A stretch of DNA of 64,000 bases, from assembly GCA_963817955.1 (NCBI GenBank), contig CAWFQK010000002.1, positions 832,001 to 896,000 of the forward strand, read 5' to 3'. The position numbers and the translations under genes are program-made. The notes beneath the pieces were generated by a model, which worked only from the letters and a program-made list of their open reading frames with translations, was not told the origin of the DNA and searched no databases. Source of the DNA: an uncultured Gemmatimonadaceae bacterium (GTDB lineage: Bacteria > Gemmatimonadota > Gemmatimonadetes > Gemmatimonadales > Gemmatimonadaceae). The first letter of the stretch is position 1, and every line of letters starts with the position of its first letter. This document shows, piece after piece, positions 1-64,000 of this stretch.

Positions 1-2
1 TA

Positions 3-2072
3 CACCACCATCGGGTATTTCTTTCCCGGCTCGTAGTTCGCCGGATAGGTCAGCATCATCTGCAACTTGTCGCCCCGGCCATTGGCGTAATCCATCAACA
101 CCTGCTTGCCCCATGCGAAGTCGCCCTGGAACGCGTTGGTGTTCGATACGCGGCGGGCGTCGGCCAACGTGGCGACGGCAACGAAGTAATTCGGCGATTC
201 CTCGAAGGCCTGTTCCTCGAGCAGGTAGACGTCGGCGTGCTTTGCCTTTCGCAGTCCGCTCACTTGCTTGTCCTGCCACACGAGGCGTTCGGCGGGCCTG
301 CCCACGGTAACGCGCGCGTAACCGCTCTTCTTATCGTACTCTCCGCTTGCCGACAGCATGAGCGGTTTGGACGTATCGATGGTATGCCCGTCGCCATCGA
401 GCGAGCAGGGCGCCGAGCGTGACGCGGTCGCGCCGCCGCGCCCGCCACCCCCTCCGCCGAATCCGGGTCCGTCCGTGACGCAGCGATAGACCGTCGCGTC
501 TTCGCGGCCACGCGTGAGGCGCACGGGATTCGATCCGTCGAGACCCACTTGCCAGAGGTCAAAGCGATCGTACACGATGACTGATTTTTCGCCGTTCGTG
601 AAACCAGCCAGGCCATAAGCGCGCCGCTCCGGCACCGGGTGGTCGTCTTCCATGTTGACGAACACGCTCTGCATCCGACCGGTGAGATTGGTGCGCGCAC
701 CGCTCGCGAGATCGAACAGCCACCACTGACCGTCCTGCTGATATGCCGCATAGCGCCCGCTCGGACTGAGCGTGGCGCCATAGAGCGACCTGGACACGAT
801 CTTGTCGCGTTTGCCCGTCGCAATGTCTATGCGATACACGTCCCGATACGCACGGCCGGACAGGGCCTCGCGCACATATGGCGATTCATCGAGGGCGATC
901 GCCGACGCACCGTTATCGGAAAGCTGAGTCGTCTCGAATGGATCCTCGGACAGCCGCGCAACGGTGGCGGCACCAACATGCCACGCGACCGGCGTCGTCC
1001 GCTGCCGATCGGCGACGCCCTGCACCTCCTGTTGATGGAACTGACGTGCGTCCTTCCAGTGCCACACTTGCACTCGTGCCGGCGGTAGGGCGCCAGGCGT
1101 TGCGCGCTCCGTCGCCGGCTTCATCTCTCGCGGCGCAGTGCCAAAGAACAGTGTGCTGCCATCCTCCGACCATTGCGGCGCGCGGTAGCCTGCGACGCGA
1201 AAACCTTTCGGGAATGCGCCATCGACGGAGAAGTCGTACGTCTCGCTGACGCTACGCGTCGGCGCGTTCCGCCACACGATCGCGACGTAGCTCGTGTCTG
1301 AGAACGCGCTGTCGGAACGGCTGCGCAGCACGGCGAGATCTCCGCTATGCGCTCGCCACTGCAGACCGGTGTACTGCAAGCTGCTCGCGTCGAGCGAACG
1401 GAGCGCTCCCGTCTGTGCATCCAGCAACTGCACGCCATTTCCCGTGCGACCATCCACGTCGACGATCATGGCGAGCTGCGGTCCAACGTCGCTCCATGCT
1501 GATTCGGCGATGTTCCCGAACGACAATTCCGAGCCAGCGTCGAGATCGCGCACGATCACGTCTGCGCCGCGTCGCGCCGGCGCGGGGTAGCGACGCAACG
1601 CCACACGGCCACCGTCTGTGCTCAACTGGTACGACTGCACATCGTCGAACGTGGTCGCCACGCCCGACCGAAGATCGACGGCCACGACCTTGTTGCGGGC
1701 CGGTGGAGTGGCCGCCGGAACGGCACTGCCTCGGCCGCCGCGGCCGGCACGACCGACGGTGTCTGGCGTGATCGTATAGAGCAACCAGTGACCGTCGCTC
1801 GAAAATTGTGGCGCCCCGCCCGATCGCACGGACTGCTCCGCGCCGCCGGCAACGGTGCGATATCGCAACTCGGTGGTGCCGTTCGCCCGGCGAAAATCGT
1901 ATGCCACCCATTTGCCGTCCGGCGACAGCGCGCCGCTGCCCAACGTTTCCCACCTGGCATAATCGGCGCTGGACAGTGTGGCTTTGGCCGGGGAGCCGGC
2001 CGCCGCCTGCTGGGCACGAACTGGAGCGGCAACAAGTGCGATCGCGACTACGAAACGGATAACGCGCTGCAT
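3..2072 (-). CDS. S9 family (prolyl oligopeptidase-like) secreted peptidase, C-terminus runs off the window start
   Basis: Absent from the ORF track because it has no stop in the window. Manual translation: MQRVIRFVVAIALVAAPVRAQ signal peptide, beta-propeller repeats (LSPDGKWVAY, QWSEDG, LSPSGRY), ending LTYPANYEPGKKYPMVV at the start of the S9 catalytic domain. Confidence 0.85.
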   Translation of the reverse strand, partial: MQRVIRFVVAIALVAAPVRAQQAAAGSPAKATLSSADYARWETLGSGALSPDGKWVAYDFRRANGTTELRYRTVAGGAEQSVRSGGAPQFSSDGHWLLYTITPDTVGRAGRGGRGSAVPAATPPARNKVVAVDLRSGVATTFDDVQSYQLSTDGGRVALRRYPAPARRGADVIVRDLDAGSELSFGNIAESAWSDVGPQLAMIVDVDGRTGNGVQLLDAQTGALRSLDASSLQYTGLQWRAHSGDLAVLRSRSDSAFSDTSYVAIVWRNAPTRSVSETYDFSVDGAFPKGFRVAGYRAPQWSEDGSTLFFGTAPREMKPATERATPGALPPARVQVWHWKDARQFHQQEVQGVADRQRTTPVAWHVGAATVARLSEDPFETTQLSDNGASAIALDESPYVREALSGRAYRDVYRIDIATGKRDKIVSRSLYGATLSPSGRYAAYQQDGQWWLFDLASGARTNLTGRMQSVFVNMEDDHPVPERRAYGLAGFTNGEKSVIVYDRFDLWQVGLDGSNPVRLTRGREDATVYRCVTDGPGFGGGGGGRGGATASRSAPCSLDGDGHTIDTSKPLMLSASGEYDKKSGYARVTVGRPAERLVWQDKQVSGLRKAKHADVYLLEEQAFEESPNYFVAVATLADARRVSNTNAFQGDFAWGKQVLMDYANGRGDKLQMMLTYPANYEPGKKYPMVV

Positions 2073-2217
2073 GGAACGCCTCGATGTGGTGGCGGAGAGT
2101 CGGCCAGATGATATGCCAGGGCTGGGCACTTCACAATCCCATGACGCTTACTGGCGAATTGCGCTCCGCGCTCCCATCTTCGCACTGCTCCGCACGACCA
2201 CCACCCCGGAGACCTCG

Positions 2218-4911
2218 ATGCTCTCGAAATCAATCAGGCGCGGGCTCGCGCTCGGCGCGGCCGCAGTCGCGCTCTTCGCCGGAACACCCGACGTCGCAGT
2301 CGGCCAGAAGGTAGCGCCGGTACCCACACCGGAATCCGTATTCGGCTTCCCGGTCGGTGCCGACTACAAGCTGTTCACCTACGATCAGTCGATCGACTAC
2401 TTCCGGAAGCTCGCGGCGTCGAGCAACCGGGTGAAGCTGATCAGCGTCGGCAAGACGGCGTTCGGACACCCGTGGACCGCGGCCATCATTTCGTCGCCGG
2501 CCAATCTTGCGCGACTCGATCGCCTCCGCGAAATCAATCAGCGCCTCGCGCACCCGGACGGCCTCACCGATGCCGAGGCGAGGCGTCTCGCGGCGGAAGG
2601 GCGCGCATTCGTCGATATCAGCGGCGGTCTCCATGCGTCGGAAATTGCCGGCTCGCAACACACGCCGCAGGTGGCGTACGAGCTGCTGTCACACGCGAAT
2701 GATCCGGACATGAAGGCGGTTCTCGACAGCGTCGTGTTCTTTCTCTGGCCGTCGATCAACCCGGACGGACAGGACATTGTCGTCAACTGGTGCCGCGCTC
2801 GTGACGCCAATCAGAATCCGGCGCCGATGGAGCTGTACGAGAAGTATGTGGGACACGACAACAACCGCGACTCGTACATGCTCAACGTGGTCGAGTCGCG
2901 GCTCATCCAACGCACGTGGCGCGAGTGGGAACCGCAGATCATCTACGTGCAGCACCAGTCGTCGCCCTTCCCAACGCGTATCTGGCTGCCTCCCTTTGCC
3001 GATCCCGTGGGAGTCCGCGTGCCGCCGATCCAGGCGCGCGAGGTGAACGCGATCGCCACGCGCATCGCGGAAGAGTTGGACGCGCACGGCATGCCTGGCG
3101 CCGTGTCGCAGCTCGAGACCTATGACGCGTGGTATCCCGGGTACATCGACTACATGCCGATGTACCAGAACATCGCGGCCTGGTGGACGGAAACGCAGGG
3201 CGGCAATTGCGCCACACCACGCACGACGACAGTGGACAGTCTGCCGCCGGCCTACCGAGATCTTCGCCCGACATCACTCTACAGCAGCCCGTGGGCCGCT
3301 GGCACATGGCGCCTGCGCGACGCCGTGAACTATATGGTCGGCGCCGACCTCGCGACGCTCAACTACGCCGCGAAGTTCAAACACGAAGTGCTCTACAATC
3401 GCTACCAGTCGGCGCGCAACACGATCCAGCAATTCAGAACGAGCGGCCCCTACGCGTACATCATTCCGCAGGTCCAGGTCGATCCGGTCGCACCCACTGA
3501 ATTGCTCCGTCGCATGGCATTCATGGGCGTTCGGGTGAAGCAGCTCGATCGCGACGTCGCCTACAATGGTACGACCTACCGTGCCGGCACGTGGGTCATT
3601 CCAATGGACCAGGAGTTCGCGCAGCTCGTCCGCGAGCTTTTCGAACCGCAGAAGTATCCCGACCTCGGTGACGACACACCGTACGACGCCGCGGGATGGA
3701 CGCTGCCATACCAGATGAACGTCACGGTGGTCGAGGCAAAGACTCCGCTCAGCGACGACTTCCGTGCTGCGCTCAAGCCCATCGTCGGGAAAGCGGTCGA
3801 CTGGCGCACGCACGCCGACGAGCCGCTCACCACGAACGCAGAGGCCGCGGGCATTCTCCCGATCCCCGGCGAGATTACCGGCACGGGCGATCTCCTCGTC
3901 GTCGACCCGGCGCAGAACAATTCCTTCAAGCTGATCAACCAGGCGTTGGCGGCAGGCGCCACACTGCGCTACGCTCCCGCCGCGGGGACTCGCGGCGGCC
4001 GCTACATCCTGTCTGGCGTCGATCAATCGAAGCTCGATGGGTGGACGAAGGACCTGTTCGTGCACGCCGAACGAACGACATCGGCGGCTGCGCTGGCATC
4101 GGTGAGCGCACCCACCCGTATCGCGATTTACAAGTCCTCACCGGGAGTGATGGACGAAGGTTGGACCGAGTGGCTGTTCGACACCTACGGAGGTAAGTAC
4201 ACGCTCCTCACACCGGCCGACCTCCGCGCCGGCAATCTCGGCGCCCGATTCGACGTCATCGTGTTCGCGTCCCAGGGACTCGGCGCACGCGGCGGACGGG
4301 GTGGGGGCGGGGGTGGGGGACGCGGCGCAGGAGGCCGAGGAAACGCGGCGGCCGACAGCGCTGCCGCGAGCGAAGTGCGCGGGGTGGATGAGTTCGTGCG
4401 TGGCGGCGGAACCATCGTTGCCTGGAATCAGGGCACGACCCCGATCATCAACGCGTTGCACCTCCCGGTGCGCAACGTCGTCGCGGGCCTCAATCGCCGC
4501 GATTATTTCACCGGAGGATCGGTGATGCAGGTCATTACGGACCCGTCGCATCCGGTCATGGCGGGCATGCCCGCGCGGGCGGACGTGTTCGTGTTCAACA
4601 GCCCCGTGTTCACCACGCTCGACGGTTTCGACGGCGCGGTGTTGGCGAAGTACCCGACCGACGTGACCCCGCTTCGCTCGGGGTTCCTGAACGGAGCCAA
4701 GTATATGCAAGGATTCGCTGCGGCTGTGGATGTGAAGCATGACAAGGGACACGTCGTCCTCTTCGCCTTCCAGCCACAATGGCGCGGGCAGCCCACGGGC
4801 TCGTTCCGCACGGTATTCAATGCCGCCTTTTTCGCGCGAGACGTGGCTGACCAGGCCAAACCGAGTGCCGGATTCTGGACGCCACCAGCGGATCCATCGC
4901 ACAAGCCTTGA
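2218..4911 (+). CDS. M14 family zinc carboxypeptidase, secreted
   Basis: GGAGA RBS before ATG 2218, signal peptide, GLHASE (HxxE), DNNRD, HQ motifs. Confidence 0.88.
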   Translation: MLSKSIRRGLALGAAAVALFAGTPDVAVGQKVAPVPTPESVFGFPVGADYKLFTYDQSIDYFRKLAASSNRVKLISVGKTAFGHPWTAAIISSPANLARLDRLREINQRLAHPDGLTDAEARRLAAEGRAFVDISGGLHASEIAGSQHTPQVAYELLSHANDPDMKAVLDSVVFFLWPSINPDGQDIVVNWCRARDANQNPAPMELYEKYVGHDNNRDSYMLNVVESRLIQRTWREWEPQIIYVQHQSSPFPTRIWLPPFADPVGVRVPPIQAREVNAIATRIAEELDAHGMPGAVSQLETYDAWYPGYIDYMPMYQNIAAWWTETQGGNCATPRTTTVDSLPPAYRDLRPTSLYSSPWAAGTWRLRDAVNYMVGADLATLNYAAKFKHEVLYNRYQSARNTIQQFRTSGPYAYIIPQVQVDPVAPTELLRRMAFMGVRVKQLDRDVAYNGTTYRAGTWVIPMDQEFAQLVRELFEPQKYPDLGDDTPYDAAGWTLPYQMNVTVVEAKTPLSDDFRAALKPIVGKAVDWRTHADEPLTTNAEAAGILPIPGEITGTGDLLVVDPAQNNSFKLINQALAAGATLRYAPAAGTRGGRYILSGVDQSKLDGWTKDLFVHAERTTSAAALASVSAPTRIAIYKSSPGVMDEGWTEWLFDTYGGKYTLLTPADLRAGNLGARFDVIVFASQGLGARGGRGGGGGGGRGAGGRGNAAADSAAASEVRGVDEFVRGGGTIVAWNQGTTPIINALHLPVRNVVAGLNRRDYFTGGSVMQVITDPSHPVMAGMPARADVFVFNSPVFTTLDGFDGAVLAKYPTDVTPLRSGFLNGAKYMQGFAAAVDVKHDKGHVVLFAFQPQWRGQPTGSFRTVFNAAFFARDVADQAKPSAGFWTPPADPSHKP

Positions 4912-5015
4912 GATGGACGGGTCAGCATGTCATCTTGTTAGCAATCCCTCTGCACACGCGCGGACAATGGCGCGCGGCAGAGGGATCGCCGCTCACGACA
5001 CAGTGAGGGTGTAAT

Positions 5016-5089
5016 GCGCGCGTAGCTCAGCTGGATAGAGCGTTAGCCTCCGGAGCTAAAGGTCGTGGGTTCGAATCCCGCCGCGCGCA
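5016..5089 (+). tRNA. tRNA-Arg (anticodon CCG), CCA not encoded
   Basis: GCGCGCG acceptor stem, TAGCTCAGCTGGATAGAGC D arm, TTAGC-CT-CCG-GA-GCTAA anticodon arm, GGTTCGAATCC T arm. Confidence 0.97.
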
Positions 5090-5124
5090 TGGGAGTACGA
5101 CGGGTGAAAGTGGATAGAGTGACG

Positions 5125-5167
5125 AACACGAGCGGCCCGTGCTATGCGCGGGCCGCTCGTGTTTTGT
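5125..5167 (+). terminator. Intrinsic terminator after tRNA-Arg
   Basis: AACACGAGCGGCCCGTGC-TAT-GCGCGGGCCGCTCGTGTT stem followed by a T-rich tail. Confidence 0.7.
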
Positions 5168-5204
5168 CTGGCGGTTCGGCGTATTCTTTGCTCAGTTCGT
5201 TGCT

Positions 5205-6164
5205 GTGCCTCGGAATACTTATTGGAAAGAGCTTCCCATCGGCCTGATCGCTGGCAGCATGGTCCTGCTGTCGGCGCTGGCGATTCTGGTCTTCGGACGT
5301 GTGGGGATGTTGCACGGCAAGCAGTTCACGCTCTTTGTCACGACGAACGCGGCGCCCGGCGTCATTCGAGGTACGGAGGTATGGCTGGACGGGCAGAAGG
5401 TCGGGTTAGTGAAGGGGATCGAGTTTCGGCCGCCCACGACGAACCCGAAAGAGCGCCTGGTGCTCGTACTCGACCTGGTCGATCGTGCGCGTCAGCATAT
5501 CCGATTCGACAGCCGCGTTCAGGTACAGAGTGGCGGAAGCATCATTGGTGATCGGGTAGTCTATGTCAGCAGCGGCACCGCTCGAACGCGGGCCGTGGTC
5601 AACGGCGACACGATTCATGCGGGCGAGCAGACAGATGTCGCCCAGGCCTCGTCCGAGTTCGTGTCCGCGACCCATCAATTCTCGCAGATCATCGGGAACC
5701 TGAAGGTGCTCAATGCAGAGCTGACGAGCACCAAGGGAACCCTGGGTGCATTCGCGGCGGATCAGGGCGGAAGTGAGTTGCGGCGCGCGCAGTCACGGGC
5801 GTCACGGATCTTGGAGCAACTCGCCAATCGCCACGGAACGGTAGCACTCACCATGAGCGGCAACGACGAGTTTCAGCGCCGCGCAGCGCGGGATATGGCG
5901 CAAGTGGATTCCGTACTGGCATTGCTTGCCTCGAACAACCATTCGCTCGGCAGATTCCGGCGCGACTCGACGCTTCCGCGCGACATCGCTCAGCTCAGGA
6001 CGGAATTGGCGGACGTACAGCGCCTAGCGGCCTCCCCGACCGGTACGATTGAGCGGCTCCGAGCAGATTCGGCCATCACGCGCAACATCAACCGCAACCT
6101 CGCATCGCTCGACTCGTTGATGGCCGACATCAAGCGTCACCCACTGCGTTACATCGCGTTCTGA
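5205..6164 (+). CDS. MlaD/MCE family protein
   Basis: N-terminal TM helix, then MCE-like GVIRGTEVWLDGQKVGLV and a helical tail ending DIKRHPLRYIAF; GTG 5205 is the likely start. Confidence 0.85.
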   Translation: MPRNTYWKELPIGLIAGSMVLLSALAILVFGRVGMLHGKQFTLFVTTNAAPGVIRGTEVWLDGQKVGLVKGIEFRPPTTNPKERLVLVLDLVDRARQHIRFDSRVQVQSGGSIIGDRVVYVSSGTARTRAVVNGDTIHAGEQTDVAQASSEFVSATHQFSQIIGNLKVLNAELTSTKGTLGAFAADQGGSELRRAQSRASRILEQLANRHGTVALTMSGNDEFQRRAARDMAQVDSVLALLASNNHSLGRFRRDSTLPRDIAQLRTELADVQRLAASPTGTIERLRADSAITRNINRNLASLDSLMADIKRHPLRYIAF

Positions 6165-6396
6165 CCGAGGGCCGGACGGCTTGTTTTGCCGCAGACGGCG
6201 CAACAGCTTTTAACGCAGAGGTCGCAGAGAACTGCAAGAGGACGCAGAGAACTGCAAGAGAACTGCAGAGAACTGCAAAAGAGAACTGCAGAGAACTGCA
6301 AAAGAGAACTGCAGAGAACTGCAAAAGAGAACTGCAGAGAACTGCAAAAGAGAACTGCAGAGGAAAACTGTAAGCGTACGGAAAAGGGAAGCGGGT

Positions 6397-6456
6397 CTAG
6401 GTGGAATGAACCGTGATTGCCGAGTCCACAATCATTCCGCCTATATCGTTAATGAT
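6397..6456 (-). pseudogene. 5' remnant of a GxxExxY-family (PD-(D/E)xK-like) gene
   Basis: Translates IINDIGGMIVDSAITVHST*; the following bases resemble a frameshifted LGPGL. Confidence 0.55.
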
Positions 6457-6635
6457 CCCGACCTGGCGATACCCTCGGAGCGTCACGACGGCTTCAGCCA
6501 AGACAGCTGCCAGGCGAGACAATCCTTTACGGTCCTCAGCAGTTCTCTGCGTTCTCCTGCAGCTCTCCTGCAGTTCTCTGCGTCCTCTTGCAGTTCTCTG
6601 CGACCTCTGCGTTAAAAGCTGTTCTGTCGGTCACC

Positions 6636-6690
6636 GAGATCCTTCGCTTGCGCTCAGGATGACAGCCCGTCGCTCAGGATGACAGCCCGT
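6636..6690. repeat. REP-like palindrome (GTCATCCTGAGC type) with tandem partial duplication
   Basis: GAGATCCTTCGCTTGCGCTCAGGATGACAG; CGCTCAGGATGACAGCCCGT occurs twice; related copies at 20817, 21155, 39791, 50502. Confidence 0.8.
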
Positions 6691-6761
6691 CGATCAGATC
6701 ACGATCTTCGCAGCCGCGTCACCGATTGCTGCGATTCACTCGTAGTGCAACAGTCCCGTAA

Positions 6762-6802
6762 TGAGTGGATGCCGAGGTCGACCAGACCCCGGCGTCCACT
6801 CA
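6762..6802 (-). terminator. Hairpin downstream of the MCP gene
   Basis: TGAGTGGATGCCGAGGTC...GACCCCGGCGTCCACTCA stem just past the MCP stop. Confidence 0.55.
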
Positions 6803-6812
6803 CCCTGGTTGT

Positions 6813-8894
6813 TCAGAACCCCATAGCCATATCTTCGTCGTCTGCACCAAAGGCAGCCGGCACGGCCACTCGCGAGCGCGACGGCACCTTACGTGGCACC
6901 GCCGCGGCACGCGGACGGCCTGTCGGAGCAGCCGGAGCTGCCGGTCGAACAGCCGCGGCAGGGGACGCCGCCCGGCTGATGCGGAATTGCATTACCGTTT
7001 CGCGCATGCTCGCCGCCTGTGCTGAGAGCTCCTCTGCTGCCGACGCAGACTCTTCCGAGTTGGCTGCGACCTGCTGGGTGACGCCGTTCATCTGATCTAC
7101 GGCAATATTCACCTGCGAGATGCCCTCCGTTTGCTGCTCGCTCGCGGCGAATATCTCTCCCATCACCTCGGCCACCTTGGCAACGCTCCCCGAGATCGTC
7201 TCCAGATTGCCGACGACTTCGTTCGTGATGTGTACGCCGCCTTCTGCATTCGCGACGGCACCTTCAATCAGGGTAGCCGTGTTCTTCGCCGCCTCCGCCG
7301 AGCGCATGGCGAGGTTGCGGACCTCTTCGGCGACCACGGCAAAGCCCCTCCCGGCGTCGCCTGCGCGCGCCGCTTCGACAGCGGCGTTCAGCGCCAGCAG
7401 ATTCGTCTGGAACGCAATCTCGTCGATGGTCTTGACGATTCTCGCTGTCGCGTCCGACGACTCCTTGATGCGGCCCATCGCGTCGGTCAGGCGCTGCATG
7501 CTCGCAACGCCGGCCGCGGTGCCGGCATTTGCGCCCTCGGCAAGCCCACGCGCTTCCTTTGCGTTCGCCGCCGACTGCTTCGCCATCGACGACATCTCCT
7601 GCAGGCTCGACGAAACTTCCTCGAGCGAACTCGCCTGCTCACTCGAGCCCTGCGCGAGCGCCTGACTACCGTGCGAGATCTGGTAAGCTGCCGACGCCAC
7701 CTGCTCGCTCGCGAGCACAACGTCGCCCAGAGTCTCCTCGATGTTCTCCATGGCCGTGTTGACCGCGGTCTTGATCGTCGCGAAATCCCCGGCGTACGAA
7801 CCTGTCATTCGCGCGGTCAGGTCACGGTCAGCGACCCGCTGCAGCACGGCTGATGCTTCCACGATTGGCGCCGTGACGGCGTCGAGCATGGCGTTCATGC
7901 CGCCCACCAAGGTGCGGAACGTGCCCTCGAACTGTTCCGCCCGGCCGCGCTCCGAGAGGCGTCCAGCGCGGCCCGCCACGGTAAGCGAGTCGGATGCTAC
8001 CGCCAGCGCCTGCAGCGTGGTGCGTAGCGTTTCCATCGAGCGGCCAAGCTCATCCTGGTCACCCCGGGCCACGACCTTCTGCTCAACATCGCCAGCCGCG
8101 AGTCGGCGAGCGGCACCAGATATGATACGCTGAGACTCGACCACCTTTCTGAATGCGTCGGCCAGCGTGCCGATTTCGTCATTCGCCGTGTACGTCACAT
8201 CTTGGTGTACGTCGCCATCCGCGATGTGGTTTGCCGCGGTCACGAGGCCGCGCAGCGGAAGCACGATGGACCGAACCACCAATACGGCAAACACCAGCAC
8301 CACCAGGAGTACCAGGACCAAGAAGGTCATCGTCACTTTGGCGTGGCTGATCACGGTTGCGCCCTGCGCTGCGGCGAGAGAGTCCGTCTCTGCGTCGAAT
8401 CGGGTGACGATGCTGTCTATGAGACCTGTGGGGACGCGGTCCAATCCCGCTAACACCTGATCGGCGCGCTGGGCATTATGATCGCCCCCGAACAACTTGA
8501 TCTGCTCGTCGTACTTGGTACCGAGCTCGTCGTGCATTGCCGTGAAACGGTTCAACATTCGAATGGCGCTGGAGTCCTTCGTCGAGCTCTTGAGCTTGCC
8601 GCCAAGCTCACGGACGGTGTTCTCGTCTGCCTTGAACGCGTTCGAGTACTTCTCGAACATCGCTGGGTCTTGGCCGCGCAGTAGAAGGTCCTTCCACTCT
8701 TGCACCTGCTTCTTGAACGAGACCTGCATCTGGCCGGCAACGACCTCATTGTTAACGGGCCCGTTGAGGAGCGCTTCGAACGTGTTCGACACGGCGAGTG
8801 TGTCGCGCAGGAGGTAGCCGGCAACGGAAGCCGACATCGCCATCATGACGGCAATCAGGACCAATATTTTGGTGGAGAACTTGAGTTTTCGCAT
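6813..8894 (-). CDS. Methyl-accepting chemotaxis protein
   Basis: Two TM segments, HAMP domains, signalling core [34 protein letters not shown]; start 8894 or 8915. Confidence 0.95.
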
Positions 8895-9027
8895 GAAAGG
8901 CGCGACTGCGCGCATCAAAGGTGTCGCCGCAACTGCATCACTAGGGGTTTGCGGTGGAGCATCAGCAGGGTAAGTCCTGCCCTGGTAGGGCAGGGTGAGC
9001 CATGCCTGGTATACAGCCTCGTCACAA

Positions 9028-9054
9028 GCTTCGACTGGTCCCTTGCGGACTTTA
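9028..9054 (-). promoter_or_regulatory. Putative sigma28 (FliA) promoter of the MCP
   Basis: TAAA-N15-GTCGAAGC on the minus strand versus consensus TAAA-N15-GCCGATAA. Confidence 0.55.
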
Positions 9055-9329
9055 GGACCGATTTTGCTTGGGAGCACGATGGTCATTGTCGTCAGGGCAT
9101 GTGCATTGCACCGGCTACAGACGACGCGCTCACCCCGCCTGCTTGGCATGCCTCCGGTAGCGCCCTTGACCCTCCCTCGCGCCACTTATACCTTCGCATG
9201 CACTCAGGTCCTTCGCTCCGCCCGCCGACGACTCCGCGACGACTCCGCGCTGTCACCCCGCATCCTGAAAGCGCGCGGCAGCACCTCGAGCCTCCCCCCA
9301 CACATTCTTCTCCTTCCTCCGCTGGTCAG

Positions 9330-10610
9330 ATGACGCCCTCAGGTGTCGTCACGACGTCCGTGAACATCGTCGAACTGAAGCGCAAATCCGTTCCGGAGCT
9401 CCAGGAGATGGCCGACGCCTCCTCCATCGAGGACTCCGCCGGACTGGGCAAGCAGGAACTCATCTTTCGCATCGAGCAGAAATTGCTCGAGCGGAGCATC
9501 GTGCTCACCGGTGAAGGTGTGCTCGAGATTCTGCCGGAAGGCTATGGATTTCTGCGGAGCCAGGATTGGAACTATCTCTACGGGCCGGACGACATCTACG
9601 TCTCGCCGTCGCAGATCAAGCGCTTCAATCTGCGCACGGGCGACACGGTGTCCGGACAGGTGCGCCCGCCCAAGGAGTGGGAACGGTATCTGGCGTTGCT
9701 CAAGGTCGAGTCGGTCAACGGCGACGAGCCCGATGCCGCCAAGACGCGCATCGACTTCGACAATCTGCGGCCGCGCTACCCGGAGGGACGCCTTCGTCTC
9801 GAGACGAAGGATGGCGACATCAGCATGCGGATCATGGATCTCATCGCGCCGATCGGCAAAGGCCAGCGCGGTCTGATCGTGGCGCCGCCGCGCGCGGGCA
9901 AGACGATCCTGCTGCAGAAGATCGCCAACGCCATCCGCGAGAACCATCCGGAAGTCACGCTGATCATTCTGCTGATCGACGAGCGGCCAGAGGAGGTCAC
10001 CGACACGATGGCCAACGTCGATGCGGAAGTGATCGCCTCGACGTTCGACGAGGAGGCGACACGCCACGTGCAGGTGGCGGACATGGTGATCGAAAAGGCC
10101 AAGCGGCTCGTCGAGAGCGGCAAGGACGTCGTGATCCTGCTCGACTCCATTACACGCCTGGCACGCGCGCACAATGCGGTAACGCCGCAGTCCGGCAAGA
10201 TCCTGTCGGGCGGCGTGGACGCCAAGGGGCTCGAGAAGCCTAAACGCTTTTTCGGCGCCGCGCGCAATATCCAGGACGGCGGGTCGTTGACGATCATCGC
10301 CACCGCGTTGATCGAGACCGGCTCGCGCATGGACGAAGTGATCTTCGAGGAGTTCAAGGGCACCGGCAACATGGAACTCGTGCTGTCGCGGAAGATCGCC
10401 GAGCGTCGCGTGTATCCCGCCATCGACATTGGCAAGTCGGGCACACGCAAGGAGGAACTGCTGTTCACGCAGGAAGAGCTCAATCGCGTCTATCTGTTGC
10501 GCAATTTCTTGTCGGAGATGCCCGAAGTCGAAGCGATGGAATTCCTCCTCAAGCAGATGTCACGCTCGAAGAACAACAGAGAGTTCTTCCAGCAAATGAC
10601 GCAGGGCTGA
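9330..10610 (+). CDS. rho: Transcription termination factor Rho
   Basis: [55 protein letters not shown]; start 9330 or 9360. Confidence 0.97.
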
Positions 10611-10624
10611 TCGGATCGCGCCCC

Positions 10625-11053
10625 GTGAACCTCGACCGCGGGCGACTGCTGGCCATCGATTATGGCGAGCGTCGGATTGGCCTGGCTATCAGCGATCCCA
10701 CTGGAACGATCGCCTCACCGGCCGGCGTCATTCTGCGCCGTGCCGGCAAGCGGCCACCGATCGCCGAGCTCATTCGACGCGCTGAGGCACTCGAGGCGCG
10801 CGGGTTCGTCATGGGACTCCCGCTCGACGGCAACGGGGACGAAACACCACGTTCGATCGAAGCGCGGGCTGTGAGCGCCGAGCTCGAGAAGCGGACGGGC
10901 ATGACCGTGACGCTGGTGGACGAGCGCTACACGACGGCGGTGGCTCTGCGGGCGATCCGCGAGATGGGCGGGTCGACGAGAGGACGGAAGGGAGACGTCG
11001 ATGCCCTCGCGGCTACGGTGCTCCTTCAGCATGCCCTTCAACTTGCCGGCTAA
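10625..11053 (+). CDS. ruvX: Holliday junction resolvase-like RuvX/YqgF
   Basis: LAIDYGERRIGLAISD, VDERYTT, DALAA motifs. Confidence 0.93.
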   Translation: MNLDRGRLLAIDYGERRIGLAISDPTGTIASPAGVILRRAGKRPPIAELIRRAEALEARGFVMGLPLDGNGDETPRSIEARAVSAELEKRTGMTVTLVDERYTTAVALRAIREMGGSTRGRKGDVDALAATVLLQHALQLAG

Positions 11054-12059
11054 CCGCCGGGTGCGCAGGGCGTTGTGCGTCGCCGCCACGGCGTTCGCCA
11101 CAGCGTGTGGCAGTGGAAGCGGGCCAACCGTACGCGTCACGATACCGCCTGGCGCGAGCCTGCGCGTTGCCGGCGACTCTCTCGCGAAAGCAGGCGTGAT
11201 TCACCTTCCGCGCGTCTTCCGTCTGTATGCGTCGCTTCGCAAGAGCGACCGAGGGATCAAGGCCGGCACGTACGTGTTGCATCGCAACGCAGGATGGGGC
11301 TTCGTGCTCGACGCGCTGCACGGCGGCAAGGGACTGGTCCACGTCATTACGATCCCGGAAGGCTTCTCGCTGTCCCAGATCGCGCCGCTGATCGCATCGA
11401 AGTTGGGTCAGCCGCTCGACTCCGTGGTGGCCGCGACTCGCGACACTGCGCTGCTGCATCGCCTGGACATCTCCACTGCCACGGCCGAAGGATACCTGTT
11501 TCCTGATACCTACACCTTTCCCGCCGGAACGACGGCGCGGGCGGCGGTGAACGCGATGGTCCGCCGTTTCGAGCAGGTATGGCAGCCGCAATGGACGGCG
11601 CGTCTCGACACGCTGCACCTGTCGCGGAACGACGTGATGGCGCTCGCGTCGATCGTGGAAACGGAAGCGCGACTACCTGAGGAGCGGCCGGTGATCGCGG
11701 CCGTGTACCTCAACAGGATGCGAGCCGGCATGTTGCTGCAGGCCGACCCGACGGTACAGTACGCGCTGGGCAAGCACGTCGCACGCCTCTACTACAAGGA
11801 TCTCACGGTCGATTCGCCGTACAACACGTACACGCACAAGGGGCTGCCGCCGGGACCGATCGCTTCGCCGGGACGGGCGAGCATCGAAGCGGCGTTGTAT
11901 CCGGCCAACGTGCCATACGTGTATTTCGTGGCTTTCCCGGATGGGCACCATGAATTCCGCCGCGATCTGGCCGGCCACGAGCAGGCCAAGCTCGCCGCTC
12001 GCCGTGCGTGGGATTCAGTCGCGCTGGCGCGCGGCGTGGATACCACCCGACCCAAGTGA
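11031..12059 (+). CDS. mltG: Endolytic transglycosylase MltG
   Basis: TIPEG, EGYLFPDTY, LASIVETE, LQADPTVQY, SPYNTY, GLPPGPIASPG; start 11031 or GTG 11061. Confidence 0.95.
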   Translation: MPFNLPANRRVRRALCVAATAFATACGSGSGPTVRVTIPPGASLRVAGDSLAKAGVIHLPRVFRLYASLRKSDRGIKAGTYVLHRNAGWGFVLDALHGGKGLVHVITIPEGFSLSQIAPLIASKLGQPLDSVVAATRDTALLHRLDISTATAEGYLFPDTYTFPAGTTARAAVNAMVRRFEQVWQPQWTARLDTLHLSRNDVMALASIVETEARLPEERPVIAAVYLNRMRAGMLLQADPTVQYALGKHVARLYYKDLTVDSPYNTYTHKGLPPGPIASPGRASIEAALYPANVPYVYFVAFPDGHHEFRRDLAGHEQAKLAARRAWDSVALARGVDTTRPK

Positions 12060-12815
12060 CTCCGAGCGCCACCGGAATTTGACGTCGGGCACGCGATCGC
12101 GTGCCTCATCCCGGCGCCCGCCGCGTGTATTTCGTTGGGTGATGTGCGCGTGCATCAGCCGTTCAGCAACAGCGGGAAAGAGCGCGAGATCGACGAGATC
12201 GGGATCGAATTGCGTGGCACGCCCTTCAGCGATCACCGTCATGGCTGCCTCGATCCCGCGTCCGCGTCGATAGCGGCGGCTGCGCGCCACTGAATCCAAG
12301 GTGTCGGCGATGGCGACAATTCGCGCTTCGATCGGAATGCGGGCGCCCCGCAGATGACGCGGGTACCCGCTGCCGTCCCAGCGTTCATGGTGTGCGAGCA
12401 CGCCGATAGGCAGTTCGGGATAGAACGCCGCGAGGGGGGCGAGCACCTCGGCGCCGCGTTGTGGATGCGTGGCGACGGCGCGCCGTTCGTTGATGGAGAG
12501 CCGGGACGCTTCGTGCACGATGTCGAAGAGCGCTTCGTAGATCTTTCCGATGTCGTGGAACAGCGCGACGCGTTCGACGGCCTGCTGTTGTCGTTCGTCG
12601 AGCCCCGCGGCGTCGGCGATGATGAGCGCGTATCGCGCCACTCGACGGACGTGCATGCCCGTCCGCGGGTCATTGGCCTCGATGGCATTGAGCAGCGTTT
12701 GCAACGTCGCGCCGGCGAACCGTTCGACGGCCTGGCGAGCGCGGCGTTGGCGCACGATGACGGCGGCGGCCGCGAGTGCGGCGAAGAGGAGCGGAAGTGG
12801 GTGTCTTCGGTCCAT
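12015..12815 (-). CDS. HD-GYP domain protein with N-terminal membrane anchor
   Basis: FHDIGK and HHERWDGSGYP; overlaps the mltG 3' end by 45 bp. Confidence 0.88.
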   Translation of the reverse strand: MDRRHPLPLLFAALAAAAVIVRQRRARQAVERFAGATLQTLLNAIEANDPRTGMHVRRVARYALIIADAAGLDERQQQAVERVALFHDIGKIYEALFDIVHEASRLSINERRAVATHPQRGAEVLAPLAAFYPELPIGVLAHHERWDGSGYPRHLRGARIPIEARIVAIADTLDSVARSRRYRRGRGIEAAMTVIAEGRATQFDPDLVDLALFPAVAERLMHAHITQRNTRGGRRDEARDRVPDVKFRWRSESLGSGGIHAARQRD

Positions 12816-12893
12816 GCGCCGGGAACTCGCAAGAAACCGGCTCGCGTGTGGACGATGCGATACGAGGATCGGCTGGCCGGGGGGGGGACAACA

Positions 12894-12926
12894 CAAAGCC
12901 CCTGGCCAACTGGGCCAGGGGCTTTG
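12894..12926 (-). terminator. Terminator of the 23S-5S unit
   Basis: CAAAGCCCCTGGCC / GGCCAGGGGCTTTG 14-bp stem directly after 5S. Confidence 0.8.
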
Positions 12927-12934
12927 CAATGAGG

Positions 12935-13052
12935 TGCCGGCGACGGCCTACTCTCCCGCGCTCTCACGAGCGGAGTACCATCGGCGCTGTAGGGCTTAAC
13001 GATCGTGTTCGGAATGGGAACGAGTGTGGCCCCTACGCTCTAGTCGCCAGCG
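12935..13052 (-). rRNA. rrf: 5S rRNA
   Basis: Reverse complement contains CCCATTCCGAACAC, GCCGATGGTACT, GGGAGAGTAGG. Confidence 0.95.
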
Positions 13053-13194
13053 AATATGGTTGCTCGTGCCCGTCGCGCGTTCGTCGTGTGACCGAGGAGC
13101 GCGCAGCGAGCGACGAGAAACGATAGTGAAGTCCGAGGTAGATGCGTTTAGTGTTTCCTAATTGTTGCGTGCTTTGCGATACTCCTTTGGGGAG

Positions 13195-16169
<2,975 letters not shown>

Positions 16170-16298
16170 CAACAATTGGTCAAGCAAAGCACTGCATTCC
16201 TACACTTCATCGATCAAGCACATGTGACGCGCGTTGCCGCGCCTCCCATCCGCTCTATCGATGAGGATTCACTTCCCACGATCTACCTCAGACTTCAC

Positions 16299-16310
16299 TT
16301 GTCAAACAGC
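16299..16310 (-). promoter_or_regulatory. BoxA-like antitermination element
   Basis: GCTGTTTGACAA in the 23S leader. Confidence 0.6.
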
Positions 16311-16448
16311 GATTCTCGCGTGTCGAACGTGCGCGTGTGCGCCGTTCGGGGCGAGCCTTTCATTTTATGGAAGGCTCTGTCGATTCTCAAGTGGCGCCGC
16401 GTGAATTCAGCAGCACTCAGCAACGAGCTTCGTTAGCGAGGGGCGATA

Positions 16449-16477
16449 AGGATATCTCGAATTCACGCGGAGATCAA
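16449..16477 (-). promoter_or_regulatory. Sigma70-type promoter of the 23S-5S unit
   Basis: TTGATC-N17-TATCCT about 280 nt upstream of the 23S 5' end. Confidence 0.65.
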
Positions 16478-16538
16478 CCCCTGCACGCGATAGATTGGAC
16501 GGTTCCGTCTGACGTCGCAACCCGCCTCGAGTATGCCG

Positions 16539-17705
16539 ATGTACGACATCGCCGTCGTGTCCGCCAAAGGCGCCTACCGCTGGCAACACGGACATCCCTG
16601 GATCTACCGCAGCGACGTCACCCAGCGCCCCGCTGCGCCCGCAGGTGCCGTTCGCGTGCATGACCACCGCGGCAAACCGATCGGCCTCGCGCTCTGGAGT
16701 CCGTCATCGGAGATCTCGCTCCGCATGATCGACGATGATCCGCGCGCCGAACTGGACCACGCATGGTGGCGCGTTCGCATCGGCCACGCCCTCGACCGCC
16801 GCCAGCCGCTAATGGGCGTCGCATCCGCGTACCGGCTCATCCACGGCGAAGGCGATGCCTGTCCCTCCCTCATCTGCGACCGATACGACGCATGGCTCGT
16901 GGTGCAGTTGATGAGCGCGGGCCTCGAGGCATTTCGCGCACCGATCCTCGACGTCCTCGAGGACCTGCTGCAACCACGCGGCATTCTCGGGCGGAACGAC
17001 GTCGCGTTGCGCGCCAAGGAATCGCTCCCCGTCGGCGTCGAACTGCTGCGCGGCGAGGTGCCGCAGGAAATCGAGGTCCAGGAGCACGGCATCCGCTTTC
17101 TCGCTGCGCCCTGGCGCGGACAGAAGACGGGCGCCTTTCTCGACCAGCGCGAGAATCGGGTGCTCATCGGCGAACACGCACGCGGACGCGCACTCGACTG
17201 CTTCAGCTACCACGGCTCCTTCGCGCTGCACATGGCGAGGCGCGCCGAGTCGGTCATCGCCCTCGATGTCTCCGCCGACGCGCTGCGTCGTGCGGGCGAA
17301 AACTGCACCCGCAACGGCATCACGAACGTCGAGCTCGTGGAAGCAGACACGTTCGATTACCTGCGCGAGCAGCAAACCGCTGGTCAACGCTTCGACACGA
17401 TCGTCCTCGATCCACCGGCCTTCGCTAAGAACAAGGCATCGCTGCCCTCGGCGATTCGCGGGTACAAGGACATCAATCTGCGTGCGATGCGCCTGCTCGC
17501 GCCTGGTGGCCTGCTGTTCACCGCCAGTTGCAGCTTCCATCTCACGAAGCCGCTCTTTCTCGAAGTGCTGCAGGCGGCTGCCGCCGATTCGGGCCGTCGA
17601 ATGGTGCTGCGCGCGATCACCGGCCAGCCCCTCGATCACCCGGAGGTCATCTCGATTCCGGAAACGGGCTATTTGAAGGGGGCGCTCTTGGAGGCAATAG
17701 TGTGA
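16539..17705 (+). CDS. rlmI: RlmI-like class I SAM-dependent rRNA methyltransferase
   Basis: GHPWIY PUA start, GQKTGAFLDQREN, LDPPAF, YLKG. Confidence 0.85.
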   Translation: MYDIAVVSAKGAYRWQHGHPWIYRSDVTQRPAAPAGAVRVHDHRGKPIGLALWSPSSEISLRMIDDDPRAELDHAWWRVRIGHALDRRQPLMGVASAYRLIHGEGDACPSLICDRYDAWLVVQLMSAGLEAFRAPILDVLEDLLQPRGILGRNDVALRAKESLPVGVELLRGEVPQEIEVQEHGIRFLAAPWRGQKTGAFLDQRENRVLIGEHARGRALDCFSYHGSFALHMARRAESVIALDVSADALRRAGENCTRNGITNVELVEADTFDYLREQQTAGQRFDTIVLDPPAFAKNKASLPSAIRGYKDINLRAMRLLAPGGLLFTASCSFHLTKPLFLEVLQAAAADSGRRMVLRAITGQPLDHPEVISIPETGYLKGALLEAIV

Positions 17706-18505
17706 TCGTGCTCGGCCCTGGCGCCTGAGACGTCGGCCTGACACACCGGACAGAAATACGTCGACCGACCGGCCTGCACGATGCGCTCGATGAGCGTGCG
17801 GCAGCGACGACAGGGCTTCCCTTCGCGATCGTACACGGAAAAGCGCGACACCGATTCATCCGTGTCGCGCGCCCCGCTCGCCTTGTCGATCACACGACGA
17901 ACCGCCTTGAGCAGCGCTGCCACCTGCCGTATCGTCAGCGACGATGACGGCGCCGTGGGCGCGATGCGAGCGTGCCAGAGAGACTCGGCAGCGTAGATGT
18001 TTCCAAGCCCGGCAATGACACGCTGGTCGAGCAGTACGGGTTTGATCGGGCCGCGCTTCTTCGACAGCACAGCGTGTAGCGACGAGGGCGTGAGTGCGGG
18101 GTCGCTGGGTTCGGGACCGAGTCCAAGATCGAGTGGGACATGTGCCGGGTGCAGGTCGAGCGTGCTCAGCGCGCGCGGATCCTCGAGCACGACGCGCGAG
18201 CCGTCCGTGAAGGTGATCGACGCACGTGCGAATCGCGGCAGTTCGTCATCGGCTCTGCCGATGACCCAGTCGCCCGTCATGCGAAAGTGCACGTGTAGCC
18301 GGCGACCATTGTCCAGAACGAGCAGCTGATGCTTGCCGCGGCGCTCGACGGCGAGCACCCGCACCTGGCGAAGCGAGCGAAGCCGCGCCGGCGACAGCCG
18401 CCGGCGAAGCGCTGGATGGAGCAGCTCCACGCGCGCCACCGTGCGGCCGACCGCGACTGCGCGCAGACGGCGGGCGGCGCGCTCGACCTCGGGTAACTCG
18501 GGCAT
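17669..18505 (-). CDS. mutM: Formamidopyrimidine-DNA glycosylase (Fpg)
   Basis: MPELPEVE, RRGK, LLDQRVIAGLGNIY, C-terminal zinc finger. Confidence 0.95.
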   Translation of the reverse strand: MPELPEVERAARRLRAVAVGRTVARVELLHPALRRRLSPARLRSLRQVRVLAVERRGKHQLLVLDNGRRLHVHFRMTGDWVIGRADDELPRFARASITFTDGSRVVLEDPRALSTLDLHPAHVPLDLGLGPEPSDPALTPSSLHAVLSKKRGPIKPVLLDQRVIAGLGNIYAAESLWHARIAPTAPSSSLTIRQVAALLKAVRRVIDKASGARDTDESVSRFSVYDREGKPCRRCRTLIERIVQAGRSTYFCPVCQADVSGARAEHDHTIASKSAPFK

Positions 18506-18560
18506 TGGAATTCGTTCGAGGAGGTTGACCGACGCTTCTGCTACTAGGCAAGTTGCACCC

Positions 18561-19466
18561 GTGCCTTCCTCGACTCAATCCGCCGCGGCGCGCCGACGGC
18601 AAGTGCGCGACGCAGGGTCACCGGCGGTACGCCGAACGTTGTCAGTGGTCCTGGCGCTCAACGTCATCGTCGCGCTGGTCAAGCTCGGCGTCGGCGCCAA
18701 GACTGGTGCGCTCACGGTGCTCGGCGCCGCGCTCGAGTCCGGCCTCGACATGTTCAACAACGCAATTGGGATGATGCTCGTGGCGGTCGCCGGACGCGCG
18801 CCCGACGATGACCATCCGTACGGGCACGACAAGTTCGAGACCCTTGGCGCGCTTGCCATCGTCGGATTCCTGTCCATCTCCTGCTTCGAGCTGCTGCGCG
18901 AAGGCATCGGCGCGCTCCTCGCGAAGCGCGCGCCGCATCACGTCGACAGCGCGGATCTCGTGATCATTGCCTGCACGCTCGTCGTCAATGTGTTTGTCGT
19001 ATGGTACGAGCGGCGGCGGGGCCGGGCACTCGGTAGCGCGTTCCTGCTCGCCGACGCTGCACATACGAGCGGCGACATTCTCGTCACCATACTCGCGCTC
19101 ACGTCGCTGGCGTTGTCGCACGTCGCCGGGCCATGGCTGGATGCCGCTCTTGGCATTGGCGTGGCACTGATCATCGCCTGGAGCGGAATTAAGATCCTGC
19201 GCGAATCGATCCCGATCCTCGTAGATGAGCGCGCGATCGACGCCGACGAGTTGCGCGGCGCCGTGCTGCGCGTGCCGGATATTGGCGATGTGCGCAATGT
19301 GCGGTCGCGCTTTACGGCGTCGGGACAGCTCTTCGCTGAAGTCACGATCGTCGTCCACGGCGGCACACCGGTGGACGAAGCGCACCGACTCGCCGACGCG
19401 GTCGAAGCAGCAATCGAGCGTGAGTTCGGCGCATCGCAGGTGACGGTGCACGTCGAACCCGCGTGA
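18561..19466 (+). CDS. Cation diffusion facilitator transporter
   Basis: PDDDHPYGHDKFE, ADAAHTSGD, six TM helices, VHVEP end. Confidence 0.92.
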   Translation: MPSSTQSAAARRRQVRDAGSPAVRRTLSVVLALNVIVALVKLGVGAKTGALTVLGAALESGLDMFNNAIGMMLVAVAGRAPDDDHPYGHDKFETLGALAIVGFLSISCFELLREGIGALLAKRAPHHVDSADLVIIACTLVVNVFVVWYERRRGRALGSAFLLADAAHTSGDILVTILALTSLALSHVAGPWLDAALGIGVALIIAWSGIKILRESIPILVDERAIDADELRGAVLRVPDIGDVRNVRSRFTASGQLFAEVTIVVHGGTPVDEAHRLADAVEAAIEREFGASQVTVHVEPA

Positions 19467-19525
19467 GTACTTGCGTGTCGTGAACGGACGTCTAGCTTAC
19501 GCGCATTCTTTCACCGCTCCGAGGC

Positions 19526-20308
19526 ATGACGAATCGACCAACGCGCTCTCTCAAGCACGAGTACGAGCTGTTCGTCGAACAAGAGATTGAGAACTACAAG
19601 GAGTCGGTGCCGCGGAGCGTCATCCTCAGTATTGGGGATGAAGCGATGTCAGTACTTTCCGCCCAACCGCAGCTCGCGCTGACGGAGCTCCTCCTCTGCG
19701 ATGAAGTGGATCGCATCATCTTCAAGCGGCTGCGTCTTGCGACGTACGACACGTGGCGTCGCAAGTGGTTGAAATTGTCCGACGAGCGCCGCCGCCCTGA
19801 GCATTGGGGATTGAGTCCCGACGACGCGCTCGTTCGCGCACTCCCGACGTCCTCCGAGGGTCGAGTGCTATTGGCCGGCGCCGCGGACGAAAGACCGGCG
19901 TTGTATCTCGCGGCGAACGGCTGTGACGTCACGACGTTGGCGGGCGAGGAGGATGCGCTCGAACGCATGAGGCAGGCGGCGATCGGCGCCGGACTCGCCG
20001 GCCGCGTACATGCGCAGATAGGCAACCTGTCGTCGTGGACCCCCGACGTGCCACTCACTGCCGTCATCGTGAACCCCAGCGTTCTCGATGGGCTCTCCTC
20101 CGCGGAACGCGCACGCGTCATCGACATTCTGCAGAGCGCAACGATGGACGGCGGAATCCACCTCGTCCAAACGATCGTCGCCTCCAGTAATGCGACTGAC
20201 GCAATGTCACTCGAGGAACTGCGTAGTCAGTATCGCAACTGGACGGTGACGGTAGAACGAGCCCAGGACCGTTCGAAGACTTTCCTGGCGAGAAAGGGCG
20301 CTGCATGA
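19526..20308 (+). CDS. Hypothetical protein with degenerate SAM-methyltransferase-like C-terminal domain
   Basis: GAGG RBS; ALYLAANGCDVT and LQSATMDGGIHL resemble a class I MTase fold. Confidence 0.65.
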   Translation: MTNRPTRSLKHEYELFVEQEIENYKESVPRSVILSIGDEAMSVLSAQPQLALTELLLCDEVDRIIFKRLRLATYDTWRRKWLKLSDERRRPEHWGLSPDDALVRALPTSSEGRVLLAGAADERPALYLAANGCDVTTLAGEEDALERMRQAAIGAGLAGRVHAQIGNLSSWTPDVPLTAVIVNPSVLDGLSSAERARVIDILQSATMDGGIHLVQTIVASSNATDAMSLEELRSQYRNWTVTVERAQDRSKTFLARKGAA

Positions 20309-20436
20309 CGACGTGTTAATTAGACACGTCCGTGTCAGTTCATTCTGTATTGGATCGACACAAACCAGCCAAACCGGCTGGTTGTTTCGTTTTGTAAGCA
20401 CTTTTGAGTAAACGACTTAACGCTTCCATTGCGCTA

Positions 20437-20452
20437 TGGCACCACCAGTGCA
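20437..20452 (+). promoter_or_regulatory. Putative sigma54 -24/-12 promoter
   Basis: TGGCACCACCAGTGCA (GG-N10-GC), preceded by an AT-rich tract. Confidence 0.6.
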
Positions 20453-20567
20453 AAATGGGGTGGCGCGACGGCAACCGGCCAGTCGTGAAAGTCGCTGGGC
20501 CCGTTGCGGCGGACCGTATCCCGCCGCCGGGCCACGCGAGTGACGGAATCAGAGATCAGCGACATAT

Positions 20568-20723
20568 ATGAAGGCAAAGGGAAAGAGCGGCTCGGACCAG
20601 GAGCCCATCGGCATCGTGATTTCGCGCGGAGCGCGTGGCGACCAGCGGCCCACGTTTTCTGCGTACGTGTGGGGACCGGCGCCAGAGGTTCCTGACGATG
20701 GGCGCGACGGCAAGATCGGATAG
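20568..20723 (+). CDS. Putative 51-aa small protein (MKAKGKSGSDQEPIGIVISRG...FSAYVWGPAPEV...)
   Basis: Lies between a sigma54-like promoter and a terminator; below the ORF-track cutoff. Confidence 0.5.
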   Translation: MKAKGKSGSDQEPIGIVISRGARGDQRPTFSAYVWGPAPEVPDDGRDGKIG

Positions 20724-20755
20724 CCGCCCAGATCGAACACAGCAGCGTCGACAGC

Positions 20756-20797
20756 AGCGACGGCACTCTCAGTGAGTGGCGTCGCTTTTGTTTTTTT
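20756..20797 (+). terminator. Intrinsic terminator
   Basis: AGCGACGGCACTC...GAGTGGCGTCGCT followed by TTTGTTTTTTT. Confidence 0.75.
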
Positions 20798-20816
20798 GCC
20801 CGTGACAGGTGACGGC

Positions 20817-21180
20817 CTGTCATCCTGAGCAAAGCGAAGGATCGCTGTGAACGGCGCACAGCCTTTTAACGCAGAGGTCGCAGAGAACTGCAAGAGGACG
20901 CAGAGAACTGCAGAGGACCGTGAAGGATTGTCTCGCCTGGAAGGCTTGGCGGATGCCGTCGTGACGCTCCGATGGTATCGCCCAGGTCGGGCTCATCAAC
21001 GATATAGGCGGAATGATTGTGGACTCGGCAATCACGGTTCATTCCACCGATACGCGCTTCTCTCTTCCGTACGCTTACAGTTTTCTTTTGCCGTTCTCTG
21101 CGCCCTCTGCAGTTCTCTGCAGTTCTCTGCGTTAAAGTTGTTCGACCGCCCAGAGAGATCCTCCGCTTTGCTCAGGATGA
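20817..21180. mobile_element. Repeat-bracketed element, copy 2 (inverted relative to copy 1), REP-like caps at both ends
   Basis: REP 20817-20843, arm TTTTAACGCAGAGGTCGCAGAGAACTGC..., core with LINDIGGMIVDSAITVHST (20992-21048), reverse arm, REP 21155-21180. Confidence 0.7.
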
Positions 21181-21191
21181 AAGGCATCGCG

Positions 21192-21229
21192 AAAAAAAGA
21201 AGCCGGCGCGAACGCCGGCTCCCCTTTTT
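21192..21229. terminator. Bidirectional terminator
   Basis: A-tract, AGCCGGCG-CGAA-CGCCGGCT stem, T-tract. Confidence 0.7.
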
Positions 21230-21245
21230 CCTTCAAATGCGCGAA

Positions 21246-21368
21246 CTAGCGACGGGTGGCCTTCTTCGCAACCTTGCGAACCGTCTTCTTGGCGGCGGTC
21301 TTACGGACCGCTTTCTTCGCACCAGCCTTCTTCGCGCCGCCCTTACGGGCACTCTTCTTTGCAGCCAT
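21246..21368 (-). CDS. 40-aa Lys/Ala-rich histone H1-like basic protein
   Basis: GGAGA RBS; MAAKKSARKGGAKKAGAKKAVRKTAAKKTVRKVAKKATRR; followed by a terminator. Confidence 0.7.
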   Translation of the reverse strand: MAAKKSARKGGAKKAGAKKAVRKTAAKKTVRKVAKKATRR

Positions 21369-21524
21369 TGTGAACTCTCCATTCATGGAGGTACTTGCTC
21401 TCGACCGATCCCCCGGTGGATTCGGCGAGACGACGACCGTTACGCATGGCTTTCGCCGTGTTGCGCTTGGATCGTCGCTACACACGCCTCCGCGGAGGCG
21501 CGCGAAGTCCTTGATACTGCTCCA

Positions 21525-22895
21525 TCATACGGCGTCACTCAAGCTGGTGAAACTGAAGTCTCTGACTTTGATCGGCGGAACCATGATCGCCTGGCCGGGA
21601 TCGCCGCCCTCGCTCGCACTCACGCGCTCGGGGACGCCCATCGCCTCCAGGTTGTTCAGCATGAAGATCGGTGAATCGTTGAACCGAAGGTTCTTCACCG
21701 GTCTCGTGACCTTGCCGTTCTCGATCAAGAACGTTCCATCGCGTGTCAGGCCGGTGTAGAGAATCGTGCGTTGATCCACCGGCCGCAAATACCAAAAGCG
21801 TGTCACCAACAAACCACGTTGCGTCGAACGAATCAAATCATCCATCGACGCGGTGCCGCCACTCATTCGAACCGAACCACCCGCGCCGGTTGGTGTACGT
21901 CCCTGACGCTGTGCCCAATATCGGTCATAGTCCAGTGTTTTGACAACACCGTTTTCGATCCATACGACGCGTTGTGTCGGCGATCCGTCACTACTGAAGG
22001 GTGATCCGGCGACTTCCGGATCGAATGGATCGGACACGATCGTCACCCGTTCGTCCACCACTTTCTGCCCGATCTTGTTCTTTCCACCAGCGAGCGAGAA
22101 GAACGAACGGCCTTCATCCGCCGAGCGCGCGTTGAGCGCACGCGTGATGAATTGTACGAGATTTCCAACAGCCGTCGGCTCGAACACCACCGTATAACGT
22201 CCCGGTTCGATCGCGACGGGATTCACCGACGTGCGGGCCTTTTGTGTGGCGCGGCGACCAAGCACCGACGGATCGATGCGGCTCCAGTCGTAGTGCGTCG
22301 CGCCCGCCCAGCCGGAACCAGTTCCGTCGGGCGTGCGCACCGTGGTCGTCAGCACGGACGACGTCGAGCGATTGTAGGCGAACAAGTTCTTGTTGTTCGC
22401 AATCGCCTGCGCGCCGGTAATGGCTTCCATGAAGCCCGTCGACACCAGACCGGCCGCCTTCGCCGGATCGGCGATCCGCTTCACCGCGTCGGCGCGCGTC
22501 GCGGGGTCTTGTGACGCCGTGACGTCGCTCCAGTTCACGCCTGGCCGATAGGTCTGCGGATCCAACTCCGGCAGCGCTTCGGGATCTTCGGGGCTGAGCC
22601 GGGACACGCGCTCCGACATCTGCACGGCGGCGCGCAGGCCGTCGTCGTCGAGCCGGTTGGTGGATGACGAACCGCTCCGCTTTCCGAACTTGCTGATCAC
22701 CGTGACGACGGCGTCGAACGAGTCGCCACCGGTGGAGATCTGGTTCACCGCGAAGCGCGTGTTCGCAATGCTGGTGCTGTTCACCATGACGCGTGTCTCG
22801 TCGGCGGCGGCGAAGGAGAGCGCACGCTTCGCGATGACTTCGCATTCCTCGCGCGACAAATACCGCGCCGACATGGCCAGGGATCGAATCGTCAT
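21525..22895 (-). CDS. TldE/PmbA family protein
   Basis: ATGA overlap with tldD; RFAVNQI, EPGRYTVVFEP, LYTGLTRDGTFLIENG. Confidence 0.88.
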   Translation of the reverse strand: MTIRSLAMSARYLSREECEVIAKRALSFAAADETRVMVNSTSIANTRFAVNQISTGGDSFDAVVTVISKFGKRSGSSSTNRLDDDGLRAAVQMSERVSRLSPEDPEALPELDPQTYRPGVNWSDVTASQDPATRADAVKRIADPAKAAGLVSTGFMEAITGAQAIANNKNLFAYNRSTSSVLTTTVRTPDGTGSGWAGATHYDWSRIDPSVLGRRATQKARTSVNPVAIEPGRYTVVFEPTAVGNLVQFITRALNARSADEGRSFFSLAGGKNKIGQKVVDERVTIVSDPFDPEVAGSPFSSDGSPTQRVVWIENGVVKTLDYDRYWAQRQGRTPTGAGGSVRMSGGTASMDDLIRSTQRGLLVTRFWYLRPVDQRTILYTGLTRDGTFLIENGKVTRPVKNLRFNDSPIFMLNNLEAMGVPERVSASEGGDPGQAIMVPPIKVRDFSFTSLSDAV

Positions 22896-24532
22896 GCCGA
22901 ACGTCCGGTGTTGATGACGTTGACGTTGCGAAAGCGCGTGACGGGCGCGCCGTGACTCACGGCGTTCACCTGAACCGGCTGTCCCTTGGCGTCGCCGAAC
23001 GCGCCGCCCAAGTGATAGCTCTTCTGCCCGCCGACCATGTCGAGGCTCGCCCAGAACTCGGGCGTCCTCATTTGGTACGCAACGTCCTTGAGCATGCCGA
23101 CGATCTTGCCGCCCTTGATCTCGTAAAAGATCTGGCCACCGAACTGAGCGTTGTAACGCTGCTGATCGATCGAGAACGAGCCATCGCCGATGATCGCGAT
23201 ACCGCGGTCGGTGGCGGCGATCAGATCGTCCCAGCCGAGATCCTTGTCGCCTGGAAGCAGCGACACGTTTGGCATGCGCTGGAACTGCACGGCGGCCCAC
23301 GTTTGCGCGTACGAACAGCCGTGCGAGCGGGTGGACGTCCCGAGTTTCTTGTAGTACCAGTCGAGCCAGGGCGCCTGCTCGCGCGTGGTGTGATAGTCGA
23401 CGAACACACCCTTCTTGATGATGTCGAAGTCTTCCGGCTTCACACCTTCGTCGTCCCATCCGCATGCCGACAGCGATCCTGCCTGCGACCGGTCGCCGCG
23501 GATGTTCATCAGCTCGGAGCCGTACTTCAGCGTGCCGAGCACCTTTTCTGGTGGTGCGACAAAGCTGGTGCCGGCGTAATTCGCCTCGTACCCCATCGCG
23601 CGATCGAGCTCGGTGGGATGCGCTACCGATTCATGGATCGTGAGCCAGAGATGCGATGGGTGCAGCACGAGATCGTAGCGTCCGACGTCCACCGACTTTG
23701 CCGAGAGCTTCTGCACCGCTTCGTCCGCCCACTTCGGTGCGTTCTCGACGAGCCCGGCACTGCGCACGTGCTCGTAGCCCAAACCGCGAGGCGCAATGTC
23801 TACCGACTGCCGCGTGGCGAAGTCACCGTTCCCGGTAGCGGTGACCGTCATCGACGGTTCGGTGCGGTAGATCGTCTGCACGGTGAGACTGCCGTCGGTG
23901 GACGCGAACGTCTTCTCCTCGCGGAGGAAGAACATGCTCGAATTCACGAAGCGCGCACCTTTCACGGCCAGCGCGGCCTGATTGGCGGCGAGGAGCAGAC
24001 CGGCCTTCTCCTCGACCGTCACCTCGAACGGGTCGATTTCGATGGGACTCTTCCACGTGCCGTTCGCGACGGCGGGCGCTGGGGCGAGCACCACGGGGCG
24101 CACCAACGCCGAACGGTTGGCGCGCGCTTGGGCAACCGACTGCTTTGCCACGCGCGACACTTCGTCGCGCGTCAGATCGCGACTCGCGGCGAAGCCCCAC
24201 GCACCGCTCACCAGCACGCGCACACCGAAGCCGTAGGTCTCGTTGTCCGAGACGCCCGACACGCGCTGCTCGCGTGTCGATACGTTCTGGGTGCGATTGC
24301 GCACGAAGCGCACGTCCGCATACTCGGCACCGGCGCTCTTGGCGGCGTCGAGCGCAATCATCGCGAGCTCTTTGACGTTGGGTTCGCCGGCGACGATTGC
24401 GCTGTACGGCGAGTACGGAGGGGAGACGGGAGCGTCGGTCGCATCGCGACCGGTAGGAGTGTGCGCTGCGATACCGGCAATCGCCGCCACAGCGGATGTC
24501 GACTTGATGAATTCTCGTCGAGATTGATCCAC
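22892..24532 (-). CDS. tldD: TldD family metalloprotease with Tat signal peptide
   Basis: SRREFIK Tat motif, HESVAH zinc motif, DDEGV, RMPNV, KGQP. Confidence 0.9.
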   Translation of the reverse strand: MDQSRREFIKSTSAVAAIAGIAAHTPTGRDATDAPVSPPYSPYSAIVAGEPNVKELAMIALDAAKSAGAEYADVRFVRNRTQNVSTREQRVSGVSDNETYGFGVRVLVSGAWGFAASRDLTRDEVSRVAKQSVAQARANRSALVRPVVLAPAPAVANGTWKSPIEIDPFEVTVEEKAGLLLAANQAALAVKGARFVNSSMFFLREEKTFASTDGSLTVQTIYRTEPSMTVTATGNGDFATRQSVDIAPRGLGYEHVRSAGLVENAPKWADEAVQKLSAKSVDVGRYDLVLHPSHLWLTIHESVAHPTELDRAMGYEANYAGTSFVAPPEKVLGTLKYGSELMNIRGDRSQAGSLSACGWDDEGVKPEDFDIIKKGVFVDYHTTREQAPWLDWYYKKLGTSTRSHGCSYAQTWAAVQFQRMPNVSLLPGDKDLGWDDLIAATDRGIAIIGDGSFSIDQQRYNAQFGGQIFYEIKGGKIVGMLKDVAYQMRTPEFWASLDMVGGQKSYHLGGAFGDAKGQPVQVNAVSHGAPVTRFRNVNVINTGRSA

Positions 24533-24620
24533 GCAGTACCCTCGTAATTGCTGTGCGCGTGATTAGTGCTCTGACGCGAATATAGGATTGGCCGATTTCA
24601 CACGCAATAGCGGTTGGGAA

Positions 24621-24767
24621 CGAGACACGAGACACGAGACACGGGACACGGGACACGAGACAGACGAGATGCACGACACGAGTGCGCGGAGTGCGCGGAG
24701 TGCGCGGAGTGCGGAACGAACCACGATGCGCATCATCCCGTGTCTCGTGTCCCGTGTCTCGTGTCTC
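24621..24767. repeat. Inverted heptamer arrays (GAGACAC/GGGACAC) around GAGTGCGCG x3
   Basis: About 6 forward heptamers 24621-24662; about 4 reverse heptamers 24737-24767. Confidence 0.85.
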
Positions 24768-24928
24768 CTATTGCAGAAGCTGCACCACGCCGTCGTAAAT
24801 GGTCGAATAGTCGTGCGGCGTGCGCAGACTTCCGCCGATCATACTGCCGTGCGAGGTTTCGTGCGCGGCTCCGACGCATCGCTCTCGACGCGCGACCGCA
24901 CCTAACAGATTGCATGGAGCGCACGCGC

Positions 24929-25954
24929 GTGAAAGCGCTTGTCAAAGTATCTGCCGGCCCGGGCTTCGTCCTGAAGAATGTTCCCGAGCCAACAATTCTC
25001 GACAATGAAGTTTTGATCCGCGTCAAGCGCGCCGGCGTCTGCGGCACCGACGTGCACATCTACGAATGGGACGCCTGGGCGCAGGGCCGCGTGAAGCCGC
25101 CGATCACCGTCGGCCATGAGTTCGCCGGCGAGGTCGTACAGGTCGGCAAGCTCGTGACGGATGTGCGCGAAGGCGATCGGGTGACCGCCGAAGGCCATAT
25201 CGTGGATGGACGCTGTCTGCTCTGCCGCACCGGGAACTCGCACGTCTGCCCACACACCAAGATCATTGGCGTGGACCGCGACGGCTGCTTCGCCGAGTAT
25301 ATCGCGATGCCGGCGACGAACGTCTGGCACCTCGACGACAACATCTCCTTCGATATCGGCGGGATCCACGATCCAATGGGGAACGCGTTTCATACCGCGC
25401 TCACCGCGGAGATCCCCGGCGCGACGGTGCTCGTTACCGGTTGCGGACCAATCGGAATCTTCGCCATCGGCATCTGCAAGGCGGCCGGCGCATCGCGCAT
25501 CATCGCCTCCGACATCAATGACACTCGCCTCGCACTGGCCAAGCAAATGGGCGCACACGACATCGTGCACCCCAGCGAAGCCGAGGCCGTTGTGAAACGC
25601 CACACCGACGGATTGGGAGTGGATGTGGTACTCGAGATGTCAGGCGTTCCGTCCGCCGTCCATCAGGCATTCGCGCTGGTACGCGTCGGCGGCCGCGTGC
25701 AGATGCTTGGCATCCCGGCCAAGCCGATCGACGTGAACTTTGCCACCGAGATCATCTTCAAGGGCCTCACCGTGTACGGTGTCGTCGGCCGGCGCATGTA
25801 TGACACCTGGCTGCAGATGACGCGCTTTCTGCGCTCCGGCCAGTTCGATCCGACGCCGGTGATCACGCACCGTTTCCCGCTCGAGGGCGCCGACGAGGCG
25901 ATCCGCGCAATCAAGTCGGGTGAAGCGGGTAAGGTCATTTTCGAGATCGCGTAA
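24929..25954 (+). CDS. tdh: L-threonine 3-dehydrogenase
   Basis: GVCGTDVHIYEWDAWAQ, GHEF, adjacent to kbl. Confidence 0.93.
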   Translation: MKALVKVSAGPGFVLKNVPEPTILDNEVLIRVKRAGVCGTDVHIYEWDAWAQGRVKPPITVGHEFAGEVVQVGKLVTDVREGDRVTAEGHIVDGRCLLCRTGNSHVCPHTKIIGVDRDGCFAEYIAMPATNVWHLDDNISFDIGGIHDPMGNAFHTALTAEIPGATVLVTGCGPIGIFAIGICKAAGASRIIASDINDTRLALAKQMGAHDIVHPSEAEAVVKRHTDGLGVDVVLEMSGVPSAVHQAFALVRVGGRVQMLGIPAKPIDVNFATEIIFKGLTVYGVVGRRMYDTWLQMTRFLRSGQFDPTPVITHRFPLEGADEAIRAIKSGEAGKVIFEIA

Positions 25955-25985
25955 TTACCTGACGATACGACATAGGACGACAACC

Positions 25986-27194
25986 GTGACACTGAATACG
26001 AACTTCACCGAGGGCCTGGAGCGTACGATCGACCAGCTCAAGGCCGACAAGGTCTACAAGCGGCTCAACTATCTGGACTCGCCGCAGTCCGCCCGGGTGC
26101 AGATGGAAGGGCGCGGCGAGGTGCTCATTCTCTCGTCGAACAATTATCTCGGTCTGTGCGACGAGCAGGCCGTGATCGACGCCGGCATAAATGGACTGAA
26201 GAAATTCGGCGCCGGCACGGGCAGCGTGCGGTTCATCTGTGGCACGTTCACCATTCACCGCGAGCTCGAGCAGGCACTCGCGCGCTTCGTCGGGACGGAG
26301 GCGTCGCTCACGTACGTGTCGGCGTGGAACGCGAACGAAGGGCTCACCGCGACGGTCGTGGAGGAGGGGGATTTCGTCATCTCCGATGCGCTCAACCACG
26401 CGTCGATCATCGACTCCATGCGGCTCGCCAAGGCGATCACGAAGTGCACCACCGGCGTGTACAAGCATGGCGACCTGGACGACTTGCGCGAGAAGCTCGT
26501 GCAAGCGAAAGGGGCGAAGCGCCGGATCATCTGGACCGACGGCATCTTCTCGATGGAAGGCGCCATCGCCAAGCTGCCCGAGATTCTGCAACTCGCGCGC
26601 GATCACGACGCCATCGTGGCGGTGGACGATTCACACGCCACCGGCGTGCTCGGCAAAATGGGACGCGGCACGGCGGAGCACTTCGGCGTGCTCGGTGAGG
26701 TGGATATCATCACCTCCACGCTCGGCAAAGCGTTGGGAGGCGCAGCGGGCGGTTTCGTCGCCGGTTCAGCGGCGCTCGCCGATTATCTCACGCAGCGTTC
26801 CCGCCCGCAGCTCTTCTCGAATGCATTGCCACCGACGGTGTCCGCGAGCGCGCTCGCCGCAGTCGAGTTCGTGGAGCACCATCCCGATCGCGTTGAAACA
26901 CTCCGTCAAAATTCGCGGTATTTTCGCGAACAGATCATCGAGGCGGGATTCAAGCCGCTACCCGGTGAGACGCCAATTATTCCGATCATCGTTGGCGAGA
27001 CGGCGGCGGCAATCCAGATGAGCGACATGCTCCTCAGCGAAGGGGTGTTCGTGACCGGGTTCGGGTTTCCGGTCGTGCCGCAGGGCCAGGCGCGCGTACG
27101 TTGTCAGATTTCCGCGTCGCATTCGCGGGACGATCTCGACCGGGCCGTTCAAGCTTTCAAGAAGGTCGGAGCTAAGCTCGGCATCGTACGGTAA
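25986..27194 (+). CDS. kbl: Glycine C-acetyltransferase (2-amino-3-ketobutyrate CoA ligase)
   Basis: SNNYLGL, SVRFICGT, DALNHASIID, STLGKALGG. Confidence 0.92.
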   Translation: MTLNTNFTEGLERTIDQLKADKVYKRLNYLDSPQSARVQMEGRGEVLILSSNNYLGLCDEQAVIDAGINGLKKFGAGTGSVRFICGTFTIHRELEQALARFVGTEASLTYVSAWNANEGLTATVVEEGDFVISDALNHASIIDSMRLAKAITKCTTGVYKHGDLDDLREKLVQAKGAKRRIIWTDGIFSMEGAIAKLPEILQLARDHDAIVAVDDSHATGVLGKMGRGTAEHFGVLGEVDIITSTLGKALGGAAGGFVAGSAALADYLTQRSRPQLFSNALPPTVSASALAAVEFVEHHPDRVETLRQNSRYFREQIIEAGFKPLPGETPIIPIIVGETAAAIQMSDMLLSEGVFVTGFGFPVVPQGQARVRCQISASHSRDDLDRAVQAFKKVGAKLGIVR

Positions 27195-27451
27195 TGATCA
27201 GCCGTTTGTAGCTGGCGACGTCGTCACCGCCGAGTTGCGTGACGACGGCGCCACAACGGCACCCTGCGAGCATCCAGGGCACCGGCAAGATCGATGACAT
27301 ACTGGACAATGTGAGCGTCGTCACGTTGGCCGACCAGTTCGACGTCCCTCGCAGTGTTTCTTGCACTAGCGAGCGTGACTGTTTGAGCGGGTCTGTCGTC
27401 CGACTGGAGTAGCCGGACGCACGGCTTGCCATTTCTTAGCCGAGGTTTCGT

Positions 27452-28117
27452 ATGCGAACGATCCGTGCCTTGGCGACTGCCGTTGCAGTCGCCGCGGCGC
27501 TACCGACCATGGCCGCCGCCCAGCACGGCCGTCAATTCACGGACGCGTGGTTCTGGGGAGTCAAAGCCGGCGGGCTCACGCTCGCCGACAGCGGCCAAGC
27601 TTACCGGCAGGCGCCGATGGCGGGCATCGACTGGCTCATCACTCGGACACATGGCGGTCTGTACGTGTCGGCCGCCCAGAGCTTCTTCACGCAACAGGTC
27701 CTCACGTTGCGCGATCCGAGCGCACCCGTTGACAGCGGTTTTCGCGTAATCGATGTGAAGAATCTGCGAAGGATAGACATGGCGATCGTCGGATTTCCCG
27801 GCGAGCATGTACGCTTCCATCCGTACTTCGGCGCCGGGTTCTCGTTGAACCAGATCGCCGATGCACAAGCGCGGGGACCGTTCGGCAACACGAACCAGGC
27901 TACATTCGCCGATCAGGTCATCCAGGATGAAAGAGTGAGCTTCTCACCCATGGTCATGGCCGGCGGACAGTACCGATTCCAGAACTTCTCGATGTTTGGA
28001 CAGATGACCGTCAGCCCAACGGAGAAGAATTTCCTGCTCTACAACGGGCGACCGTTGAATATCGGGTACGAGCTTGGACTGCGGTACAACATGGGGACGT
28101 CGATCAGCCGGGAGTAA
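27452..28117 (+). CDS. Putative outer-membrane beta-barrel protein
   Basis: Signal peptide, alternating beta strands, HPYFGAG, YELGLRY. Confidence 0.65.
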   Translation: MRTIRALATAVAVAAALPTMAAAQHGRQFTDAWFWGVKAGGLTLADSGQAYRQAPMAGIDWLITRTHGGLYVSAAQSFFTQQVLTLRDPSAPVDSGFRVIDVKNLRRIDMAIVGFPGEHVRFHPYFGAGFSLNQIADAQARGPFGNTNQATFADQVIQDERVSFSPMVMAGGQYRFQNFSMFGQMTVSPTEKNFLLYNGRPLNIGYELGLRYNMGTSISRE

Positions 28118-28152
28118 GTGTTTGGGACACGGGACCCGTGTCCCAAAAACTC
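28118..28152. repeat. GGGACAC-based palindrome between convergent genes
   Basis: TTTGGGACACGGGACCCGTGTCCCAAA. Confidence 0.65.
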
Positions 28153-28807
28153 ATTCCCCGAGAACGCTCCGCACAAAGGCGCGCGGAGTCTTTGACACGT
28201 ACGGGTTGTCGCTGATGAACCAGCGCAGGGGCCAGTCAGCGGACCGGGTGATGCCAATGCGGGGCGTCACGGTCACGGCGCGGTCGGGGACGACCTCGCC
28301 ACAGCGGATGAGGAGCGGCGGCCGCTGCAGCGACTTGCAATTGTGCCGGCCATCGATACCGAGCGCGAGACAGAGCTTTCCGGGACCGTTGGTGAGATCC
28401 ACGTCGCGGCGAACCTTGGGACGGCGACTGCGCATCAGCTCGATACCGGTCAGCGGCTCCACCGCACGCACGAGTACGGCCCCGGGCTCATCCTTGCGCC
28501 GCGTGACTGCATTGAAGCACCAGTACATGCCGTAGATGAAATACACGTACGCATTGCCTGGCGGCCCGTAGAGGGGCGCTGTGCGCGCCGTACGGCCCGC
28601 CGTCGCGTGGCAGGCAAGATCGTGCTCTCCGATGTACGCCTCAGTCTCGACAATCCGCGCCGTGGCGACTCCTTGGCGCGTGCGACACTCGAGAATTGCG
28701 CCGAGCAGATCCCGGGCGACCAATTCGGTGTCGCGATCGTAGAAACTTCGGTCCAGCGGCGGCGCAAAACGAGAACGCCGCGCTTTCGGCGCGGCGTCCC
28801 TGCTCAT
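28151..28807 (-). CDS. DNA-3-methyladenine glycosylase (MPG/AAG)
   Basis: IVETEAY, YVYFIYGMY, GPGKLC, PRIGIT. Confidence 0.93.
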   Translation of the reverse strand: MSRDAAPKARRSRFAPPLDRSFYDRDTELVARDLLGAILECRTRQGVATARIVETEAYIGEHDLACHATAGRTARTAPLYGPPGNAYVYFIYGMYWCFNAVTRRKDEPGAVLVRAVEPLTGIELMRSRRPKVRRDVDLTNGPGKLCLALGIDGRHNCKSLQRPPLLIRCGEVVPDRAVTVTPRIGITRSADWPLRWFISDNPYVSKTPRAFVRSVLGE

Positions 28808-30642
28808 GCTTCCTTGACGCCCGCGCTCTTCTTGGCGCGTGGACTGCCACCGGCTTTCTTCGCCGGAGAGCGACCACGTTTGGCCTTCGCAATGGGCTCT
28901 GCAACTGGTGGTGCCACTGCTGGCGGTGCCGCAGCAGCCTTCTTGGCACCACCGCGACCACGACTTCCACGCGAGGTCTTTGCGCGTGCCAACGGCGGCG
29001 CACCATTGCCGTTGGGGGACACCACGGCTTCATGAATCGGTTCCACTTCACGCGCGGGTGCAACGGGCGCAACTGGTGCAACGGGCGCAACTGGCGCCAT
29101 ATGTTCGACGACGCCGATCGACAGCAAATCCGGCGGCGGAGCGCCGGGCCGACCGCGCGAGCCCATACGTGAGACGCCGCCGCGCGGCCCCATTCCAATG
29201 CGCGGAGCAGGCGTCGCGCTCACCGGCGGCGCACTCGCAGCGGCAATCGCCGCCTCCTTGCCAGCGAGTTGCTCGGAGACCGGCGCCGCCTCGGCAGCGC
29301 GCGCAACTTCGAAATCGTTGCCACGTCGGCGGAGATCGACGATGCCTTCGTCGTGCGCATCCTTGAGTATGCGCACGAACATTCGGTCGCTGAGGCTCTC
29401 GGAATCGCGACCGAGAAGCTCACGCGCATGCCGGCGAACCTCACTCGCGCGAATCGTTGCGTCGCCCGATACGAGATCGTTCACGGTGCGACGCACCAAG
29501 TCGAACGCTTCGCCGCGCGTGAGGCGCTCACCGCCGATGCCGATGGTGTCGGCGACGGGACGCGATTCGTGGGTGAGCTCGAGTTGCGCGGGCCGTTCGG
29601 TTTCGCGCGGCCGTTGAACAATGGGCTCGGCTGCAACCTCGACTGGCACAGTGGCCGCGGGAGCGGCAGCGACCGCGGCGACTGCGACCTCACCTGGTTC
29701 ACTTGGCTCGCGTGCCTCGCGCGGTTCGCGCGGTTCGCGCGGCTCACGCTCTTCCCGATCGCGGCCACGGCCGCCGCGGCCACGCCGCCCGCGACGCGGT
29801 CCGCGATCTTCACCGGGCATCGTCGTTTCAGCCGCGACTCCGGCCGGCGCGGGAATGGCCGCTTCCGTCCCCGGTTCGCCGGCTGTCGTACCAATTGGCA
29901 GATCTACTTCGAGCTGGCCATTGTCGAGCTTGGTGACCGACAACAGGCCGCGCTGGGCGGCTTCCTGGCAGAAGCGCGAGAACTTGGAGATACCAAGATT
30001 CTTCTCGTCGAACGTGCTATCGATCTCCTGCATCACCTGCTTGAGGCGATCGGAGCGCATGACGTCGTTATTGCGCTTCATGCGCTGCACGGATTCCGTG
30101 ACGAGTTCCCACGGATCGTACTTCCGAGCGGGTTCGTCCTCGGAGGCCTTCACCAGGCCAGCGAGCGCGTTGTAGCTGTAATACTCGTCGCAGTTCTGAA
30201 CGAGCAGATCACTCGTCGACTCGCGGATGCCGACGCCGATCACGTATTTGCCGTACTCCTTGAGCTTGATCACGAGGCTCGAGAAGTCGGAGTCGCCGGA
30301 GAGGAGGATGTACGTGCCGATCTCGGGGCGTGTGAATACGAGTTCGAGGGCGTCGATGGCGAGTCGGATGTCCGTGGCGTTCTTCTTCGACGACCCGTAG
30401 GCGGGAGCGAAGATGAGGTCAATGGAGGCTTCGGACAGCGGCACGATGTATTGCGGGTACCGTCGCCAGTCGGCATAGGCCCGCTGGACGGCCACTTTGC
30501 CCTTGATGATCTCGGAGGAGAGGAGGCTCCGGAGCTCCTTTTTGAGATCGGAGCGAATGCCCATCGTGACGTTGTCGAAGTCGATGAGCAGAGCGGCGTT
30601 GGGCGCGTGGATCGGCGCGAGGGCGTGGGGAGCTGCCGTCAT
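28804..30642 (-). CDS. NYN (LabA-like) domain protein with LOTUS/OST-HTH-like domains and low-complexity tail
   Basis: IDFDN, KNATDIRLAID, SGDSDF, FDEKNLG..KFS. Confidence 0.88.
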   Translation of the reverse strand: MTAAPHALAPIHAPNAALLIDFDNVTMGIRSDLKKELRSLLSSEIIKGKVAVQRAYADWRRYPQYIVPLSEASIDLIFAPAYGSSKKNATDIRLAIDALELVFTRPEIGTYILLSGDSDFSSLVIKLKEYGKYVIGVGIRESTSDLLVQNCDEYYSYNALAGLVKASEDEPARKYDPWELVTESVQRMKRNNDVMRSDRLKQVMQEIDSTFDEKNLGISKFSRFCQEAAQRGLLSVTKLDNGQLEVDLPIGTTAGEPGTEAAIPAPAGVAAETTMPGEDRGPRRGRRGRGGRGRDREEREPREPREPREAREPSEPGEVAVAAVAAAPAATVPVEVAAEPIVQRPRETERPAQLELTHESRPVADTIGIGGERLTRGEAFDLVRRTVNDLVSGDATIRASEVRRHARELLGRDSESLSDRMFVRILKDAHDEGIVDLRRRGNDFEVARAAEAAPVSEQLAGKEAAIAAASAPPVSATPAPRIGMGPRGGVSRMGSRGRPGAPPPDLLSIGVVEHMAPVAPVAPVAPVAPAREVEPIHEAVVSPNGNGAPPLARAKTSRGSRGRGGAKKAAAAPPAVAPPVAEPIAKAKRGRSPAKKAGGSPRAKKSAGVKEA

Positions 30643-31025
30643 GGCCTGGGGACCGCGATGAATGAGCGCAGTCGCGGAGCGTGCGGGAGAACGAGGATAT
30701 CGTGAATTCATTCAGAGCTCAGCGGATCATAGATCCGTAATAGGCGGGTTGGGCGACGAGGCGCCCCAGACCGCTCGGCCACTGGGCCGGACCAACGTTG
30801 ACACCGTTGCGTCGCACGCGACCACCGGCTGTTCCACGCGATGCGCGTGGATAGCACCGATCTCGCAAGCGACGACGGAGATGGAATTTAGACCGGTGGC
30901 TCACGTAAAGCCATGCTATGCCCAAAACACCAATCGCCCAGCGCCTTTGAGGGTGGTTCGCGCTCTCGACACTCTGTATGTTTGACCGCGAAACCGCTGT
31001 CACGCGCCTCTCGTATGGAGCACTT

Positions 31026-32261
31026 GTGAAGCGTGTCGGGTTCCGCGGCCGCCTATTCCTCATTCTGCTGGCTTTCGCCCTCGTTCCGGCGATCCTGATT
31101 TCCGTGGCGTGGACCGCCGCGGGCACGTACGTGTTGCCGCTCGCCAGCGCCACTGCGGCCTGGGACAGCGTTGCGGCCACTGGTGAGCGGGCAATCACGG
31201 CCATGCGCAGCGCGTCGACGACCGTCGCGCAACAGCACGCCATCGACCTCCATGAGGTAACCTTGCGTCAAAGCGTGGTGTACTCGAGGCGCGCTGCATT
31301 CGTCTTCGCCCAACTGGCGCGAAGGCTCGCGTTCTCCACGCTCATCGTGGTGCTCCTGCTCGGCGTAATCGCATCACGGGTGGCTGGACATCTGAGCCGC
31401 AATCTCAGCCGACCCTTGCAGGAGCTGGTGGGTTGGACGGAACGCATCGGACGGGGGGAGCCGTTGCCGGATACGCCCCCTCGGCGCGGCGCGCCGGAGT
31501 TCGAGGTCCTGCGCCGGCGCATGCGCGCCATGGCACGTGAGCTCGAGCTCGGACGCGCTCGGGCGGTCGAGGCCGAACGGTCCGCCACATTGCGCGAAAG
31601 CGCACGGCAAGTAGCGCATGAGTTGAAGAATCCGCTCACGCCCATCCGGTTCGCGGTCGATCGCCTGCGCCGCGAAGCGTCGCCGGAGCTCGCCGAGACC
31701 GTGGAAGTGTTGGCCATCGAGTCGCAGCGGCTGGAGGCCATGGCGCGGAGCTTTGCGCAATTCGGGCGTCTGCCCGAAGGTCCAGCGGCGGACGTCGACG
31801 TGGGTGAACTGGCGCGCTACACGGCGCGCGCGACGATCCCGCCAGAGGTCGATGTCACCGTGGACGTTGCCGACGATGTTCCGATGATTCACGGCCACCA
31901 CGATGCGCTGGCGCGTGCGCTGTCGAACGTGATGCTCAACGCAGTGGACGCGTGCAAGGCGTCGCCCGGGCGAAAGGTTGGCGTGCGCGTGCGGCGCGTG
32001 GATCTCGACGGGCGAGATTCGGTAGAGCTGGCCGTATCGGACACGGGCTGCGGCATTCCGCGCGAGCAATTGGCGCACATCTGGGACCCGTACATGACGT
32101 CGAAGCCCGGCGGCACAGGATTGGGATTGGCCATCGCTCGTCAGACGGTGCTGGCGCACGACGGACAGGTGACGGCCGAGAGTACCATTGGCGAGGGAAC
32201 GGAAATTCGATTCGTGCTGCCGGTGGCTGGCAGACATAACGGGGGACAGAATGGCGATTGA
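31026..32261 (+). CDS. Sensor histidine kinase (HAMP, NtrY-like)
   Basis: AHELKNPLTPI, NAVDA, DTGCGI, GTGLGL. Confidence 0.93.
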   Translation: MKRVGFRGRLFLILLAFALVPAILISVAWTAAGTYVLPLASATAAWDSVAATGERAITAMRSASTTVAQQHAIDLHEVTLRQSVVYSRRAAFVFAQLARRLAFSTLIVVLLLGVIASRVAGHLSRNLSRPLQELVGWTERIGRGEPLPDTPPRRGAPEFEVLRRRMRAMARELELGRARAVEAERSATLRESARQVAHELKNPLTPIRFAVDRLRREASPELAETVEVLAIESQRLEAMARSFAQFGRLPEGPAADVDVGELARYTARATIPPEVDVTVDVADDVPMIHGHHDALARALSNVMLNAVDACKASPGRKVGVRVRRVDLDGRDSVELAVSDTGCGIPREQLAHIWDPYMTSKPGGTGLGLAIARQTVLAHDGQVTAESTIGEGTEIRFVLPVAGRHNGGQNGD

Positions 32262-32529
32262 TGGCGTAGCGGTTCCGATCGTGTTGTTCGTATCCGTCGC
32301 GGTCACGGCGATCGGCATGCCGCTGGCGAAAGCGTACGCCAAGCGCGTCGATCGCGATCCGCGGCCGTCGGTGCCGCCAGACGTGACCGCGCGACTCGAG
32401 CGCATGGAGCAGGCGCTCGACACGATTGCGGTGGAAGTCGAACGCATTTCGGAGGGGCAGCGTTTCACCACGAAACTGCTCGCCGAACGCGGGACGACGG
32501 TAGACAATTCTCCGGAGCGGCGCGCATGA
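32251..32529 (+). CDS. Small single-TM coiled-coil protein, paralog 1
   Basis: TM then DVTARLERMEQALDTIAVEVERISEGQRF. Confidence 0.8.
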   Translation: MAIDGVAVPIVLFVSVAVTAIGMPLAKAYAKRVDRDPRPSVPPDVTARLERMEQALDTIAVEVERISEGQRFTTKLLAERGTTVDNSPERRA

Positions 32530-32852
32530 CCGGTATTTTCTTCCTCGCAGCATTGCAGGGGCCGCCCGATATTCCCCCCGGCGCCATCGAAATCGTACAG
32601 GCGTTCTGCGTCTCGATCGTGGTGATCGCCCTTGGCATTCCGATCATTCGCGCCATCACGCGTCGCTGGGAGCGGGCGCCGCTGCCGCCGGCGACCTCGG
32701 CCGACGTCACGGCGCGACTCGAGCGCATCGAGCAGGCGGTGGAGTCGGTCGCGATCGAAGTCGAGCGCATCGCCGAGGCACAACGCTTCGTCGCGAAGCT
32801 GATGGCGGAGCAACAGGCACAGCGCCTGACCGAGCCGGACGCTTCACCGTAA
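32526..32852 (+). CDS. Small single-TM coiled-coil protein, paralog 2
   Basis: ATGA overlap; DVTARLERIEQAVESVAIEVERIAEAQRF. Confidence 0.8.
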   Translation: MTGIFFLAALQGPPDIPPGAIEIVQAFCVSIVVIALGIPIIRAITRRWERAPLPPATSADVTARLERIEQAVESVAIEVERIAEAQRFVAKLMAEQQAQRLTEPDASP

Positions 32853-32858
32853 GCGCGC

Positions 32859-34241
32859 ATGCCGAGCGTTCTGATCATCGACGACGAGCCGAACATCCGG
32901 CGTATGGTAGGCGCGCTGCTGAGCGCTGAAGGTTACGAGGTGCGGGACGCACAGGACGGTGCCTCCGGGCTGGCGCGTGCCATGGAAGCCGAGCCCGACG
33001 TGTTGTTGCTCGATCTGATGATGCCCGGTGGGCTCGATGGAATGGCGACGCTGGCGCGGATGCGCGAATCGCACCCCGACGTGCCCGTGGTGATGATGAG
33101 CGGACGCGCGGGACTGAGCGACGCCGTGAAGGCGACCAAGCTCGGCGCGTTCAATTTTCTCGAAAAGCCGTTGAGTCCCGAGGGCGTGCTGCTCGCCTTG
33201 TCGTCGGCGATGGAGCTGCGCCTGGCGCGCCGCGAAGCGAAAGCGCTGCGCGCCGATCTCGGATTGAGCGGCGAGATGATCGGCGATAGTCCGGCGCTGA
33301 TGCAAGTGCGCGCAATGATCGACCGCGTGGCGCCCACGGACGCGCGGGTCCTGATCACGGGCGAGTCGGGAACGGGTAAGGAGTTGGTGGCCGCGGCGAT
33401 CCACGCCGGCAGTCCGCGGCGCGACCGGCCGTTCGTTCGCGTGAACTGCGCGGCGATCCCGCGCGATCTCGTGGAGAGTGAGATGTTCGGGCATGAGCGC
33501 GGCGCATTCACCGGGGCGACCGATCGCCGCATCGGACGGTTCGAGCTGGCGAACCGCGGCACGCTGCTGCTCGACGAAGTGGGCGACCTCGGCGCGGAAG
33601 CCCAGGCCAAGCTGTTGCGGGCGATCGAGGCGAAGGAAATCGAACGCGTGGGCGGTGGCAAGCCAATCCGCGTCGACGTGCGCATCATCTCGGCGACGAA
33701 CAAGGACCTGTCGCGCGCGGTGCTCGACGGCAGCTTTCGCGACGATCTGCTCTTCCGTCTCAATGTCATTCCAATTCCCCTGCCGCCGCTACGCGAGCGT
33801 CCCGGGGACATTCCAGCCCTCGTGCGCCATTTTTCGGTGCTGCACAGGATGCGCACCGGCCAACCGCTGCCGGCGTGGAGTGATGAGGCGATCAACGCCC
33901 TCACGCGCTACGGTTGGCCGGGAAATGTCCGGGAGTTGGCGAACATCGTGGAACGCCTGGCAATCCTGTACCCAGGGCGCGTCGTGACGGACGAGGATGT
34001 AGCCGCCGTCTTGCCGATCGGCAACGCTGCGCGGCCGAGTACGGTCGTGTCCCTTCCGAATCCCGAGTTGCTCGATCATTCGCTCAGTGACACACTCGAC
34101 GAGTACGAGCGTGTGCTCATATCGCGCGCGCTGTCGACGACGAGCGGCAACGTGGCTGAAGCGGCGCGTCGGCTGAAGACCGATCGACCTAACCTCTATC
34201 GCCGCATGCGGCGGCTGGGCATTCCAGTCGGCAATGACTGA
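32859..34241 (+). CDS. Sigma54-dependent response regulator (NtrC/NtrX family)
   Basis: REC domain, GESGTGKE, GAFTGA, WPGNVREL, Fis HTH. Confidence 0.95.
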   Translation: MPSVLIIDDEPNIRRMVGALLSAEGYEVRDAQDGASGLARAMEAEPDVLLLDLMMPGGLDGMATLARMRESHPDVPVVMMSGRAGLSDAVKATKLGAFNFLEKPLSPEGVLLALSSAMELRLARREAKALRADLGLSGEMIGDSPALMQVRAMIDRVAPTDARVLITGESGTGKELVAAAIHAGSPRRDRPFVRVNCAAIPRDLVESEMFGHERGAFTGATDRRIGRFELANRGTLLLDEVGDLGAEAQAKLLRAIEAKEIERVGGGKPIRVDVRIISATNKDLSRAVLDGSFRDDLLFRLNVIPIPLPPLRERPGDIPALVRHFSVLHRMRTGQPLPAWSDEAINALTRYGWPGNVRELANIVERLAILYPGRVVTDEDVAAVLPIGNAARPSTVVSLPNPELLDHSLSDTLDEYERVLISRALSTTSGNVAEAARRLKTDRPNLYRRMRRLGIPVGND

Positions 34242-34273
34242 GGTTGCCCTCGACCATTCTTTAGGGAGTGCAC

Positions 34274-35983
34274 ATGCGTAGGATTGTGATCGCGCTGTTC
34301 CTGGCGATGTCGGCGGCGGCGGTCGGTGCGCAAGCCCAGCCGTCCGATCGGCAGCGATTGCCGCGCGAGATAGAGCAGGAAGTGGTGAGCAGGTGGAACA
34401 ACCCCGTCGCGCTCCGTGCGTCCGACCGTCTGGAGATTGCTGCGGGACGTGAGGTACGCGGCGACATCGCGGTGTTGCACGGGCCGCTGTTCATCGCCGG
34501 ACATGTCACGGGAAATGTGCTCGCGATCAACGCCGATGTGCTGCTCGAACGGAGCGCACGCATCGACGGCAATCTGCTCGTGGTTGGAGGGGAGATCGAG
34601 GGGCGTGGGATTGCGCGCGTCGATGGATCGATCCGCATCTACCGGCAGGCGCTCGCCTATCGTGAAGAGGGCGAGCAGATCGCTGCGGCAGATGATCAGG
34701 CGGAGAGCAGCGACAATTGGTGGCAACGATTCGAGCGCGAGCAGGAGCAAAGCTGGAGAGACGTGCTGCGCGTGGCGCAGGCGGGCCCGTACAATCGTGT
34801 GGAAGGTTTGCCGATCCAGATGGGACCGGCATTCTACCGCCGGACGTCGTGGGGAAGCGCGCGTTTTTCTGCGGCTGGTGTGCTGCGCACCGGCAGCAGT
34901 TTTTCCGGAGCCGGAGACATCGGTCACGACGTGAGCGCGGAGGTGCGACGCGGGCACGACAGTGGTATTGGCGTTGGCGGGCGACTGTTCAACGTCGTCC
35001 AGCCTGTGGAGCAGTGGCAGATGTCGAATCTCGAGGTGGCCCTGGCGTCCTTCCTGTTCCGACGCGATTACCGCGACTACTTCCAGCGGCACGGCGGCGA
35101 CGCGTTCGTGCGCTTGTATGGCTCGGGCGATCTCACGTTCACCGGTACGTTCGGTGAGGAGCGCTGGGCGTCGCGCAAGGCAATGAATCCGTTCACGATG
35201 TTCAATGCTGACGACCCGTGGCGCGCGAATCCGGGAGTGGACGAGGGGCTATTCCACATCGGTAGCGCGGCGCTGAACTTCGACACGCGCACGGACCCGG
35301 ACGATCCGTGGTCTGGCTGGTTCGTGAGCGCCGACGTGGAACACGGGCGTGGGACTGTGGTTCGCTCACCCATGCCCAGCGGCATCGTGTCGGCGGCAGG
35401 CGCCAGCGGCCCAACCGAGTACACGCGTGGGTTCTTTGACGTGCGCCGCTACAACCGCCTTGGCCCCGATGCGCAGTTCAACATGCGCGTGGTACTTGGC
35501 GGCTGGCTTGGCGGCGACCCGCTGCCGCTCGAGCGCCGGCTTTCCGTGGATGGACCGGGTGCATTGCCCGGCTTCGACTTCCGCAACATGGACGCACAGC
35601 CGGACGTTGCGACATGCAACACGTTTGCGTTCGGGATAGACCTCGCGACGCGCTGTGAACGTATTGCGTTGGCGCAAGTCGAGTACCGCGGCGATTTGCG
35701 CATGGACTTCACGAGTGGCTGGCGCGGCTTCCCACGCAGCTATCACACCGGACACGGTGGCGCTGCCTGGGTGTTGTTTGCCGACGCAGGCCGCGGCTGG
35801 ATCGTGGGTCCTTCCGACGGAACGCTGACATATGGGCGCAGTACGCTGCCTCCTTTGTCAAGTTATCGATCGGATATCGGTGGCGGTCTCGATTTCGGGG
35901 GGCTCGGATTCTACGCGGCCAAGGCCCTGTCCCCTGCGTCGCCGCCGGTGAATTTCTTCGTCAGACTCCGGCATCGCTTCTGA
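34274..35983 (+). CDS. Secreted/outer-membrane protein (beta-helix-like N-terminus, BamA/TamA-like barrel)
   Basis: Signal peptide, GDIAV/GNVLA repeats, YNRVEG, FADAG, C-terminal Phe. Confidence 0.7.
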   Translation: MRRIVIALFLAMSAAAVGAQAQPSDRQRLPREIEQEVVSRWNNPVALRASDRLEIAAGREVRGDIAVLHGPLFIAGHVTGNVLAINADVLLERSARIDGNLLVVGGEIEGRGIARVDGSIRIYRQALAYREEGEQIAAADDQAESSDNWWQRFEREQEQSWRDVLRVAQAGPYNRVEGLPIQMGPAFYRRTSWGSARFSAAGVLRTGSSFSGAGDIGHDVSAEVRRGHDSGIGVGGRLFNVVQPVEQWQMSNLEVALASFLFRRDYRDYFQRHGGDAFVRLYGSGDLTFTGTFGEERWASRKAMNPFTMFNADDPWRANPGVDEGLFHIGSAALNFDTRTDPDDPWSGWFVSADVEHGRGTVVRSPMPSGIVSAAGASGPTEYTRGFFDVRRYNRLGPDAQFNMRVVLGGWLGGDPLPLERRLSVDGPGALPGFDFRNMDAQPDVATCNTFAFGIDLATRCERIALAQVEYRGDLRMDFTSGWRGFPRSYHTGHGGAAWVLFADAGRGWIVGPSDGTLTYGRSTLPPLSSYRSDIGGGLDFGGLGFYAAKALSPASPPVNFFVRLRHRF

Positions 35984-35985
35984 TC

Positions 35986-36612
35986 ATGCGATTCGTCTGG
36001 ACGCTCGCGGCACTATTGTGGGCAGCGCCACTCCTGGCGCAGCGCGACCGCGTGCAGCTGGACATCTCGGTCGACCCAGCCGCGGCGCTGCAGGAAGGAC
36101 CGATCATTGTGACGAGCAATCTGCTCGCCGACAGCAAGACACGGGAGCTCCTGCGCACCTTTCCCGCGCGGATTCACTATCGGGTGGAATTGTGGCGGAA
36201 GGGCGGGTGGTTCGACGAACCAAGCGGTCGCACCGAATGGGATGTGCTCGTCCAATACGATCCGACACTGCAGATCTACAACGTGATCCGGACACTGGGC
36301 GATCAGATGCTCGAGAATTTCGGCGGCTTCGCCACGCTGACCGCGGCGGAGGCGCAGTTCAGCCGCCCCTTCCGAGCGCCGCTGCACCCGAGCCGGTCGG
36401 GGCGGTATTACTACAACCTGATTGTCGACGTCCAAACATTGTCGGAGAGCGACCTCGGCGCGTTACAGGAATGGCTGCGCGGCCCTTCGGCCCCTGGAAA
36501 GAGCAACCCGCTCACCGCGCTTCGCAGCGGGCTCGGCACGTTGCTCACGCGAGTCCTGGGCGGAGACAAGCGGCATTACGAGACGCGCTCGGAGGTGTTC
36601 CGGATTCAGTGA
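35986..36612 (+). CDS. Secreted hypothetical protein (DUF4390-like)
   Basis: Signal peptide; operonic position; ELWRKGGWFD. Confidence 0.65.
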   Translation: MRFVWTLAALLWAAPLLAQRDRVQLDISVDPAAALQEGPIIVTSNLLADSKTRELLRTFPARIHYRVELWRKGGWFDEPSGRTEWDVLVQYDPTLQIYNVIRTLGDQMLENFGGFATLTAAEAQFSRPFRAPLHPSRSGRYYYNLIVDVQTLSESDLGALQEWLRGPSAPGKSNPLTALRSGLGTLLTRVLGGDKRHYETRSEVFRIQ

Positions 36613-36654
36613 GTGCGCGTGCCAGGCCTGATGCCGGCCGCGCACGTCAAAACA

Positions 36655-37239
36655 CTAGCGAGCTGTGCGGACGTTCCGATCTTCGAGCTGCTCGAGATGG
36701 TGCAGCACGTCGCTGCCGTAAAACGTCCGGATATAGCGCGCCTGCGTTGGCGTGAGACGGCGAACCGCCCAGCTCAAGTGTACGAAATGCGGCTCGACCG
36801 GATGCGTGAGTGGATGCATGCCGATCTCATCGGGCAACCGATTTCCCTTACGCGTGTTGCACGGGCTGCACGCCGCAACGACGTTCGTCCACTCGTTGCT
36901 TCCGCCACGCGACAGCGGGATGAGGTGATCGCGCGTGAGCGCCTCTCGCGGCTTGAACTCGGTCATGTGCCGACCACAGTACTGACAGCGGTACTGATCG
37001 CGCGCGAACAGGAACGTGTTCGTCACCTGGCGCCGGAAACGCCGGGGGACGTGAATGAACTTGGTGAGACGAATCACTGCCGGACGCGGCATAGTGAGAC
37101 GCTCCGAGCGCACGACCCGGTCTTGATCCGCCTCGACGATCTCGGCTTTGCCATCGATCACGAGGCGAAGGGCCCGGCGCATGGGGACCATCGTCAGCGG
37201 TTCGTAAGACGCGTTCAGTGCCAGGCAACCGAGGACCAC
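36655..37239 (-). CDS. HNH endonuclease
   Basis: GGAGG RBS; LNASYEPL, RDQYRCQYCG, DHLIPLSRGG, CSPCNTRKG. Confidence 0.92.
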   Translation of the reverse strand: MVLGCLALNASYEPLTMVPMRRALRLVIDGKAEIVEADQDRVVRSERLTMPRPAVIRLTKFIHVPRRFRRQVTNTFLFARDQYRCQYCGRHMTEFKPREALTRDHLIPLSRGGSNEWTNVVAACSPCNTRKGNRLPDEIGMHPLTHPVEPHFVHLSWAVRRLTPTQARYIRTFYGSDVLHHLEQLEDRNVRTAR

Positions 37240-37422
37240 GCACACCTCCGAGGGCCGGTACACAAACTCCCGCCAGAAACGTCAGGCGCGAGCAGGAACG
37301 GGCAGAGTGCGCCACGTCCCACGGCGTGCCGAAGCACGCGTCGGAAGGTTCTACACATCAAAGCTATTCCGGTGTCACGTAGGCGACAAGTTACTGTCCC
37401 CATCGAGCGCATTGCGACTGAC

Positions 37423-38179
37423 TCAAGTACTCGTCCGCGAACCGTGGCGCCGCGGATCGTAGAGCTCCTCGTCGGCCACGCCAATCGTCCGCGCCAGGGT
37501 GAGCGGGTGCGTGATGCGTGCCACCTGCTCCAGCGTGTGCCCATCCGAGCCCAGCGAGATTCGCAAGCCGCGATCGACAGCGCGACGAACGATGCGCTCG
37601 TGCGGCGGATAGCGCGAAGAGATCTCGAACGCAATTCCGGCAGCGAACAACGCGTCGATCATGCGCGCCTCGTGCTCCTCCGTCCACAACTCGTCGATCG
37701 GGCAGGCCGCGGAATGGCAGCGTGACGAGCGTGGGATGCGCCAGAATGTCCACTGGCATCTCGCGAGCAAACTGCTCGAGTGTCTCGAGGTGTGCGCGCA
37801 TGTAACGCTCCACCGTGAGTCCGCCGGGGAGATGATGTGAGAAAGCATGGACCAGCCTGTCGTCGGGCAACCGGACCGCATGGAGCGATCCGACCCGGTG
37901 CGTGAAGCGGCGCACGAGATCGTCAGGGAGCTCGCGCCAGAGTGGGTCGTGCCAGCAGAACTCGCCTCCACGCAGCACCTCGTGTCGCTCCAGCTCGTCG
38001 AGGTACGTGATGACGTCCTCAACGCTGGTGATGCTGCGAGCGACGTCGCGCGAGATGTGGTCGGCGACAGACGGGACCACACCCAATGCGGCTCCGCGCT
38101 CGACCACCTGTGCCACGGTGATCGCGCCGTCGGAAAATGTCGTATGCGCGTGGCAGTCGACGGGCTGCCAGGTGGTCAT
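37423..38179 (-). pseudogene. PHP-domain protein with a single +1 frameshift near 37701
   Basis: DCHAHTTFSDG...ILAHPT in one frame; IDELWTEE...FEISSRY...LGSDGH in the next frame. Confidence 0.8.
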
Positions 38180-38401
38180 TTCTATGTGCTCGGCTAACGG
38201 GTGCGAGGGGATGACCGTGCGCGTGCGACGGCGCGTGCGACGTGCAAACTATGATACCGGCCGTGCGTTGGCGATGGGAATGCGTCGGAGAGACGGAACG
38301 CGGGACGCGGGACAACGCGTTTTCGGCCAACGACCAAAGTCGAAAGACCAGCAGCCGTGGGCGATCGACCGGCCGTTGGCTGATGGCTGATGGCCTCCTG
38401 G

Positions 38402-38550
38402 TGATTCTTTCACTGCCTCCGCTGCTGCGGCGATCTGCATGATCAAATTGGTCGGCGGGCCGCCGTCGATCAGCACAGCCTCGTGCCACCGGACGCTTCG
38501 GCGGAGCGTCTCCAATGTCTTGCCTTCACGGTATTTCGTATGGCCTCCAC
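38402..38550 (-). pseudogene. Remnant of an uncharacterised helical protein family
   Basis: GGAGG RBS then ACG (possible mutated ATG) KYREGKTLETLRRS..., similar to MKYHEGSMRQALRRI at 56805. Confidence 0.45.
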
Positions 38551-38641
38551 CTGGCGACGGGGACGCTGAATAAGAACTACACCCCGGCGAGCGCCGCACG
38601 CGCCGGAGTGAAGAGCGAGCAACAGGCGTGCGACGTGTCGC

Positions 38642-39796
38642 GATTGCCGTCGGAAGCGACCGAATGGTCGTCGGAAGCGACCGAATGGTCGTCGGAAGCG
38701 ACCGAATGGTCGTCGGGAGTGACCGAATGGTCGTCGGAACCGACGGAGTCGTCTTCGGAAGAGTTGGAGTCGCGTTCAGACCAGTCGGTGTCTGCGTGAG
38801 AAGCGGTGGTCTTGCCTGTCACGCGAGGAGTCCGTCCTCGACACGACGGCCTGCGAGCTTCACGATCGGGCGTGGCGCCTGCACAAGAGACGATTCCATC
38901 GGCTACGTCAGCCATCCCTGCTGTTACGTCAGCCATTCCTGCTGAACGCGAGCGACTGGGTCGTGCACGCCGATCCATTGGCTGTGGACGCGGACCCATT
39001 CCACGTTGACACGAGTCTATTCCACGTCGACACAGGTGACTCCCTCGTGGCATTGCGACAGAGAGGCCTCAACGCCGGAGAGTCTGAGGTTGACGGCGAC
39101 GACTCCTCGCGTGACTCCCGTTGATCCCTCCGGTACGGCGTGCAGTTGGTGGTGAGCACGCGGGCATCCGAGCTGAACGAGCCGCGAAGCCTCCTGCACG
39201 GCCGCGAGTCCGATGGTGACTGCGAGGGGTTCGTGCTTGCACACAAGAGATTCGTGCTTGCGCGCGAGACGTTCGTGTTTGACCGCGCGCCGTGCCATCT
39301 CACCACGGGCGAGTCACCCCTCGACGCGCGTGGGTTCCACCTCAACCGGAAGGACTCCGCCCTGACCGAGACGCACTCTCAGGTGGACGTCATGGCATCC
39401 CAGCGAACGAAGCGGACATTGCCGGTGGACGCGCGGGAGAGGCTGGTGAACGCGCGGGAGAGGCGTGTTGACGAGAAACGGTCAGGTGTGGCGCGAGCGG
39501 CATTCGGGCTCGACACCGGGGTGTTCCATCTTGACCGGAGTGACTCCGCCCTGAACAGCGGCTAGTGCGAGCTGGATGCGCGGGAGTCCCTGCTCGATCG
39601 GCGCTCATTCGGTCTCGACCGCGAGGACTTCCACCTGCACACGCGTCAATTCGGTCTCGACCGCGAGGGATTCCACCTGCACACGCATCAATTCGGTCTC
39701 GACCGCGAGAGATTCCCTATGAGCGGGCGGGGATCCCACCTGAACACGCGGGCATCCCCTCTGCACGCCGACCGATCCCTTCTCGGCACAGAGATC
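38642..39796. repeat. Degenerate 21-bp periodic array, ~55 units in unbroken register
   Basis: e.g. GTCGGAAGCGACCGAATGGTC x3; alternating TTCGGTCTCGACCGCGAGGRM / TTCCACCTGCACACGCRTCAA. Confidence 0.85.
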
Positions 39797-39841
39797 CTTC
39801 GCTCCGCTCAGGATGACAAAGTACTGCAGTTCTCTGCGTTT
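39791..39841. repeat. REP-like palindrome plus a single GCAGTTCTCTGCGTT arm fragment
   Basis: GAGATCCTTCGCTCCGCTCAGGATGACAAA followed by CTGCAGTTCTCTGCGTTT. Confidence 0.75.
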
Positions 39842-39894
39842 CAAAAAACGCCGCGCCATCGTCCCCCAAAATCACACGCAACCCCCCGAAGCCC

Positions 39895-42297
39895 CTAAAT
39901 CGTATCTGGCCGAACTTTGGGCGGCCGGGTGCGCGATGTGTCCGGCCGCCGGGTGCGCGATGTGTCCGGAGGCCGCAGCGTGTCTCGCGGCCGCGAGATG
40001 CGCATGGTGACGGAGTCACGCGGAGGCAGCACGAAGATCGAACTGTCGTTGAATCGGCGTGCGGAGTCGGCTTGTTGCCGCCGCGTCGGCCGGATAGGGG
40101 ACGGCAGGCCGGGGACAACGACGTTCGCGCCTGTTCCACCCGTGGTGTCGTACCGTTGAACTGGCGGCGGGTAGACACCCGATGTATCAGCGGGATACAG
40201 CGTCGCTCCGGTGTGGACGTTACACGGCTGAATGGGTTCCGTACCCGGTAGGTAGAACTCGTTGGCGACCACGTTGCGCGGGCAATACGGCGTCGCCAAC
40301 ATGTTGGTCGTGACGTCGATCTGGCGCACCACGATGTCGCCAGGCATGGGCCAATCGGCAGGCGCGGGCTTCCGCGTGTAGACCTCGTTCATGAACGCGG
40401 TCCACGCCGGCGCGGCGAGAATACCGCCTTGCGCATTCGATTTGATTTTTTGCGGCTTGTCGAAGCCCATCCACACGCCGGCGACGAGATCCGGCGTGTA
40501 GCCAATGAACCAGACGTCCGTCCCATCGTTCGTCGTTCCAGTCTTTCCGCCCGCCGGATAGTGGAACTGCGAGCCGACGCTTCCCGCCGCAGTGCCCCGT
40601 TGCACGACATCCTTCATCACGCTCACCATGAGCCAGGCTTCCTCGGGCGACAGGACGGGCGCGGTGGTCGGCTGCGGCTCCCAGAGGATGTTGCCCTTCT
40701 GATCCTCGACGCGTGTGATGGCCATCGGCTCGGCGCGGGTGCCGAGGGACGCGAAGGCCGTGTAGGCCGCCACCAGTTCCACGGGATAGACATCCGCCGC
40801 ACCGATGAAGATCGAGGGATAACCGGGAATTGGCGTGGTGAGGCCGAACGCCCGGGCCTCGTCGATCACGCTCTGCGTGCCGAGCTCGAGGCCCAATCGG
40901 ATAGTCGGCACGTTGCGCGACTGATAGAGCGCGCGCCGCATGGGGATCTTGCCAACGAAATCACCTTCGAAGTTCTGCGGGGTCCAGGTGGCGTTTCCCG
41001 CCAACTGCACGGTGAGCGGCGAATCGTCGAGCAGGTACGACAGCGGACGTCCGTTGTGAATGGCATCGGCGTAGACAATTGGCTTGAACGTCGATCCCGG
41101 CTGTCGCACCGCCTGCACGGCACGGTCGAACTTGCTGTCGTTGAAGTCACGGCCGCCGACAAGCGCGCGCACGGCACCGGTGCGCGGGTCCATGGCGATG
41201 AATGCGTCCTGGAGGTATGGAGAGTTTGGCGAATCGTTCGGCTCGGTGTCGCTCGTGCGCGCCATGTACCGCTCGTACGACATGTGCGGATACGCGCCGT
41301 AGCGGCCCGCCTCGATGGCGCGAGCTTGCCGCTCGAGACTCCGCTCGGCCGCACCTTGCAGGTCGAGGTCGAGCGTCGTGTAGACCTTCAGGCCCTGCAG
41401 GTAGAGCTGCTTGCCGAACTTTTCATCGAGTTGCTGGCGAATCCACTCCACGAAATACGGCGCCGTCTGCCCCGCGTCCACGCGCGTCGCAAGCCTGAGC
41501 GGATAGGCCTGTGCTTCCCGCGCGTCGGTGGCGCTGACGATACCGGCATCGCGCATGAGGCCGATGACGACATTCCGCCGCTGTATGGCGCGGTCGGGAA
41601 AGAGACGCGGATTGTACCGCTCGGGACCTTTCGGCAACGCGGCGAGGGTCGCCGCTTCCGCCACGTTCAGCTGCTTGAGTGATTTGCCAAAGTACCGCTG
41701 CGCCGCGGTCTCGACGCCATACGCGCCGTTGCCGAGATAGATCTGATTGAGATACAACTCGAGAATCTTGTCCTTGGAGTACTCCTGCTCGATCGCGCGC
41801 GCGACCTTCGCCTCCTTGAGCTTGCGAATGAGCGTTTTGTCGCGGGACAGGCGTTCGGGGAAGATGTTTCGTGCAAGCTGCATGGTGATCGTCGAGAACC
41901 CTTCACTGAAATTCCGGTTCTTGAGATCGGTGAGCGCTGCCCGCGGCACGCTCCGCCAGTCGACCCCGGAATGCTGGTAGAAGCGCTTGTCTTCGGTGAC
42001 GATGAAGGCGTTCCGAACGAGCGGAGGAATGTCGGCAATCTTGGCGAGCGTGCGCCGCTCGAGGCCGATTTCGGCGACGAATCGTCCGTCCGCAGCGTAG
42101 AGCTTGGACGTCTGGCGCGGCTCGTAATCCTTGAGTGCGTCTACCGCAGGACACCGGCCGGCGCGGCAGACCATGGCCCAGCTCGCGTACCCGAACCCGG
42201 CGGAGAACGCCCCGATGAAACACAACAGGAGCAGCAGTCCGCGCGACGCCCGTGGGTGTCGCTGCGTGAACTGCTTGGTAAACGGAATCGTGGGCAT
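39895..42297 (-). CDS. Penicillin-binding protein 1A (class A PBP)
   Basis: EDKRFYQH, GFSTITMQL, RKLKE, SxxK (GSTFKP), SRN, KTG. Confidence 0.95.
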   Translation of the reverse strand: MPTIPFTKQFTQRHPRASRGLLLLLCFIGAFSAGFGYASWAMVCRAGRCPAVDALKDYEPRQTSKLYAADGRFVAEIGLERRTLAKIADIPPLVRNAFIVTEDKRFYQHSGVDWRSVPRAALTDLKNRNFSEGFSTITMQLARNIFPERLSRDKTLIRKLKEAKVARAIEQEYSKDKILELYLNQIYLGNGAYGVETAAQRYFGKSLKQLNVAEAATLAALPKGPERYNPRLFPDRAIQRRNVVIGLMRDAGIVSATDAREAQAYPLRLATRVDAGQTAPYFVEWIRQQLDEKFGKQLYLQGLKVYTTLDLDLQGAAERSLERQARAIEAGRYGAYPHMSYERYMARTSDTEPNDSPNSPYLQDAFIAMDPRTGAVRALVGGRDFNDSKFDRAVQAVRQPGSTFKPIVYADAIHNGRPLSYLLDDSPLTVQLAGNATWTPQNFEGDFVGKIPMRRALYQSRNVPTIRLGLELGTQSVIDEARAFGLTTPIPGYPSIFIGAADVYPVELVAAYTAFASLGTRAEPMAITRVEDQKGNILWEPQPTTAPVLSPEEAWLMVSVMKDVVQRGTAAGSVGSQFHYPAGGKTGTTNDGTDVWFIGYTPDLVAGVWMGFDKPQKIKSNAQGGILAAPAWTAFMNEVYTRKPAPADWPMPGDIVVRQIDVTTNMLATPYCPRNVVANEFYLPGTEPIQPCNVHTGATLYPADTSGVYPPPVQRYDTTGGTGANVVVPGLPSPIRPTRRQQADSARRFNDSSIFVLPPRDSVTMRISRPRDTLRPPDTSRTRRPDTSRTRPPKVRPDTI

Positions 42298-42331
42298 ATG
42301 AGTTCATTCCCCTGTCGTCTAATTTTGTGCC

Positions 42332-43621
42332 ATGCGATCTCATGCACTGCTCGACGAGCTCCGGTGGCGTGGCCTGCTGCACCAGCACACTGACCAGGTC
42401 GCGGAAATTCTCAGCAGCGGCCCGGTGTCAGGATACATCGGATTCGATCCCACCGCTCCCAGCTTGCACATCGGGAGCCTGCTCGTCGTCATGCTGCTCG
42501 TCCGCCTGCAGCGGCACGGGCATCGGCCGGTCGCCCTCGTCGGCGGAGGCACGGGGCTCATTGGCGATCCAAGCGGCAAGGCGAGCGAGCGACCACTCGC
42601 CGATTCGGCGCAAGTCGCCGAGAATGCGGACAAGATCCGGAGACAGCTCGAGCGATTCCTGGATTTCACCGGTCCGAATGCCGCGCGCATGATCAACAAT
42701 GCAGACTGGCTGGTCGAGCTGCGCGCCGTGGAATTCATGCGGGACGTCGGCAAGCACTTCACGATCAACTACATGCTCCAGAAGGACTCGGTGCAGAGCC
42801 GGATGGACACCGGCATCTCGTTCACCGAGTTCTCCTACATGCTGCTGCAGGCCTACGATTTCCTGGAGTTGCGGCGCCGGCACGACGTGCGCCTGCAACT
42901 GGGCGGCAGCGATCAATGGGGTAATATCACGGCCGGTATCGAGCTCATTCGCCGCACGCTCGGCACCGACGCACACGCCATCACGTCGCCACTCGTGACG
43001 ACGTCGGCGGGAACGAAGTTCGGCAAGACAGAGGCAGGCGCCGTGTGGTTGGACGCGTCGCTCACGTCGCCGTACAAGTTCTATCAGTTCTGGGTCAACG
43101 TGGACGATCGCGACGTGGGGCGGTACCTGCGCTTCTTCACGCTGCTGGATCGACCGGCAATCGAATTGCTCGATCAACTGGTGGCCGATAAGCCGGAGCA
43201 GCGCGAGGCGCAGCAAACGCTGGCCCGCGAAGTGACGCGCATGGTGCATGGCGAGAAGGCGCTGGCCGCGGCGGAAGAAGTATCGTCGCTGCTCTTTGGC
43301 GGCGCCGACCCCAAGACGCTTTCTGCGGACGCACTCGTGGCACTCAAGCTCGAGATTCCGGTATTCAGTGTCGAGCCTGATGCGGAGCGGGTCGCCCTGA
43401 CCACGTACGACGTGCTGGAAGCGGTGTGCGTCGGCAACGATGCGCTGTTCAAGAGCAAGGGTGATTCGCGGCGCATGGTGCAGCAGGGTGGCGTGTACCT
43501 CAACGGCCAGCGCATGGAGGCGGAACGCAAGGCCATTCCCGCCGAGGAGTTGCTCGGCGGCAGGTACGTGCTCGTTCGGAAGGGCGCGCGCAGCTACGGC
43601 TTGGTGGAAGTAGGCGGGTAG
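42332..43621 (+). CDS. tyrS: Tyrosine--tRNA ligase
   Basis: GFDPTAPSLHIG, GGSDQWGNI, KFGKT, S4 domain. Confidence 0.97.
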   Translation: MRSHALLDELRWRGLLHQHTDQVAEILSSGPVSGYIGFDPTAPSLHIGSLLVVMLLVRLQRHGHRPVALVGGGTGLIGDPSGKASERPLADSAQVAENADKIRRQLERFLDFTGPNAARMINNADWLVELRAVEFMRDVGKHFTINYMLQKDSVQSRMDTGISFTEFSYMLLQAYDFLELRRRHDVRLQLGGSDQWGNITAGIELIRRTLGTDAHAITSPLVTTSAGTKFGKTEAGAVWLDASLTSPYKFYQFWVNVDDRDVGRYLRFFTLLDRPAIELLDQLVADKPEQREAQQTLAREVTRMVHGEKALAAAEEVSSLLFGGADPKTLSADALVALKLEIPVFSVEPDAERVALTTYDVLEAVCVGNDALFKSKGDSRRMVQQGGVYLNGQRMEAERKAIPAEELLGGRYVLVRKGARSYGLVEVGG

Positions 43622-43622
43622 C

Positions 43623-44780
43623 TCACCCTCCGAGCAGCTCCAGCACACGCGCGATTTCAGATTCAGTGTTGTAGGCGTGCGGCGACAGCCTCACCGATCC
43701 TTCGCGGAGTGAGTGCGAGACGCCCGCCTCTCGCAGCCGCTGGCTGGTGGCGAGCGAATCGCGCAGCTTGAGCGACACGATCCCGGCGTGGCTTGAGTGC
43801 TCGGGCGGGGTGACGAGGGTAACGTCGTCATGCGATTGCGCCCATGTCACTATTCGGTCAGTCAGGCCCGCGATATGGCAGGCAACCGCGGCCGGCCCCA
43901 GCTCGTGAAAGAGTTCCAGGCTAGCGTTCATGCCGACGAAATCCTGGAAGGGCAATGTGATGAACTCGAACCGGCGTGCGTCGTCGCGCCAGGTGAGATC
44001 GTAATCGAGCAGGCGCGTGAAATCGTCGGACCCGCGCACATCCATCCAGCTCACGTCGTGGGGTTCTATACGTTGCACGAGCTCGTCCCGAACGTACACG
44101 AATCCGGAACCCCAGGGCGACAGCAGCCACTTCTGCGCGCCGCACGCGAGAATGTCCACGTGGACTTCCGACAGATTCAGCGTCAGCGCGCCAAGCCCCT
44201 GGATGGCGTCGACCACGAAGAAGATGCCGCGTTCACGGCATGCCCGGCCAATCGCGGCAATGTCGAGCCTGGCCCCGGAGGCAAAGCCCACCCACGAGAG
44301 CGCCAGCACACGCGGCTCGATCGCGTCGAGGGCAGCGAACACGGTTTCATCATCGATCACTCCGCCGGCCGCCTGAATGCGCCTGTGCTCGATGCCGCGA
44401 CGGCGCTCGGCTTCCATCCAGGGATAGATGTTTGCCGGGAATTCGAGGTCCGGCGTCAACACGATGTCACCCGGCTCGAGCGGCAGCGAGAACGCCGCGA
44501 GGTTGATGCCGTAACTCGTGTTCGTGGCCAGCGCGATCTCGCGTGGACTGGCGCCGACCAACCGGGCGATGAGCTCGCGCGATCGCGCCAGCGCATCGAA
44601 CTGCAGGCGATCGGACAAGCGATACGGTGCGCCGCGCACTGCATTGAACTCGGCGGTCGCCCGCAGCGCGCGCTGCGGGAGCGCACCGGTGGAGGCGTGG
44701 TTCATGTAGACCGCTTCACCGGCCGCGGCCCACGGAAACTCGGAGGCGCGCAGCGCCTCAACGTTATAGGTGGTCGTCAC
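43623..44780 (-). CDS. Class V PLP-dependent aminotransferase (cysteine desulfurase-like)
   Basis: YMNHAS, VDAIQ, GAQKWL, RLSPHAYN. Confidence 0.9.
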   Translation of the reverse strand: MTTTYNVEALRASEFPWAAAGEAVYMNHASTGALPQRALRATAEFNAVRGAPYRLSDRLQFDALARSRELIARLVGASPREIALATNTSYGINLAAFSLPLEPGDIVLTPDLEFPANIYPWMEAERRRGIEHRRIQAAGGVIDDETVFAALDAIEPRVLALSWVGFASGARLDIAAIGRACRERGIFFVVDAIQGLGALTLNLSEVHVDILACGAQKWLLSPWGSGFVYVRDELVQRIEPHDVSWMDVRGSDDFTRLLDYDLTWRDDARRFEFITLPFQDFVGMNASLELFHELGPAAVACHIAGLTDRIVTWAQSHDDVTLVTPPEHSSHAGIVSLKLRDSLATSQRLREAGVSHSLREGSVRLSPHAYNTESEIARVLELLGG

Positions 44781-45658
44781 GGCCGCGCGATGTCCGGGAG
44801 ACCAGCGCCGCGCGGAATGGCCGCCCGCAACGCTCGTGGATCGAGCGCGTCGCGCAGGGCATCACCGAGCAGGTTGAAGCCGAGCACGGCGGACCCGATC
44901 GCGAGGCCGGGGAACACCGACGTCCACGGCGCATGGCGAAGCTGGTACAGGTCGCGCCCGTCGGCGATCATCGACCCCCAACTCGGCGTGGGCGGCTGGA
45001 CTCCCAGCCCGAGGAACGACAGCGACGACTCGGCCATGATGGCTCCGGCAACGCCGAGCGTCCCGGCGATCACGACGGGCGCCACGACACTCGGCAATAT
45101 GTGTTGAATGAGTATTCTCGTATCACGCGCACCCAGCGCCCGTACGGCCTGCACGAACTCCATCTCACGCACGACGAGCACCTGCCCGCGAACCAGGCGG
45201 GCCATGCCCGCCCAGCCCACCACTCCGATCGTGATGAACACAACAGTGAGCGACGGTTGGAGCGCCGCCACGAGGGCGATCAACAACAGCAGCGTCGGAA
45301 AGGCGAGCGTGACGTCTGCCAGACGCATGACCAGCTCATCGACCCAGCGGCCGTAGTAGCCGGCAAGCAGCCCGAGGACGACACCAAGCGACAGCGCGAT
45401 CCCTTGCGAGACGATGCCGACCGACAACGAGACGCGCGCGCCATACACCAAGCGAGCCCACACGTCCCGGCCCTGGATGTCAGTGCCGAACCAGTGATGA
45501 AATGACGGCGGCTGGAGCGAATTGATGAGATCCACGCCAAAGGGATCGTGGAACGCAAACAACGGCGCCGCCACGGCCATCACAGCCAGCAGCACGATGA
45601 CGCCCCCGCCGAACCAAACGCGCTTGTCCGTCTTCAAGCGATCCGTCGAACGACTCAT
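44777..45658 (-). CDS. Dipeptide/oligopeptide ABC transporter permease (DppC/OppC-like)
   Basis: HWFGTDIQGRD, EFVQAVRALGA, SFLGLG, LLGDALRDALDP. Confidence 0.92.
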   Translation of the reverse strand: MSRSTDRLKTDKRVWFGGGVIVLLAVMAVAAPLFAFHDPFGVDLINSLQPPSFHHWFGTDIQGRDVWARLVYGARVSLSVGIVSQGIALSLGVVLGLLAGYYGRWVDELVMRLADVTLAFPTLLLLIALVAALQPSLTVVFITIGVVGWAGMARLVRGQVLVVREMEFVQAVRALGARDTRILIQHILPSVVAPVVIAGTLGVAGAIMAESSLSFLGLGVQPPTPSWGSMIADGRDLYQLRHAPWTSVFPGLAIGSAVLGFNLLGDALRDALDPRALRAAIPRGAGLPDIARP

Positions 45659-46602
45659 AGCGGATCTCCGAGCTCCGGTGGTGTGCCCGGCCGCTGATGC
45701 TTCCAGCGGCGATGATGCCAGAGATATTGCTCGGGCGCACGACGCACCCACCGTTCCAGCATGGTCGTATAGGCAGCAACAATCCGGTCGACGTCGGCGT
45801 CGCGGTCGCCAGTGTCGGTCGCGTCGATGGGCTCGAAGGTGAGGTGATACCGCCCGGACGGCTGGCGCAGCGCCACGCCAAAAATGATCGGAGTGTCCAG
45901 ACGCAGCGAGAACACGGCCGGTCCGCGCGGTGTCTTCGCATAGCGCCCAAAGAACGGCACCCACGCGGACGCCAACCCAACAGCCCCCTGATCGACGAGA
46001 AACGCCACGGCACGGCCGCCACGCAACGACCGCGGTACGCGACGCACCGCTTGTTCGTCGGGCACTACCGTCATGCCTATCCGCTGCCGAGTGCTGGTGA
46101 GATACCGGTCCACCAACGGGTTCGCCATGTGGCGCGCGACCACGTCTATGGGGGTTCCCCGGGCTGCGATATAGGCCCCGCCAAGCTCCCAATTGCCCAG
46201 GTGGCCCGTGACCAAGATCAATCCCTTCCCACGGGCGAGCCGCTCTTCGACGAGGTCCCAGCCGTTGACCTCTTCGAACAACGCGATGATGTCCGACTGG
46301 CTGTACGACGGCAGGACGACGGTCTCGATGGTCGTCCTGCCGAGGTGCGCGTACGCGGCGCGCGCAATGCGCTCGATGTCCGGCGCAGTGCGTTCGGGAA
46401 ATGCCGCCGTGAGCTGGCGCAGAACGACTTCGCGGCGAATGCCGACCGGGCTGTACCCGAAACTCCCGATGTGCTCGCCGAACTTGGCGGCGTTGAAGAA
46501 GCCAAGGCGCCCGATCGCGGCCACCACGCTGCGTAGCGCGACGTATTCGACGCGATGCGTGAATGTGGGGCGGTGCGCGCCGGCGGCGGCTACGTCGTCC
46601 AT
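45655..46602 (-). CDS. Lipid A lauroyl/lysophospholipid acyltransferase (LpxL-like)
   Basis: GHLGNWE, DQ, PFFG, PEQYLWHHRRWK. Confidence 0.9.
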   Translation of the reverse strand: MDDVAAAGAHRPTFTHRVEYVALRSVVAAIGRLGFFNAAKFGEHIGSFGYSPVGIRREVVLRQLTAAFPERTAPDIERIARAAYAHLGRTTIETVVLPSYSQSDIIALFEEVNGWDLVEERLARGKGLILVTGHLGNWELGGAYIAARGTPIDVVARHMANPLVDRYLTSTRQRIGMTVVPDEQAVRRVPRSLRGGRAVAFLVDQGAVGLASAWVPFFGRYAKTPRGPAVFSLRLDTPIIFGVALRQPSGRYHLTFEPIDATDTGDRDADVDRIVAAYTTMLERWVRRAPEQYLWHHRRWKHQRPGTPPELGDPL

Positions 46603-47684
46603 TTGGTCCGATCTCCAGCGGTGTTGACGGCGCGCTCGTACCCGTCGATCATGGCCGATTCCGAGAAGTCGCGCTGTACGCGCGTGCGCGCGGCGACTCC
46701 CATTGCGGATAGCTTCTCGGCGCCGGTGAGGAACGCGGTCACGCCTGACGCGGTGTACGACGGGGCAGCCGCGGCAAGCAGCAATCCGGTAATTCCGTCC
46801 GCTACGTAGTGCTGCGTCAGTGGGGAGCGCTCGGCGATCACGGGCACGCGCAGAGCCATGAAATCGAGACAGCAAAACGCGCCGTCATCGCTCGCCGAAA
46901 CGGACCAGCCCACATCCGCGGCGCGCATGATGGCGTGTGCGTCGTCGCGCTCGCCGAGAAAGCTCACGATGCGGTTGACGCCCACAGCCGACGCATGCAT
47001 ACGCAACTCGTCCGAGCGCGAGCCCGTCCCGAACAGGGCGACATGGAGTGTAGGATGGCGCGGCGCGAGGATCGCGACGGTGCGGAAGAGCGCGCCAACG
47101 CGGTTACGGCCCGAGGGATCGTAATGACACGCGATGAGCAGGCCGGACGCTGGAGCCTCAAGGGATTCGCGCGATGCAGGCTCGACGCCATCATACGCAT
47201 TCACGTCGACACCGAGCGGTGCGACCATCGTGGAAATGGGCCAACCATGCGTGTCGAGACTCTTGAGCTCCCGCTCCGTGGTAACGACTACGCCGGCAGC
47301 GGCCAGCTTCAGTGCGAGCTTGCCGCTCCGTTGGTGATCCGGCGGCTCGAACGGCGCAATTCGTCGAAGCACGCTGCCGCGCCTTGCAAAGCGCATGGCC
47401 GAGGCGACGATGAAGTGGTCCCGTGCGGTACCGACGAGGGCCACCTCTATGAAGCGCGTCTGCAGCACTCTGCGCAGGTCCCAGGCATTGCTGGCGATTG
47501 ATGCCAGGGGGTCGATGAGCGTCGTGTCGAGCCCTGCATCACGTGCATGCCGCTCGAGGCGGCTCTCGCCGCAGCAGGCGACGGTTACCTGATGGCCGCG
47601 CGCCGCGAGCCCGCGCGCGGCAACGAAGATCGCGCGCGCACTTCCCGTCCACTGCATGTCTGTCAGATAGAACAGGACGCGCAT
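46590..47684 (-). CDS. Glycosyltransferase family 4-like protein
   Basis: GT-B fold features (GHQVTV, VSFLGER, PVIA, GITGLL). Confidence 0.8.
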   Translation of the reverse strand: MRVLFYLTDMQWTGSARAIFVAARGLAARGHQVTVACCGESRLERHARDAGLDTTLIDPLASIASNAWDLRRVLQTRFIEVALVGTARDHFIVASAMRFARRGSVLRRIAPFEPPDHQRSGKLALKLAAAGVVVTTERELKSLDTHGWPISTMVAPLGVDVNAYDGVEPASRESLEAPASGLLIACHYDPSGRNRVGALFRTVAILAPRHPTLHVALFGTGSRSDELRMHASAVGVNRIVSFLGERDDAHAIMRAADVGWSVSASDDGAFCCLDFMALRVPVIAERSPLTQHYVADGITGLLLAAAAPSYTASGVTAFLTGAEKLSAMGVAARTRVQRDFSESAMIDGYERAVNTAGDRTKWTT

Positions 47685-47685
47685 A

Positions 47686-49548
47686 TCAGACGTTGGCGGT
47701 CACTCGTTCGTCGCGGAACTGCAGGGAGTGGAGACGGAAATACGTTCCACGTTCGGCGAGCAGTTCGGCGTGCGTCCCCCGTTCCACCACGCGTCCGTGA
47801 TCGAGCACCAGGATCACGTCAGCATGAATGATGGTGGACAAACGGTGCGCGATGACGAACACCGTGCGGCCGGCGAGCAATCGGTCCACGGCTTCCTGGA
47901 CGAGTCGTTCCGACTCGGTGTCGAGCGCCGACGTGGCCTCGTCGAGGATGAGGATTGGTGGATCGACGAGAAGAGCGCGGGCGATCGCGAGCCGCTGGCG
48001 CTGCCCGCCGGACAGACGCGTGCCGCGTTCGCCGAGGACCGTCTCGTAACCGTCAGGCAACGCAACGATGAAGTCGTGGGCGTTCGCGGCTCGGGCGGCG
48101 CGCTCCACCTGCTCCTGCGTGAACCGCTCGGCGGCACCGTAGGCGATGTTATTGCGGACCGTGTCGTTGAACAGCACCGTGTCCTGGCTCACGATGCCGG
48201 TGAGCGCGCGAAGGGACGACAGTTTGATCTCGCGGGCGTCCACGCCGTCGAACAACACGCGGCCCGCGGTGGGTTCGTAGAAACGTGGAATGAGATCGAC
48301 GAGTGTGCTCTTCCCCGCCCCGCTCGCTCCAACGAGCGCCATCACCGATCCGCGCCGCGCCACGAAGCTGATGTCGCTGAGCACGGGCTCGGTGTCATAG
48401 GCGAATGACACTTCGTTGAATTCAATGCCCCGTTCGAGGCGCTCGATCACCTTGGTGCCGCGGTCGCTCTGTTGCTCGGTGGGCCGATCCAACACGTCGA
48501 ACAATCGCTCGGCGGCGGCCAGCGACTGCTGCGCCGTGGTGGGCGCCTGCGAAAGCTGTTTGAGCGGCGGCAGGAGCTGCATCACGAGCGTCATGAAGAC
48601 GATCAGACTACCAGCATCCATTCCTTTGCCACTCAACACATCGATAGCGCCAATCCAGAGAATCAGCACGGCGATGGACATGCCGATCACTTCCGTCAGT
48701 GGCTGCGATAGCGCGGCGACGCGATTGATGCGAACCATGCCTTCCGAGTACCGGCTGCTCGCCGAGCCAAACCGTTCATCCTCGTACGGTTCTCCGCCGA
48801 ACGACTTCACCATGCGTACGCCGCTCACCACTTCCTGCAATACGCTGGTGGCCTCGCCGAAGTCGTTCCGACTGCGGCGGTACCCCTTACGAAGTCTTCG
48901 CAGCACCGGCTGCAGCGCCAGCGTGAGCAGTGGCGCGACGATGAGCGACAGCAGGGTGAGCTTGACATTCATCGCGAGTAGCACCGCGATGGTCGTGACG
49001 ATCGTCGCCGCGTTCTGTACGGTCCGGGTCACCAACTCGGTGATCAGCACCTTCGTCTGATCGGTATCAGACAGGATCTTGGAGATGATCTGGCCGACTT
49101 TCGTCTGCTGGAAGTACCCGAGCGGCAGTCGCTGCATGTGTTCGAAGACCCGGTCGCGCAGGTCACGGGTGACGTATTCCTGCAGTGACGCAGCGAACTG
49201 ACCGGCCAGCCAGACGAAGACGTTCTTCACCGCAACGACAGCAACCATCACGAGGATGACGACCGCGAGCGAGCCCTTGGGATTGCGCGGATCGAGGAAG
49301 GCCCCGATGGTGACGTTCTGGAGCCGCGTGATCCAGCCAGAGTCCTTGGAGAGCAGACTGTCTTTTTGCTGGAACAGCGCGTTCAAGAACGGAATGAGCA
49401 GCGTATACGAAAACGCGCCGAGCGCGGCGGCGAGTGTGCTGCACACCACATTGCCCGTCATCCGCCACCAGTGGGGGCGCAGGAAGGGCAGCAGCCGTCT
49501 ATACGTGGAACTCGAAACGCGCAGGTTCTCTGGCCGGGATGGCGTCAT
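47686..49548 (-). CDS. MsbA-like ABC exporter (TMD + NBD)
   Basis: GASGAGKST, LSGGQRQR, ILILDEATS. Confidence 0.92.
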   Translation of the reverse strand: MTPSRPENLRVSSSTYRRLLPFLRPHWWRMTGNVVCSTLAAALGAFSYTLLIPFLNALFQQKDSLLSKDSGWITRLQNVTIGAFLDPRNPKGSLAVVILVMVAVVAVKNVFVWLAGQFAASLQEYVTRDLRDRVFEHMQRLPLGYFQQTKVGQIISKILSDTDQTKVLITELVTRTVQNAATIVTTIAVLLAMNVKLTLLSLIVAPLLTLALQPVLRRLRKGYRRSRNDFGEATSVLQEVVSGVRMVKSFGGEPYEDERFGSASSRYSEGMVRINRVAALSQPLTEVIGMSIAVLILWIGAIDVLSGKGMDAGSLIVFMTLVMQLLPPLKQLSQAPTTAQQSLAAAERLFDVLDRPTEQQSDRGTKVIERLERGIEFNEVSFAYDTEPVLSDISFVARRGSVMALVGASGAGKSTLVDLIPRFYEPTAGRVLFDGVDAREIKLSSLRALTGIVSQDTVLFNDTVRNNIAYGAAERFTQEQVERAARAANAHDFIVALPDGYETVLGERGTRLSGGQRQRLAIARALLVDPPILILDEATSALDTESERLVQEAVDRLLAGRTVFVIAHRLSTIIHADVILVLDHGRVVERGTHAELLAERGTYFRLHSLQFRDERVTANV

Positions 49549-49551
49549 GCG

Positions 49552-49695
49552 TCAGCGCCGAGGGGTGAGCAGCGATTCGCCGGCATTGGATGCCATTTCG
49601 ACCTCGAACCCATTGTCCCGCAAAAAGATGCGGTGAGGTTCGAGGAGCTCCGCCTCGTCATCTACCCAGAGGACGGATTTCGCCGATTGCGCCAT
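49552..49695 (-). pseudogene. Truncated response regulator, probably internally deleted PorX/PglZ type
   Basis: MAQSAKSVLWVDDEAELLEPHRIFLRDNGFEVEMASN joined to LLTPRR*; only 47 aa, phosphoacceptor region absent. Confidence 0.65.
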
Positions 49696-49780
49696 GCGCA
49701 AAATATAGCGGGCGGGGACGATGGCAGATGGCGGACGGGTAGCGGAGGGACGCGTGATAGGGCCAGATTGCGCTGTGCTC

Positions 49781-50170
49781 GTGAATTCCCCGCCATACGC
49801 TCTGGCACCAGCCAATTTTCGCTTCGCGGCGCTCGCCGCGTTGGCAGGGCGTGCGCCGCTCGGCGGCCAGCGGGAGGTGGCGCTGGCCACTTACCTCGCC
49901 GCCAGGCTGTCACATGACTGCCTCCCCGAGCGCGGATTGGCGCCGGCAATTCGCGCCGAACGAGCTTCGGCCGCCAAGGCTTGGCTGGCGGCGCTCACCC
50001 TGCCGGCACCGGTTCGGCCGGCGCTGGTGAGGCTGGTTGACGCGACCTCGGGTGAGGCGGGTGGCGCCGTGGGAGCGCTACGAGCTGTGATCACGGTCAC
50101 AGCGGGGCTGGTCGATCCGGCGTCGAGGCTGGAGCTGGAGCAGCTTGCGGCGGGGCTGGAGCGGGGGTGA
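49781..50170 (+). CDS. Hypothetical Ala/Leu-rich helical protein
   Basis: GTG start, coding-like composition, divergent from the LPS operon. Confidence 0.6.
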   Translation: MNSPPYALAPANFRFAALAALAGRAPLGGQREVALATYLAARLSHDCLPERGLAPAIRAERASAAKAWLAALTLPAPVRPALVRLVDATSGEAGGAVGALRAVITVTAGLVDPASRLELEQLAAGLERG

Positions 50171-50488
50171 GAGACGGGACACGGGACACGGGCGCGGCTT
50201 CGGGTTGTCGAGCATGCGTGCCTTCTCGCACCGGGCGGCGCAGCGTGGATTGGGCTCCGGGTCGTTGACCAGCTGGATGTCGCTGGCTGCTCCGTAGCGG
50301 TCGGCCCACCGGTCGGCGAGTTCCGAGTTTCCAGTGATGAGTGATGCGTTGCGCGTTGTTACAAACTCACAACTCACGACTCACAACTGGACACCCGAAC
50401 CTCGCCGACCGGCGATAGTGGCCTGCGAGCCAGGCGCCCTGGTGCGCACGACCCGTACACTCACAACTGACAACTGATCACTGACCAC
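50168..50488. repeat. Cluster of heptamer arrays (GGGACAC, ACTCACA, ACTGACA) around a possible four-helix-bundle remnant
   Basis: Arrays at ~50171-50192, ~50365-50388, ~50459-50487. Confidence 0.65.
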
Positions 50489-50501
50489 GGTACGCGCAAA
50501 G

Positions 50502-50550
50502 CCTGTCATCCTGAGCAAAGCCTGTCATCCTGAGCAAAGCGAAGGATCTC
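50502..50550. repeat. REP-like palindrome with tandem partial duplication
   Basis: CCTGTCATCCTGAGCAAAG x2 + CGAAGGATCTC. Confidence 0.8.
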
Positions 50551-50578
50551 TGTGACCGGCGGGCCATGGAACAGCTAC

Positions 50579-50941
50579 CTACCGCGGAGCGCGCAGAGGG
50601 ACGCGGGGCAGCGGGGCAAGCTTGGCGATCTGCTTGGCATCCTTTGACCGTAGCGCGTGCCAGAGATCCCAGTCGGACTGGAGCCCGAGCCAAAAATCGG
50701 CACTCATCCCGGTGACTTGGGCCAGGCGAAGCGCCGTGTCTGGAGTGACGGCGCGTTTGCCGCGAATGACCTCCTTCAGCCGGGGAAACGACACGCCCAA
50801 TCGGATCGCGAACGCCGATTGCGAGATGCCGAGCGGCTTGAGGAACTCCTCGAGCAGCATTTCGCCGGGCGCGGTTGGCGGACGCTCGGTCGGGAGTCGC
50901 CGCCGGACCAGGGAGCGCGAGGCGACGCGTTTCTCCGTCAA
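50579..50941 (-). CDS. higA: HigA family antitoxin (no adjacent toxin)
   Basis: PGEMLLEEFLKPLG, VTPDTALRL, FWLGLQ..DL. Confidence 0.9.
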   Translation of the reverse strand: MTEKRVASRSLVRRRLPTERPPTAPGEMLLEEFLKPLGISQSAFAIRLGVSFPRLKEVIRGKRAVTPDTALRLAQVTGMSADFWLGLQSDWDLWHALRSKDAKQIAKLAPLPRVPLRAPR

Positions 50942-50957
50942 TGAGAAAACCGAGATG

Positions 50958-51473
50958 TCAGCCTACGCCTGCCGACTCTGCTTTCCAGCCGGTCCTTTCA
51001 TTTTGAACAGTGACGTTGACCGCCTTCGCCCTCGGAGCGCTCAATGTGTCCGGCAGATCACGCAGTAGATCGTCCACGGCGTAATTGTCCGTCGGCTCGT
51101 GCGACTTCACTAGGGCGCGGAGCAGGTGATCGGTCGGTTCGCCCATGCGCTCCTTGTCGTTTTCCCAGCGGGAAACCGTCTCACGGGTGACGCCCATGCG
51201 GTGGGCGAAATCCTCCGACGACAATCCGAGATGCGTTCGCAGAAAGCGGACTTCGACGCCAAGCAGCAGACGTGGTTGCCGGACGAGATAGTCAGCCAAC
51301 ACGCGATGCAGCTGACCGATGCGGGGGATCTTGACGCTCTCGTCGCCGCATGCTCCACAACGCCGTATCTCGACGCCTTGAAGCGTCGCGTGATGCAATC
51401 CCCCCATGTCGTACCGGATTACCGCCTTGCGCTCGACTGTCACCCGATCGCTGCCACACTCAGCGCAATTCAT
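50958..51473 (-). CDS. MqsA-like zinc-ribbon/HTH antitoxin
   Basis: CAEC...CGACG, Xre HTH with VSRWEN. Confidence 0.85.
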   Translation of the reverse strand: MNCAECGSDRVTVERKAVIRYDMGGLHHATLQGVEIRRCGACGDESVKIPRIGQLHRVLADYLVRQPRLLLGVEVRFLRTHLGLSSEDFAHRMGVTRETVSRWENDKERMGEPTDHLLRALVKSHEPTDNYAVDDLLRDLPDTLSAPRAKAVNVTVQNERTGWKAESAGVG

Positions 51474-51817
51474 TTTCCTCGTTTCTCCATGCGGCGATCA
51501 CACAGGGTTCCGTTTGCGCAACCGCCGTGAGCCTGCGGCATGAGACATCATATAATAGTGTGAGGTAACCGCAAACCCCCGACCAGGCTAACACGCGGAA
51601 GCGGACACAGCGCAAGTGATCCTACTCTTGGGCAAGCGATACCTCGCATTGTGCGGCGCGATCCCGCATGCGGGGAATGGTAGTATTGGTCCAGATGAGA
51701 CGGTACGAGACAACAGACGTGTGACCATCCGCGCAAATAGACTATATTTCGTACGTCGCGAAAGACGTGTACTGGAACGGCGACAACCACGGCGTGCCGC
51801 GCTCGCTCATCCGTCCA

Positions 51818-53377
51818 ATGCCAGCCCCAAAGACCACTCCCGCTCAACGACAGCTGGCCAAGACGCTCAGGCGTCTCAAGGCGCTGCAAGACGGTGGGGC
51901 GGCCGTCTTCCAGGCTCGCGATTTCAGGCCCAGGGAAACGGCGTCGCTCGAGAAGGCGGGATTTCTCCGGCGCGTCGTGAAGGGGTGGTACGTCCCCTCG
52001 CGCCCGTCAGACGCCGCGGGTGACAGCACGCCCTGGTTCGCGGCGATGCTTGATTTTGTCGCCGGGTATTGCGACACGCGCTTTGGCGCGCGCTGGCATC
52101 TGTCGCCGCTGCATTCACTGCTCGTCCACACGGGCGCCACGAGCCTGCCGCGGCACATCGTCGTGCACGCGCCCGAAGGCGCAAACAATTCGATCGAGCT
52201 CCCTGAAGGGAGTTCGCTCATGCTGTACGCGAGCCCGAGCTTTCCGCCCGTGCGCGAGATCGCGCAGTCTGGAGCGTTGCGTGTACTCCCGGTGCCGGCG
52301 GCGCTCATAGCCGTTTCCGAGCATTTCTTCCAGAGTTGGCCCGTCGAAGCGCAGGTTGCGCTGGCGCAAGTGCGGGACGCTTCCGACCTCAGTCGTCCGC
52401 TCCTCGAGGGAGGCCGACCGGTGGTCTCCGGACGACTCGCTGGCGCGCTCCGGGCGGCCGGCCGGGCCGCGATGGCGGACGAGATCCTCGAAACCATGCG
52501 CGACGCCGGCTACGACGTGCGCGAGTCGAATCCGTTCGACGCACCGCTGCCCGTCCTTGGCCGGACGAGGGCCGAGTCGCCACACGTGCTGCGCATGCAC
52601 CTTCTCTGGCAGCAGATGCGCGACGTCGTGCTGGGGGCGATGCCGCCCGAGCCGGGACCGCCGCCATCACCAGAAGCGACCGAGGCCTATCTTGCGGATG
52701 TGCAGGCGATCTACGAGACGGATGCCTATCACTCGCTCTCCATCGAGGGCTACCGCGTGACTGAGGCCTTGATCGAGCGCGTCGCCACGGGCAACTGGAA
52801 TCCCCTCGACGGCGCCGGCGATGCGGCGCAGGACGCGTGGGCGGCGCTCGGGTATCACCGCGCGTTCCAGGCGGTGATGGGATCGGTCGGCCGCATGCTC
52901 AGCGGCGAGTCGGCCGCCGACGTCGTGGCCGATGACCATGCCCGCTGGTATCGGCAGCTCTTCAGTGCGAGCGTGGACGCCGGCGTACTCGAAGCATCCG
53001 ATCTGGCAGGCTACCGAAACGGGCCCGCCTACATCAAGAACGCCACCCACGTCCCGCCGTCGCCCGAGGCTGTGCGCGACATGATGCCGGCGTTTTTCGA
53101 GCTTCTTGCCGGCGAACCGAGCGCCGGCGTGCGCGCCGTCCTCGGTCACTTCTTCTTCGTCTTCATCCATCCGTACATGGACGGCAACGGCCGCATGGCG
53201 CGCTTCGTCATGAATGCGATGCTGGCCTCTGGCGGATACCCATGGACCGTCATCCGGCACGAGCAACGCGCCACCTACTTTGCCGCGCTCGATGCCGCCA
53301 GCGCCCGGTCGGATATCGCGCCGTTCGCGCGGTTCATCGCTCTTGCGGTGGCGGCACCAATGCCGCCGGCCAAGTAG
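51818..53377 (+). CDS. Fic family protein
   Basis: HPYMDGNGRMARF, YHSLSIEG. Confidence 0.92.
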   Translation: MPAPKTTPAQRQLAKTLRRLKALQDGGAAVFQARDFRPRETASLEKAGFLRRVVKGWYVPSRPSDAAGDSTPWFAAMLDFVAGYCDTRFGARWHLSPLHSLLVHTGATSLPRHIVVHAPEGANNSIELPEGSSLMLYASPSFPPVREIAQSGALRVLPVPAALIAVSEHFFQSWPVEAQVALAQVRDASDLSRPLLEGGRPVVSGRLAGALRAAGRAAMADEILETMRDAGYDVRESNPFDAPLPVLGRTRAESPHVLRMHLLWQQMRDVVLGAMPPEPGPPPSPEATEAYLADVQAIYETDAYHSLSIEGYRVTEALIERVATGNWNPLDGAGDAAQDAWAALGYHRAFQAVMGSVGRMLSGESAADVVADDHARWYRQLFSASVDAGVLEASDLAGYRNGPAYIKNATHVPPSPEAVRDMMPAFFELLAGEPSAGVRAVLGHFFFVFIHPYMDGNGRMARFVMNAMLASGGYPWTVIRHEQRATYFAALDAASARSDIAPFARFIALAVAAPMPPAK

Positions 53378-53816
53378 GCCGAGGCTGAATGGTGACGCGT
53401 CTCAACGCCGCACGGAATGTGACCGCTTCGGCCGGAATACGCACTGGTGAGGGAATGGCACATGCGGCCGCGCCGCCTCGACTCGTCATCATGTCGGGCC
53501 GGATCTTGAAGATGAGTCCTGGCGCGGGAGAACGATCCACTCTACACGCAGCTTTGGAACGAGTTCTCGTCGGCGCGGCAGCGGGCTTTACTCGCCGTTC
53601 GTCGCGAGAACGGGCAAGGCTTGAAGTCGAGCGAATTCGTGGCTCGCTACTCGATGCCCGTCCCCACGATGTTGAGGACCCGTTGTTTGGAAAGTGGCTC
53701 GACGCCCCCGAGCGACCCGACCTCAAAGCGCAGGGCCGGATCGCTCACGTCGAGGGTAGCCTGCCCACGAAGGACCATGTTGCATGGCTCGGAGCAGGCT
53801 GCAGAGATCTGCGTAT

Positions 53817-55157
53817 CTATCGCGGTGGGACTCGCGGCTTGCGCGAGGTAGCGATTGGGGCCGCCACGTCAGCGCGCGGTGCGAACTCCACCGTATACTT
53901 CGCGTCGCCAGCCTCTTGCATGTCGGTTGCCGAAACTGGCATCAACTCAACGATCCACGTTCCCGCCTGCGACAACGCAACCGGCAGTGGCATCGGCCCG
54001 GTGACCACGGTCGGCTTCAGCGCCAGCTCCTCGCTCTCTTCATTATAGATGCGCACGCGGATCTGGAGACCCGCGAGTTGAGACGGCCGGACGGTCACGG
54101 TGAGGTTCTCCGGTTTCTCCGCCTTGTAGATCAGGCGACTCGTCTCGCTCGTCGACACCTTCGCGTTCGATCGTGCGTCGAAGTTTGCCGGCAACTTGAA
54201 GGCGCTTGACACTTTGCTCGTTGCCGTCACCGCCTCGCCGGTCGCTTTGTCGTCGACCACAGAGAACTCGAGGCCGACCGACTGCGTTGCACCCCACGGC
54301 TGAACCTCGACGCGAAACATCTCGTCCGACTTGGGCGTGAACGCGCTCGATTCGTAGTAGCCCGTCGGGGTGTCGTTGCGGTACAGCTCTTCGCCCGTCC
54401 CGCGCATGACCTTTACGAGGAAGTCGCCGGTGCCCATGCTCGCGAACCGGAAACGAACCTTCGTGCCGCCTTTGACGGCGACGTGGCGAATGAACGGCTG
54501 CACCCTCGTCACCGTCGCATTCAATTTGGCGCCCGAGACGAGCGGGGCGACCGATGCGTCACTGCGAAAACCGACCCGAAAATGGCGGGGATAATTCGTG
54601 GAATATCGAATTGATCCGTCCCGCTGGCGCGATTCGGTCGTTTTCGCCGCTGCCGTTGTGCGCGTTTTGAGGGTGTAGTAGCCCGTCTCTGGTAGCGATA
54701 CGCTCTCACCCAGAATCTTGTCGCCTGACCATGTGCTGAAGGCCTTGCGCGCCACAGTGACGTTCGACGGCGCGATCAACTCGTACTCGAACGTCGAAAC
54801 GTTCCCCGGTACGAGCTCGAGGTTGACGGTCTCGCCTTGGCAGCCCCGCAACGAGTCCACGGTCACGACACGCGCCGAGTCGTCGAGCGATGTGAAGAAG
54901 AACTTATCCGAATCGTACTCCAGGCCGTCGTTGAAGCCGCGCGACATGCGCTCGAACGCGAACGTTTTGCGGGTGTTGTTACCGACGCATCCTGTGCTGG
55001 TGACCTGCTGAAACATGCCTTTGATGCCGCCCGAACATTTGTCGAGGATCGGCCGTTCGAGCTTCGGCAAACCGGCACAATCCTGCGCATCCACGGATCC
55101 GGCAAACAGTGTCAACGCAACCAGCACGACTTGGCAGCGAAATCGATGTACCGACAT
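53817..55157 (-). CDS. Secreted hypothetical protein with repeated beta-sandwich (PPC-like) domains
   Basis: GGAG RBS, signal peptide, LPETGYYTL and LSQAGTWIV strands. Confidence 0.65.
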   Translation of the reverse strand: MSVHRFRCQVVLVALTLFAGSVDAQDCAGLPKLERPILDKCSGGIKGMFQQVTSTGCVGNNTRKTFAFERMSRGFNDGLEYDSDKFFFTSLDDSARVVTVDSLRGCQGETVNLELVPGNVSTFEYELIAPSNVTVARKAFSTWSGDKILGESVSLPETGYYTLKTRTTAAAKTTESRQRDGSIRYSTNYPRHFRVGFRSDASVAPLVSGAKLNATVTRVQPFIRHVAVKGGTKVRFRFASMGTGDFLVKVMRGTGEELYRNDTPTGYYESSAFTPKSDEMFRVEVQPWGATQSVGLEFSVVDDKATGEAVTATSKVSSAFKLPANFDARSNAKVSTSETSRLIYKAEKPENLTVTVRPSQLAGLQIRVRIYNEESEELALKPTVVTGPMPLPVALSQAGTWIVELMPVSATDMQEAGDAKYTVEFAPRADVAAPIATSRKPRVPPR

Positions 55158-55671
55158 GGCTCTCCGTTCTAAATGGTGTGCGGGACGTCCGGCGATTGGC
55201 GCATCATGAAACCGGCATTGCTGCTAGGCGATCCAGTGGGTCCGAATAGCAGCAATGCGCATGGTGCGGAATCGTGCGTGCAAGTCGGACCCGATCGCCT
55301 CCACGTATCGAGGGCACGAATGGGGTACCAGCTGGCACCAGACCGGCGGCCACACCGCAAGCATCGGTCGGGACGTGCGCGAACTTGACTTGAAGTTCGT
55401 GGGTCATCCGACTCTATAATAGTGGGCGGGAAAGATTAGAAGGTTGGGGTTTTCCGGCCTCATAATGGGTGGAATAGATTAGACGGTTCTCATCATCGGG
55501 GATCGAGGTCCCGCCCACCGCACTGGCCGTGACCCCCAGGATCGTCGCGTATGTCGTCCGGTCCGCCATCGCTGGTACTCTAATGAGAATACCATACTAT
55601 GCTGGGCGACCCACTCAAATCCCGGAGAGGGCTCACGTTCACGCCCGTCCGGTCGATACTTCCACGTCGGC

Positions 55672-56094
55672 ATGCTCGAAAAGTGGTTCCAGACGGTACG
55701 TAACCGTTGCCCATTTCAGCATGCCGTCGCCATCACGATCATCTCATCCGACACAATGCCCTCCTCCCTCGCTCGCACCTTCGCACAGAGTGACGTGCTC
55801 GGCAATCTTAGGGTGGTGGCAGGCGGTGACATCATCCCGGCGAGAGCCTCCGTGCGGCCATCCGAAGACGCTTCGGAACCAGAGGCCGGAATCACATCAC
55901 TCGAAATGACCCCGTGCCCATACTGCTCCGCCGAGGTTGCGTGCAGGCCTCACGTGATCAAACTGGGCGTTGATCCGCGGATTCAGATGTTCGCAAAGGC
56001 GGGTTACTGCCAGTGCGGCTTCGCCGTTCTGACGCCGTACGCACTGACCGCAATCGACGACATCGCGCGTGCGACGACATTGCGCGTGCGCTGA
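55672..56094 (+). CDS. Hypothetical protein with possible zinc ribbon
   Basis: CPYC...CQCG; no family recognised. Confidence 0.4.
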   Translation: MLEKWFQTVRNRCPFQHAVAITIISSDTMPSSLARTFAQSDVLGNLRVVAGGDIIPARASVRPSEDASEPEAGITSLEMTPCPYCSAEVACRPHVIKLGVDPRIQMFAKAGYCQCGFAVLTPYALTAIDDIARATTLRVR

Positions 56095-56181
56095 TGGCTT
56101 GCGACGGAGTCAGCGGGTGCACGCCTTGAAGGCGCTGGTGTCAAACGCGCCGGCCGTCCAGTGGCCCTGATGCTGTCCCCG

Positions 56182-56320
56182 GCGCGCTGATCGACCGTCT
56201 CCACCATGCGTCGGACCTCGTCCCAGGTGATCGCGCGTGGCACGTCCGCCAAGCGAGAGCGCTGCGGCATTTCCAGGATCCGACTCAGATCACGGCCGAG
56301 GATCCCTTCGCGATGGAGAT
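56182..56320 (-). pseudogene. Tyrosine recombinase fragment (RIT-like)
   Basis: LHREGILGRDLSRILEMPQRSRLADVPRAITWDEVRRMVETVD. Confidence 0.65.
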
Positions 56321-56442
56321 TGGGTCGCGCCCTGCGCCTGCGCGAAGGGACCGAACTGCATCAACGAGGGCACACGGCGATAGACATTTCGGGTCGCGTA
56401 GCCGCGCTCCGTCATCCATGTGACGTAGCGCTCAGTTGGCAG

Positions 56443-56805
56443 TCACCGTAGCTTCCAGCTTCTCTGCCACACTCCGAAACCAGATTTCGACACGGTCGAA
56501 CGCGGTGTGGTGAGCGAGCTGAAATCGGGAACAGCCAGCAGTCGATGCTTCGCGATCGCCGCGATGGAATCCATATGGTGGATCCGCAGCGCAAGGCGCA
56601 GCGCGCGTAGTTTCGACGTCTCCTTTCTGCTGGCGCGGCCACCAACCTCCTGAGCGGTGGAGGATGCGCTGATTTGATCGATGGTGGCGGTGAGCTCCTG
56701 CCGAGCGAAAGAACGCATGAGCGGGGCGAACGCCGTGGGTTGGGCATCGAGAAACGCGTCGATGCGGCGGAGCGCTTGCCGCATACTGCCTTCGTGGTAT
56801 TTCAT
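56443..56805 (-). pseudogene. 5' part of an uncharacterised helical protein family gene
   Basis: MKYHEGSMRQALRRIDAFLD...LRLALRIHHMDSIAAIA; in frame with the hsdM fragment. Confidence 0.5.
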
Positions 56806-56808
56806 GTG

Positions 56809-57261
56809 GGGTCCGACGACTTCGACCATTGCCGCGATGAGCGCTCGCGGTGTGAAGTACTGTCCCGCGCCGCTCTTCACATCCTCGGCGTTCTTCTGGA
56901 GCAGGCCTTCGTAGGCGTCGCCCTTTACGTCGACGCCGAGGCTAGTCCATTGCTCCTTGCCAATGAGGTCGACGATGAGGCGGCGGAGCTTGGCCGGGTC
57001 CTGGATCTTGTTCTGTGCCTTCCGGAAGATGAGGCCCAGCAGGCCGGACTTCTTGCCGAGTTCTTCGAGAGTGCGTCGGTAGTGCACCTCGAGTTCGTCG
57101 CCTTCGACTTTCAGCAACGCGCTCCAGTCGAATCCCTTCGGGATGCGTGACGGTTTGTTGAAAGGTGGCCTGGACTGTTCATCCGCCATCTTGAGGAACA
57201 GCAGGAACGTCAACTGCTCGACGTAGTCGCCATAGGACAGGCCGTCGTCGCGGAGAATGTT
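56809..57261 (-). pseudogene. hsdM: Type I RM methyltransferase N-terminal fragment
   Basis: LRDDGLSYGDYVEQLTFLLFLKM...GDAYEGLL...GAGQYFTPR; stops before motif I. Confidence 0.88.
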
Positions 57262-57535
57262 ACGGATGTCGCGGATCCGCTCGAGCAGCTCATCGAAGTA
57301 GTCCGTCTGCCCTTTGCCGGGCGGATTCTTGAGCCGTTCGTCGTCCATGGTGAAGCCTTTCACCAGGAACTCGCTCAAGTGCGCGGTAGCCCACGGCGAG
57401 TATGGCTTGGAGGTTGTAGTGCTCCACCTCGCGGGTGACCTGCCGAGTGCCTTCCTGCCGAACTATCCGGAATTTCCGGATGGTTGGGCCCCGGGGCAAC
57501 TCGCCTTCGTCGAAGATGTTGACGAGGTGCTCGTC
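57262..57535 (-). pseudogene. rhuM: RhuM family fragment with internal deletion/frameshift
   Basis: NIFDEGEL..TIRKFRIVRQEG..YNLQAILAVGYR, then KGFTMDDERLK..YFDELLERIRDIR. Confidence 0.85.
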
Positions 57536-57782
57536 GCGGCGCGCCCAGCGGTCTGTCTCATTCAGCGGTGGCATTTCAGCGATATATTGATGTTTGCTCC
57601 GGCGGGACATCATTCAGTTGGGCGTGCCTCTCGCTATCTGGCGCGGCGGGCAGGTGGTCGAGGTCTCGCCGACAGTGTCGAGTTGCCCGTCGACGCCGGC
57701 GGCGCCATGGCTGACGACCGCTGACTCCGAACGGGAGCGACGAGGAGCGATAGATCGACGCAATACTACTTGCCGTGCCACA

Positions 57783-58331
57783 ATGACAAAACCGCGGATC
57801 AAGAGAATGAAGTCGCCGGCGAAGAGGCGGACTACGACGGCGTCATCAGGGGAGAAGCGGGTATTTTCGCTCGATGTATCCATCCTCAGCGGTCCGATGA
57901 GCAAACGCTTCGTCCGGAAGAATCCGAAGGTCTCGCGGACGATCGCGATCCGTGGCGACCACACGCTCGCGCAGCTCCACAGTGCGATCTTCCATGCCTT
58001 CGGCCGCGAAGAAGAGCACTTGTACGAGTTCCAGATTGGCGGCACGGGGCCGATGGACCCCAGCGCGCGGCGCTACGGGCTATCCATGGTCATCGATGAT
58101 CTCTTCGATGAACCAAAGAGCCACGGAAGCGTGGAGCGCACGACCGTCGACTCCCTCGGCCTCGCGATCGGCGACAGTTTCGGCTACTGGTTCGACTTCG
58201 GCGACGATTGGTGGCATCAGATTACCGTGCTCGCGATCACCGCAAAAGCGCCGCGCGGAAAGCTCCCCATAGTGACGCAGCGCGTCGGGCAGAACCCGCC
58301 GCAGTACGTGGACTGGGACGAAGAAGAATGA
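57783..58331 (+). CDS. pRiA4b ORF-3 family protein
   Basis: TLAQLHSAIFHAF..HLYEF, YWFDFGDDWWHQI, PPQY. Confidence 0.85.
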   Translation: MTKPRIKRMKSPAKRRTTTASSGEKRVFSLDVSILSGPMSKRFVRKNPKVSRTIAIRGDHTLAQLHSAIFHAFGREEEHLYEFQIGGTGPMDPSARRYGLSMVIDDLFDEPKSHGSVERTTVDSLGLAIGDSFGYWFDFGDDWWHQITVLAITAKAPRGKLPIVTQRVGQNPPQYVDWDEEE

Positions 58332-59062
58332 GGAAGCAGCCGGAGAAGTCCAAGATCAACGGCGTGCTCGAAGAGTTCCTCAAAGAGCAACGCTCGAGGC
58401 TCGCGCCCAGAACCCTGGCGAAGTACGACACTGTGCTCGATCTCCTGCAGACTCACTTGAACGGCTACGCCTCCGAGAGCTTGTCCGCATCGGAGGCGGC
58501 TCTCTTCGAGCGGTGCTACAACGCCAAAGGTGAGGAACACCGCGAGTTCTGCGAACTCTTCGGCCCGGAGAAGATCGTCGAGCATCTCGACAGCTTCCTC
58601 GGCTACTTCATGATTCGCAAGGTGATCGCCGGGGAGGACCTCCTGCGGTCGGCAGGCACCGTGACGAAGAAGCTCTCGCAGTGGCTCGGCGAGAATGGCT
58701 ACGTCTCACTCGAAGCCGGCGATGAAGCGATGGAGAGGAGCGCCGCCTCCGCCCGGGATTTGCCCAAGGCCGAGCGCGCTGCGCAGATTCTCCGCAACGT
58801 CACCGATCGGCTTTCGATCGATGCGTCGAAGCTCGCCGACGACGATTACCTGGAGTTTGATCACTACACGATCGCCAAGGTGGAGTCCGGTCAGCTTTGG
58901 CTTGCGGTCTGGCAGGATCAAAGGTTGCGCAAGGTTGGGCCGATCCCGGCTCCCGAATCCGCGACCCGATGGCTGCGTCCCGGCTGGTCCATCAGTTGTG
59001 CCTTGGGCCGAATTCGCAAGTCGTGGCGTCTTCTCGACGTGGCGAACGTATACCCTGGGTGA
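58328..59062 (+). CDS. Hypothetical protein, N-terminus resembling an integrase SAM-like/core-binding domain
   Basis: ATGA coupling; LEEFLKEQRSRLAPRTLAKY. Confidence 0.7.
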   Translation: MRKQPEKSKINGVLEEFLKEQRSRLAPRTLAKYDTVLDLLQTHLNGYASESLSASEAALFERCYNAKGEEHREFCELFGPEKIVEHLDSFLGYFMIRKVIAGEDLLRSAGTVTKKLSQWLGENGYVSLEAGDEAMERSAASARDLPKAERAAQILRNVTDRLSIDASKLADDDYLEFDHYTIAKVESGQLWLAVWQDQRLRKVGPIPAPESATRWLRPGWSISCALGRIRKSWRLLDVANVYPG

Positions 59063-59598
59063 GCGCGGTCTGGCCGACAGCGCTTGGGCAGTGAAACCGA
59101 TGGCTCGACGCAATGGAACCGAGGAGAGCGGACGAAACTGCCGTCCGCGTTAGGCTCTCGGAAACCCGTGGGGATCGATGTTTACGTGTTCGCCGCTTTG
59201 CGCGGCATGAGTCCGACCGGTTGCATCCCCAAGCCGAAAAGCGCCCGCTCGGGCATCGGTCACGTCATAGTGAATCCGGAAGGTATCCGATACGAAAACT
59301 TCCATCCGCGTGGGAACGGCGCATCTGCGTGCGCCGGACCCCGGTAGTCCCAGTCGAGAACGGCATTGAGTTGCTCCACAGCACCTATCGCAGTGGGATA
59401 GAGCTGTTGGAGGATCGTCGCACTGAGGCGTCGGCATCGGAAGTACTGTCGGATTCTGTCTCCGAAGAAAGCGATCCGTCGCCACAGCCGGTGATGTCAC
59501 GGTGCTTCGGCTGGCTCCTCACTCATACGAGATCGCGGCGAGGGCGACAGCTTCCGTATGTGACCATTTGCAGCGAACGGCTATGCCACGAAGTTCGC

Positions 59599-59862
59599 TC
59601 AGCGGTCGCTCCCCTGGTCCTCCTGGTATAGCGGTTCGAGGTCGATGAGTTCGACGTCGGACCGCCCCCGAGCGACCGTTCGCACCTCGGTCGTGAAGGT
59701 CCCCGCGAAGGCGAGGAGCTTGGCGTTGGCCGCCCGCGGGCCCAGCGCGGCCCGCGCGGCTGTGAGCCGCGCGAGATGGCGGGCGTCGAAGCGCCGCCCA
59801 GCCTTTGCCTCGCCGAGTGCGAGGATCGTCCGGCCGATCATGGCCTTGGGGACGGGTAGCAT
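59599..59862 (-). pseudogene. Remnant of an ATPase/DUF234-like PD-(D/E)xK protein
   Basis: ILALGEAK...HLARL...LLAF...LIDLEPLY fused to a short N-terminus with GGAG RBS. Confidence 0.5.
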
Positions 59863-59914
59863 GATGACGGCTCCGGAAAGACCAGTATGCTATAGACTAC
59901 TCTACTAGTCTTTC

Positions 59915-61744
59915 TTACGCCAGGCCGATCCTACCGTCAGCTGCGGGACATGGACTGTGCAGAACTCGGCTCGACACGACGCGGTTTCTACCCTCGTCCT
60001 TGGCGCGGTAGAGCTCCGCATCGGCCGCCCTGAGCGCCTCATCGTGACTCACCGCGTTGTCGTTGCTCGCGAGACCGACGCTGATCGTGACCCTCAGGCC
60101 GCCAGCGACAGACTCCCAGTCGAACTGCTCGACTGCGCTTCGAATAGACTCGCACACACGATGCGCGTCTGCGAGCGAGGTCTCCACGAACACCATCGCG
60201 ATCTCGTCCCCACCATAGCGGGCGACCACGTCGACTCGGCGGGAATGCGTTCGGATGATGTGCGCGACGGCTCGCAACACCGCATCGCCTGTCGCATGCG
60301 AGAAGGTGTCGTTGACGCGCTTGAAATAGTCGATGTCGACCAGCGCGACGGCGAGCGGATGGGCGTACCGGCGAGCGCGTTCCCACTCGACCGGTAGCTG
60401 CAGATCGAGGTCGCGTCGATTGCAAAGCCCGGTGAGTCCGTCCTCGCGACCTAATCGATCCAGTTCCACGGCCTGCGCTTCGAGTTGCGTCAAGAGCCGA
60501 GCCTTCTCCTGGTTCGCAGCATCGAGCGCCGCGTTGCGCTCACGGAGCAGGTTTGCCTCTCGTTCCTTTTCGCGAACCTCGGACTGGATCATTACGCTGA
60601 GCACGCGGCGCTCGGCGTCCGCCCCGCGCAGTTCCTCGCGCACATCGTAATACAGCTTGAAATGGCGCAATGCGAGCGTCGGCTCGCCACGGGCTTCGTG
60701 CACTGCCACGAGCGCGTGGTGAATGTCCCCCAGTTGCTGCCGTACGTTCGTTTCGCCATTCAGGTCGAGCGCGGCGTTCAAGGCGATCAGCGCGGAGTCA
60801 TACTGCCCGACGCGCACCAACAGCTCACCCGTGCGCAGTTTGGCTTCGGCTTGGTGAACCCGGAGACGGCTCTCAGCGCTCATGTCGGCTACTTGACGAA
60901 ATATCGCGAGCGCGCCTTCAATGTCCCCGGCGTCCGATTTCAGAAGCCCCATGTTCTCGAGAACCTGAACCTCCGAACCGACGTTGCCGGCGGAGCGTGC
61001 GAGCGCGAGCCCTGCCTGATAGTGCATGAGCGCGGTCTCTCGTTGACCAAGCCTGGCGTGCCCATACCCGATGTTGTTGTGTGCGGTAGCGGCCTGCTCG
61101 GCATCCGAGCAATGGAGGGCGTAGTCCAGGGCGCGCTCGTGAAACGCGAGACTCTCGTGAAACTGTCCGACCGATCCGAGAGCGCACCCAATGTTCATCG
61201 CGGCCATCATGACGCCACGGGTATCGCCGAGCGCCTCGCATAAATCCTGGCTCGCCCGAAACTGGTCGATCGCGGGTGCGATTTCGCCAGCGGCTAAATG
61301 AACCGCGCCGTACGCGCGCCGAGTCTCGGCCTCGCCGGCGGTGTCGAGTAGTTGACGTTGAAGCTCGAGGGCGTCGACGTGGAAGCGAGCGGCTTCCACG
61401 CAATCACCCCGCTGCAGGTGCAGTCGGCCGATCGCGGTGAGTGTCGCGGCGCGCTCCCGACCCTCGCCGAGTTGGGTAAAGATGGTCTCGGCTGTCGTTG
61501 CTTGTTCCAGAGCGCGCTCGACATCCAGGAGACGCGACCGGCATGCCGCTCCGGCGCGCAAGGCGCGCGCCTCACCAAGGCGATAGCCGTGGGCCCGAGC
61601 GAGTACGGCCGTCTCGTCCGCGACGGTCGACCCTGCGCGTGCATCGGTGAATCGCATGGCGTCGGCGCGAGCGGTCGCGGCGTCGACCTGCGCGTTGAAG
61701 TCGCCAGAGGTGACGGCGTCTGATTCGGTGACGACGAGGTTCAA
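59915..61744 (-). CDS. TPR-repeat diguanylate cyclase
   Basis: TPRs, DGLTGLCNRR, DIDYFKRVND, RRVD I-site, RYGGDEI. Confidence 0.92.
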   Translation of the reverse strand: MNLVVTESDAVTSGDFNAQVDAATARADAMRFTDARAGSTVADETAVLARAHGYRLGEARALRAGAACRSRLLDVERALEQATTAETIFTQLGEGRERAATLTAIGRLHLQRGDCVEAARFHVDALELQRQLLDTAGEAETRRAYGAVHLAAGEIAPAIDQFRASQDLCEALGDTRGVMMAAMNIGCALGSVGQFHESLAFHERALDYALHCSDAEQAATAHNNIGYGHARLGQRETALMHYQAGLALARSAGNVGSEVQVLENMGLLKSDAGDIEGALAIFRQVADMSAESRLRVHQAEAKLRTGELLVRVGQYDSALIALNAALDLNGETNVRQQLGDIHHALVAVHEARGEPTLALRHFKLYYDVREELRGADAERRVLSVMIQSEVREKEREANLLRERNAALDAANQEKARLLTQLEAQAVELDRLGREDGLTGLCNRRDLDLQLPVEWERARRYAHPLAVALVDIDYFKRVNDTFSHATGDAVLRAVAHIIRTHSRRVDVVARYGGDEIAMVFVETSLADAHRVCESIRSAVEQFDWESVAGGLRVTISVGLASNDNAVSHDEALRAADAELYRAKDEGRNRVVSSRVLHSPCPAADGRIGLA

Positions 61745-61954
61745 CTGAGCTACTGTCGAAACGTGTGAAAACAGACGAAGACGGTGACCCCTTCTCCGGG
61801 GAGACCAATCACCCCCGGGAGAATCCCGGCAACGAAAAGGAGTTGCCGCCCATGAAGAAGGAAGGTTGAGCCAGCCACGTCAAGCGCGAGCTGGAAAGAT
61901 TAGAAGGCTCTCATTATCGGGGGAGCGCAGGTCATCCGGGCTAGGGCACGCGCG

Positions 61955-62494
61955 CTACAGCCTCAATGTGAGACGGCGCTTCCCTGGGGTCGTCGGATCC
62001 AAGCGACGAAATCCGAAGTCGAGACGCTCGTACCACGCGAGGAGCTTGTCGTTCTTCGGATCGACGGCGAGGAAGGCCCCGCCTGTTTCGTCGCGAGCCT
62101 GCGTCGCGATCTTGATGGCGGCGGCGACCAGGAGCGACCCAAGTTCTTGACCCTGGAGGTGCGATGCCACACCGAGCCTTCCGAGCAGGTAGCCCCCGAC
62201 GGCGCGATATGGGACAGATTGCAGACCGAGCTGGCTGAGAACGGCCGGAGTTACCGGCACCGAAAGCGGCGACAGCGTGAAATATCCGGCGACCTGTGCG
62301 CCGGGATCACTCGCCTGAGAGTCGATCGCGATCCACACGCTGCTGAGACCAGCGGACTGCTCCGGGAGCGCACTGGATCTCAGGTAGTCGTCGATTTCCT
62401 GCGCGCCGGGATGATCGCCGCTGCTGAACTGTTGAACTTCGTGGTGCGCTGCGAGCTGGACGAGCGGGAAGCGCGGTCCAGAGTGAGAAGACAT
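61955..62494 (-). CDS. GNAT acetyltransferase toxin
   Basis: FSSG..IDDYL, GYFTL, LGRLGV..QGQELGSLL, WYERLDF. Confidence 0.85.
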   Translation of the reverse strand: MSSHSGPRFPLVQLAAHHEVQQFSSGDHPGAQEIDDYLRSSALPEQSAGLSSVWIAIDSQASDPGAQVAGYFTLSPLSVPVTPAVLSQLGLQSVPYRAVGGYLLGRLGVASHLQGQELGSLLVAAAIKIATQARDETGGAFLAVDPKNDKLLAWYERLDFGFRRLDPTTPGKRRLTLRL

Positions 62495-62521
62495 CGTCGA
62501 TTGCGTATCCGGCCAACCGGA

Positions 62522-62824
62522 TCAGATGCCGAACAGGGACTCGGCGCGCCGGGTCGCCGCTTGCAGCGCGGCGGTCGTGGGCACCGGAGCAGCGAGGATG
62601 CGCAGCAACTCGGCCTGCTCGGTGGCGGTGAGTCGCCATTCTTGCGTGCTGCCGATCTCGTTGGCAACTCGCTCGGCGAGCACCTCGACCACGTATTCCG
62701 ACAACGACTCCCCTCGGGACTTGGCGACGGTTTCGGCGTGTCGCTTCAGGACCTTCGGAAGCCGAGTCTCGAGCCGATCGTCCGCTGGCAAATCGAGATA
62801 AGCCTGAGCCGCGTTGGCTGGCAT
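62522..62824 (-). CDS. DUF1778 (TacA-like) RHH antitoxin
   Basis: RLETRL..LKRHAE..SLSEYV, upstream of a GNAT gene. Confidence 0.8.
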   Translation of the reverse strand: MPANAAQAYLDLPADDRLETRLPKVLKRHAETVAKSRGESLSEYVVEVLAERVANEIGSTQEWRLTATEQAELLRILAAPVPTTAALQAATRRAESLFGI

Positions 62825-62929
62825 CGTAAACTCCTGCGAAAACCACGTACGGACAATGTACTACACTGTGTCTGTGCCGGCAAGCCTGGGACCGCTATCG
62901 CACACCCAGCTCGACACGACGTGGTTTCA

Positions 62930-63454
62930 TCATCGGGATCGCAAGTCTTCCGAAATCGCGGCGAACTGCTCCAACGCAGCTTCGAGATCAGCGGCGATAT
63001 CGGCCGCAATGACCTCGGGCGCCGGCAGGTTGGAGGATTCCTCCAGCGCTTCGTCCTTCAACCAGAAGATGTCCAGGTTGAGCTTGTCGCGCTTTGCGAG
63101 TTCCTCGTACGTGAAGCACTTGAAGCGCTCGCTCTCCTTCCGGCTGTTTCTGTTCTTCCGATTGTAGCACGCCGCGAAATCAACGAGGTCGCTCGGTTTG
63201 AGCGTGTTCTCCTTGAGCGTGAAGTGCATGTTGGTGCGCAGGTCGTAGATCCAGAGCTTCTGCGTCCACGGCTTTTCCTGCGCCGGCTTGCGGTCGAAGA
63301 AGAGCACGTTCGCCTTCACACCCTGGGCGTAGAAGATCCCGGTGGGGAGACGCAGCAGGGTGTGCACGTCCGCCTGCTTGAGCAGCTCTCGGCGAACGGT
63401 TTCGCCGGCGCCACCTTCGAACAGCACGTTGTCAGGCAGCACGACGGCCGCGCG
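62930..63454 (-). pseudogene. hsdM: Type I RM methyltransferase C-terminal fragment
   Basis: RAAVVLPDNVLFEGG..LRLPTGIFYAQGVKANVLFF..LDIFWLKD..LP.PEVIA. Confidence 0.88.
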
Positions 63455-63727
63455 AATCGCCACTCCCAAGTATTGCACCGGCGATCCGGCAATCCACGGT
63501 GCGGCAATCTGAGCCGTCTGCGCACCAGGCTTCGATCCGAGAACCCAATATACCTGGGCATACCCTTGGCCGTCCGTCACCATCGGGTTTCCGGCCGCGG
63601 CCGATGCCGACGTCTGGCCCACTACGAAGCGGCCTCCATCCGGCGTGCTGAAATAGACACTGATCCCTGGCTCGGCGGCGCTTGTGATGGGGTCGATGAC
63701 CAGTACCCGGCCAAAGGCTGACGTCAA
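63455..63727 (-). other. Ig-like (Big-1-like) domain fragment fused in frame to the hsdM C-terminus
   Basis: TDGQGYAQVYWVLGSKPGAQT..GSPVQY. Confidence 0.55.
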
Positions 63728-63734
63728 CCTTCAT

Positions 63735-63776
63735 TATATAGATCCAGAATGTCGATATATAGATCCAGAATGTCGA
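63735..63776. repeat. Exact 21-bp tandem duplication
   Basis: TATATAGATCCAGAATGTCGA x2. Confidence 0.9.
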
Positions 63777-63794
63777 TCCAGAGAGCGCTGATCG

Positions 63795-63998
63795 TCACCG
63801 ACTCGTTCCGACGCACGCTCCTGCGGTCGTCAGCCCCACCGATGCGCGCAGTACGATGAGCGCATCGGCCGCGTCAACCCGGCCGTCACAGTTGGCGTCT
63901 CCGTGCGGCATGATCGTGAGTCCGGACGGCATCTGCATTCCGACCAGCGCTTGCTGCACCAACAGCGCGTCGAACGCGTTCACCGCGCCGTCGCGGTT
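63795..63998 (-). CDS. C-terminal dockerin type I-like domain of a protein starting beyond the window
   Basis: NRDGAVNAFDAL...GDANCDGRVDAADAL duplicated EF-hand-like repeat. Confidence 0.8.
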   Translation of the reverse strand, partial: NRDGAVNAFDALLVQQALVGMQMPSGLTIMPHGDANCDGRVDAADALIVLRASVGLTTAGACVGTSR

Positions 63999-64000
63999 GA

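Follow-up and report, generated by a model that had tools for sequence, protein, structure and literature searches.

In Coxiella, the accessible text of one report describes a 23S rRNA intervening sequence (IVS) whose inverted repeats form a stem of 28 bp, in which tandem heptamers precede an S23p open reading frame (ORF), and which RNase III excises (PMC4990558). The same text regards ORF-bearing 23S IVSs as selfish and notes that the heptamer number varies (PMC4990558). A second arrangement is that of the Ssn nucleases, which lie between copies of a hairpin repeat that is their own and is also dispersed (PMC11893778). Cyanobacterial and Xanthomonas heptamers (STRR, GGGNATC) are described, in the sections available, as abundant intergenic repeats that are under-represented between divergent genes (PMC4692102).

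We analyzed a 64-kb window of genomic DNA in which the initial annotation had marked six intergenic sites with short-unit arrays, and Tandem Repeats Finder detected arrays at all six (Table 1). Its placement of four sites between convergent genes held for sites 1, 2, and 4; site 3 is divergent, and at sites 5 and 6 a Pfam-supported gene flanks one side only. Inverted arms, also claimed, are present at 6.2, 20.8, and 24.6 kb and in the hairpin at 28.1 kb, and are weaker at 50.2 kb. Three repeat types had each been paired with a gene start: the reading stands in full for the decamer and GxxExxY, in part for the four-helix-bundle family, and not at all for the 21-mer array.

Table 1. Coordinates of the repeat elements and gene remnants of the window, and of the intact GxxExxY genes outside it.
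Feature	Position	Strand	Basis or description
Site 1, class A decamer-armed short cassette	6196..6690	.	arrays, fold, blastn, class A junction
GxxExxY gene remnant, site 1	6400..6456	-	residues 2-20, tblastn E 5.8e-5; stop follows
Site 2, class A cassette, orientation opposite to site 1	20812..21184	.	caps, arrays, fold
GxxExxY gene remnant, site 2	20992..21045	+	codons 2-19, tblastn E 1.2e-4
Site 3, hairpin	24620..24767	.	ACGAGAC/ACGGGAC heptamer arms, 9-mer GAGTGCGCG array in core
Site 4, 13-bp perfect hairpin of GGGACAC word	28121..28147	.	DNA fold z -5.9
Site 5, truncated dispersed-repeat copy, 1.34 kb	38452..39791	+	21-nt periodicity, non-coding substitution pattern
Cap unit (39806-39817) and single decamer (39825-39834)	39795..39840	-	beside 21-nt-periodic repeat
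Site 6, composite repeat, 392 nt	50174..50559	.	87% identical to C1:448129-447744; no gene
GTCATCCTGAGC positions	6652, 6672, 20819, 21170, 39806, 50505, 50524		four sites
Intact GxxExxY genes (outside window)	C2:315678-316052, C2:764008-764379		HMM scores

Sites 1 and 2 are cassettes with arms of GAGAACTGCA decamers. Site 1 begins 2 nt 3' of the stop codon of an MlaD-like gene and comprises a left array (~6213-6362), a core (6363-6534), a right inverted array (6535-6613), and two cap units (6640-6690), with a predicted RNA fold at z = -15.2. Site 2 (z = -12.8) lies where two small convergent genes end, between their terminators, and bears a cap at either end (20819, +; 21170, -). A GxxExxY-like decayed start had been noted within the decamer arms, and tblastn confirmed one at each site. 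Both stop short of the GxxExxY motif in translation; with only residues 2-20 present before a stop, the GxxExxY/PDDEXK_3 domain is not encoded, and these copies are remnants, not members of TIGR04256/PF13366. By blastn, site 1 matches the full-length cassette over positions 1-179, and the junction alignment places its deletion at 6403|6404. At site 2, a 33-nt filler common to the copies (21046-21078) lies directly 3' of the gene remnant.

Genome-wide, 47 arm pairs are built of GAGAACTGCA decamers, and the word occurs 26 times in the window against 3.8 expected (shuffle maximum, 9). Both intact GxxExxY genes are bracketed by such arm pairs, and the genome has no further PF13366 genes. Forty short (class A) copies possess a single common junction, ...GGTTCATTCC and then the 33-nt filler, along with derived substitutions; their pairwise identity averages 87.8%. 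A second deletion class (n = 8) retains 3' sequence from the full-length cassette, starting near position 453, with a 5'-UTR piece also detected in seven of the eight, ending at position 105-106 in six. These short cassettes (~370-500 bp) are non-coding and multi-copy; inverted repeats form their termini, and their longer parent has the same ends. Their order of nesting is constant, with heptamers outermost, followed by cap, decamers, and gene.

Because the 40 short copies have one deletion junction and one filler, a gene-less derivative of the GxxExxY cassette has multiplied in this genome. Internal deletions gave gene-less versions that were copied to dozens of intergenic sites, mostly at gene 3' ends, and that are often nested within older hairpin elements. 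The identity range of the short copies (79-97.5%) indicates that the class A amplification is old, and activity need not be ongoing. The decamer array is specific to the present lineage, with 149 doublets here and one doublet in one of 30 congeners. No target-site duplication was recognized at 10 elements, where the palindrome runs on outward through nested modules, and no sigma-70-type promoter was found in the full cassette, a result that says little for this organism. The initial reading of the decamer elements as non-autonomous derivatives of a gene-bearing cassette is thus borne out by the arms around both intact genes, the 40 copies with one junction and filler, the eight-copy second class, and empty sites in relatives.

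Such sites had been proposed as a check, and metagenome contigs supplied empty alleles at 20.8 and 24.6 kb. Not one of 69 related metagenome loci holds a decamer. In one locus (L127), a short spacer spans the position of site 2, making it an empty orthologous site; in 10 further loci, flank homology at site 2 ends at 21188-21198. The site-3 hairpin is missing from all 24 bridging loci. The empty-site loci belong to other species-level lineages (flanks 73-90% identical), not to strains of one population. In a DNA search of 30 congeners, flanks were ~66% identical and gene order was different; in two of them (G016 and G014), rho follows MlaD, as pertains to the site 1 neighborhood. Three soil-metagenome runs, with small shares (0.15, 0.08, and 0.00), gave contigs of 51-779 nt, none bridging an element.

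These data bear on whether anything moved at all. Arrays could have grown by in-place replication slippage, with the stubs being independently decayed local genes, and both the variation between copies (1 to 11 decamers per arm) and the 21-nt repeat of site 5, in which indel lengths are multiples of 21, would suit such an origin. Independent decay is nevertheless excluded because the junction, the 33-nt filler, and the derived substitutions are common to 40 loci, and the orthologous sites of relatives are empty. We therefore regard this origin as very improbable.

Two very large families are concerned, PF13366/TIGR04256 and PF05635/TIGR02436, and to our knowledge neither has an assigned function. 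The intact GxxExxY genes score 136.8 and 134.1 bits (cut-off 35) and 132.3 bits (cut-off 22) with the TIGR04256 and PF13366 models, and the pair, with a pN/pS of 0.10, is under purifying selection. G22, G24, E27, D67, E77, and K79 do not vary across 29 GxxExxY sequences, at least 90% of which also keep Y30; by analogy with the fold, the E...D...ExK residues are putatively catalytic. For the structure model (pLDDT 94.5), the best VIA-align matches are all PD-(D/E)xK nucleases (BpuSI, Z 8.2; Cas4 SSO0001, 7.8; BglII, 7.3; Hjc, 6.5), a Z of 7-8 being the ordinary top value for models without a clear match. Foldseek returned no match to the model at E ≤ 0.001, and a PDB sequence search gave none. 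Relatives with 36-60% identity occur in at least eight phylum-level groups, and in a survey table the entry for PF13366 reads 'Unknown', with the remark 'multiple transfers' (PMC3424549).

Another check put forward in the initial annotation, whether intact genes lie within such repeats, gave frequencies far above controls for both families. Inverted word-arms enclose GxxExxY genes at 18 of 25 congener loci (controls, 1/50) and at 17 of 24 loci from other phyla (controls, 1/46), the other seven in each set having no inverted repeat by the test used. For four-helix-bundle genes, the count is 25 of 26 congener loci (controls, 3/50). The arm word follows the gene clade, being CGCAGAG-like near orthologues and CGCGGA-like near a distant clade. 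CRCNRAK, a post-hoc word defined after viewing the loci in which it was counted, appears at least six times in 15 of 24 cross-phylum GxxExxY flanks, 1 of 48 controls, and none of 25 four-helix-bundle flanks. Full-text literature outside subscription journals yielded no description of GxxExxY genes between inverted word arrays or of gene-less derivatives.

A nuclease-repeat system lacking self-mobility, on the model of Ssn and NTS, is one reading of this architecture that we find rather unlikely. GxxExxY would cut word-bearing DNA and thereby modulate uptake, recombination, or defense, with the repeats spreading via ordinary recombination or transformation and not via the protein. A gene between copies of its own dispersed hairpin repeat is indeed the Ssn arrangement, as far as the available text describes it (PMC11893778), the putative catalytic residues are conserved, and occurrence in at least eight phylum-level groups fits frequent transfer, as does the phrase 'multiple transfers' in the accessible part of PMC3424549. 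GxxExxY is, however, not a GIY-YIG family; moreover, two genes stand against ~47 arm pairs, the words lie mainly in cassettes and not around many host genes, and no reason is offered for an amplification with a shared junction.

The second gene family is represented in the genome by five four-helix-bundle genes (PF05635, 58-100 bits, cut-off 33.8; TIGR02436, four genes scanned, 54-98 bits, cut-off 24), none of them in the window, and terminal inverted repeats enclose the S23p ORF in four of the five. A PDB sequence search with the protein gave 2gsc as its sole match. Arms of cassette b/c occur in ~110 copies, and the gene interior in one other copy. Site 6 consists, in order, of GGGACAC heptamers, a ~95-nt 'long arm' (from 50243) that is that of cassette type b/c, inverted ACTCACA-type heptamers, and two caps (50505 and 50524). 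The inverted ACTCACA-type heptamers form a hairpin of ~45 bp at its center, and its RNA fold is the less marked one (z = -2.8). The four-helix-bundle-like start once placed in heptamer arms was not recovered at any of the six sites by tblastn with all five proteins of the genome (best E elsewhere, 0.15). Derivation from a four-helix-bundle cassette is supported in part, by the many gene-less arm copies, but the window copy has arms only, and no remnant of such a gene occurs elsewhere in the window either. Long-arm copies are mostly solo half-elements joined to other modules, with three pairs among 110 hits; simple cut-and-paste of a whole palindrome is not predicted to give solo half-elements, which counts against the mobile-cassette reading.

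The same family invites an explanation at the RNA level, which we judge improbable: IVS-like inserts would spread by reverse transcription, with the four-helix-bundle protein as an Avd-like cofactor. These proteins resemble Avd (weak NF033474 match; PMC10053308, accessible text), the arms form very stable RNA stems in predicted folds, and the genome has one reverse-transcriptase gene. That gene (C4:732178-732693), though, adjoins none of the five four-helix-bundle genes, and the GxxExxY cassettes share the design yet have a predicted DNA-nuclease fold. Rfam matches in the window are limited to 23S, 5S, and one tRNA; the 23S gene matches its model end to end (2975 nt vs a model length of 2925) and has no large insert.

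The remaining sites carry modules without a cassette gene. Site 3 (RNA fold z = -7.7) has no gene remnant and occupies the divergent promoter region between a PmbA/TldD-family gene and an alcohol dehydrogenase, and site 4 sits in a 33-nt gap between genes. GGGACAC/ACGAGAC arrays give 387 hits in 118 clusters across the genome. The assignment of heptamer arms to one gene fails, as GGGACAC-type arrays also flank EF-Tu, Fic/DOC, a methyltransferase, DUF480, and a DDE fragment; these heptamers are generic and have no single partner gene. Site 5, described initially as a 21-mer array with a helical-protein start, is a copy of a non-coding dispersed repeat of 1.3-2.2 kb (11-13 copies, 74-88% identical) that has no Pfam or NCBIfam match. 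Although its open frames reach 474 aa, we rejected a coding reading of the repeat, whose substitutions have no codon-position bias (e.g., 21/18/15) and which matches no family. The short segment beside it is, judged by its sequence, a fragment of a decamer-cassette end.

As annotated, GTCATCCTGAGC caps (≤1 mismatch) occur at four sites, with seven occurrences in the window against 0.48 expected. Their description as REP-like palindromes does not hold: cap units alone fold like shuffles (z 0.20 and -0.24) and pair only with an inverted partner. Stand-alone cap hairpins are present in a congener, and the cap is a hairpin element in its own right that occurs throughout the genus and is not REP. 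PF01797 found no RAYT or Y1 transposase in the genome (94% complete), in agreement with the proposed lack of a classical transposase. Of small GIY-YIG genes, whose flanking repeats were to be compared, the genome has none; its PF01541 matches are confined to long ORFs, one of 646 aa and one of 467 aa. The constant nesting order and the stand-alone cap hairpins would be compatible with the suggestion that the elements may 'target each other'.

The placement of these hairpins raises a reading that we consider unlikely, in which they serve the host as REP/BIME- or STRR-like 3'-end mRNA stabilizers, terminators, or nucleoid sites, while passenger genes lodge in their tips with no role in spread. 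The 47 decamer arm pairs favor 3' ends (18 convergent, 25 tandem, and 4 divergent, vs a background of 689, 2096, and 688 based on crude gene calls), GGGACAC-type arrays stand beside ordinary genes including EF-Tu, site 4 is a bare hairpin with convergent genes on either side, and Xanthomonas and Nostoc heptamer repeats are, in the available text, similarly placed and transcribed (PMC4692102). Left unexplained, however, are the gene clade's own word across phyla, the purifying selection with invariant putative catalytic residues, and the fact that what multiplied was a deletion derivative, in which the 20-codon stub that is left has no use. In all relatives, furthermore, the spacers at sites 2 and 3 function without the element.

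The explanation we prefer, with a confidence slightly better than even, is that the elements are gene cassettes of palindromic build, along with stripped-down copies of them, with a protein that acts on its own arrays in trans and heptamer and cap hairpins that act as landing sites. A full cassette would be one small gene, for either a 125-aa putative GxxExxY nuclease (predicted PD-(D/E)xK fold) or a ~105-aa four-helix-bundle '23S rRNA IVS' protein, at the tip of a long hairpin whose arms would be inverted arrays of a short word particular to the gene lineage. The mode of movement we infer is that the cassette protein recognizes the word arrays of its own arms, which probably take a hairpin or cruciform shape, and may supply the cutting or binding step in trans, copying or retaining full and gene-less elements alike, much as RAYT does for REP and Ssn for NTS. 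Transcribed arms should form an IVS-like stem and leave the insert harmless. The GGGACAC-type heptamer and GTCATCCTGAGC cap hairpins would be separate, older palindrome layers, landing sites and not parts of one system.

A bolder proposal, which we advance tentatively and with more doubt than conviction, is that GxxExxY proteins are word- and structure-specific nucleases that recognize a heptamer-like word (~CRCNRAK) repeated in each arm of their hairpin and drive transposase-free spread of cassettes and gene-less derivatives into hairpin tips, and that four-helix-bundle IVS proteins do likewise with other words; the landing places would be hairpins already present between genes, terminators and cap hairpins among them. 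If true, it would account at once for 23S rRNA intervening sequences, for the STRR-like heptamer arrays of many phyla, and for two orphan small-gene families that rank among the largest. A protein that reads its own word array would also constitute a new kind of nuclease-repeat partnership and a possible source of sequence- or structure-specific nucleases. Given a parent cassette, two deletion classes with common junctions, ~47 dispersed pairs, empty sites, and a selected gene, this genome offers an unusually clean genetic case for such genes residing in self-copying elements. In practical terms, annotation pipelines will misread the spurious ORFs and terminator-like hairpins to which the stubs and arms give rise.

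Compared with known systems, the cassettes come close to the 23S IVSs of Coxiella and Leptospira, which, in the accessible descriptions, have a long stem of terminal inverted repeats, adjoining tandem heptamers, and a four-helix-bundle S23p/PF05635 ORF; four of the five PF05635 genes here have this IVS design. The cassettes seen here are nevertheless all intergenic, whereas an IVS is recognized by insertion in 23S rRNA helix 25 or 45. Their arms, built as word arrays, are far longer; copies lacking the gene occupy ~100 places, and a second, unrelated family (GxxExxY) has the same design. The GGGACAC/ACGAGAC arrays behave similarly to STRR and GGGNATC heptamers, but many are paired in inverted orientation around genes or other elements, and the available text of PMC4692102 mentions no GxxExxY or four-helix-bundle link. 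Like REP/REPIN-RAYT systems, the elements are dispersed palindromic repeats tied to a few-copy gene that they flank, with many non-autonomous copies; unlike them, the genome lacks PF01797 matches, the cap does not fold alone, and the gene families are others. MITEs are likewise short, non-coding, multi-copy elements with terminal inverted repeats, formed by internal deletion of a longer gene-bearing parent, although the parent here encodes a nuclease-fold protein (by its model) outside known transposase families, no target-site duplication is seen at the 10 elements, and the 'TIRs' are word arrays of variable length. With Ssn and its NTS/SRM repeats, as partially described, the likeness is a small nuclease-like gene between copies of its own multi-copy hairpin repeat. 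The modeled PD-(D/E)xK fold differs from the GIY-YIG fold of Ssn, the arms are tandem word arrays in place of a single hairpin motif, and the gene-less copies keep a gene stub, from which it follows that they descend from the cassette.

Six intergenic sites of the window, here sites 1-6 at 6.2, 20.8, 24.6, 28.1, 38.3-39.8 and 50.2 kb, had been described as carrying short-unit arrays, and Tandem Repeats Finder (TRF) recovered arrays at all six. The genome to which they belong comprises 4.53 Mb on nine contigs, with ~64% G+C, and was compared with a genus set of 31 genomes whose flanking genes are ~66% identical to those here. The arms at sites 1, 2 and 3 form very long stems (fold z -15.2, -12.8 and -7.7, respectively), site 4 is a perfect 13-bp hairpin (z -5.9), and site 6 folds less strongly (z -2.8). 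The decamer GAGAACTGCA matches the window 26 times against 3.8 expected. The word GTCATCCTGAGC, reported at four sites, was confirmed at four by seven matches with no more than one mismatch in the window, against 0.48 expected. The initial annotation also placed four sites between convergent genes; this holds for sites 1, 2 and 4, but site 3 is divergent, and at sites 5 and 6 just one flank has a gene with Pfam support.

Across the genome, GAGAACTGCA has 318 matches that form 66 clusters, 48 of which show plus-strand copies followed by minus-strand copies, with a core exceeding 50 nt in 47 of the 48. Exactly two PF13366 (GxxExxY) genes are present, and both lie inside decamer arm pairs whose cores measure 486 and 497 nt; they encode intact 125-aa proteins (TIGR04256 scores of 137 and 134 bits), and the arm of this cassette repeats GCAGAGAACT/CGCAGAG words. 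The cassettes form palindromes that carry the gene at the tip. The remaining 45 cores span 128-248 nt. By blastn, most of these retain full-cassette positions ~31-179, all with the same end base, a segment made up of the 5' untranslated stretch and 19 codons. A second deletion class (n = 8) retains a 3' piece starting near full-cassette position 453; a 5' piece was also detected by blastn in seven of the eight, ending at 105-106 in six. We aligned the 5' segment of all 42 copies, that is, 40 short copies and the two intact genes. The short copies, with a mean pairwise identity of 87.8% (range 79-97.5%), share their exact junction, a 33-nt filler and substitutions absent from both intact genes. 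One junction at 40 unrelated loci identifies a single deletion product that was copied many times, to many sites. In the decamer family, parent and derivative are both present, and the proposal that its elements are non-autonomous derivatives of a gene cassette is borne out by these common-junction copies and by both intact GxxExxY genes lying within the same arms. Both decamer copies of the window belong to the common-junction class; their stubs are readable to residue 19-20 and then reach a stop.

The GxxExxY gene is under selection, as 17 synonymous and five non-synonymous codon differences separate the two intact copies (pN/pS ~0.10). Gly22, Gly24, Glu27, Asp67, Glu77, Lys79 and Arg120 are invariant in 29 genus sequences. 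Searches for solved relatives gave no PDB sequence match and, in Foldseek, nothing at E ≤ 0.001. The best structural neighbours of the AlphaFold model (pLDDT 94.5) are all PD-(D/E)xK nucleases, namely BpuSI (Z 8.2), Cas4 (7.8), BglII (7.3) and Hjc (6.5); Z scores at this level, computed from a predicted structure, are consistent with a PD-(D/E)xK fold and single out no subfamily.

Comparison of orthologous sites, which had been suggested as a check, showed that sites 2 and 3 are filled here and empty in metagenome relatives. Using the product of the adjacent TldD gene as a protein query, we gathered 78 metagenome loci. The decamer was absent from all 69 loci that match DNA downstream of TldD, and in 10 loci flank homology ends at 21188-21198, the edge of the site-2 element, which itself ends at 21184. 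One metagenome locus, L127, spans site 2: a small basic gene with its terminator lies ~36 nt from the stop codon of a conserved convergent ORF of 51 aa, and the present genome is ~450 nt longer at the same point. At site 3, none of the 24 loci bridging the spacer contains the heptamer words, against nine words here; most of their spacers are shorter by 120-200 nt, and the homology picks up again at 24610, ten bases off the hairpin. Because the relatives represent other lineages (flanks 73-90% identical), these differences document gain in this lineage rather than present-day polymorphism. The decamer array is lineage-specific, with 149 doublets here and a single doublet in one of 30 congeners. 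The two mini-genes that face each other across site 2 are both conserved in metagenome relatives and have no Pfam match; one is a 51-aa ORF whose conserved core includes DQEPIGIVISRG and YVWGPAPE, and the other a basic ORF of 39 aa, rich in Lys and Ala, that has a clear terminator hairpin.

The four-helix-bundle family (PF05635) follows the same plan with other words. Four of its five genes in the genome lie between inverted arms, each pair with words of its own: TCAGTCA-type heptamers; a ~95-nt unique arm plus TTGTGAG heptamers (two genes); or 17-mers plus 11-mers. For the two-gene type, ~100-140 copies of each arm occur elsewhere, against one other copy of the gene interior, and only three of 110 long-arm matches have a like arm as partner; most are half-elements fused to other modules. 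Site 6 is a 392-nt composite, 87% identical to a copy on contig C1, in which this long arm starts at 50243 and a coding remnant is absent. The link between these arms and this gene family is real, but the four-helix-bundle-like gene start claimed beside heptamer arms is absent, as tblastn with all five proteins gave no match at any of the six sites. The single reverse-transcriptase gene of the genome (425-aa open frame) adjoins none of the five.

Whether intact genes of both families have flanking repeats had been put forward as a check, and at the genus loci tested inverted arms are more frequent than in controls. GxxExxY genes occur in all 31 genomes, with flanks joined by inverted repeats at 18 of 25 testable loci compared with 1/50 control windows shifted by 1 kb; four-helix-bundle genes occur in 28/31, with inverted flanks in 25/26 versus 3/50. 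GxxExxY relatives with 36-60% identity were found in Chloroflexota, Bacteroidota, Planctomycetota, Verrucomicrobiota, Vicinamibacteria, Gemmatimonadota, Burkholderiales and an archaeal bin, and their flanks are inverted in 17/24 cases (controls, 1/46). The arm words of GxxExxY loci are related (CGCAGAG, CGCGGAG, CACAAAG, CGCGAAG, CGCCGAT, CGCAGAT, CACGGAT). The consensus CRCNRAK, written after these words had been seen, was scored as at least six occurrences in two 150-nt flanks; it was found at 14/28 genus loci (controls, 0/53) and 15/24 cross-phylum loci (controls, 1/48), an enrichment partly built in because the word was defined on the same loci. The contrast with four-helix-bundle loci (0/25) is the more telling part. 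The gene-arm link is kept across phyla, and the word follows the gene clade.

The more generic heptamers behave differently from what had been claimed, namely that each is tied to its own small gene. GGGACAC/ACGAGAC heptamers number 387 copies in 118 clusters of the genome. When TRF arrays were matched by reverse-complementary unit, 70 inverted pairs emerged, of which these two are the commonest (19 and 12). Inverted heptamer arrays of various units also enclose EF-Tu (GTTGCTG), Fic/DOC, methyltransferase and DUF480 genes and a DDE_5 fragment, so the heptamers have no single partner gene. EF-Tu itself (400 aa, with three Pfam domains of that protein) sits just 3-4 nt off the ends of its array-pair record. 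The ORF at L197, 200 aa long with part of a DDE_5 transposase domain, is flanked by inverted AACTCAC arrays and may mark the arrival of an insertion sequence inside a heptamer hairpin.

The cap, the repeat unit containing GTCATCCTGAGC, had been called a REP-like palindrome; alone it does not fold, and a RAYT gene was not found in the genome. With up to one mismatch allowed, its 25-mer form has 81 copies here. It is present in 16/31 genus genomes and reaches a maximum of 131 copies in the congener G009, where two inverted 25-mers separated by 16 nt make up stand-alone hairpins with tandem 20-mers after them. This patchy spread suggests a separate mobile or expanding element. In the present genome, the decamer cassette lies between two inverted caps, and caps often lie between inverted heptamers. 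The fixed nesting order and the empty cap hairpins of the congener suggest insertion into hairpin tips; one long composite palindrome, variably truncated, would look alike. Outside the caps, several decamer elements bear more modules, inverted on the two sides, one starting AACAGACTGTTGAA and another with the sequence GGGGAAATGAGTGGGCGAATTGCCT, which points to palindromes with additional layers beyond those resolved.

Site 5 is one of 11-13 copies (74-88% identity) of a dispersed repeat of 1.3-2.2 kb with ~60 degenerate 21-nt units. Indels between copies are multiples of 21. Some copies hold open frames of up to 474 aa, and a coding role was rejected for want of codon bias or a family; we read the repeat as non-coding because substitutions are even over codon positions (e.g., 21/18/15) and no family match was found. 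A small ORF stands at the left end of about five copies, of which the window copy retains only part. No tie to the cassettes was found save an adjacent cap unit and one decamer.

Elsewhere in the window, the 23S rRNA gene is without a large intervening sequence (IVS), and the 16S gene seems unlinked from 23S-5S, as Rfam detects none across the 64 kb. Between an MlaD-like gene and rho stands a chemoreceptor gene with HAMP and MCP signalling domains; rho directly follows MlaD in the congeners G016 and G014, and a 650-nt part of the chemoreceptor gene has two other copies at 77% identity.

Coordinates of features (without a contig label, window positions)
Feature	Location	Strand	Remark
23S rRNA gene	13194-16168	-	Rfam
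5S gene	12935-13051	-	Rfam
Chemoreceptor gene	6813-9185	-	
Partial chemoreceptor copies	C7:105864-106510; C4:1703940-1704586		
Site-2 mini-genes	20566-20722; 21252-21368	+; -	
Site-5 repeat	38452-39791		window copy
Site-5 repeat	C4:1406170-1408350		fullest copy
Reverse-transcriptase gene	C4:732178-732693		
EF-Tu gene	C2:654327-655683		L200, outside window
DDE_5 ORF locus	C9:32809-34008		L197
G009 cap hairpins	C3:29780-29970; C15:153610-153790; C27:102390-102570		L201-L203
Extra outer modules	C2:676141-676680; C4:1374799-1375323; 6690-6755		and others

Decamer elements favour 3' ends: with genes called crudely from GC3, 18 elements lie in convergent, 25 in tandem and 4 in divergent gaps, whereas the genome as a whole has 689, 2096 and 688 such gaps. 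No target duplication was found at 10 elements. We propose that the cassette protein would act on its own arms, so that elements are moved or maintained, and that cassette transcripts could fold into IVS-like stems.

The nearest published counterpart, the ORF-bearing IVS of 23S rRNA (PMC4990558), shares the inverted-repeat stem, tandem heptamers next to its ORF and the protein family, and its mobility has long been suspected. In logic, the closest are Ssn/NTS, a small nuclease within its own dispersed hairpin repeat (PMC11893778), and REP/RAYT. Heptamer arrays as such have already been described (PMC4692102); our full-text searches gave no description of GxxExxY genes between inverted word arrays or of gene-less derivatives. 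This genome adds common-junction proof of amplification, two deletion classes and empty orthologous sites, together with a selection test and a cross-phylum word comparison.

What the first reader, a model, noticed from the sequence alone, without database searches (positions are those of the whole stretch)
38642..39796. 1.15-kb array of ~55 highly diverged 21-bp units with no indels and no spanning ORF
Seen: cutting every 21 nt from 39776 back to ~38642 keeps a loose consensus (T[TC]C-NNN-[CG]T[CG]-[AG]AC...; the leftmost units differ), with local exact or alternating duplications. No ORF in the track spans it. The minus strand reads as heptads in places (LMRVQVE SLAVETE). Inference: strict register despite heavy divergence and stops is unexpected for neutral decay. 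It suggests unit-wise addition or conversion, a two-helical-turn protein-binding lattice, or a heptad-cassette reservoir. A REP caps one end and a gene remnant lies at the other.
Basis: partly seen in the sequence, partly recalled or inferred. Interest (0 to 1): 0.72.

Follow-up and report, generated by a model that had tools for sequence, protein, structure and literature searches.

The report
Relic of a phased 21-bp array
This 1.15-kb stretch is a worn-out copy of a non-coding array of 21-base units that, in this bacterium and its relatives, regularly sits just upstream of one family of unknown genes, most likely as a regulatory landing strip for a DNA-binding protein.

Summary
Lag-21 self-identity is 0.50 against 0.21-0.30 at other lags. 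It holds outside the near-exact repeats: 0.44 in register against 0.26 out of register, z = 38.

The locus is not unique. Window 38494-39789 is collinear, at 72-87% identity, with 13 other places in the genome. Copies differ mainly by gaps that are multiples of 21 bp (16 of 23).

The array is the upstream part of a repeated module: a conserved AT-rich end segment, the 21-bp array, a short leader and a ~255-aa all-helical gene of no known family. Of 24 family-gene loci, 20 have such an array directly 5'. In 24 of 28 loci from 28 other species the strongest upstream period is 21, 42 or 63, although the unit sequences are unrelated.

Three tests show no coding signal (dN/dS, codon-position GC, stops), and no RNA fold signal was found.

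This copy is dead. The start codon is ATG->ACG, about 315 bp of the gene are deleted, and a REP replaces the distal segment.

Function is inferred only. I favour a phased protein-binding lattice upstream of the promoter, because sigma-54-type promoters lie between array and gene in the sister family.

The parts
38332..38539 (-). Remnant of the ~255-aa helical family gene. The start codon is ATG->ACG at 38539..38537. The first ~12 codons run to 38503. At the junction 38503|38502 about 315 bp are missing compared with the intact copy. Positions 38403-38502 match codons ~117-150. Positions 38332-38402 are shared only with other dead copies.
   Evidence: blastn; translations of intact copies; three-way alignment with the intact copy C2:716194-716949; tblastn hit C2:870393-870491
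38540..38641 (-). Proximal leader between array and gene. It holds a Shine-Dalgarno GGAGG (38548..38544) and a degenerate GC hairpin with a T-run (about 38607..38569). The hairpin corresponds to the conserved leader hairpin of live copies.
   Evidence: Read. A terminator-like hairpin lies at the same place in the intact copy. The leader motif shows covariation in live copies. The covariance model did not detect the motif here at E <= 1.
38642..38761 (.). Gene-proximal block of a distinct 21-bp unit: CGTCGGAAGCGACCGAATGGT, 5.4 copies, 89% matches. Copy number varies among paralogs by 21, 42 or 63 bp.
38762..38830 (.). About three transitional, diverged units in the same register.
38831..39796 (.). 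Main array of 46 units of 21 bp (+ strand T-Y-C-N3-S-T-S-R-A-C-N9). Younger sub-blocks lie at 38904-38944, 39222-39281, 39424-39464 and 39607-39716; the last has a 42-bp period, 2.6 copies, 94% matches. Homology to paralogs ends at 39789-39791.
39783..39830 (.). REP-like dispersed element that replaces the conserved AT-rich distal segment present in 21 other arrays.
   Evidence: 29 other genomic matches to 39782-39819. It is the only part matched in relatives. The distal-segment alignment shows this copy diverging here.

Best explanation
SHOWN. The region is a decayed copy of a repeated ~2.3-kb module. In gene sense the module consists of:
- a conserved ~130-165-bp AT-rich distal segment;
- a non-coding array of 21-bp units, 0.2-1.5 kb long;
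- a ~100-nt leader;
- a ~255-aa basic, all-helical gene of an uncharacterised family.

The array keeps its register because copies gain and lose whole units (gaps that are multiples of 21 bp), and because a few positions per unit are held (T1, T8, A11, C12 here). In this copy the gene is dead (ACG start, ~315-bp deletion) and a REP has replaced the distal segment. This particular array is therefore probably an inert relic that is 13-28% diverged from its sisters.

INFERRED. In live modules the array acts as DNA. It would be a lattice of binding sites spaced two helical turns apart, so that all sites face the same side of the helix. It lies immediately upstream of the gene's promoter. A regulator would load cooperatively and control the gene. 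In the sister family the candidate is a sigma-54 enhancer-binding activator; the basic helical product itself is another candidate.

The period is conserved and the unit sequence is not. That fits a geometric (phasing) constraint with a binder that co-evolves with each array.

The confidence given covers the whole statement. The shown part alone I would put near 0.9, the inferred function near 0.4.
For: Identity as a module copy:
- Window 38494-39789 is collinear with 13 other loci at 72-87% identity (alignment).
- The module boundaries are sharp and shared by two array subfamilies.
- The distal segment occurs at 21 places, each at the far end of a lag-21 tract, always in the same orientation wherever a family gene lies within 2.5 kb.

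Link to the gene:
- 20 of 24 family-gene loci have a lag-21 tract directly 5'.
- All 21 tracts of at least 900 bp are linked to the module.
- In 28 loci from 28 other species, the top lag among 5-63 in the 900 nt upstream is 21, 42 or 63 in 24.
- Tandem Repeats Finder reports period 21 or 42 upstream in congeners, with unrelated units.

Non-coding:
- dN/dS is 0.56-1.37 in six frames over 9 pairs. The adjacent gene gives 0.31-0.42.
- GC by codon phase spreads by 0.30 or less in 43 of 44 arrays, and no phase exceeds 0.82. The genes show GC3 of 0.79-0.94.
- There is at least one in-frame stop upstream of the start in 44 of 46 loci.
- Most homologues elsewhere start at profile position 1.
- Starts have a GGAG(G) motif close upstream in most of the 22 loci listed.

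Constraint: the logo is strongly position-specific.

DNA-level reading:
- In the sister family a sigma-54-type motif (GG-N10-GC, at least 9 of 12 matches) lies at -76..-125 in 18 of 27 loci, and at -208 in one more. Controls give 3 of 46 on the antisense strand, 0 of 45 far upstream, and 0.057 per 250 nt in the genome.
- The coarse array estimate ends upstream of that motif in 13 of those 19 loci.
- The genome has rpoN and 14 strong enhancer-binding-protein matches.
- No excess RNA folding on either strand: z = 0.02 and 0.63.

Known geometry: AraC-type operators are direct repeats with 21-bp periodicity (PMC3870299, passage read).
Against: - No binding was tested and no binder is identified.
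- In the window's own genus no sigma-54 motif scoring 9 or more was found in the 250 nt upstream of 19 loci. A scan of 1.5 kb upstream found a single sense-strand score-9 match, at -915 in L024. The enhancer idea is therefore not general.
- Conserved positions are not clustered into one helical turn. Only 5 of 30 arrays put significantly more information into an 11-bp window than permuted profiles do.
- The gene-sense strand upstream is mildly C-rich over G: mean skew +0.077, positive in 34 of 46 loci. A conserved leader pseudoknot shows that transcription starts more than 80 nt upstream of the ATG in this genus. Both leave room for an RNA role.
- Dead copies multiplied after the gene was inactivated: 5 of 9 aligned copies share the ACG start. 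Arrays can therefore spread without the gene.
- Plus-strand frame 0 has fewer stops than the composition model predicts: 0-4 in 8 copies against 2.7 expected. The copies are related, so this is not independent evidence.
Confidence: 0.5

Rival explanations
1. RNA-level element. The array is transcribed from a promoter in the conserved AT-rich distal segment, as a long repetitive 5' leader or separate non-coding RNA. That RNA would be a platform for an RNA-binding protein or for Rho. It ends at, or reads through, the hairpin/pseudoknot just before the gene.
For: - The conserved distal segment contains TATATATTAG and is kept at 84-100% identity over the longer matches between array subfamilies, while the arrays themselves diverge.
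- A hairpin with a T-run lies 40-65 nt before the start in the intact copy.
- The leader hairpin plus loop-to-tail pairing shows covariation: 93.3% of cells paired, 9 of 17 pairs with compensatory changes, 0 of 500 shuffles as good. Transcription must therefore begin upstream of it.
- C>G skew on the gene-sense strand in 34 of 46 loci, and in all 19 loci drawn from the window's genus.
Against: - Folding energy is no better than shuffles on either strand.
- No Rfam family matches.
- In the sister family the sigma-54-type promoter sits between array and gene in 13 of 19 loci, so there the array is outside the mRNA.
- The simple promoter scan found no sigma-70-type site in the distal segment on the gene-sense strand.
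- The skew is small: mean +0.077, against a background mean absolute skew of 0.052.
Confidence: 0.2
2. Functionless minisatellite. A short operator or any 21-bp duplication seeded slippage. The arrays then grow, shrink and are copied with the module as selfish or neutral DNA. The register is only a by-product of in-register unequal exchange.
For: - Gaps are multiples of 21 bp at many positions.
- Young blocks are scattered along the array.
- Dead and gene-less copies are common: 7 large arrays without a gene.
- 5 of 9 aligned copies share the inactivating ACG.
- Information is not clustered in most arrays: 25 of 30 are not significant.
Against: - The same period recurs upstream of the family gene in 24 of 28 species with unrelated unit sequences.
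- Lag 21 dominates the genome's tandem periodicities: 290 windows against 103 for the next lag.
- AT positions T1, T8 and A11 are held at 76-91% in a GC-rich background while other positions are randomised.
Confidence: 0.15
3. Decayed heptad-repeat protein gene on the plus strand, divergent from the family gene. The units would be 7-codon repeats (F/S-x-L/V-D/N-x-x-x) and this copy a simple pseudogene.
For: - 21 bp equals 7 codons.
- Plus-strand frame 0 has only 2 stops here and is open for 325-474 codons in 6 of 14 copies.
- Its commonest codons (TTC, CTS, GAC) are GC-ending.
- Observed stops in that frame (0-4 in 8 copies) are below the 2.7 expected.
Against: - dN/dS is about 1 in that frame: 0.71-1.25.
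- GC by phase is 0.76/0.49/0.71 in the intact module's array (L014), not the 0.73/0.48/0.87 typical of real genes here.
- The first codon varies at its middle base (F/S/C).
- The translation is rich in R, D, S, H and C, has no Pfam match and a low recognition score of 826, against 2004 for the family protein.
- Two subfamilies end in different frames within the same conserved DNA.
- No frame is consistently open across 46 loci.
Confidence: 0.07
4. Iteron-type replication or partition site of an integrated or mobile element: direct repeats, an AT-rich segment and an adjacent gene.
For: - Direct repeats of about two helical turns lie next to a conserved AT-rich segment and one gene.
- The module has sharp ends and is dispersed among unrelated housekeeping genes.
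Against: - There are more than 20 copies on the chromosome.
- Each has 10-70 units rather than a handful.
- The gene has no match to any Rep, Par or other Pfam, NCBIfam, PHROG or PADLOC family.
- I saw no terminal inverted repeats at the ends.
Confidence: 0.04

Closest known systems
AraC-family operators (direct repeats with 21-bp periodicity)
   Same: Non-palindromic direct repeats spaced two helical turns apart, upstream of the regulated promoter (PMC3870299; one passage read).
   Different: Those operators have two half-sites. Here there are 10-70 contiguous units. No AraC-type gene is linked, and no binder is known.
Sigma-54 upstream activating sequences (enhancers) bound by AAA+ activators (recalled from general knowledge)
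   Same: In the sister family the arrays lie tens to hundreds of bp upstream of a -24/-12 type promoter, which is where enhancers sit.
   Different: Known enhancers are 2-3 dyad-symmetric sites, not long direct-repeat arrays. No sigma-54 motif was found within 250 nt upstream in the window's own genus.
Plasmid iterons and centromere arrays such as sopC or parC (recalled)
   Same: Tandem direct repeats with helical phasing that are coated by a cognate protein encoded next door.
   Different: Those occur once per replicon with 3-12 units. The neighbouring gene here matches no Rep or Par family. There are more than 20 chromosomal copies.
Minisatellites or variable-number tandem repeats upstream of genes (recalled)
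   Same: Unit-wise gain and loss, with blocks of young units among old ones.
   Different: The period, but not the sequence, is conserved across an order-level group and tied to one gene family.
CRISPR arrays
   Same: A long regular array beside a conserved end segment.
   Different: There are no spacers: every 21-mer is a variant of one unit. No cas gene was seen among the neighbours I listed; I ran no dedicated cas search.

Membership tests
Heptad-repeat (coiled-coil) protein gene or its pseudogene | An open frame spans the repeats | tested here: not met
   This copy has stops in all six frames (2 in the best frame). Six of 14 copies have 325-474-codon open frames on the plus strand, but unit composition alone predicts only 2.7 stops per 46 units.
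Heptad-repeat (coiled-coil) protein gene or its pseudogene | Purifying selection at the amino-acid level between copies | tested here: not met
   Nei-Gojobori dN/dS is 0.56-1.37 in six frames over 9 pairs. The positive control, the adjacent family gene, gives 0.31-0.42.
Heptad-repeat (coiled-coil) protein gene or its pseudogene | Codon-position GC pattern of the genome's genes (GC3 about 0.8-0.9, GC2 about 0.5) | tested here: not met
   In 44 arrays no phase exceeds 0.82, and the spread is 0.30 or less in 43. The 27 family genes show GC3 of 0.79-0.94.
Sigma-54 enhancer (upstream activating sequence) | A -24/-12 promoter (GG-N10-GC within TGGCAC-N5-TTGCW) lies downstream of the repeats | tested here: inconclusive
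   Met in the sister family: 19 of 27 loci score at least 9 of 12. Not met in the window's genus, where no locus of 19 scores 9 or more within 250 nt upstream. This copy was not scanned by the script. The consensus used was recalled from memory.
Sigma-54 enhancer (upstream activating sequence) | Binding of an AAA+ activator to the repeats | not testable with these tools
   The genome has rpoN and 14 strong Sigma54_activat matches, none of them linked to the module.
Iteron-type origin or centromere | An adjacent initiator or partition protein of a known family | tested here: not met
   No Pfam, NCBIfam, PHROG or PADLOC family matches 22 members. The fold is a helical bundle with no convincing match.
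Iteron-type origin or centromere | One site per replicon, few repeats | tested here: not met
   35 linked tracts lie on the chromosome contigs. Arrays reach 1.6 kb.
CRISPR array | Identical repeats separated by unique spacers | tested here: not met
   Contiguous 21-mers all fit one degenerate consensus.
Known structured RNA (Rfam 15) | A match to a covariance model | tested here: not met
   No match at E <= 1 in window 36000-42500. Three intact modules gave only chance-level microRNA rows.
REP-type dispersed element (right-hand cap only) | A short, high-copy, near-identical sequence in intergenic DNA | tested here: met
   29 other copies at 92-100% identity in the genome. It is present in 15 of 40 relatives searched.

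The most novel reading that the evidence does not exclude
The arrays are a dedicated, co-evolving lattice. The neighbouring basic helical-bundle protein, or a sigma-54 activator, polymerises on them at two-turn spacing. Each paralog would recognise its own unit sequence. Array and gene would then form a self-contained regulatory or architectural cassette that multiplies through the genome. That would be a cis-element/protein pairing not described for any bacterium, found so far only in two related families of this phylum (probably Gemmatimonadota).
Probability: 0.2. Interest if true: 0.85.

Novelty: new variant of a known kind. Interest (0 to 1): 0.68.

Why it matters
About 1.1% of this genome (50.6 kb in 76 tracts) is 21-bp-periodic. 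Two thirds of that belongs to one module type.

A non-coding period that is conserved across many species while its sequence is free is rare in bacteria. It points to a geometric, helical-phase constraint on DNA-protein assembly.

The partner gene family is large and entirely uncharacterised: 5400 cluster representatives at E <= 0.001 in a 1.84-billion-protein library. The arrays, the sigma-54-type promoters and the leader pseudoknot give three concrete handles for finding out what the family does. They also allow a test of how long phased arrays regulate a promoter.

For annotation, the result warns that long open frames across such arrays are composition artefacts.

Tried and rejected
- **Sequencing runs:** no RNA holder was listed for window 38400-39900. 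Three DNA runs hold only 0.05-0.07 of the sampled words. I did not lay reads.
- **Fold of the family protein:** the AlphaFold model has pLDDT 87.6. Foldseek against PDB gave a best E of 0.24. VIA-align wide gave a best Z of 9.4, among generic long helical bundles and below the level the tool calls meaningful for helical proteins.
- **Sequence search of PDB:** nothing below E = 0.2.
- **Protein libraries:** Pfam, NCBIfam, PHROGs and PADLOC gave no family for 22 members.
- **Word-indexed homologue search:** only 6 proteins, all unnamed or 'hypothetical'.
- **One-turn core plus spacer architecture:** 5 of 30 arrays were significant, which is not convincing.
- **Shared unit motif across subfamilies:** TCGAC- and CGAGAC-like cores recur in several arrays but are not universal. 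An apparent match between this array and a congener's units differs by 2 nt in spacing, so I dropped it.
- **Conserved neighbours:** flanking genes differ at every live locus.
- **Terminal inverted repeats at module ends:** none seen.
- **Sigma-70-type promoter scan of an intact module:** one weak site, on the strand opposite the gene.
- **Earlier scan notes:** nothing on this genome, this protein or these words.
- **Literature:** four full-text searches found no paper on such arrays in this phylum. Only listings were seen, except one passage of PMC3870299.
- **The search for related loci:** it could not use the alignment, so I used the genome search instead.

Full report
**1.

Across 38642-39796 the only self-similarity peaks are at multiples of 21: 0.50, 0.48, 0.44, 0.43, 0.44 and 0.42 at lags 21 to 126. 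All other lags from 1 to 130 give 0.21-0.30. Stacking the sequence every 21 nt keeps one register throughout.

Tandem Repeats Finder sees only the young parts:
- 38648-38761, 5.4 copies;
- 38904-38944;
- 39222-39281;
- 39424-39464;
- 39607-39716, a 42-bp period.

Leaving the four blocks inside the main array out, the 29 remaining units still agree at 0.440 in register. Out of register they agree at 0.255-0.282. The maximum of 1000 shuffles is 0.288, so z = 38.

The logo of the 45 units of this copy is strongly position-specific on the plus strand: T1 0.91, T8 0.89, C12 0.80, A11 0.76, C3 0.73. There is almost no T at positions 13-21. No ORF spans the array.

**2. It is one of many copies.**

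A genome-wide scan found 76 tracts with lag-21 identity of at least 0.45. They total 50,631 of 4,533,955 bases. Lag 21 is by far the commonest tandem period in the genome: 290 windows, against 103 for lag 7 and 74 for lag 60. Lags 42 and 63 follow lag 21.

Window 38494-39789 is collinear with 13 other loci at 72-87% identity. Seven of these match over essentially the full length. In a 9-copy alignment, 16 of 23 distinct internal gaps are multiples of 21 bp. The remaining gaps are 1, 1, 33, 43, 43, 51 and 82 bp.

A DNA search of 40 relatives found only the REP at the right end, apart from one short stray hit in G004.

**3. What the array belongs to.**

Intact copies show a gene on the window's minus strand immediately left of the array. 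It begins MKYSEGSTLETLRR, is 252-257 aa long, and has GGAGG four bases before the ATG.

In the window only a remnant is left:
- the start codon is ACG;
- about 12 codons follow;
- about 315 bp are then missing at 38503|38502;
- about 100 bp matching codons ~117-150 follow.

The ACG is shared by 5 of the 9 aligned copies, so dead modules were themselves copied.

A tblastn search with seven paralogs found 24 family loci. Of these, 20 have a lag-21 tract directly 5' of the gene, 2 have one on the 3' side, and 2 have none.

The repeated unit has sharp ends. On the gene side it starts at the base of a perfect GC hairpin downstream of the gene. On the far side it ends after a ~130-165-bp AT-rich segment that two array subfamilies share. 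The longer matches are at 84-100% identity. That segment occurs 21 times, each time at the distal end of a lag-21 tract. In the window it has been replaced by a REP.

In all, 35 of 76 tracts are linked to the module. These hold 33.7 of 50.6 kb and include all 21 tracts of at least 900 bp.

**4. The gene family.**

It matches no Pfam, NCBIfam, PHROG or PADLOC family.

A profile of 22 members finds 5400 cluster representatives at E <= 0.001 in the 1.84-billion-protein library. Nearly all of the best 150 start at profile position 1 or 2. The protein therefore normally stands alone, without an N-terminal extension encoded by the array.

The model (pLDDT 87.6) is all-helical, with two ~55-residue helices and a disordered Pro/Thr-rich tail. 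Fold searches give only generic helical-bundle similarity. By my count from the sequence printed the protein is basic, with a net charge of about +8.

The nearest Atlas clusters are unnamed proteins, mostly from Gemmatimonadota. This is my only evidence for the phylum.

In a sample of 301 genomes of the phylum, 58 have the family at E <= 1e-10. Excluding the window's genome, the window's own family has it in 6 of 69 genomes, a sister family in 51 of 125, and ten further families in 0 of 106. That tally includes one unpublished genome, G089, from which nothing else was used. In the window's genus, 13 of 24 species have it.

**5. The period is conserved; the sequence is not.**

In 28 loci from 28 other species I ranked lags 5-63 by the best 168-bp window within the 900 nt upstream of the gene. 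The top lag was 21, 42 or 63 in 24 loci. The misses were L059, L064, L066 and L069. L061 was dropped because only 9 nt of upstream sequence were available.

Tandem Repeats Finder reports period-21 or period-42 repeats at about -100 to -550 in congeners, and the units differ from locus to locus. Stacks for eight further species, seven of them from other genera, show the same pattern.

**6. The arrays are not coding and not a folded RNA.**

Coding tests:
- Between paralogous arrays, dN/dS is 0.56-1.37 in every frame. The adjacent gene gives 0.31-0.42 by the same script.
- GC by codon phase is nearly flat in arrays: the spread is 0.30 or less in 43 of 44, and no phase exceeds 0.82. The family genes show about 0.73/0.48/0.87.
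- The frame continuous with the gene has at least one stop within 630 nt in 44 of 46 loci.

The plus-strand frame that starts at T1 is the most open. It has 2 stops here, and open frames of 325-474 codons occur in 6 of 14 copies. Units drawn from the position-specific base frequencies give only 2.7 stops per 46 units in that frame, with 7% of simulated arrays having none. The observed counts are 0-4 in eight copies. A ninth copy has 8 stops and carries a 1-bp gap in the alignment. This is somewhat fewer than expected, but the copies are related.

The translation of that frame looks like a wrong-frame product. It has no Pfam match and a low recognition score.

RNA folding of 39500-39796 is no better than shuffles on either strand. 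Rfam finds nothing.

**7. Clues to function.**

In the sister family a sigma-54-type motif, such as TGGCACACCGGTCGCA, lies at -76..-125 from the start codon.
- 11 of 27 loci score at least 10 of 12, and 19 of 27 score at least 9; one of the 19, L053, has its motif at -208.
- Controls at the 9-or-more level: 3 of 46 on the opposite strand, 0 of 45 far upstream, and 0.057 per 250 nt in the window's genome.
- In 13 of those 19 loci the coarse array estimate ends upstream of the motif. In the other 6 the two overlap.

The array therefore occupies the place of an enhancer. The window's genome has rpoN and 14 strong activator genes. However, the 19 loci from the window's genus show no such motif within 250 nt of the start. 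Over 1.5 kb upstream there is one sense-strand score-9 match, at -915 in L024.

In that genus the ~80 nt before the Shine-Dalgarno site instead hold a 10-bp hairpin. Its loop, (A)GGACGCG, can pair with GCGCGUCC 14-24 nt downstream. Seven sequences give 93.3% paired cells, compensatory changes in 9 of 17 pairs, and 0 of 500 shuffles as good; slid controls give 25-44%. A covariance model built from the seven sequences also finds the motif in three more modules of this genome and in one locus from another genus. It does not find it in the window's decayed copy.

The gene-sense strand upstream is slightly C-rich over G (34 of 46 loci, mean +0.077).

Conserved positions are not confined to one helical turn in most arrays (5 of 30 significant).

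**8. Reading.**

What is shown:
- this is a decayed copy of a multi-copy module;
- the array is non-coding;
- it changes by whole units;
- a few positions are held;
- the 21-bp period is tied to one gene family across many species.

What is inferred: the array works as DNA, as a row of sites two helical turns apart in front of the promoter, on which a regulator loads. Direct repeats with 21-bp periodicity are the known geometry of AraC-type operators (PMC3870299, passage read). Enhancers of sigma-54 promoters sit in this position (recalled).

I rate this reading at about one half. The rivals are an RNA-leader role (0.2), functionless minisatellite DNA carried with the module (0.15), a decayed heptad-repeat gene (0.07) and an iteron-like site (0.04). 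In this copy the gene is dead, so the array is probably no longer doing anything.

**9. Novelty.**

Four full-text searches found nothing on such arrays in this phylum. Earlier notes of this scan hold nothing either.

Phased repeat arrays are a known kind of element. The following features together are not described, as far as these searches reach:
- the scale (10-70 units, more than 20 copies per genome);
- conservation of the period without conservation of sequence;
- the tie to a large unknown gene family.

**Caveats.**
- The genome is an assembly of 9 contigs, 94% complete with 4.3% contamination.
- No expression data could be found.
- Array bounds are coarse.
- Related copies and related species are not independent samples.

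Noticed in passing
L033:2488-2554(-), L037:1709-1779(-), L038:1752-1817(-), L032:1755-1825(-), L028:1425-1491(+), L023:2187-2251(-), L019:2230-2297(-); weaker in L013, L014, L017 and L048; decayed remnant at window ~38561-38607(-): A conserved leader RNA motif lies just before the Shine-Dalgarno site of the family genes. It is a 10-bp hairpin whose loop, (A)GGACGCG, pairs with GCGCGUCC 14-24 nt downstream. This could be an H-type pseudoknot or a terminator/antiterminator pair. By eye, a U-run follows the hairpin in about half of the sequences. Covariation supports both helices. There is no Rfam match. It may be a new cis-regulatory RNA or riboswitch candidate.
   Followed up: partly
Loci L052-L075 (sister family), -76..-125 from the family-gene start: Sigma-54-type promoters (TGGCAC-N5-TCGCA) occur in 19 of 27 loci, between the 21-bp array and the gene (one of them, L053, at -208). 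None scoring 9 or more was found within 250 nt upstream in the window's own genus.
   Followed up: partly
window 56443-57378 (-): A chimeric 311-aa ORF. By my reading, untested, its N-terminal part looks like a type I restriction-modification methylase subunit. It is fused at '...VVGP|HMKYHEGS...' to a fragment of the helical family gene. No 21-bp array lies upstream.
   Followed up: partly
window 38294-38313; flanks of many modules (e.g. L015, L017, L039 right ends): Runs of a 7-bp unit (GGGACAC / CCCGTGT type) flank the modules on one or both sides. Lag 7 is the second commonest tandem period in the genome, with 103 windows.
   Followed up: no
G000 C1:53320, C1:191689, C2:412987, C5:176695, C3:118294, C7:126358, C5:41581 and others: 41 of 76 lag-21 tracts are not linked to the module by my criteria, and 10 of those are at least 500 bp long. 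Some have one frame with no stops and another with 17-25 (for example C2:412987). They may be real heptad-repeat genes or further module subfamilies.
   Followed up: no
window 39895-42297 (-) and 33276-33776 (+): An 800-aa ORF ends just right of the REP. By my reading, untested, it looks like a class A penicillin-binding protein. A sigma-54 activator domain match lies about 5 kb to the left of the array, at C2:865276-865776.
   Followed up: no
G000 C1:440964-442472 (L033): Two family genes lie in tandem. The second, more divergent one is directly downstream of the first, and only the first is preceded by an array.
   Followed up: no
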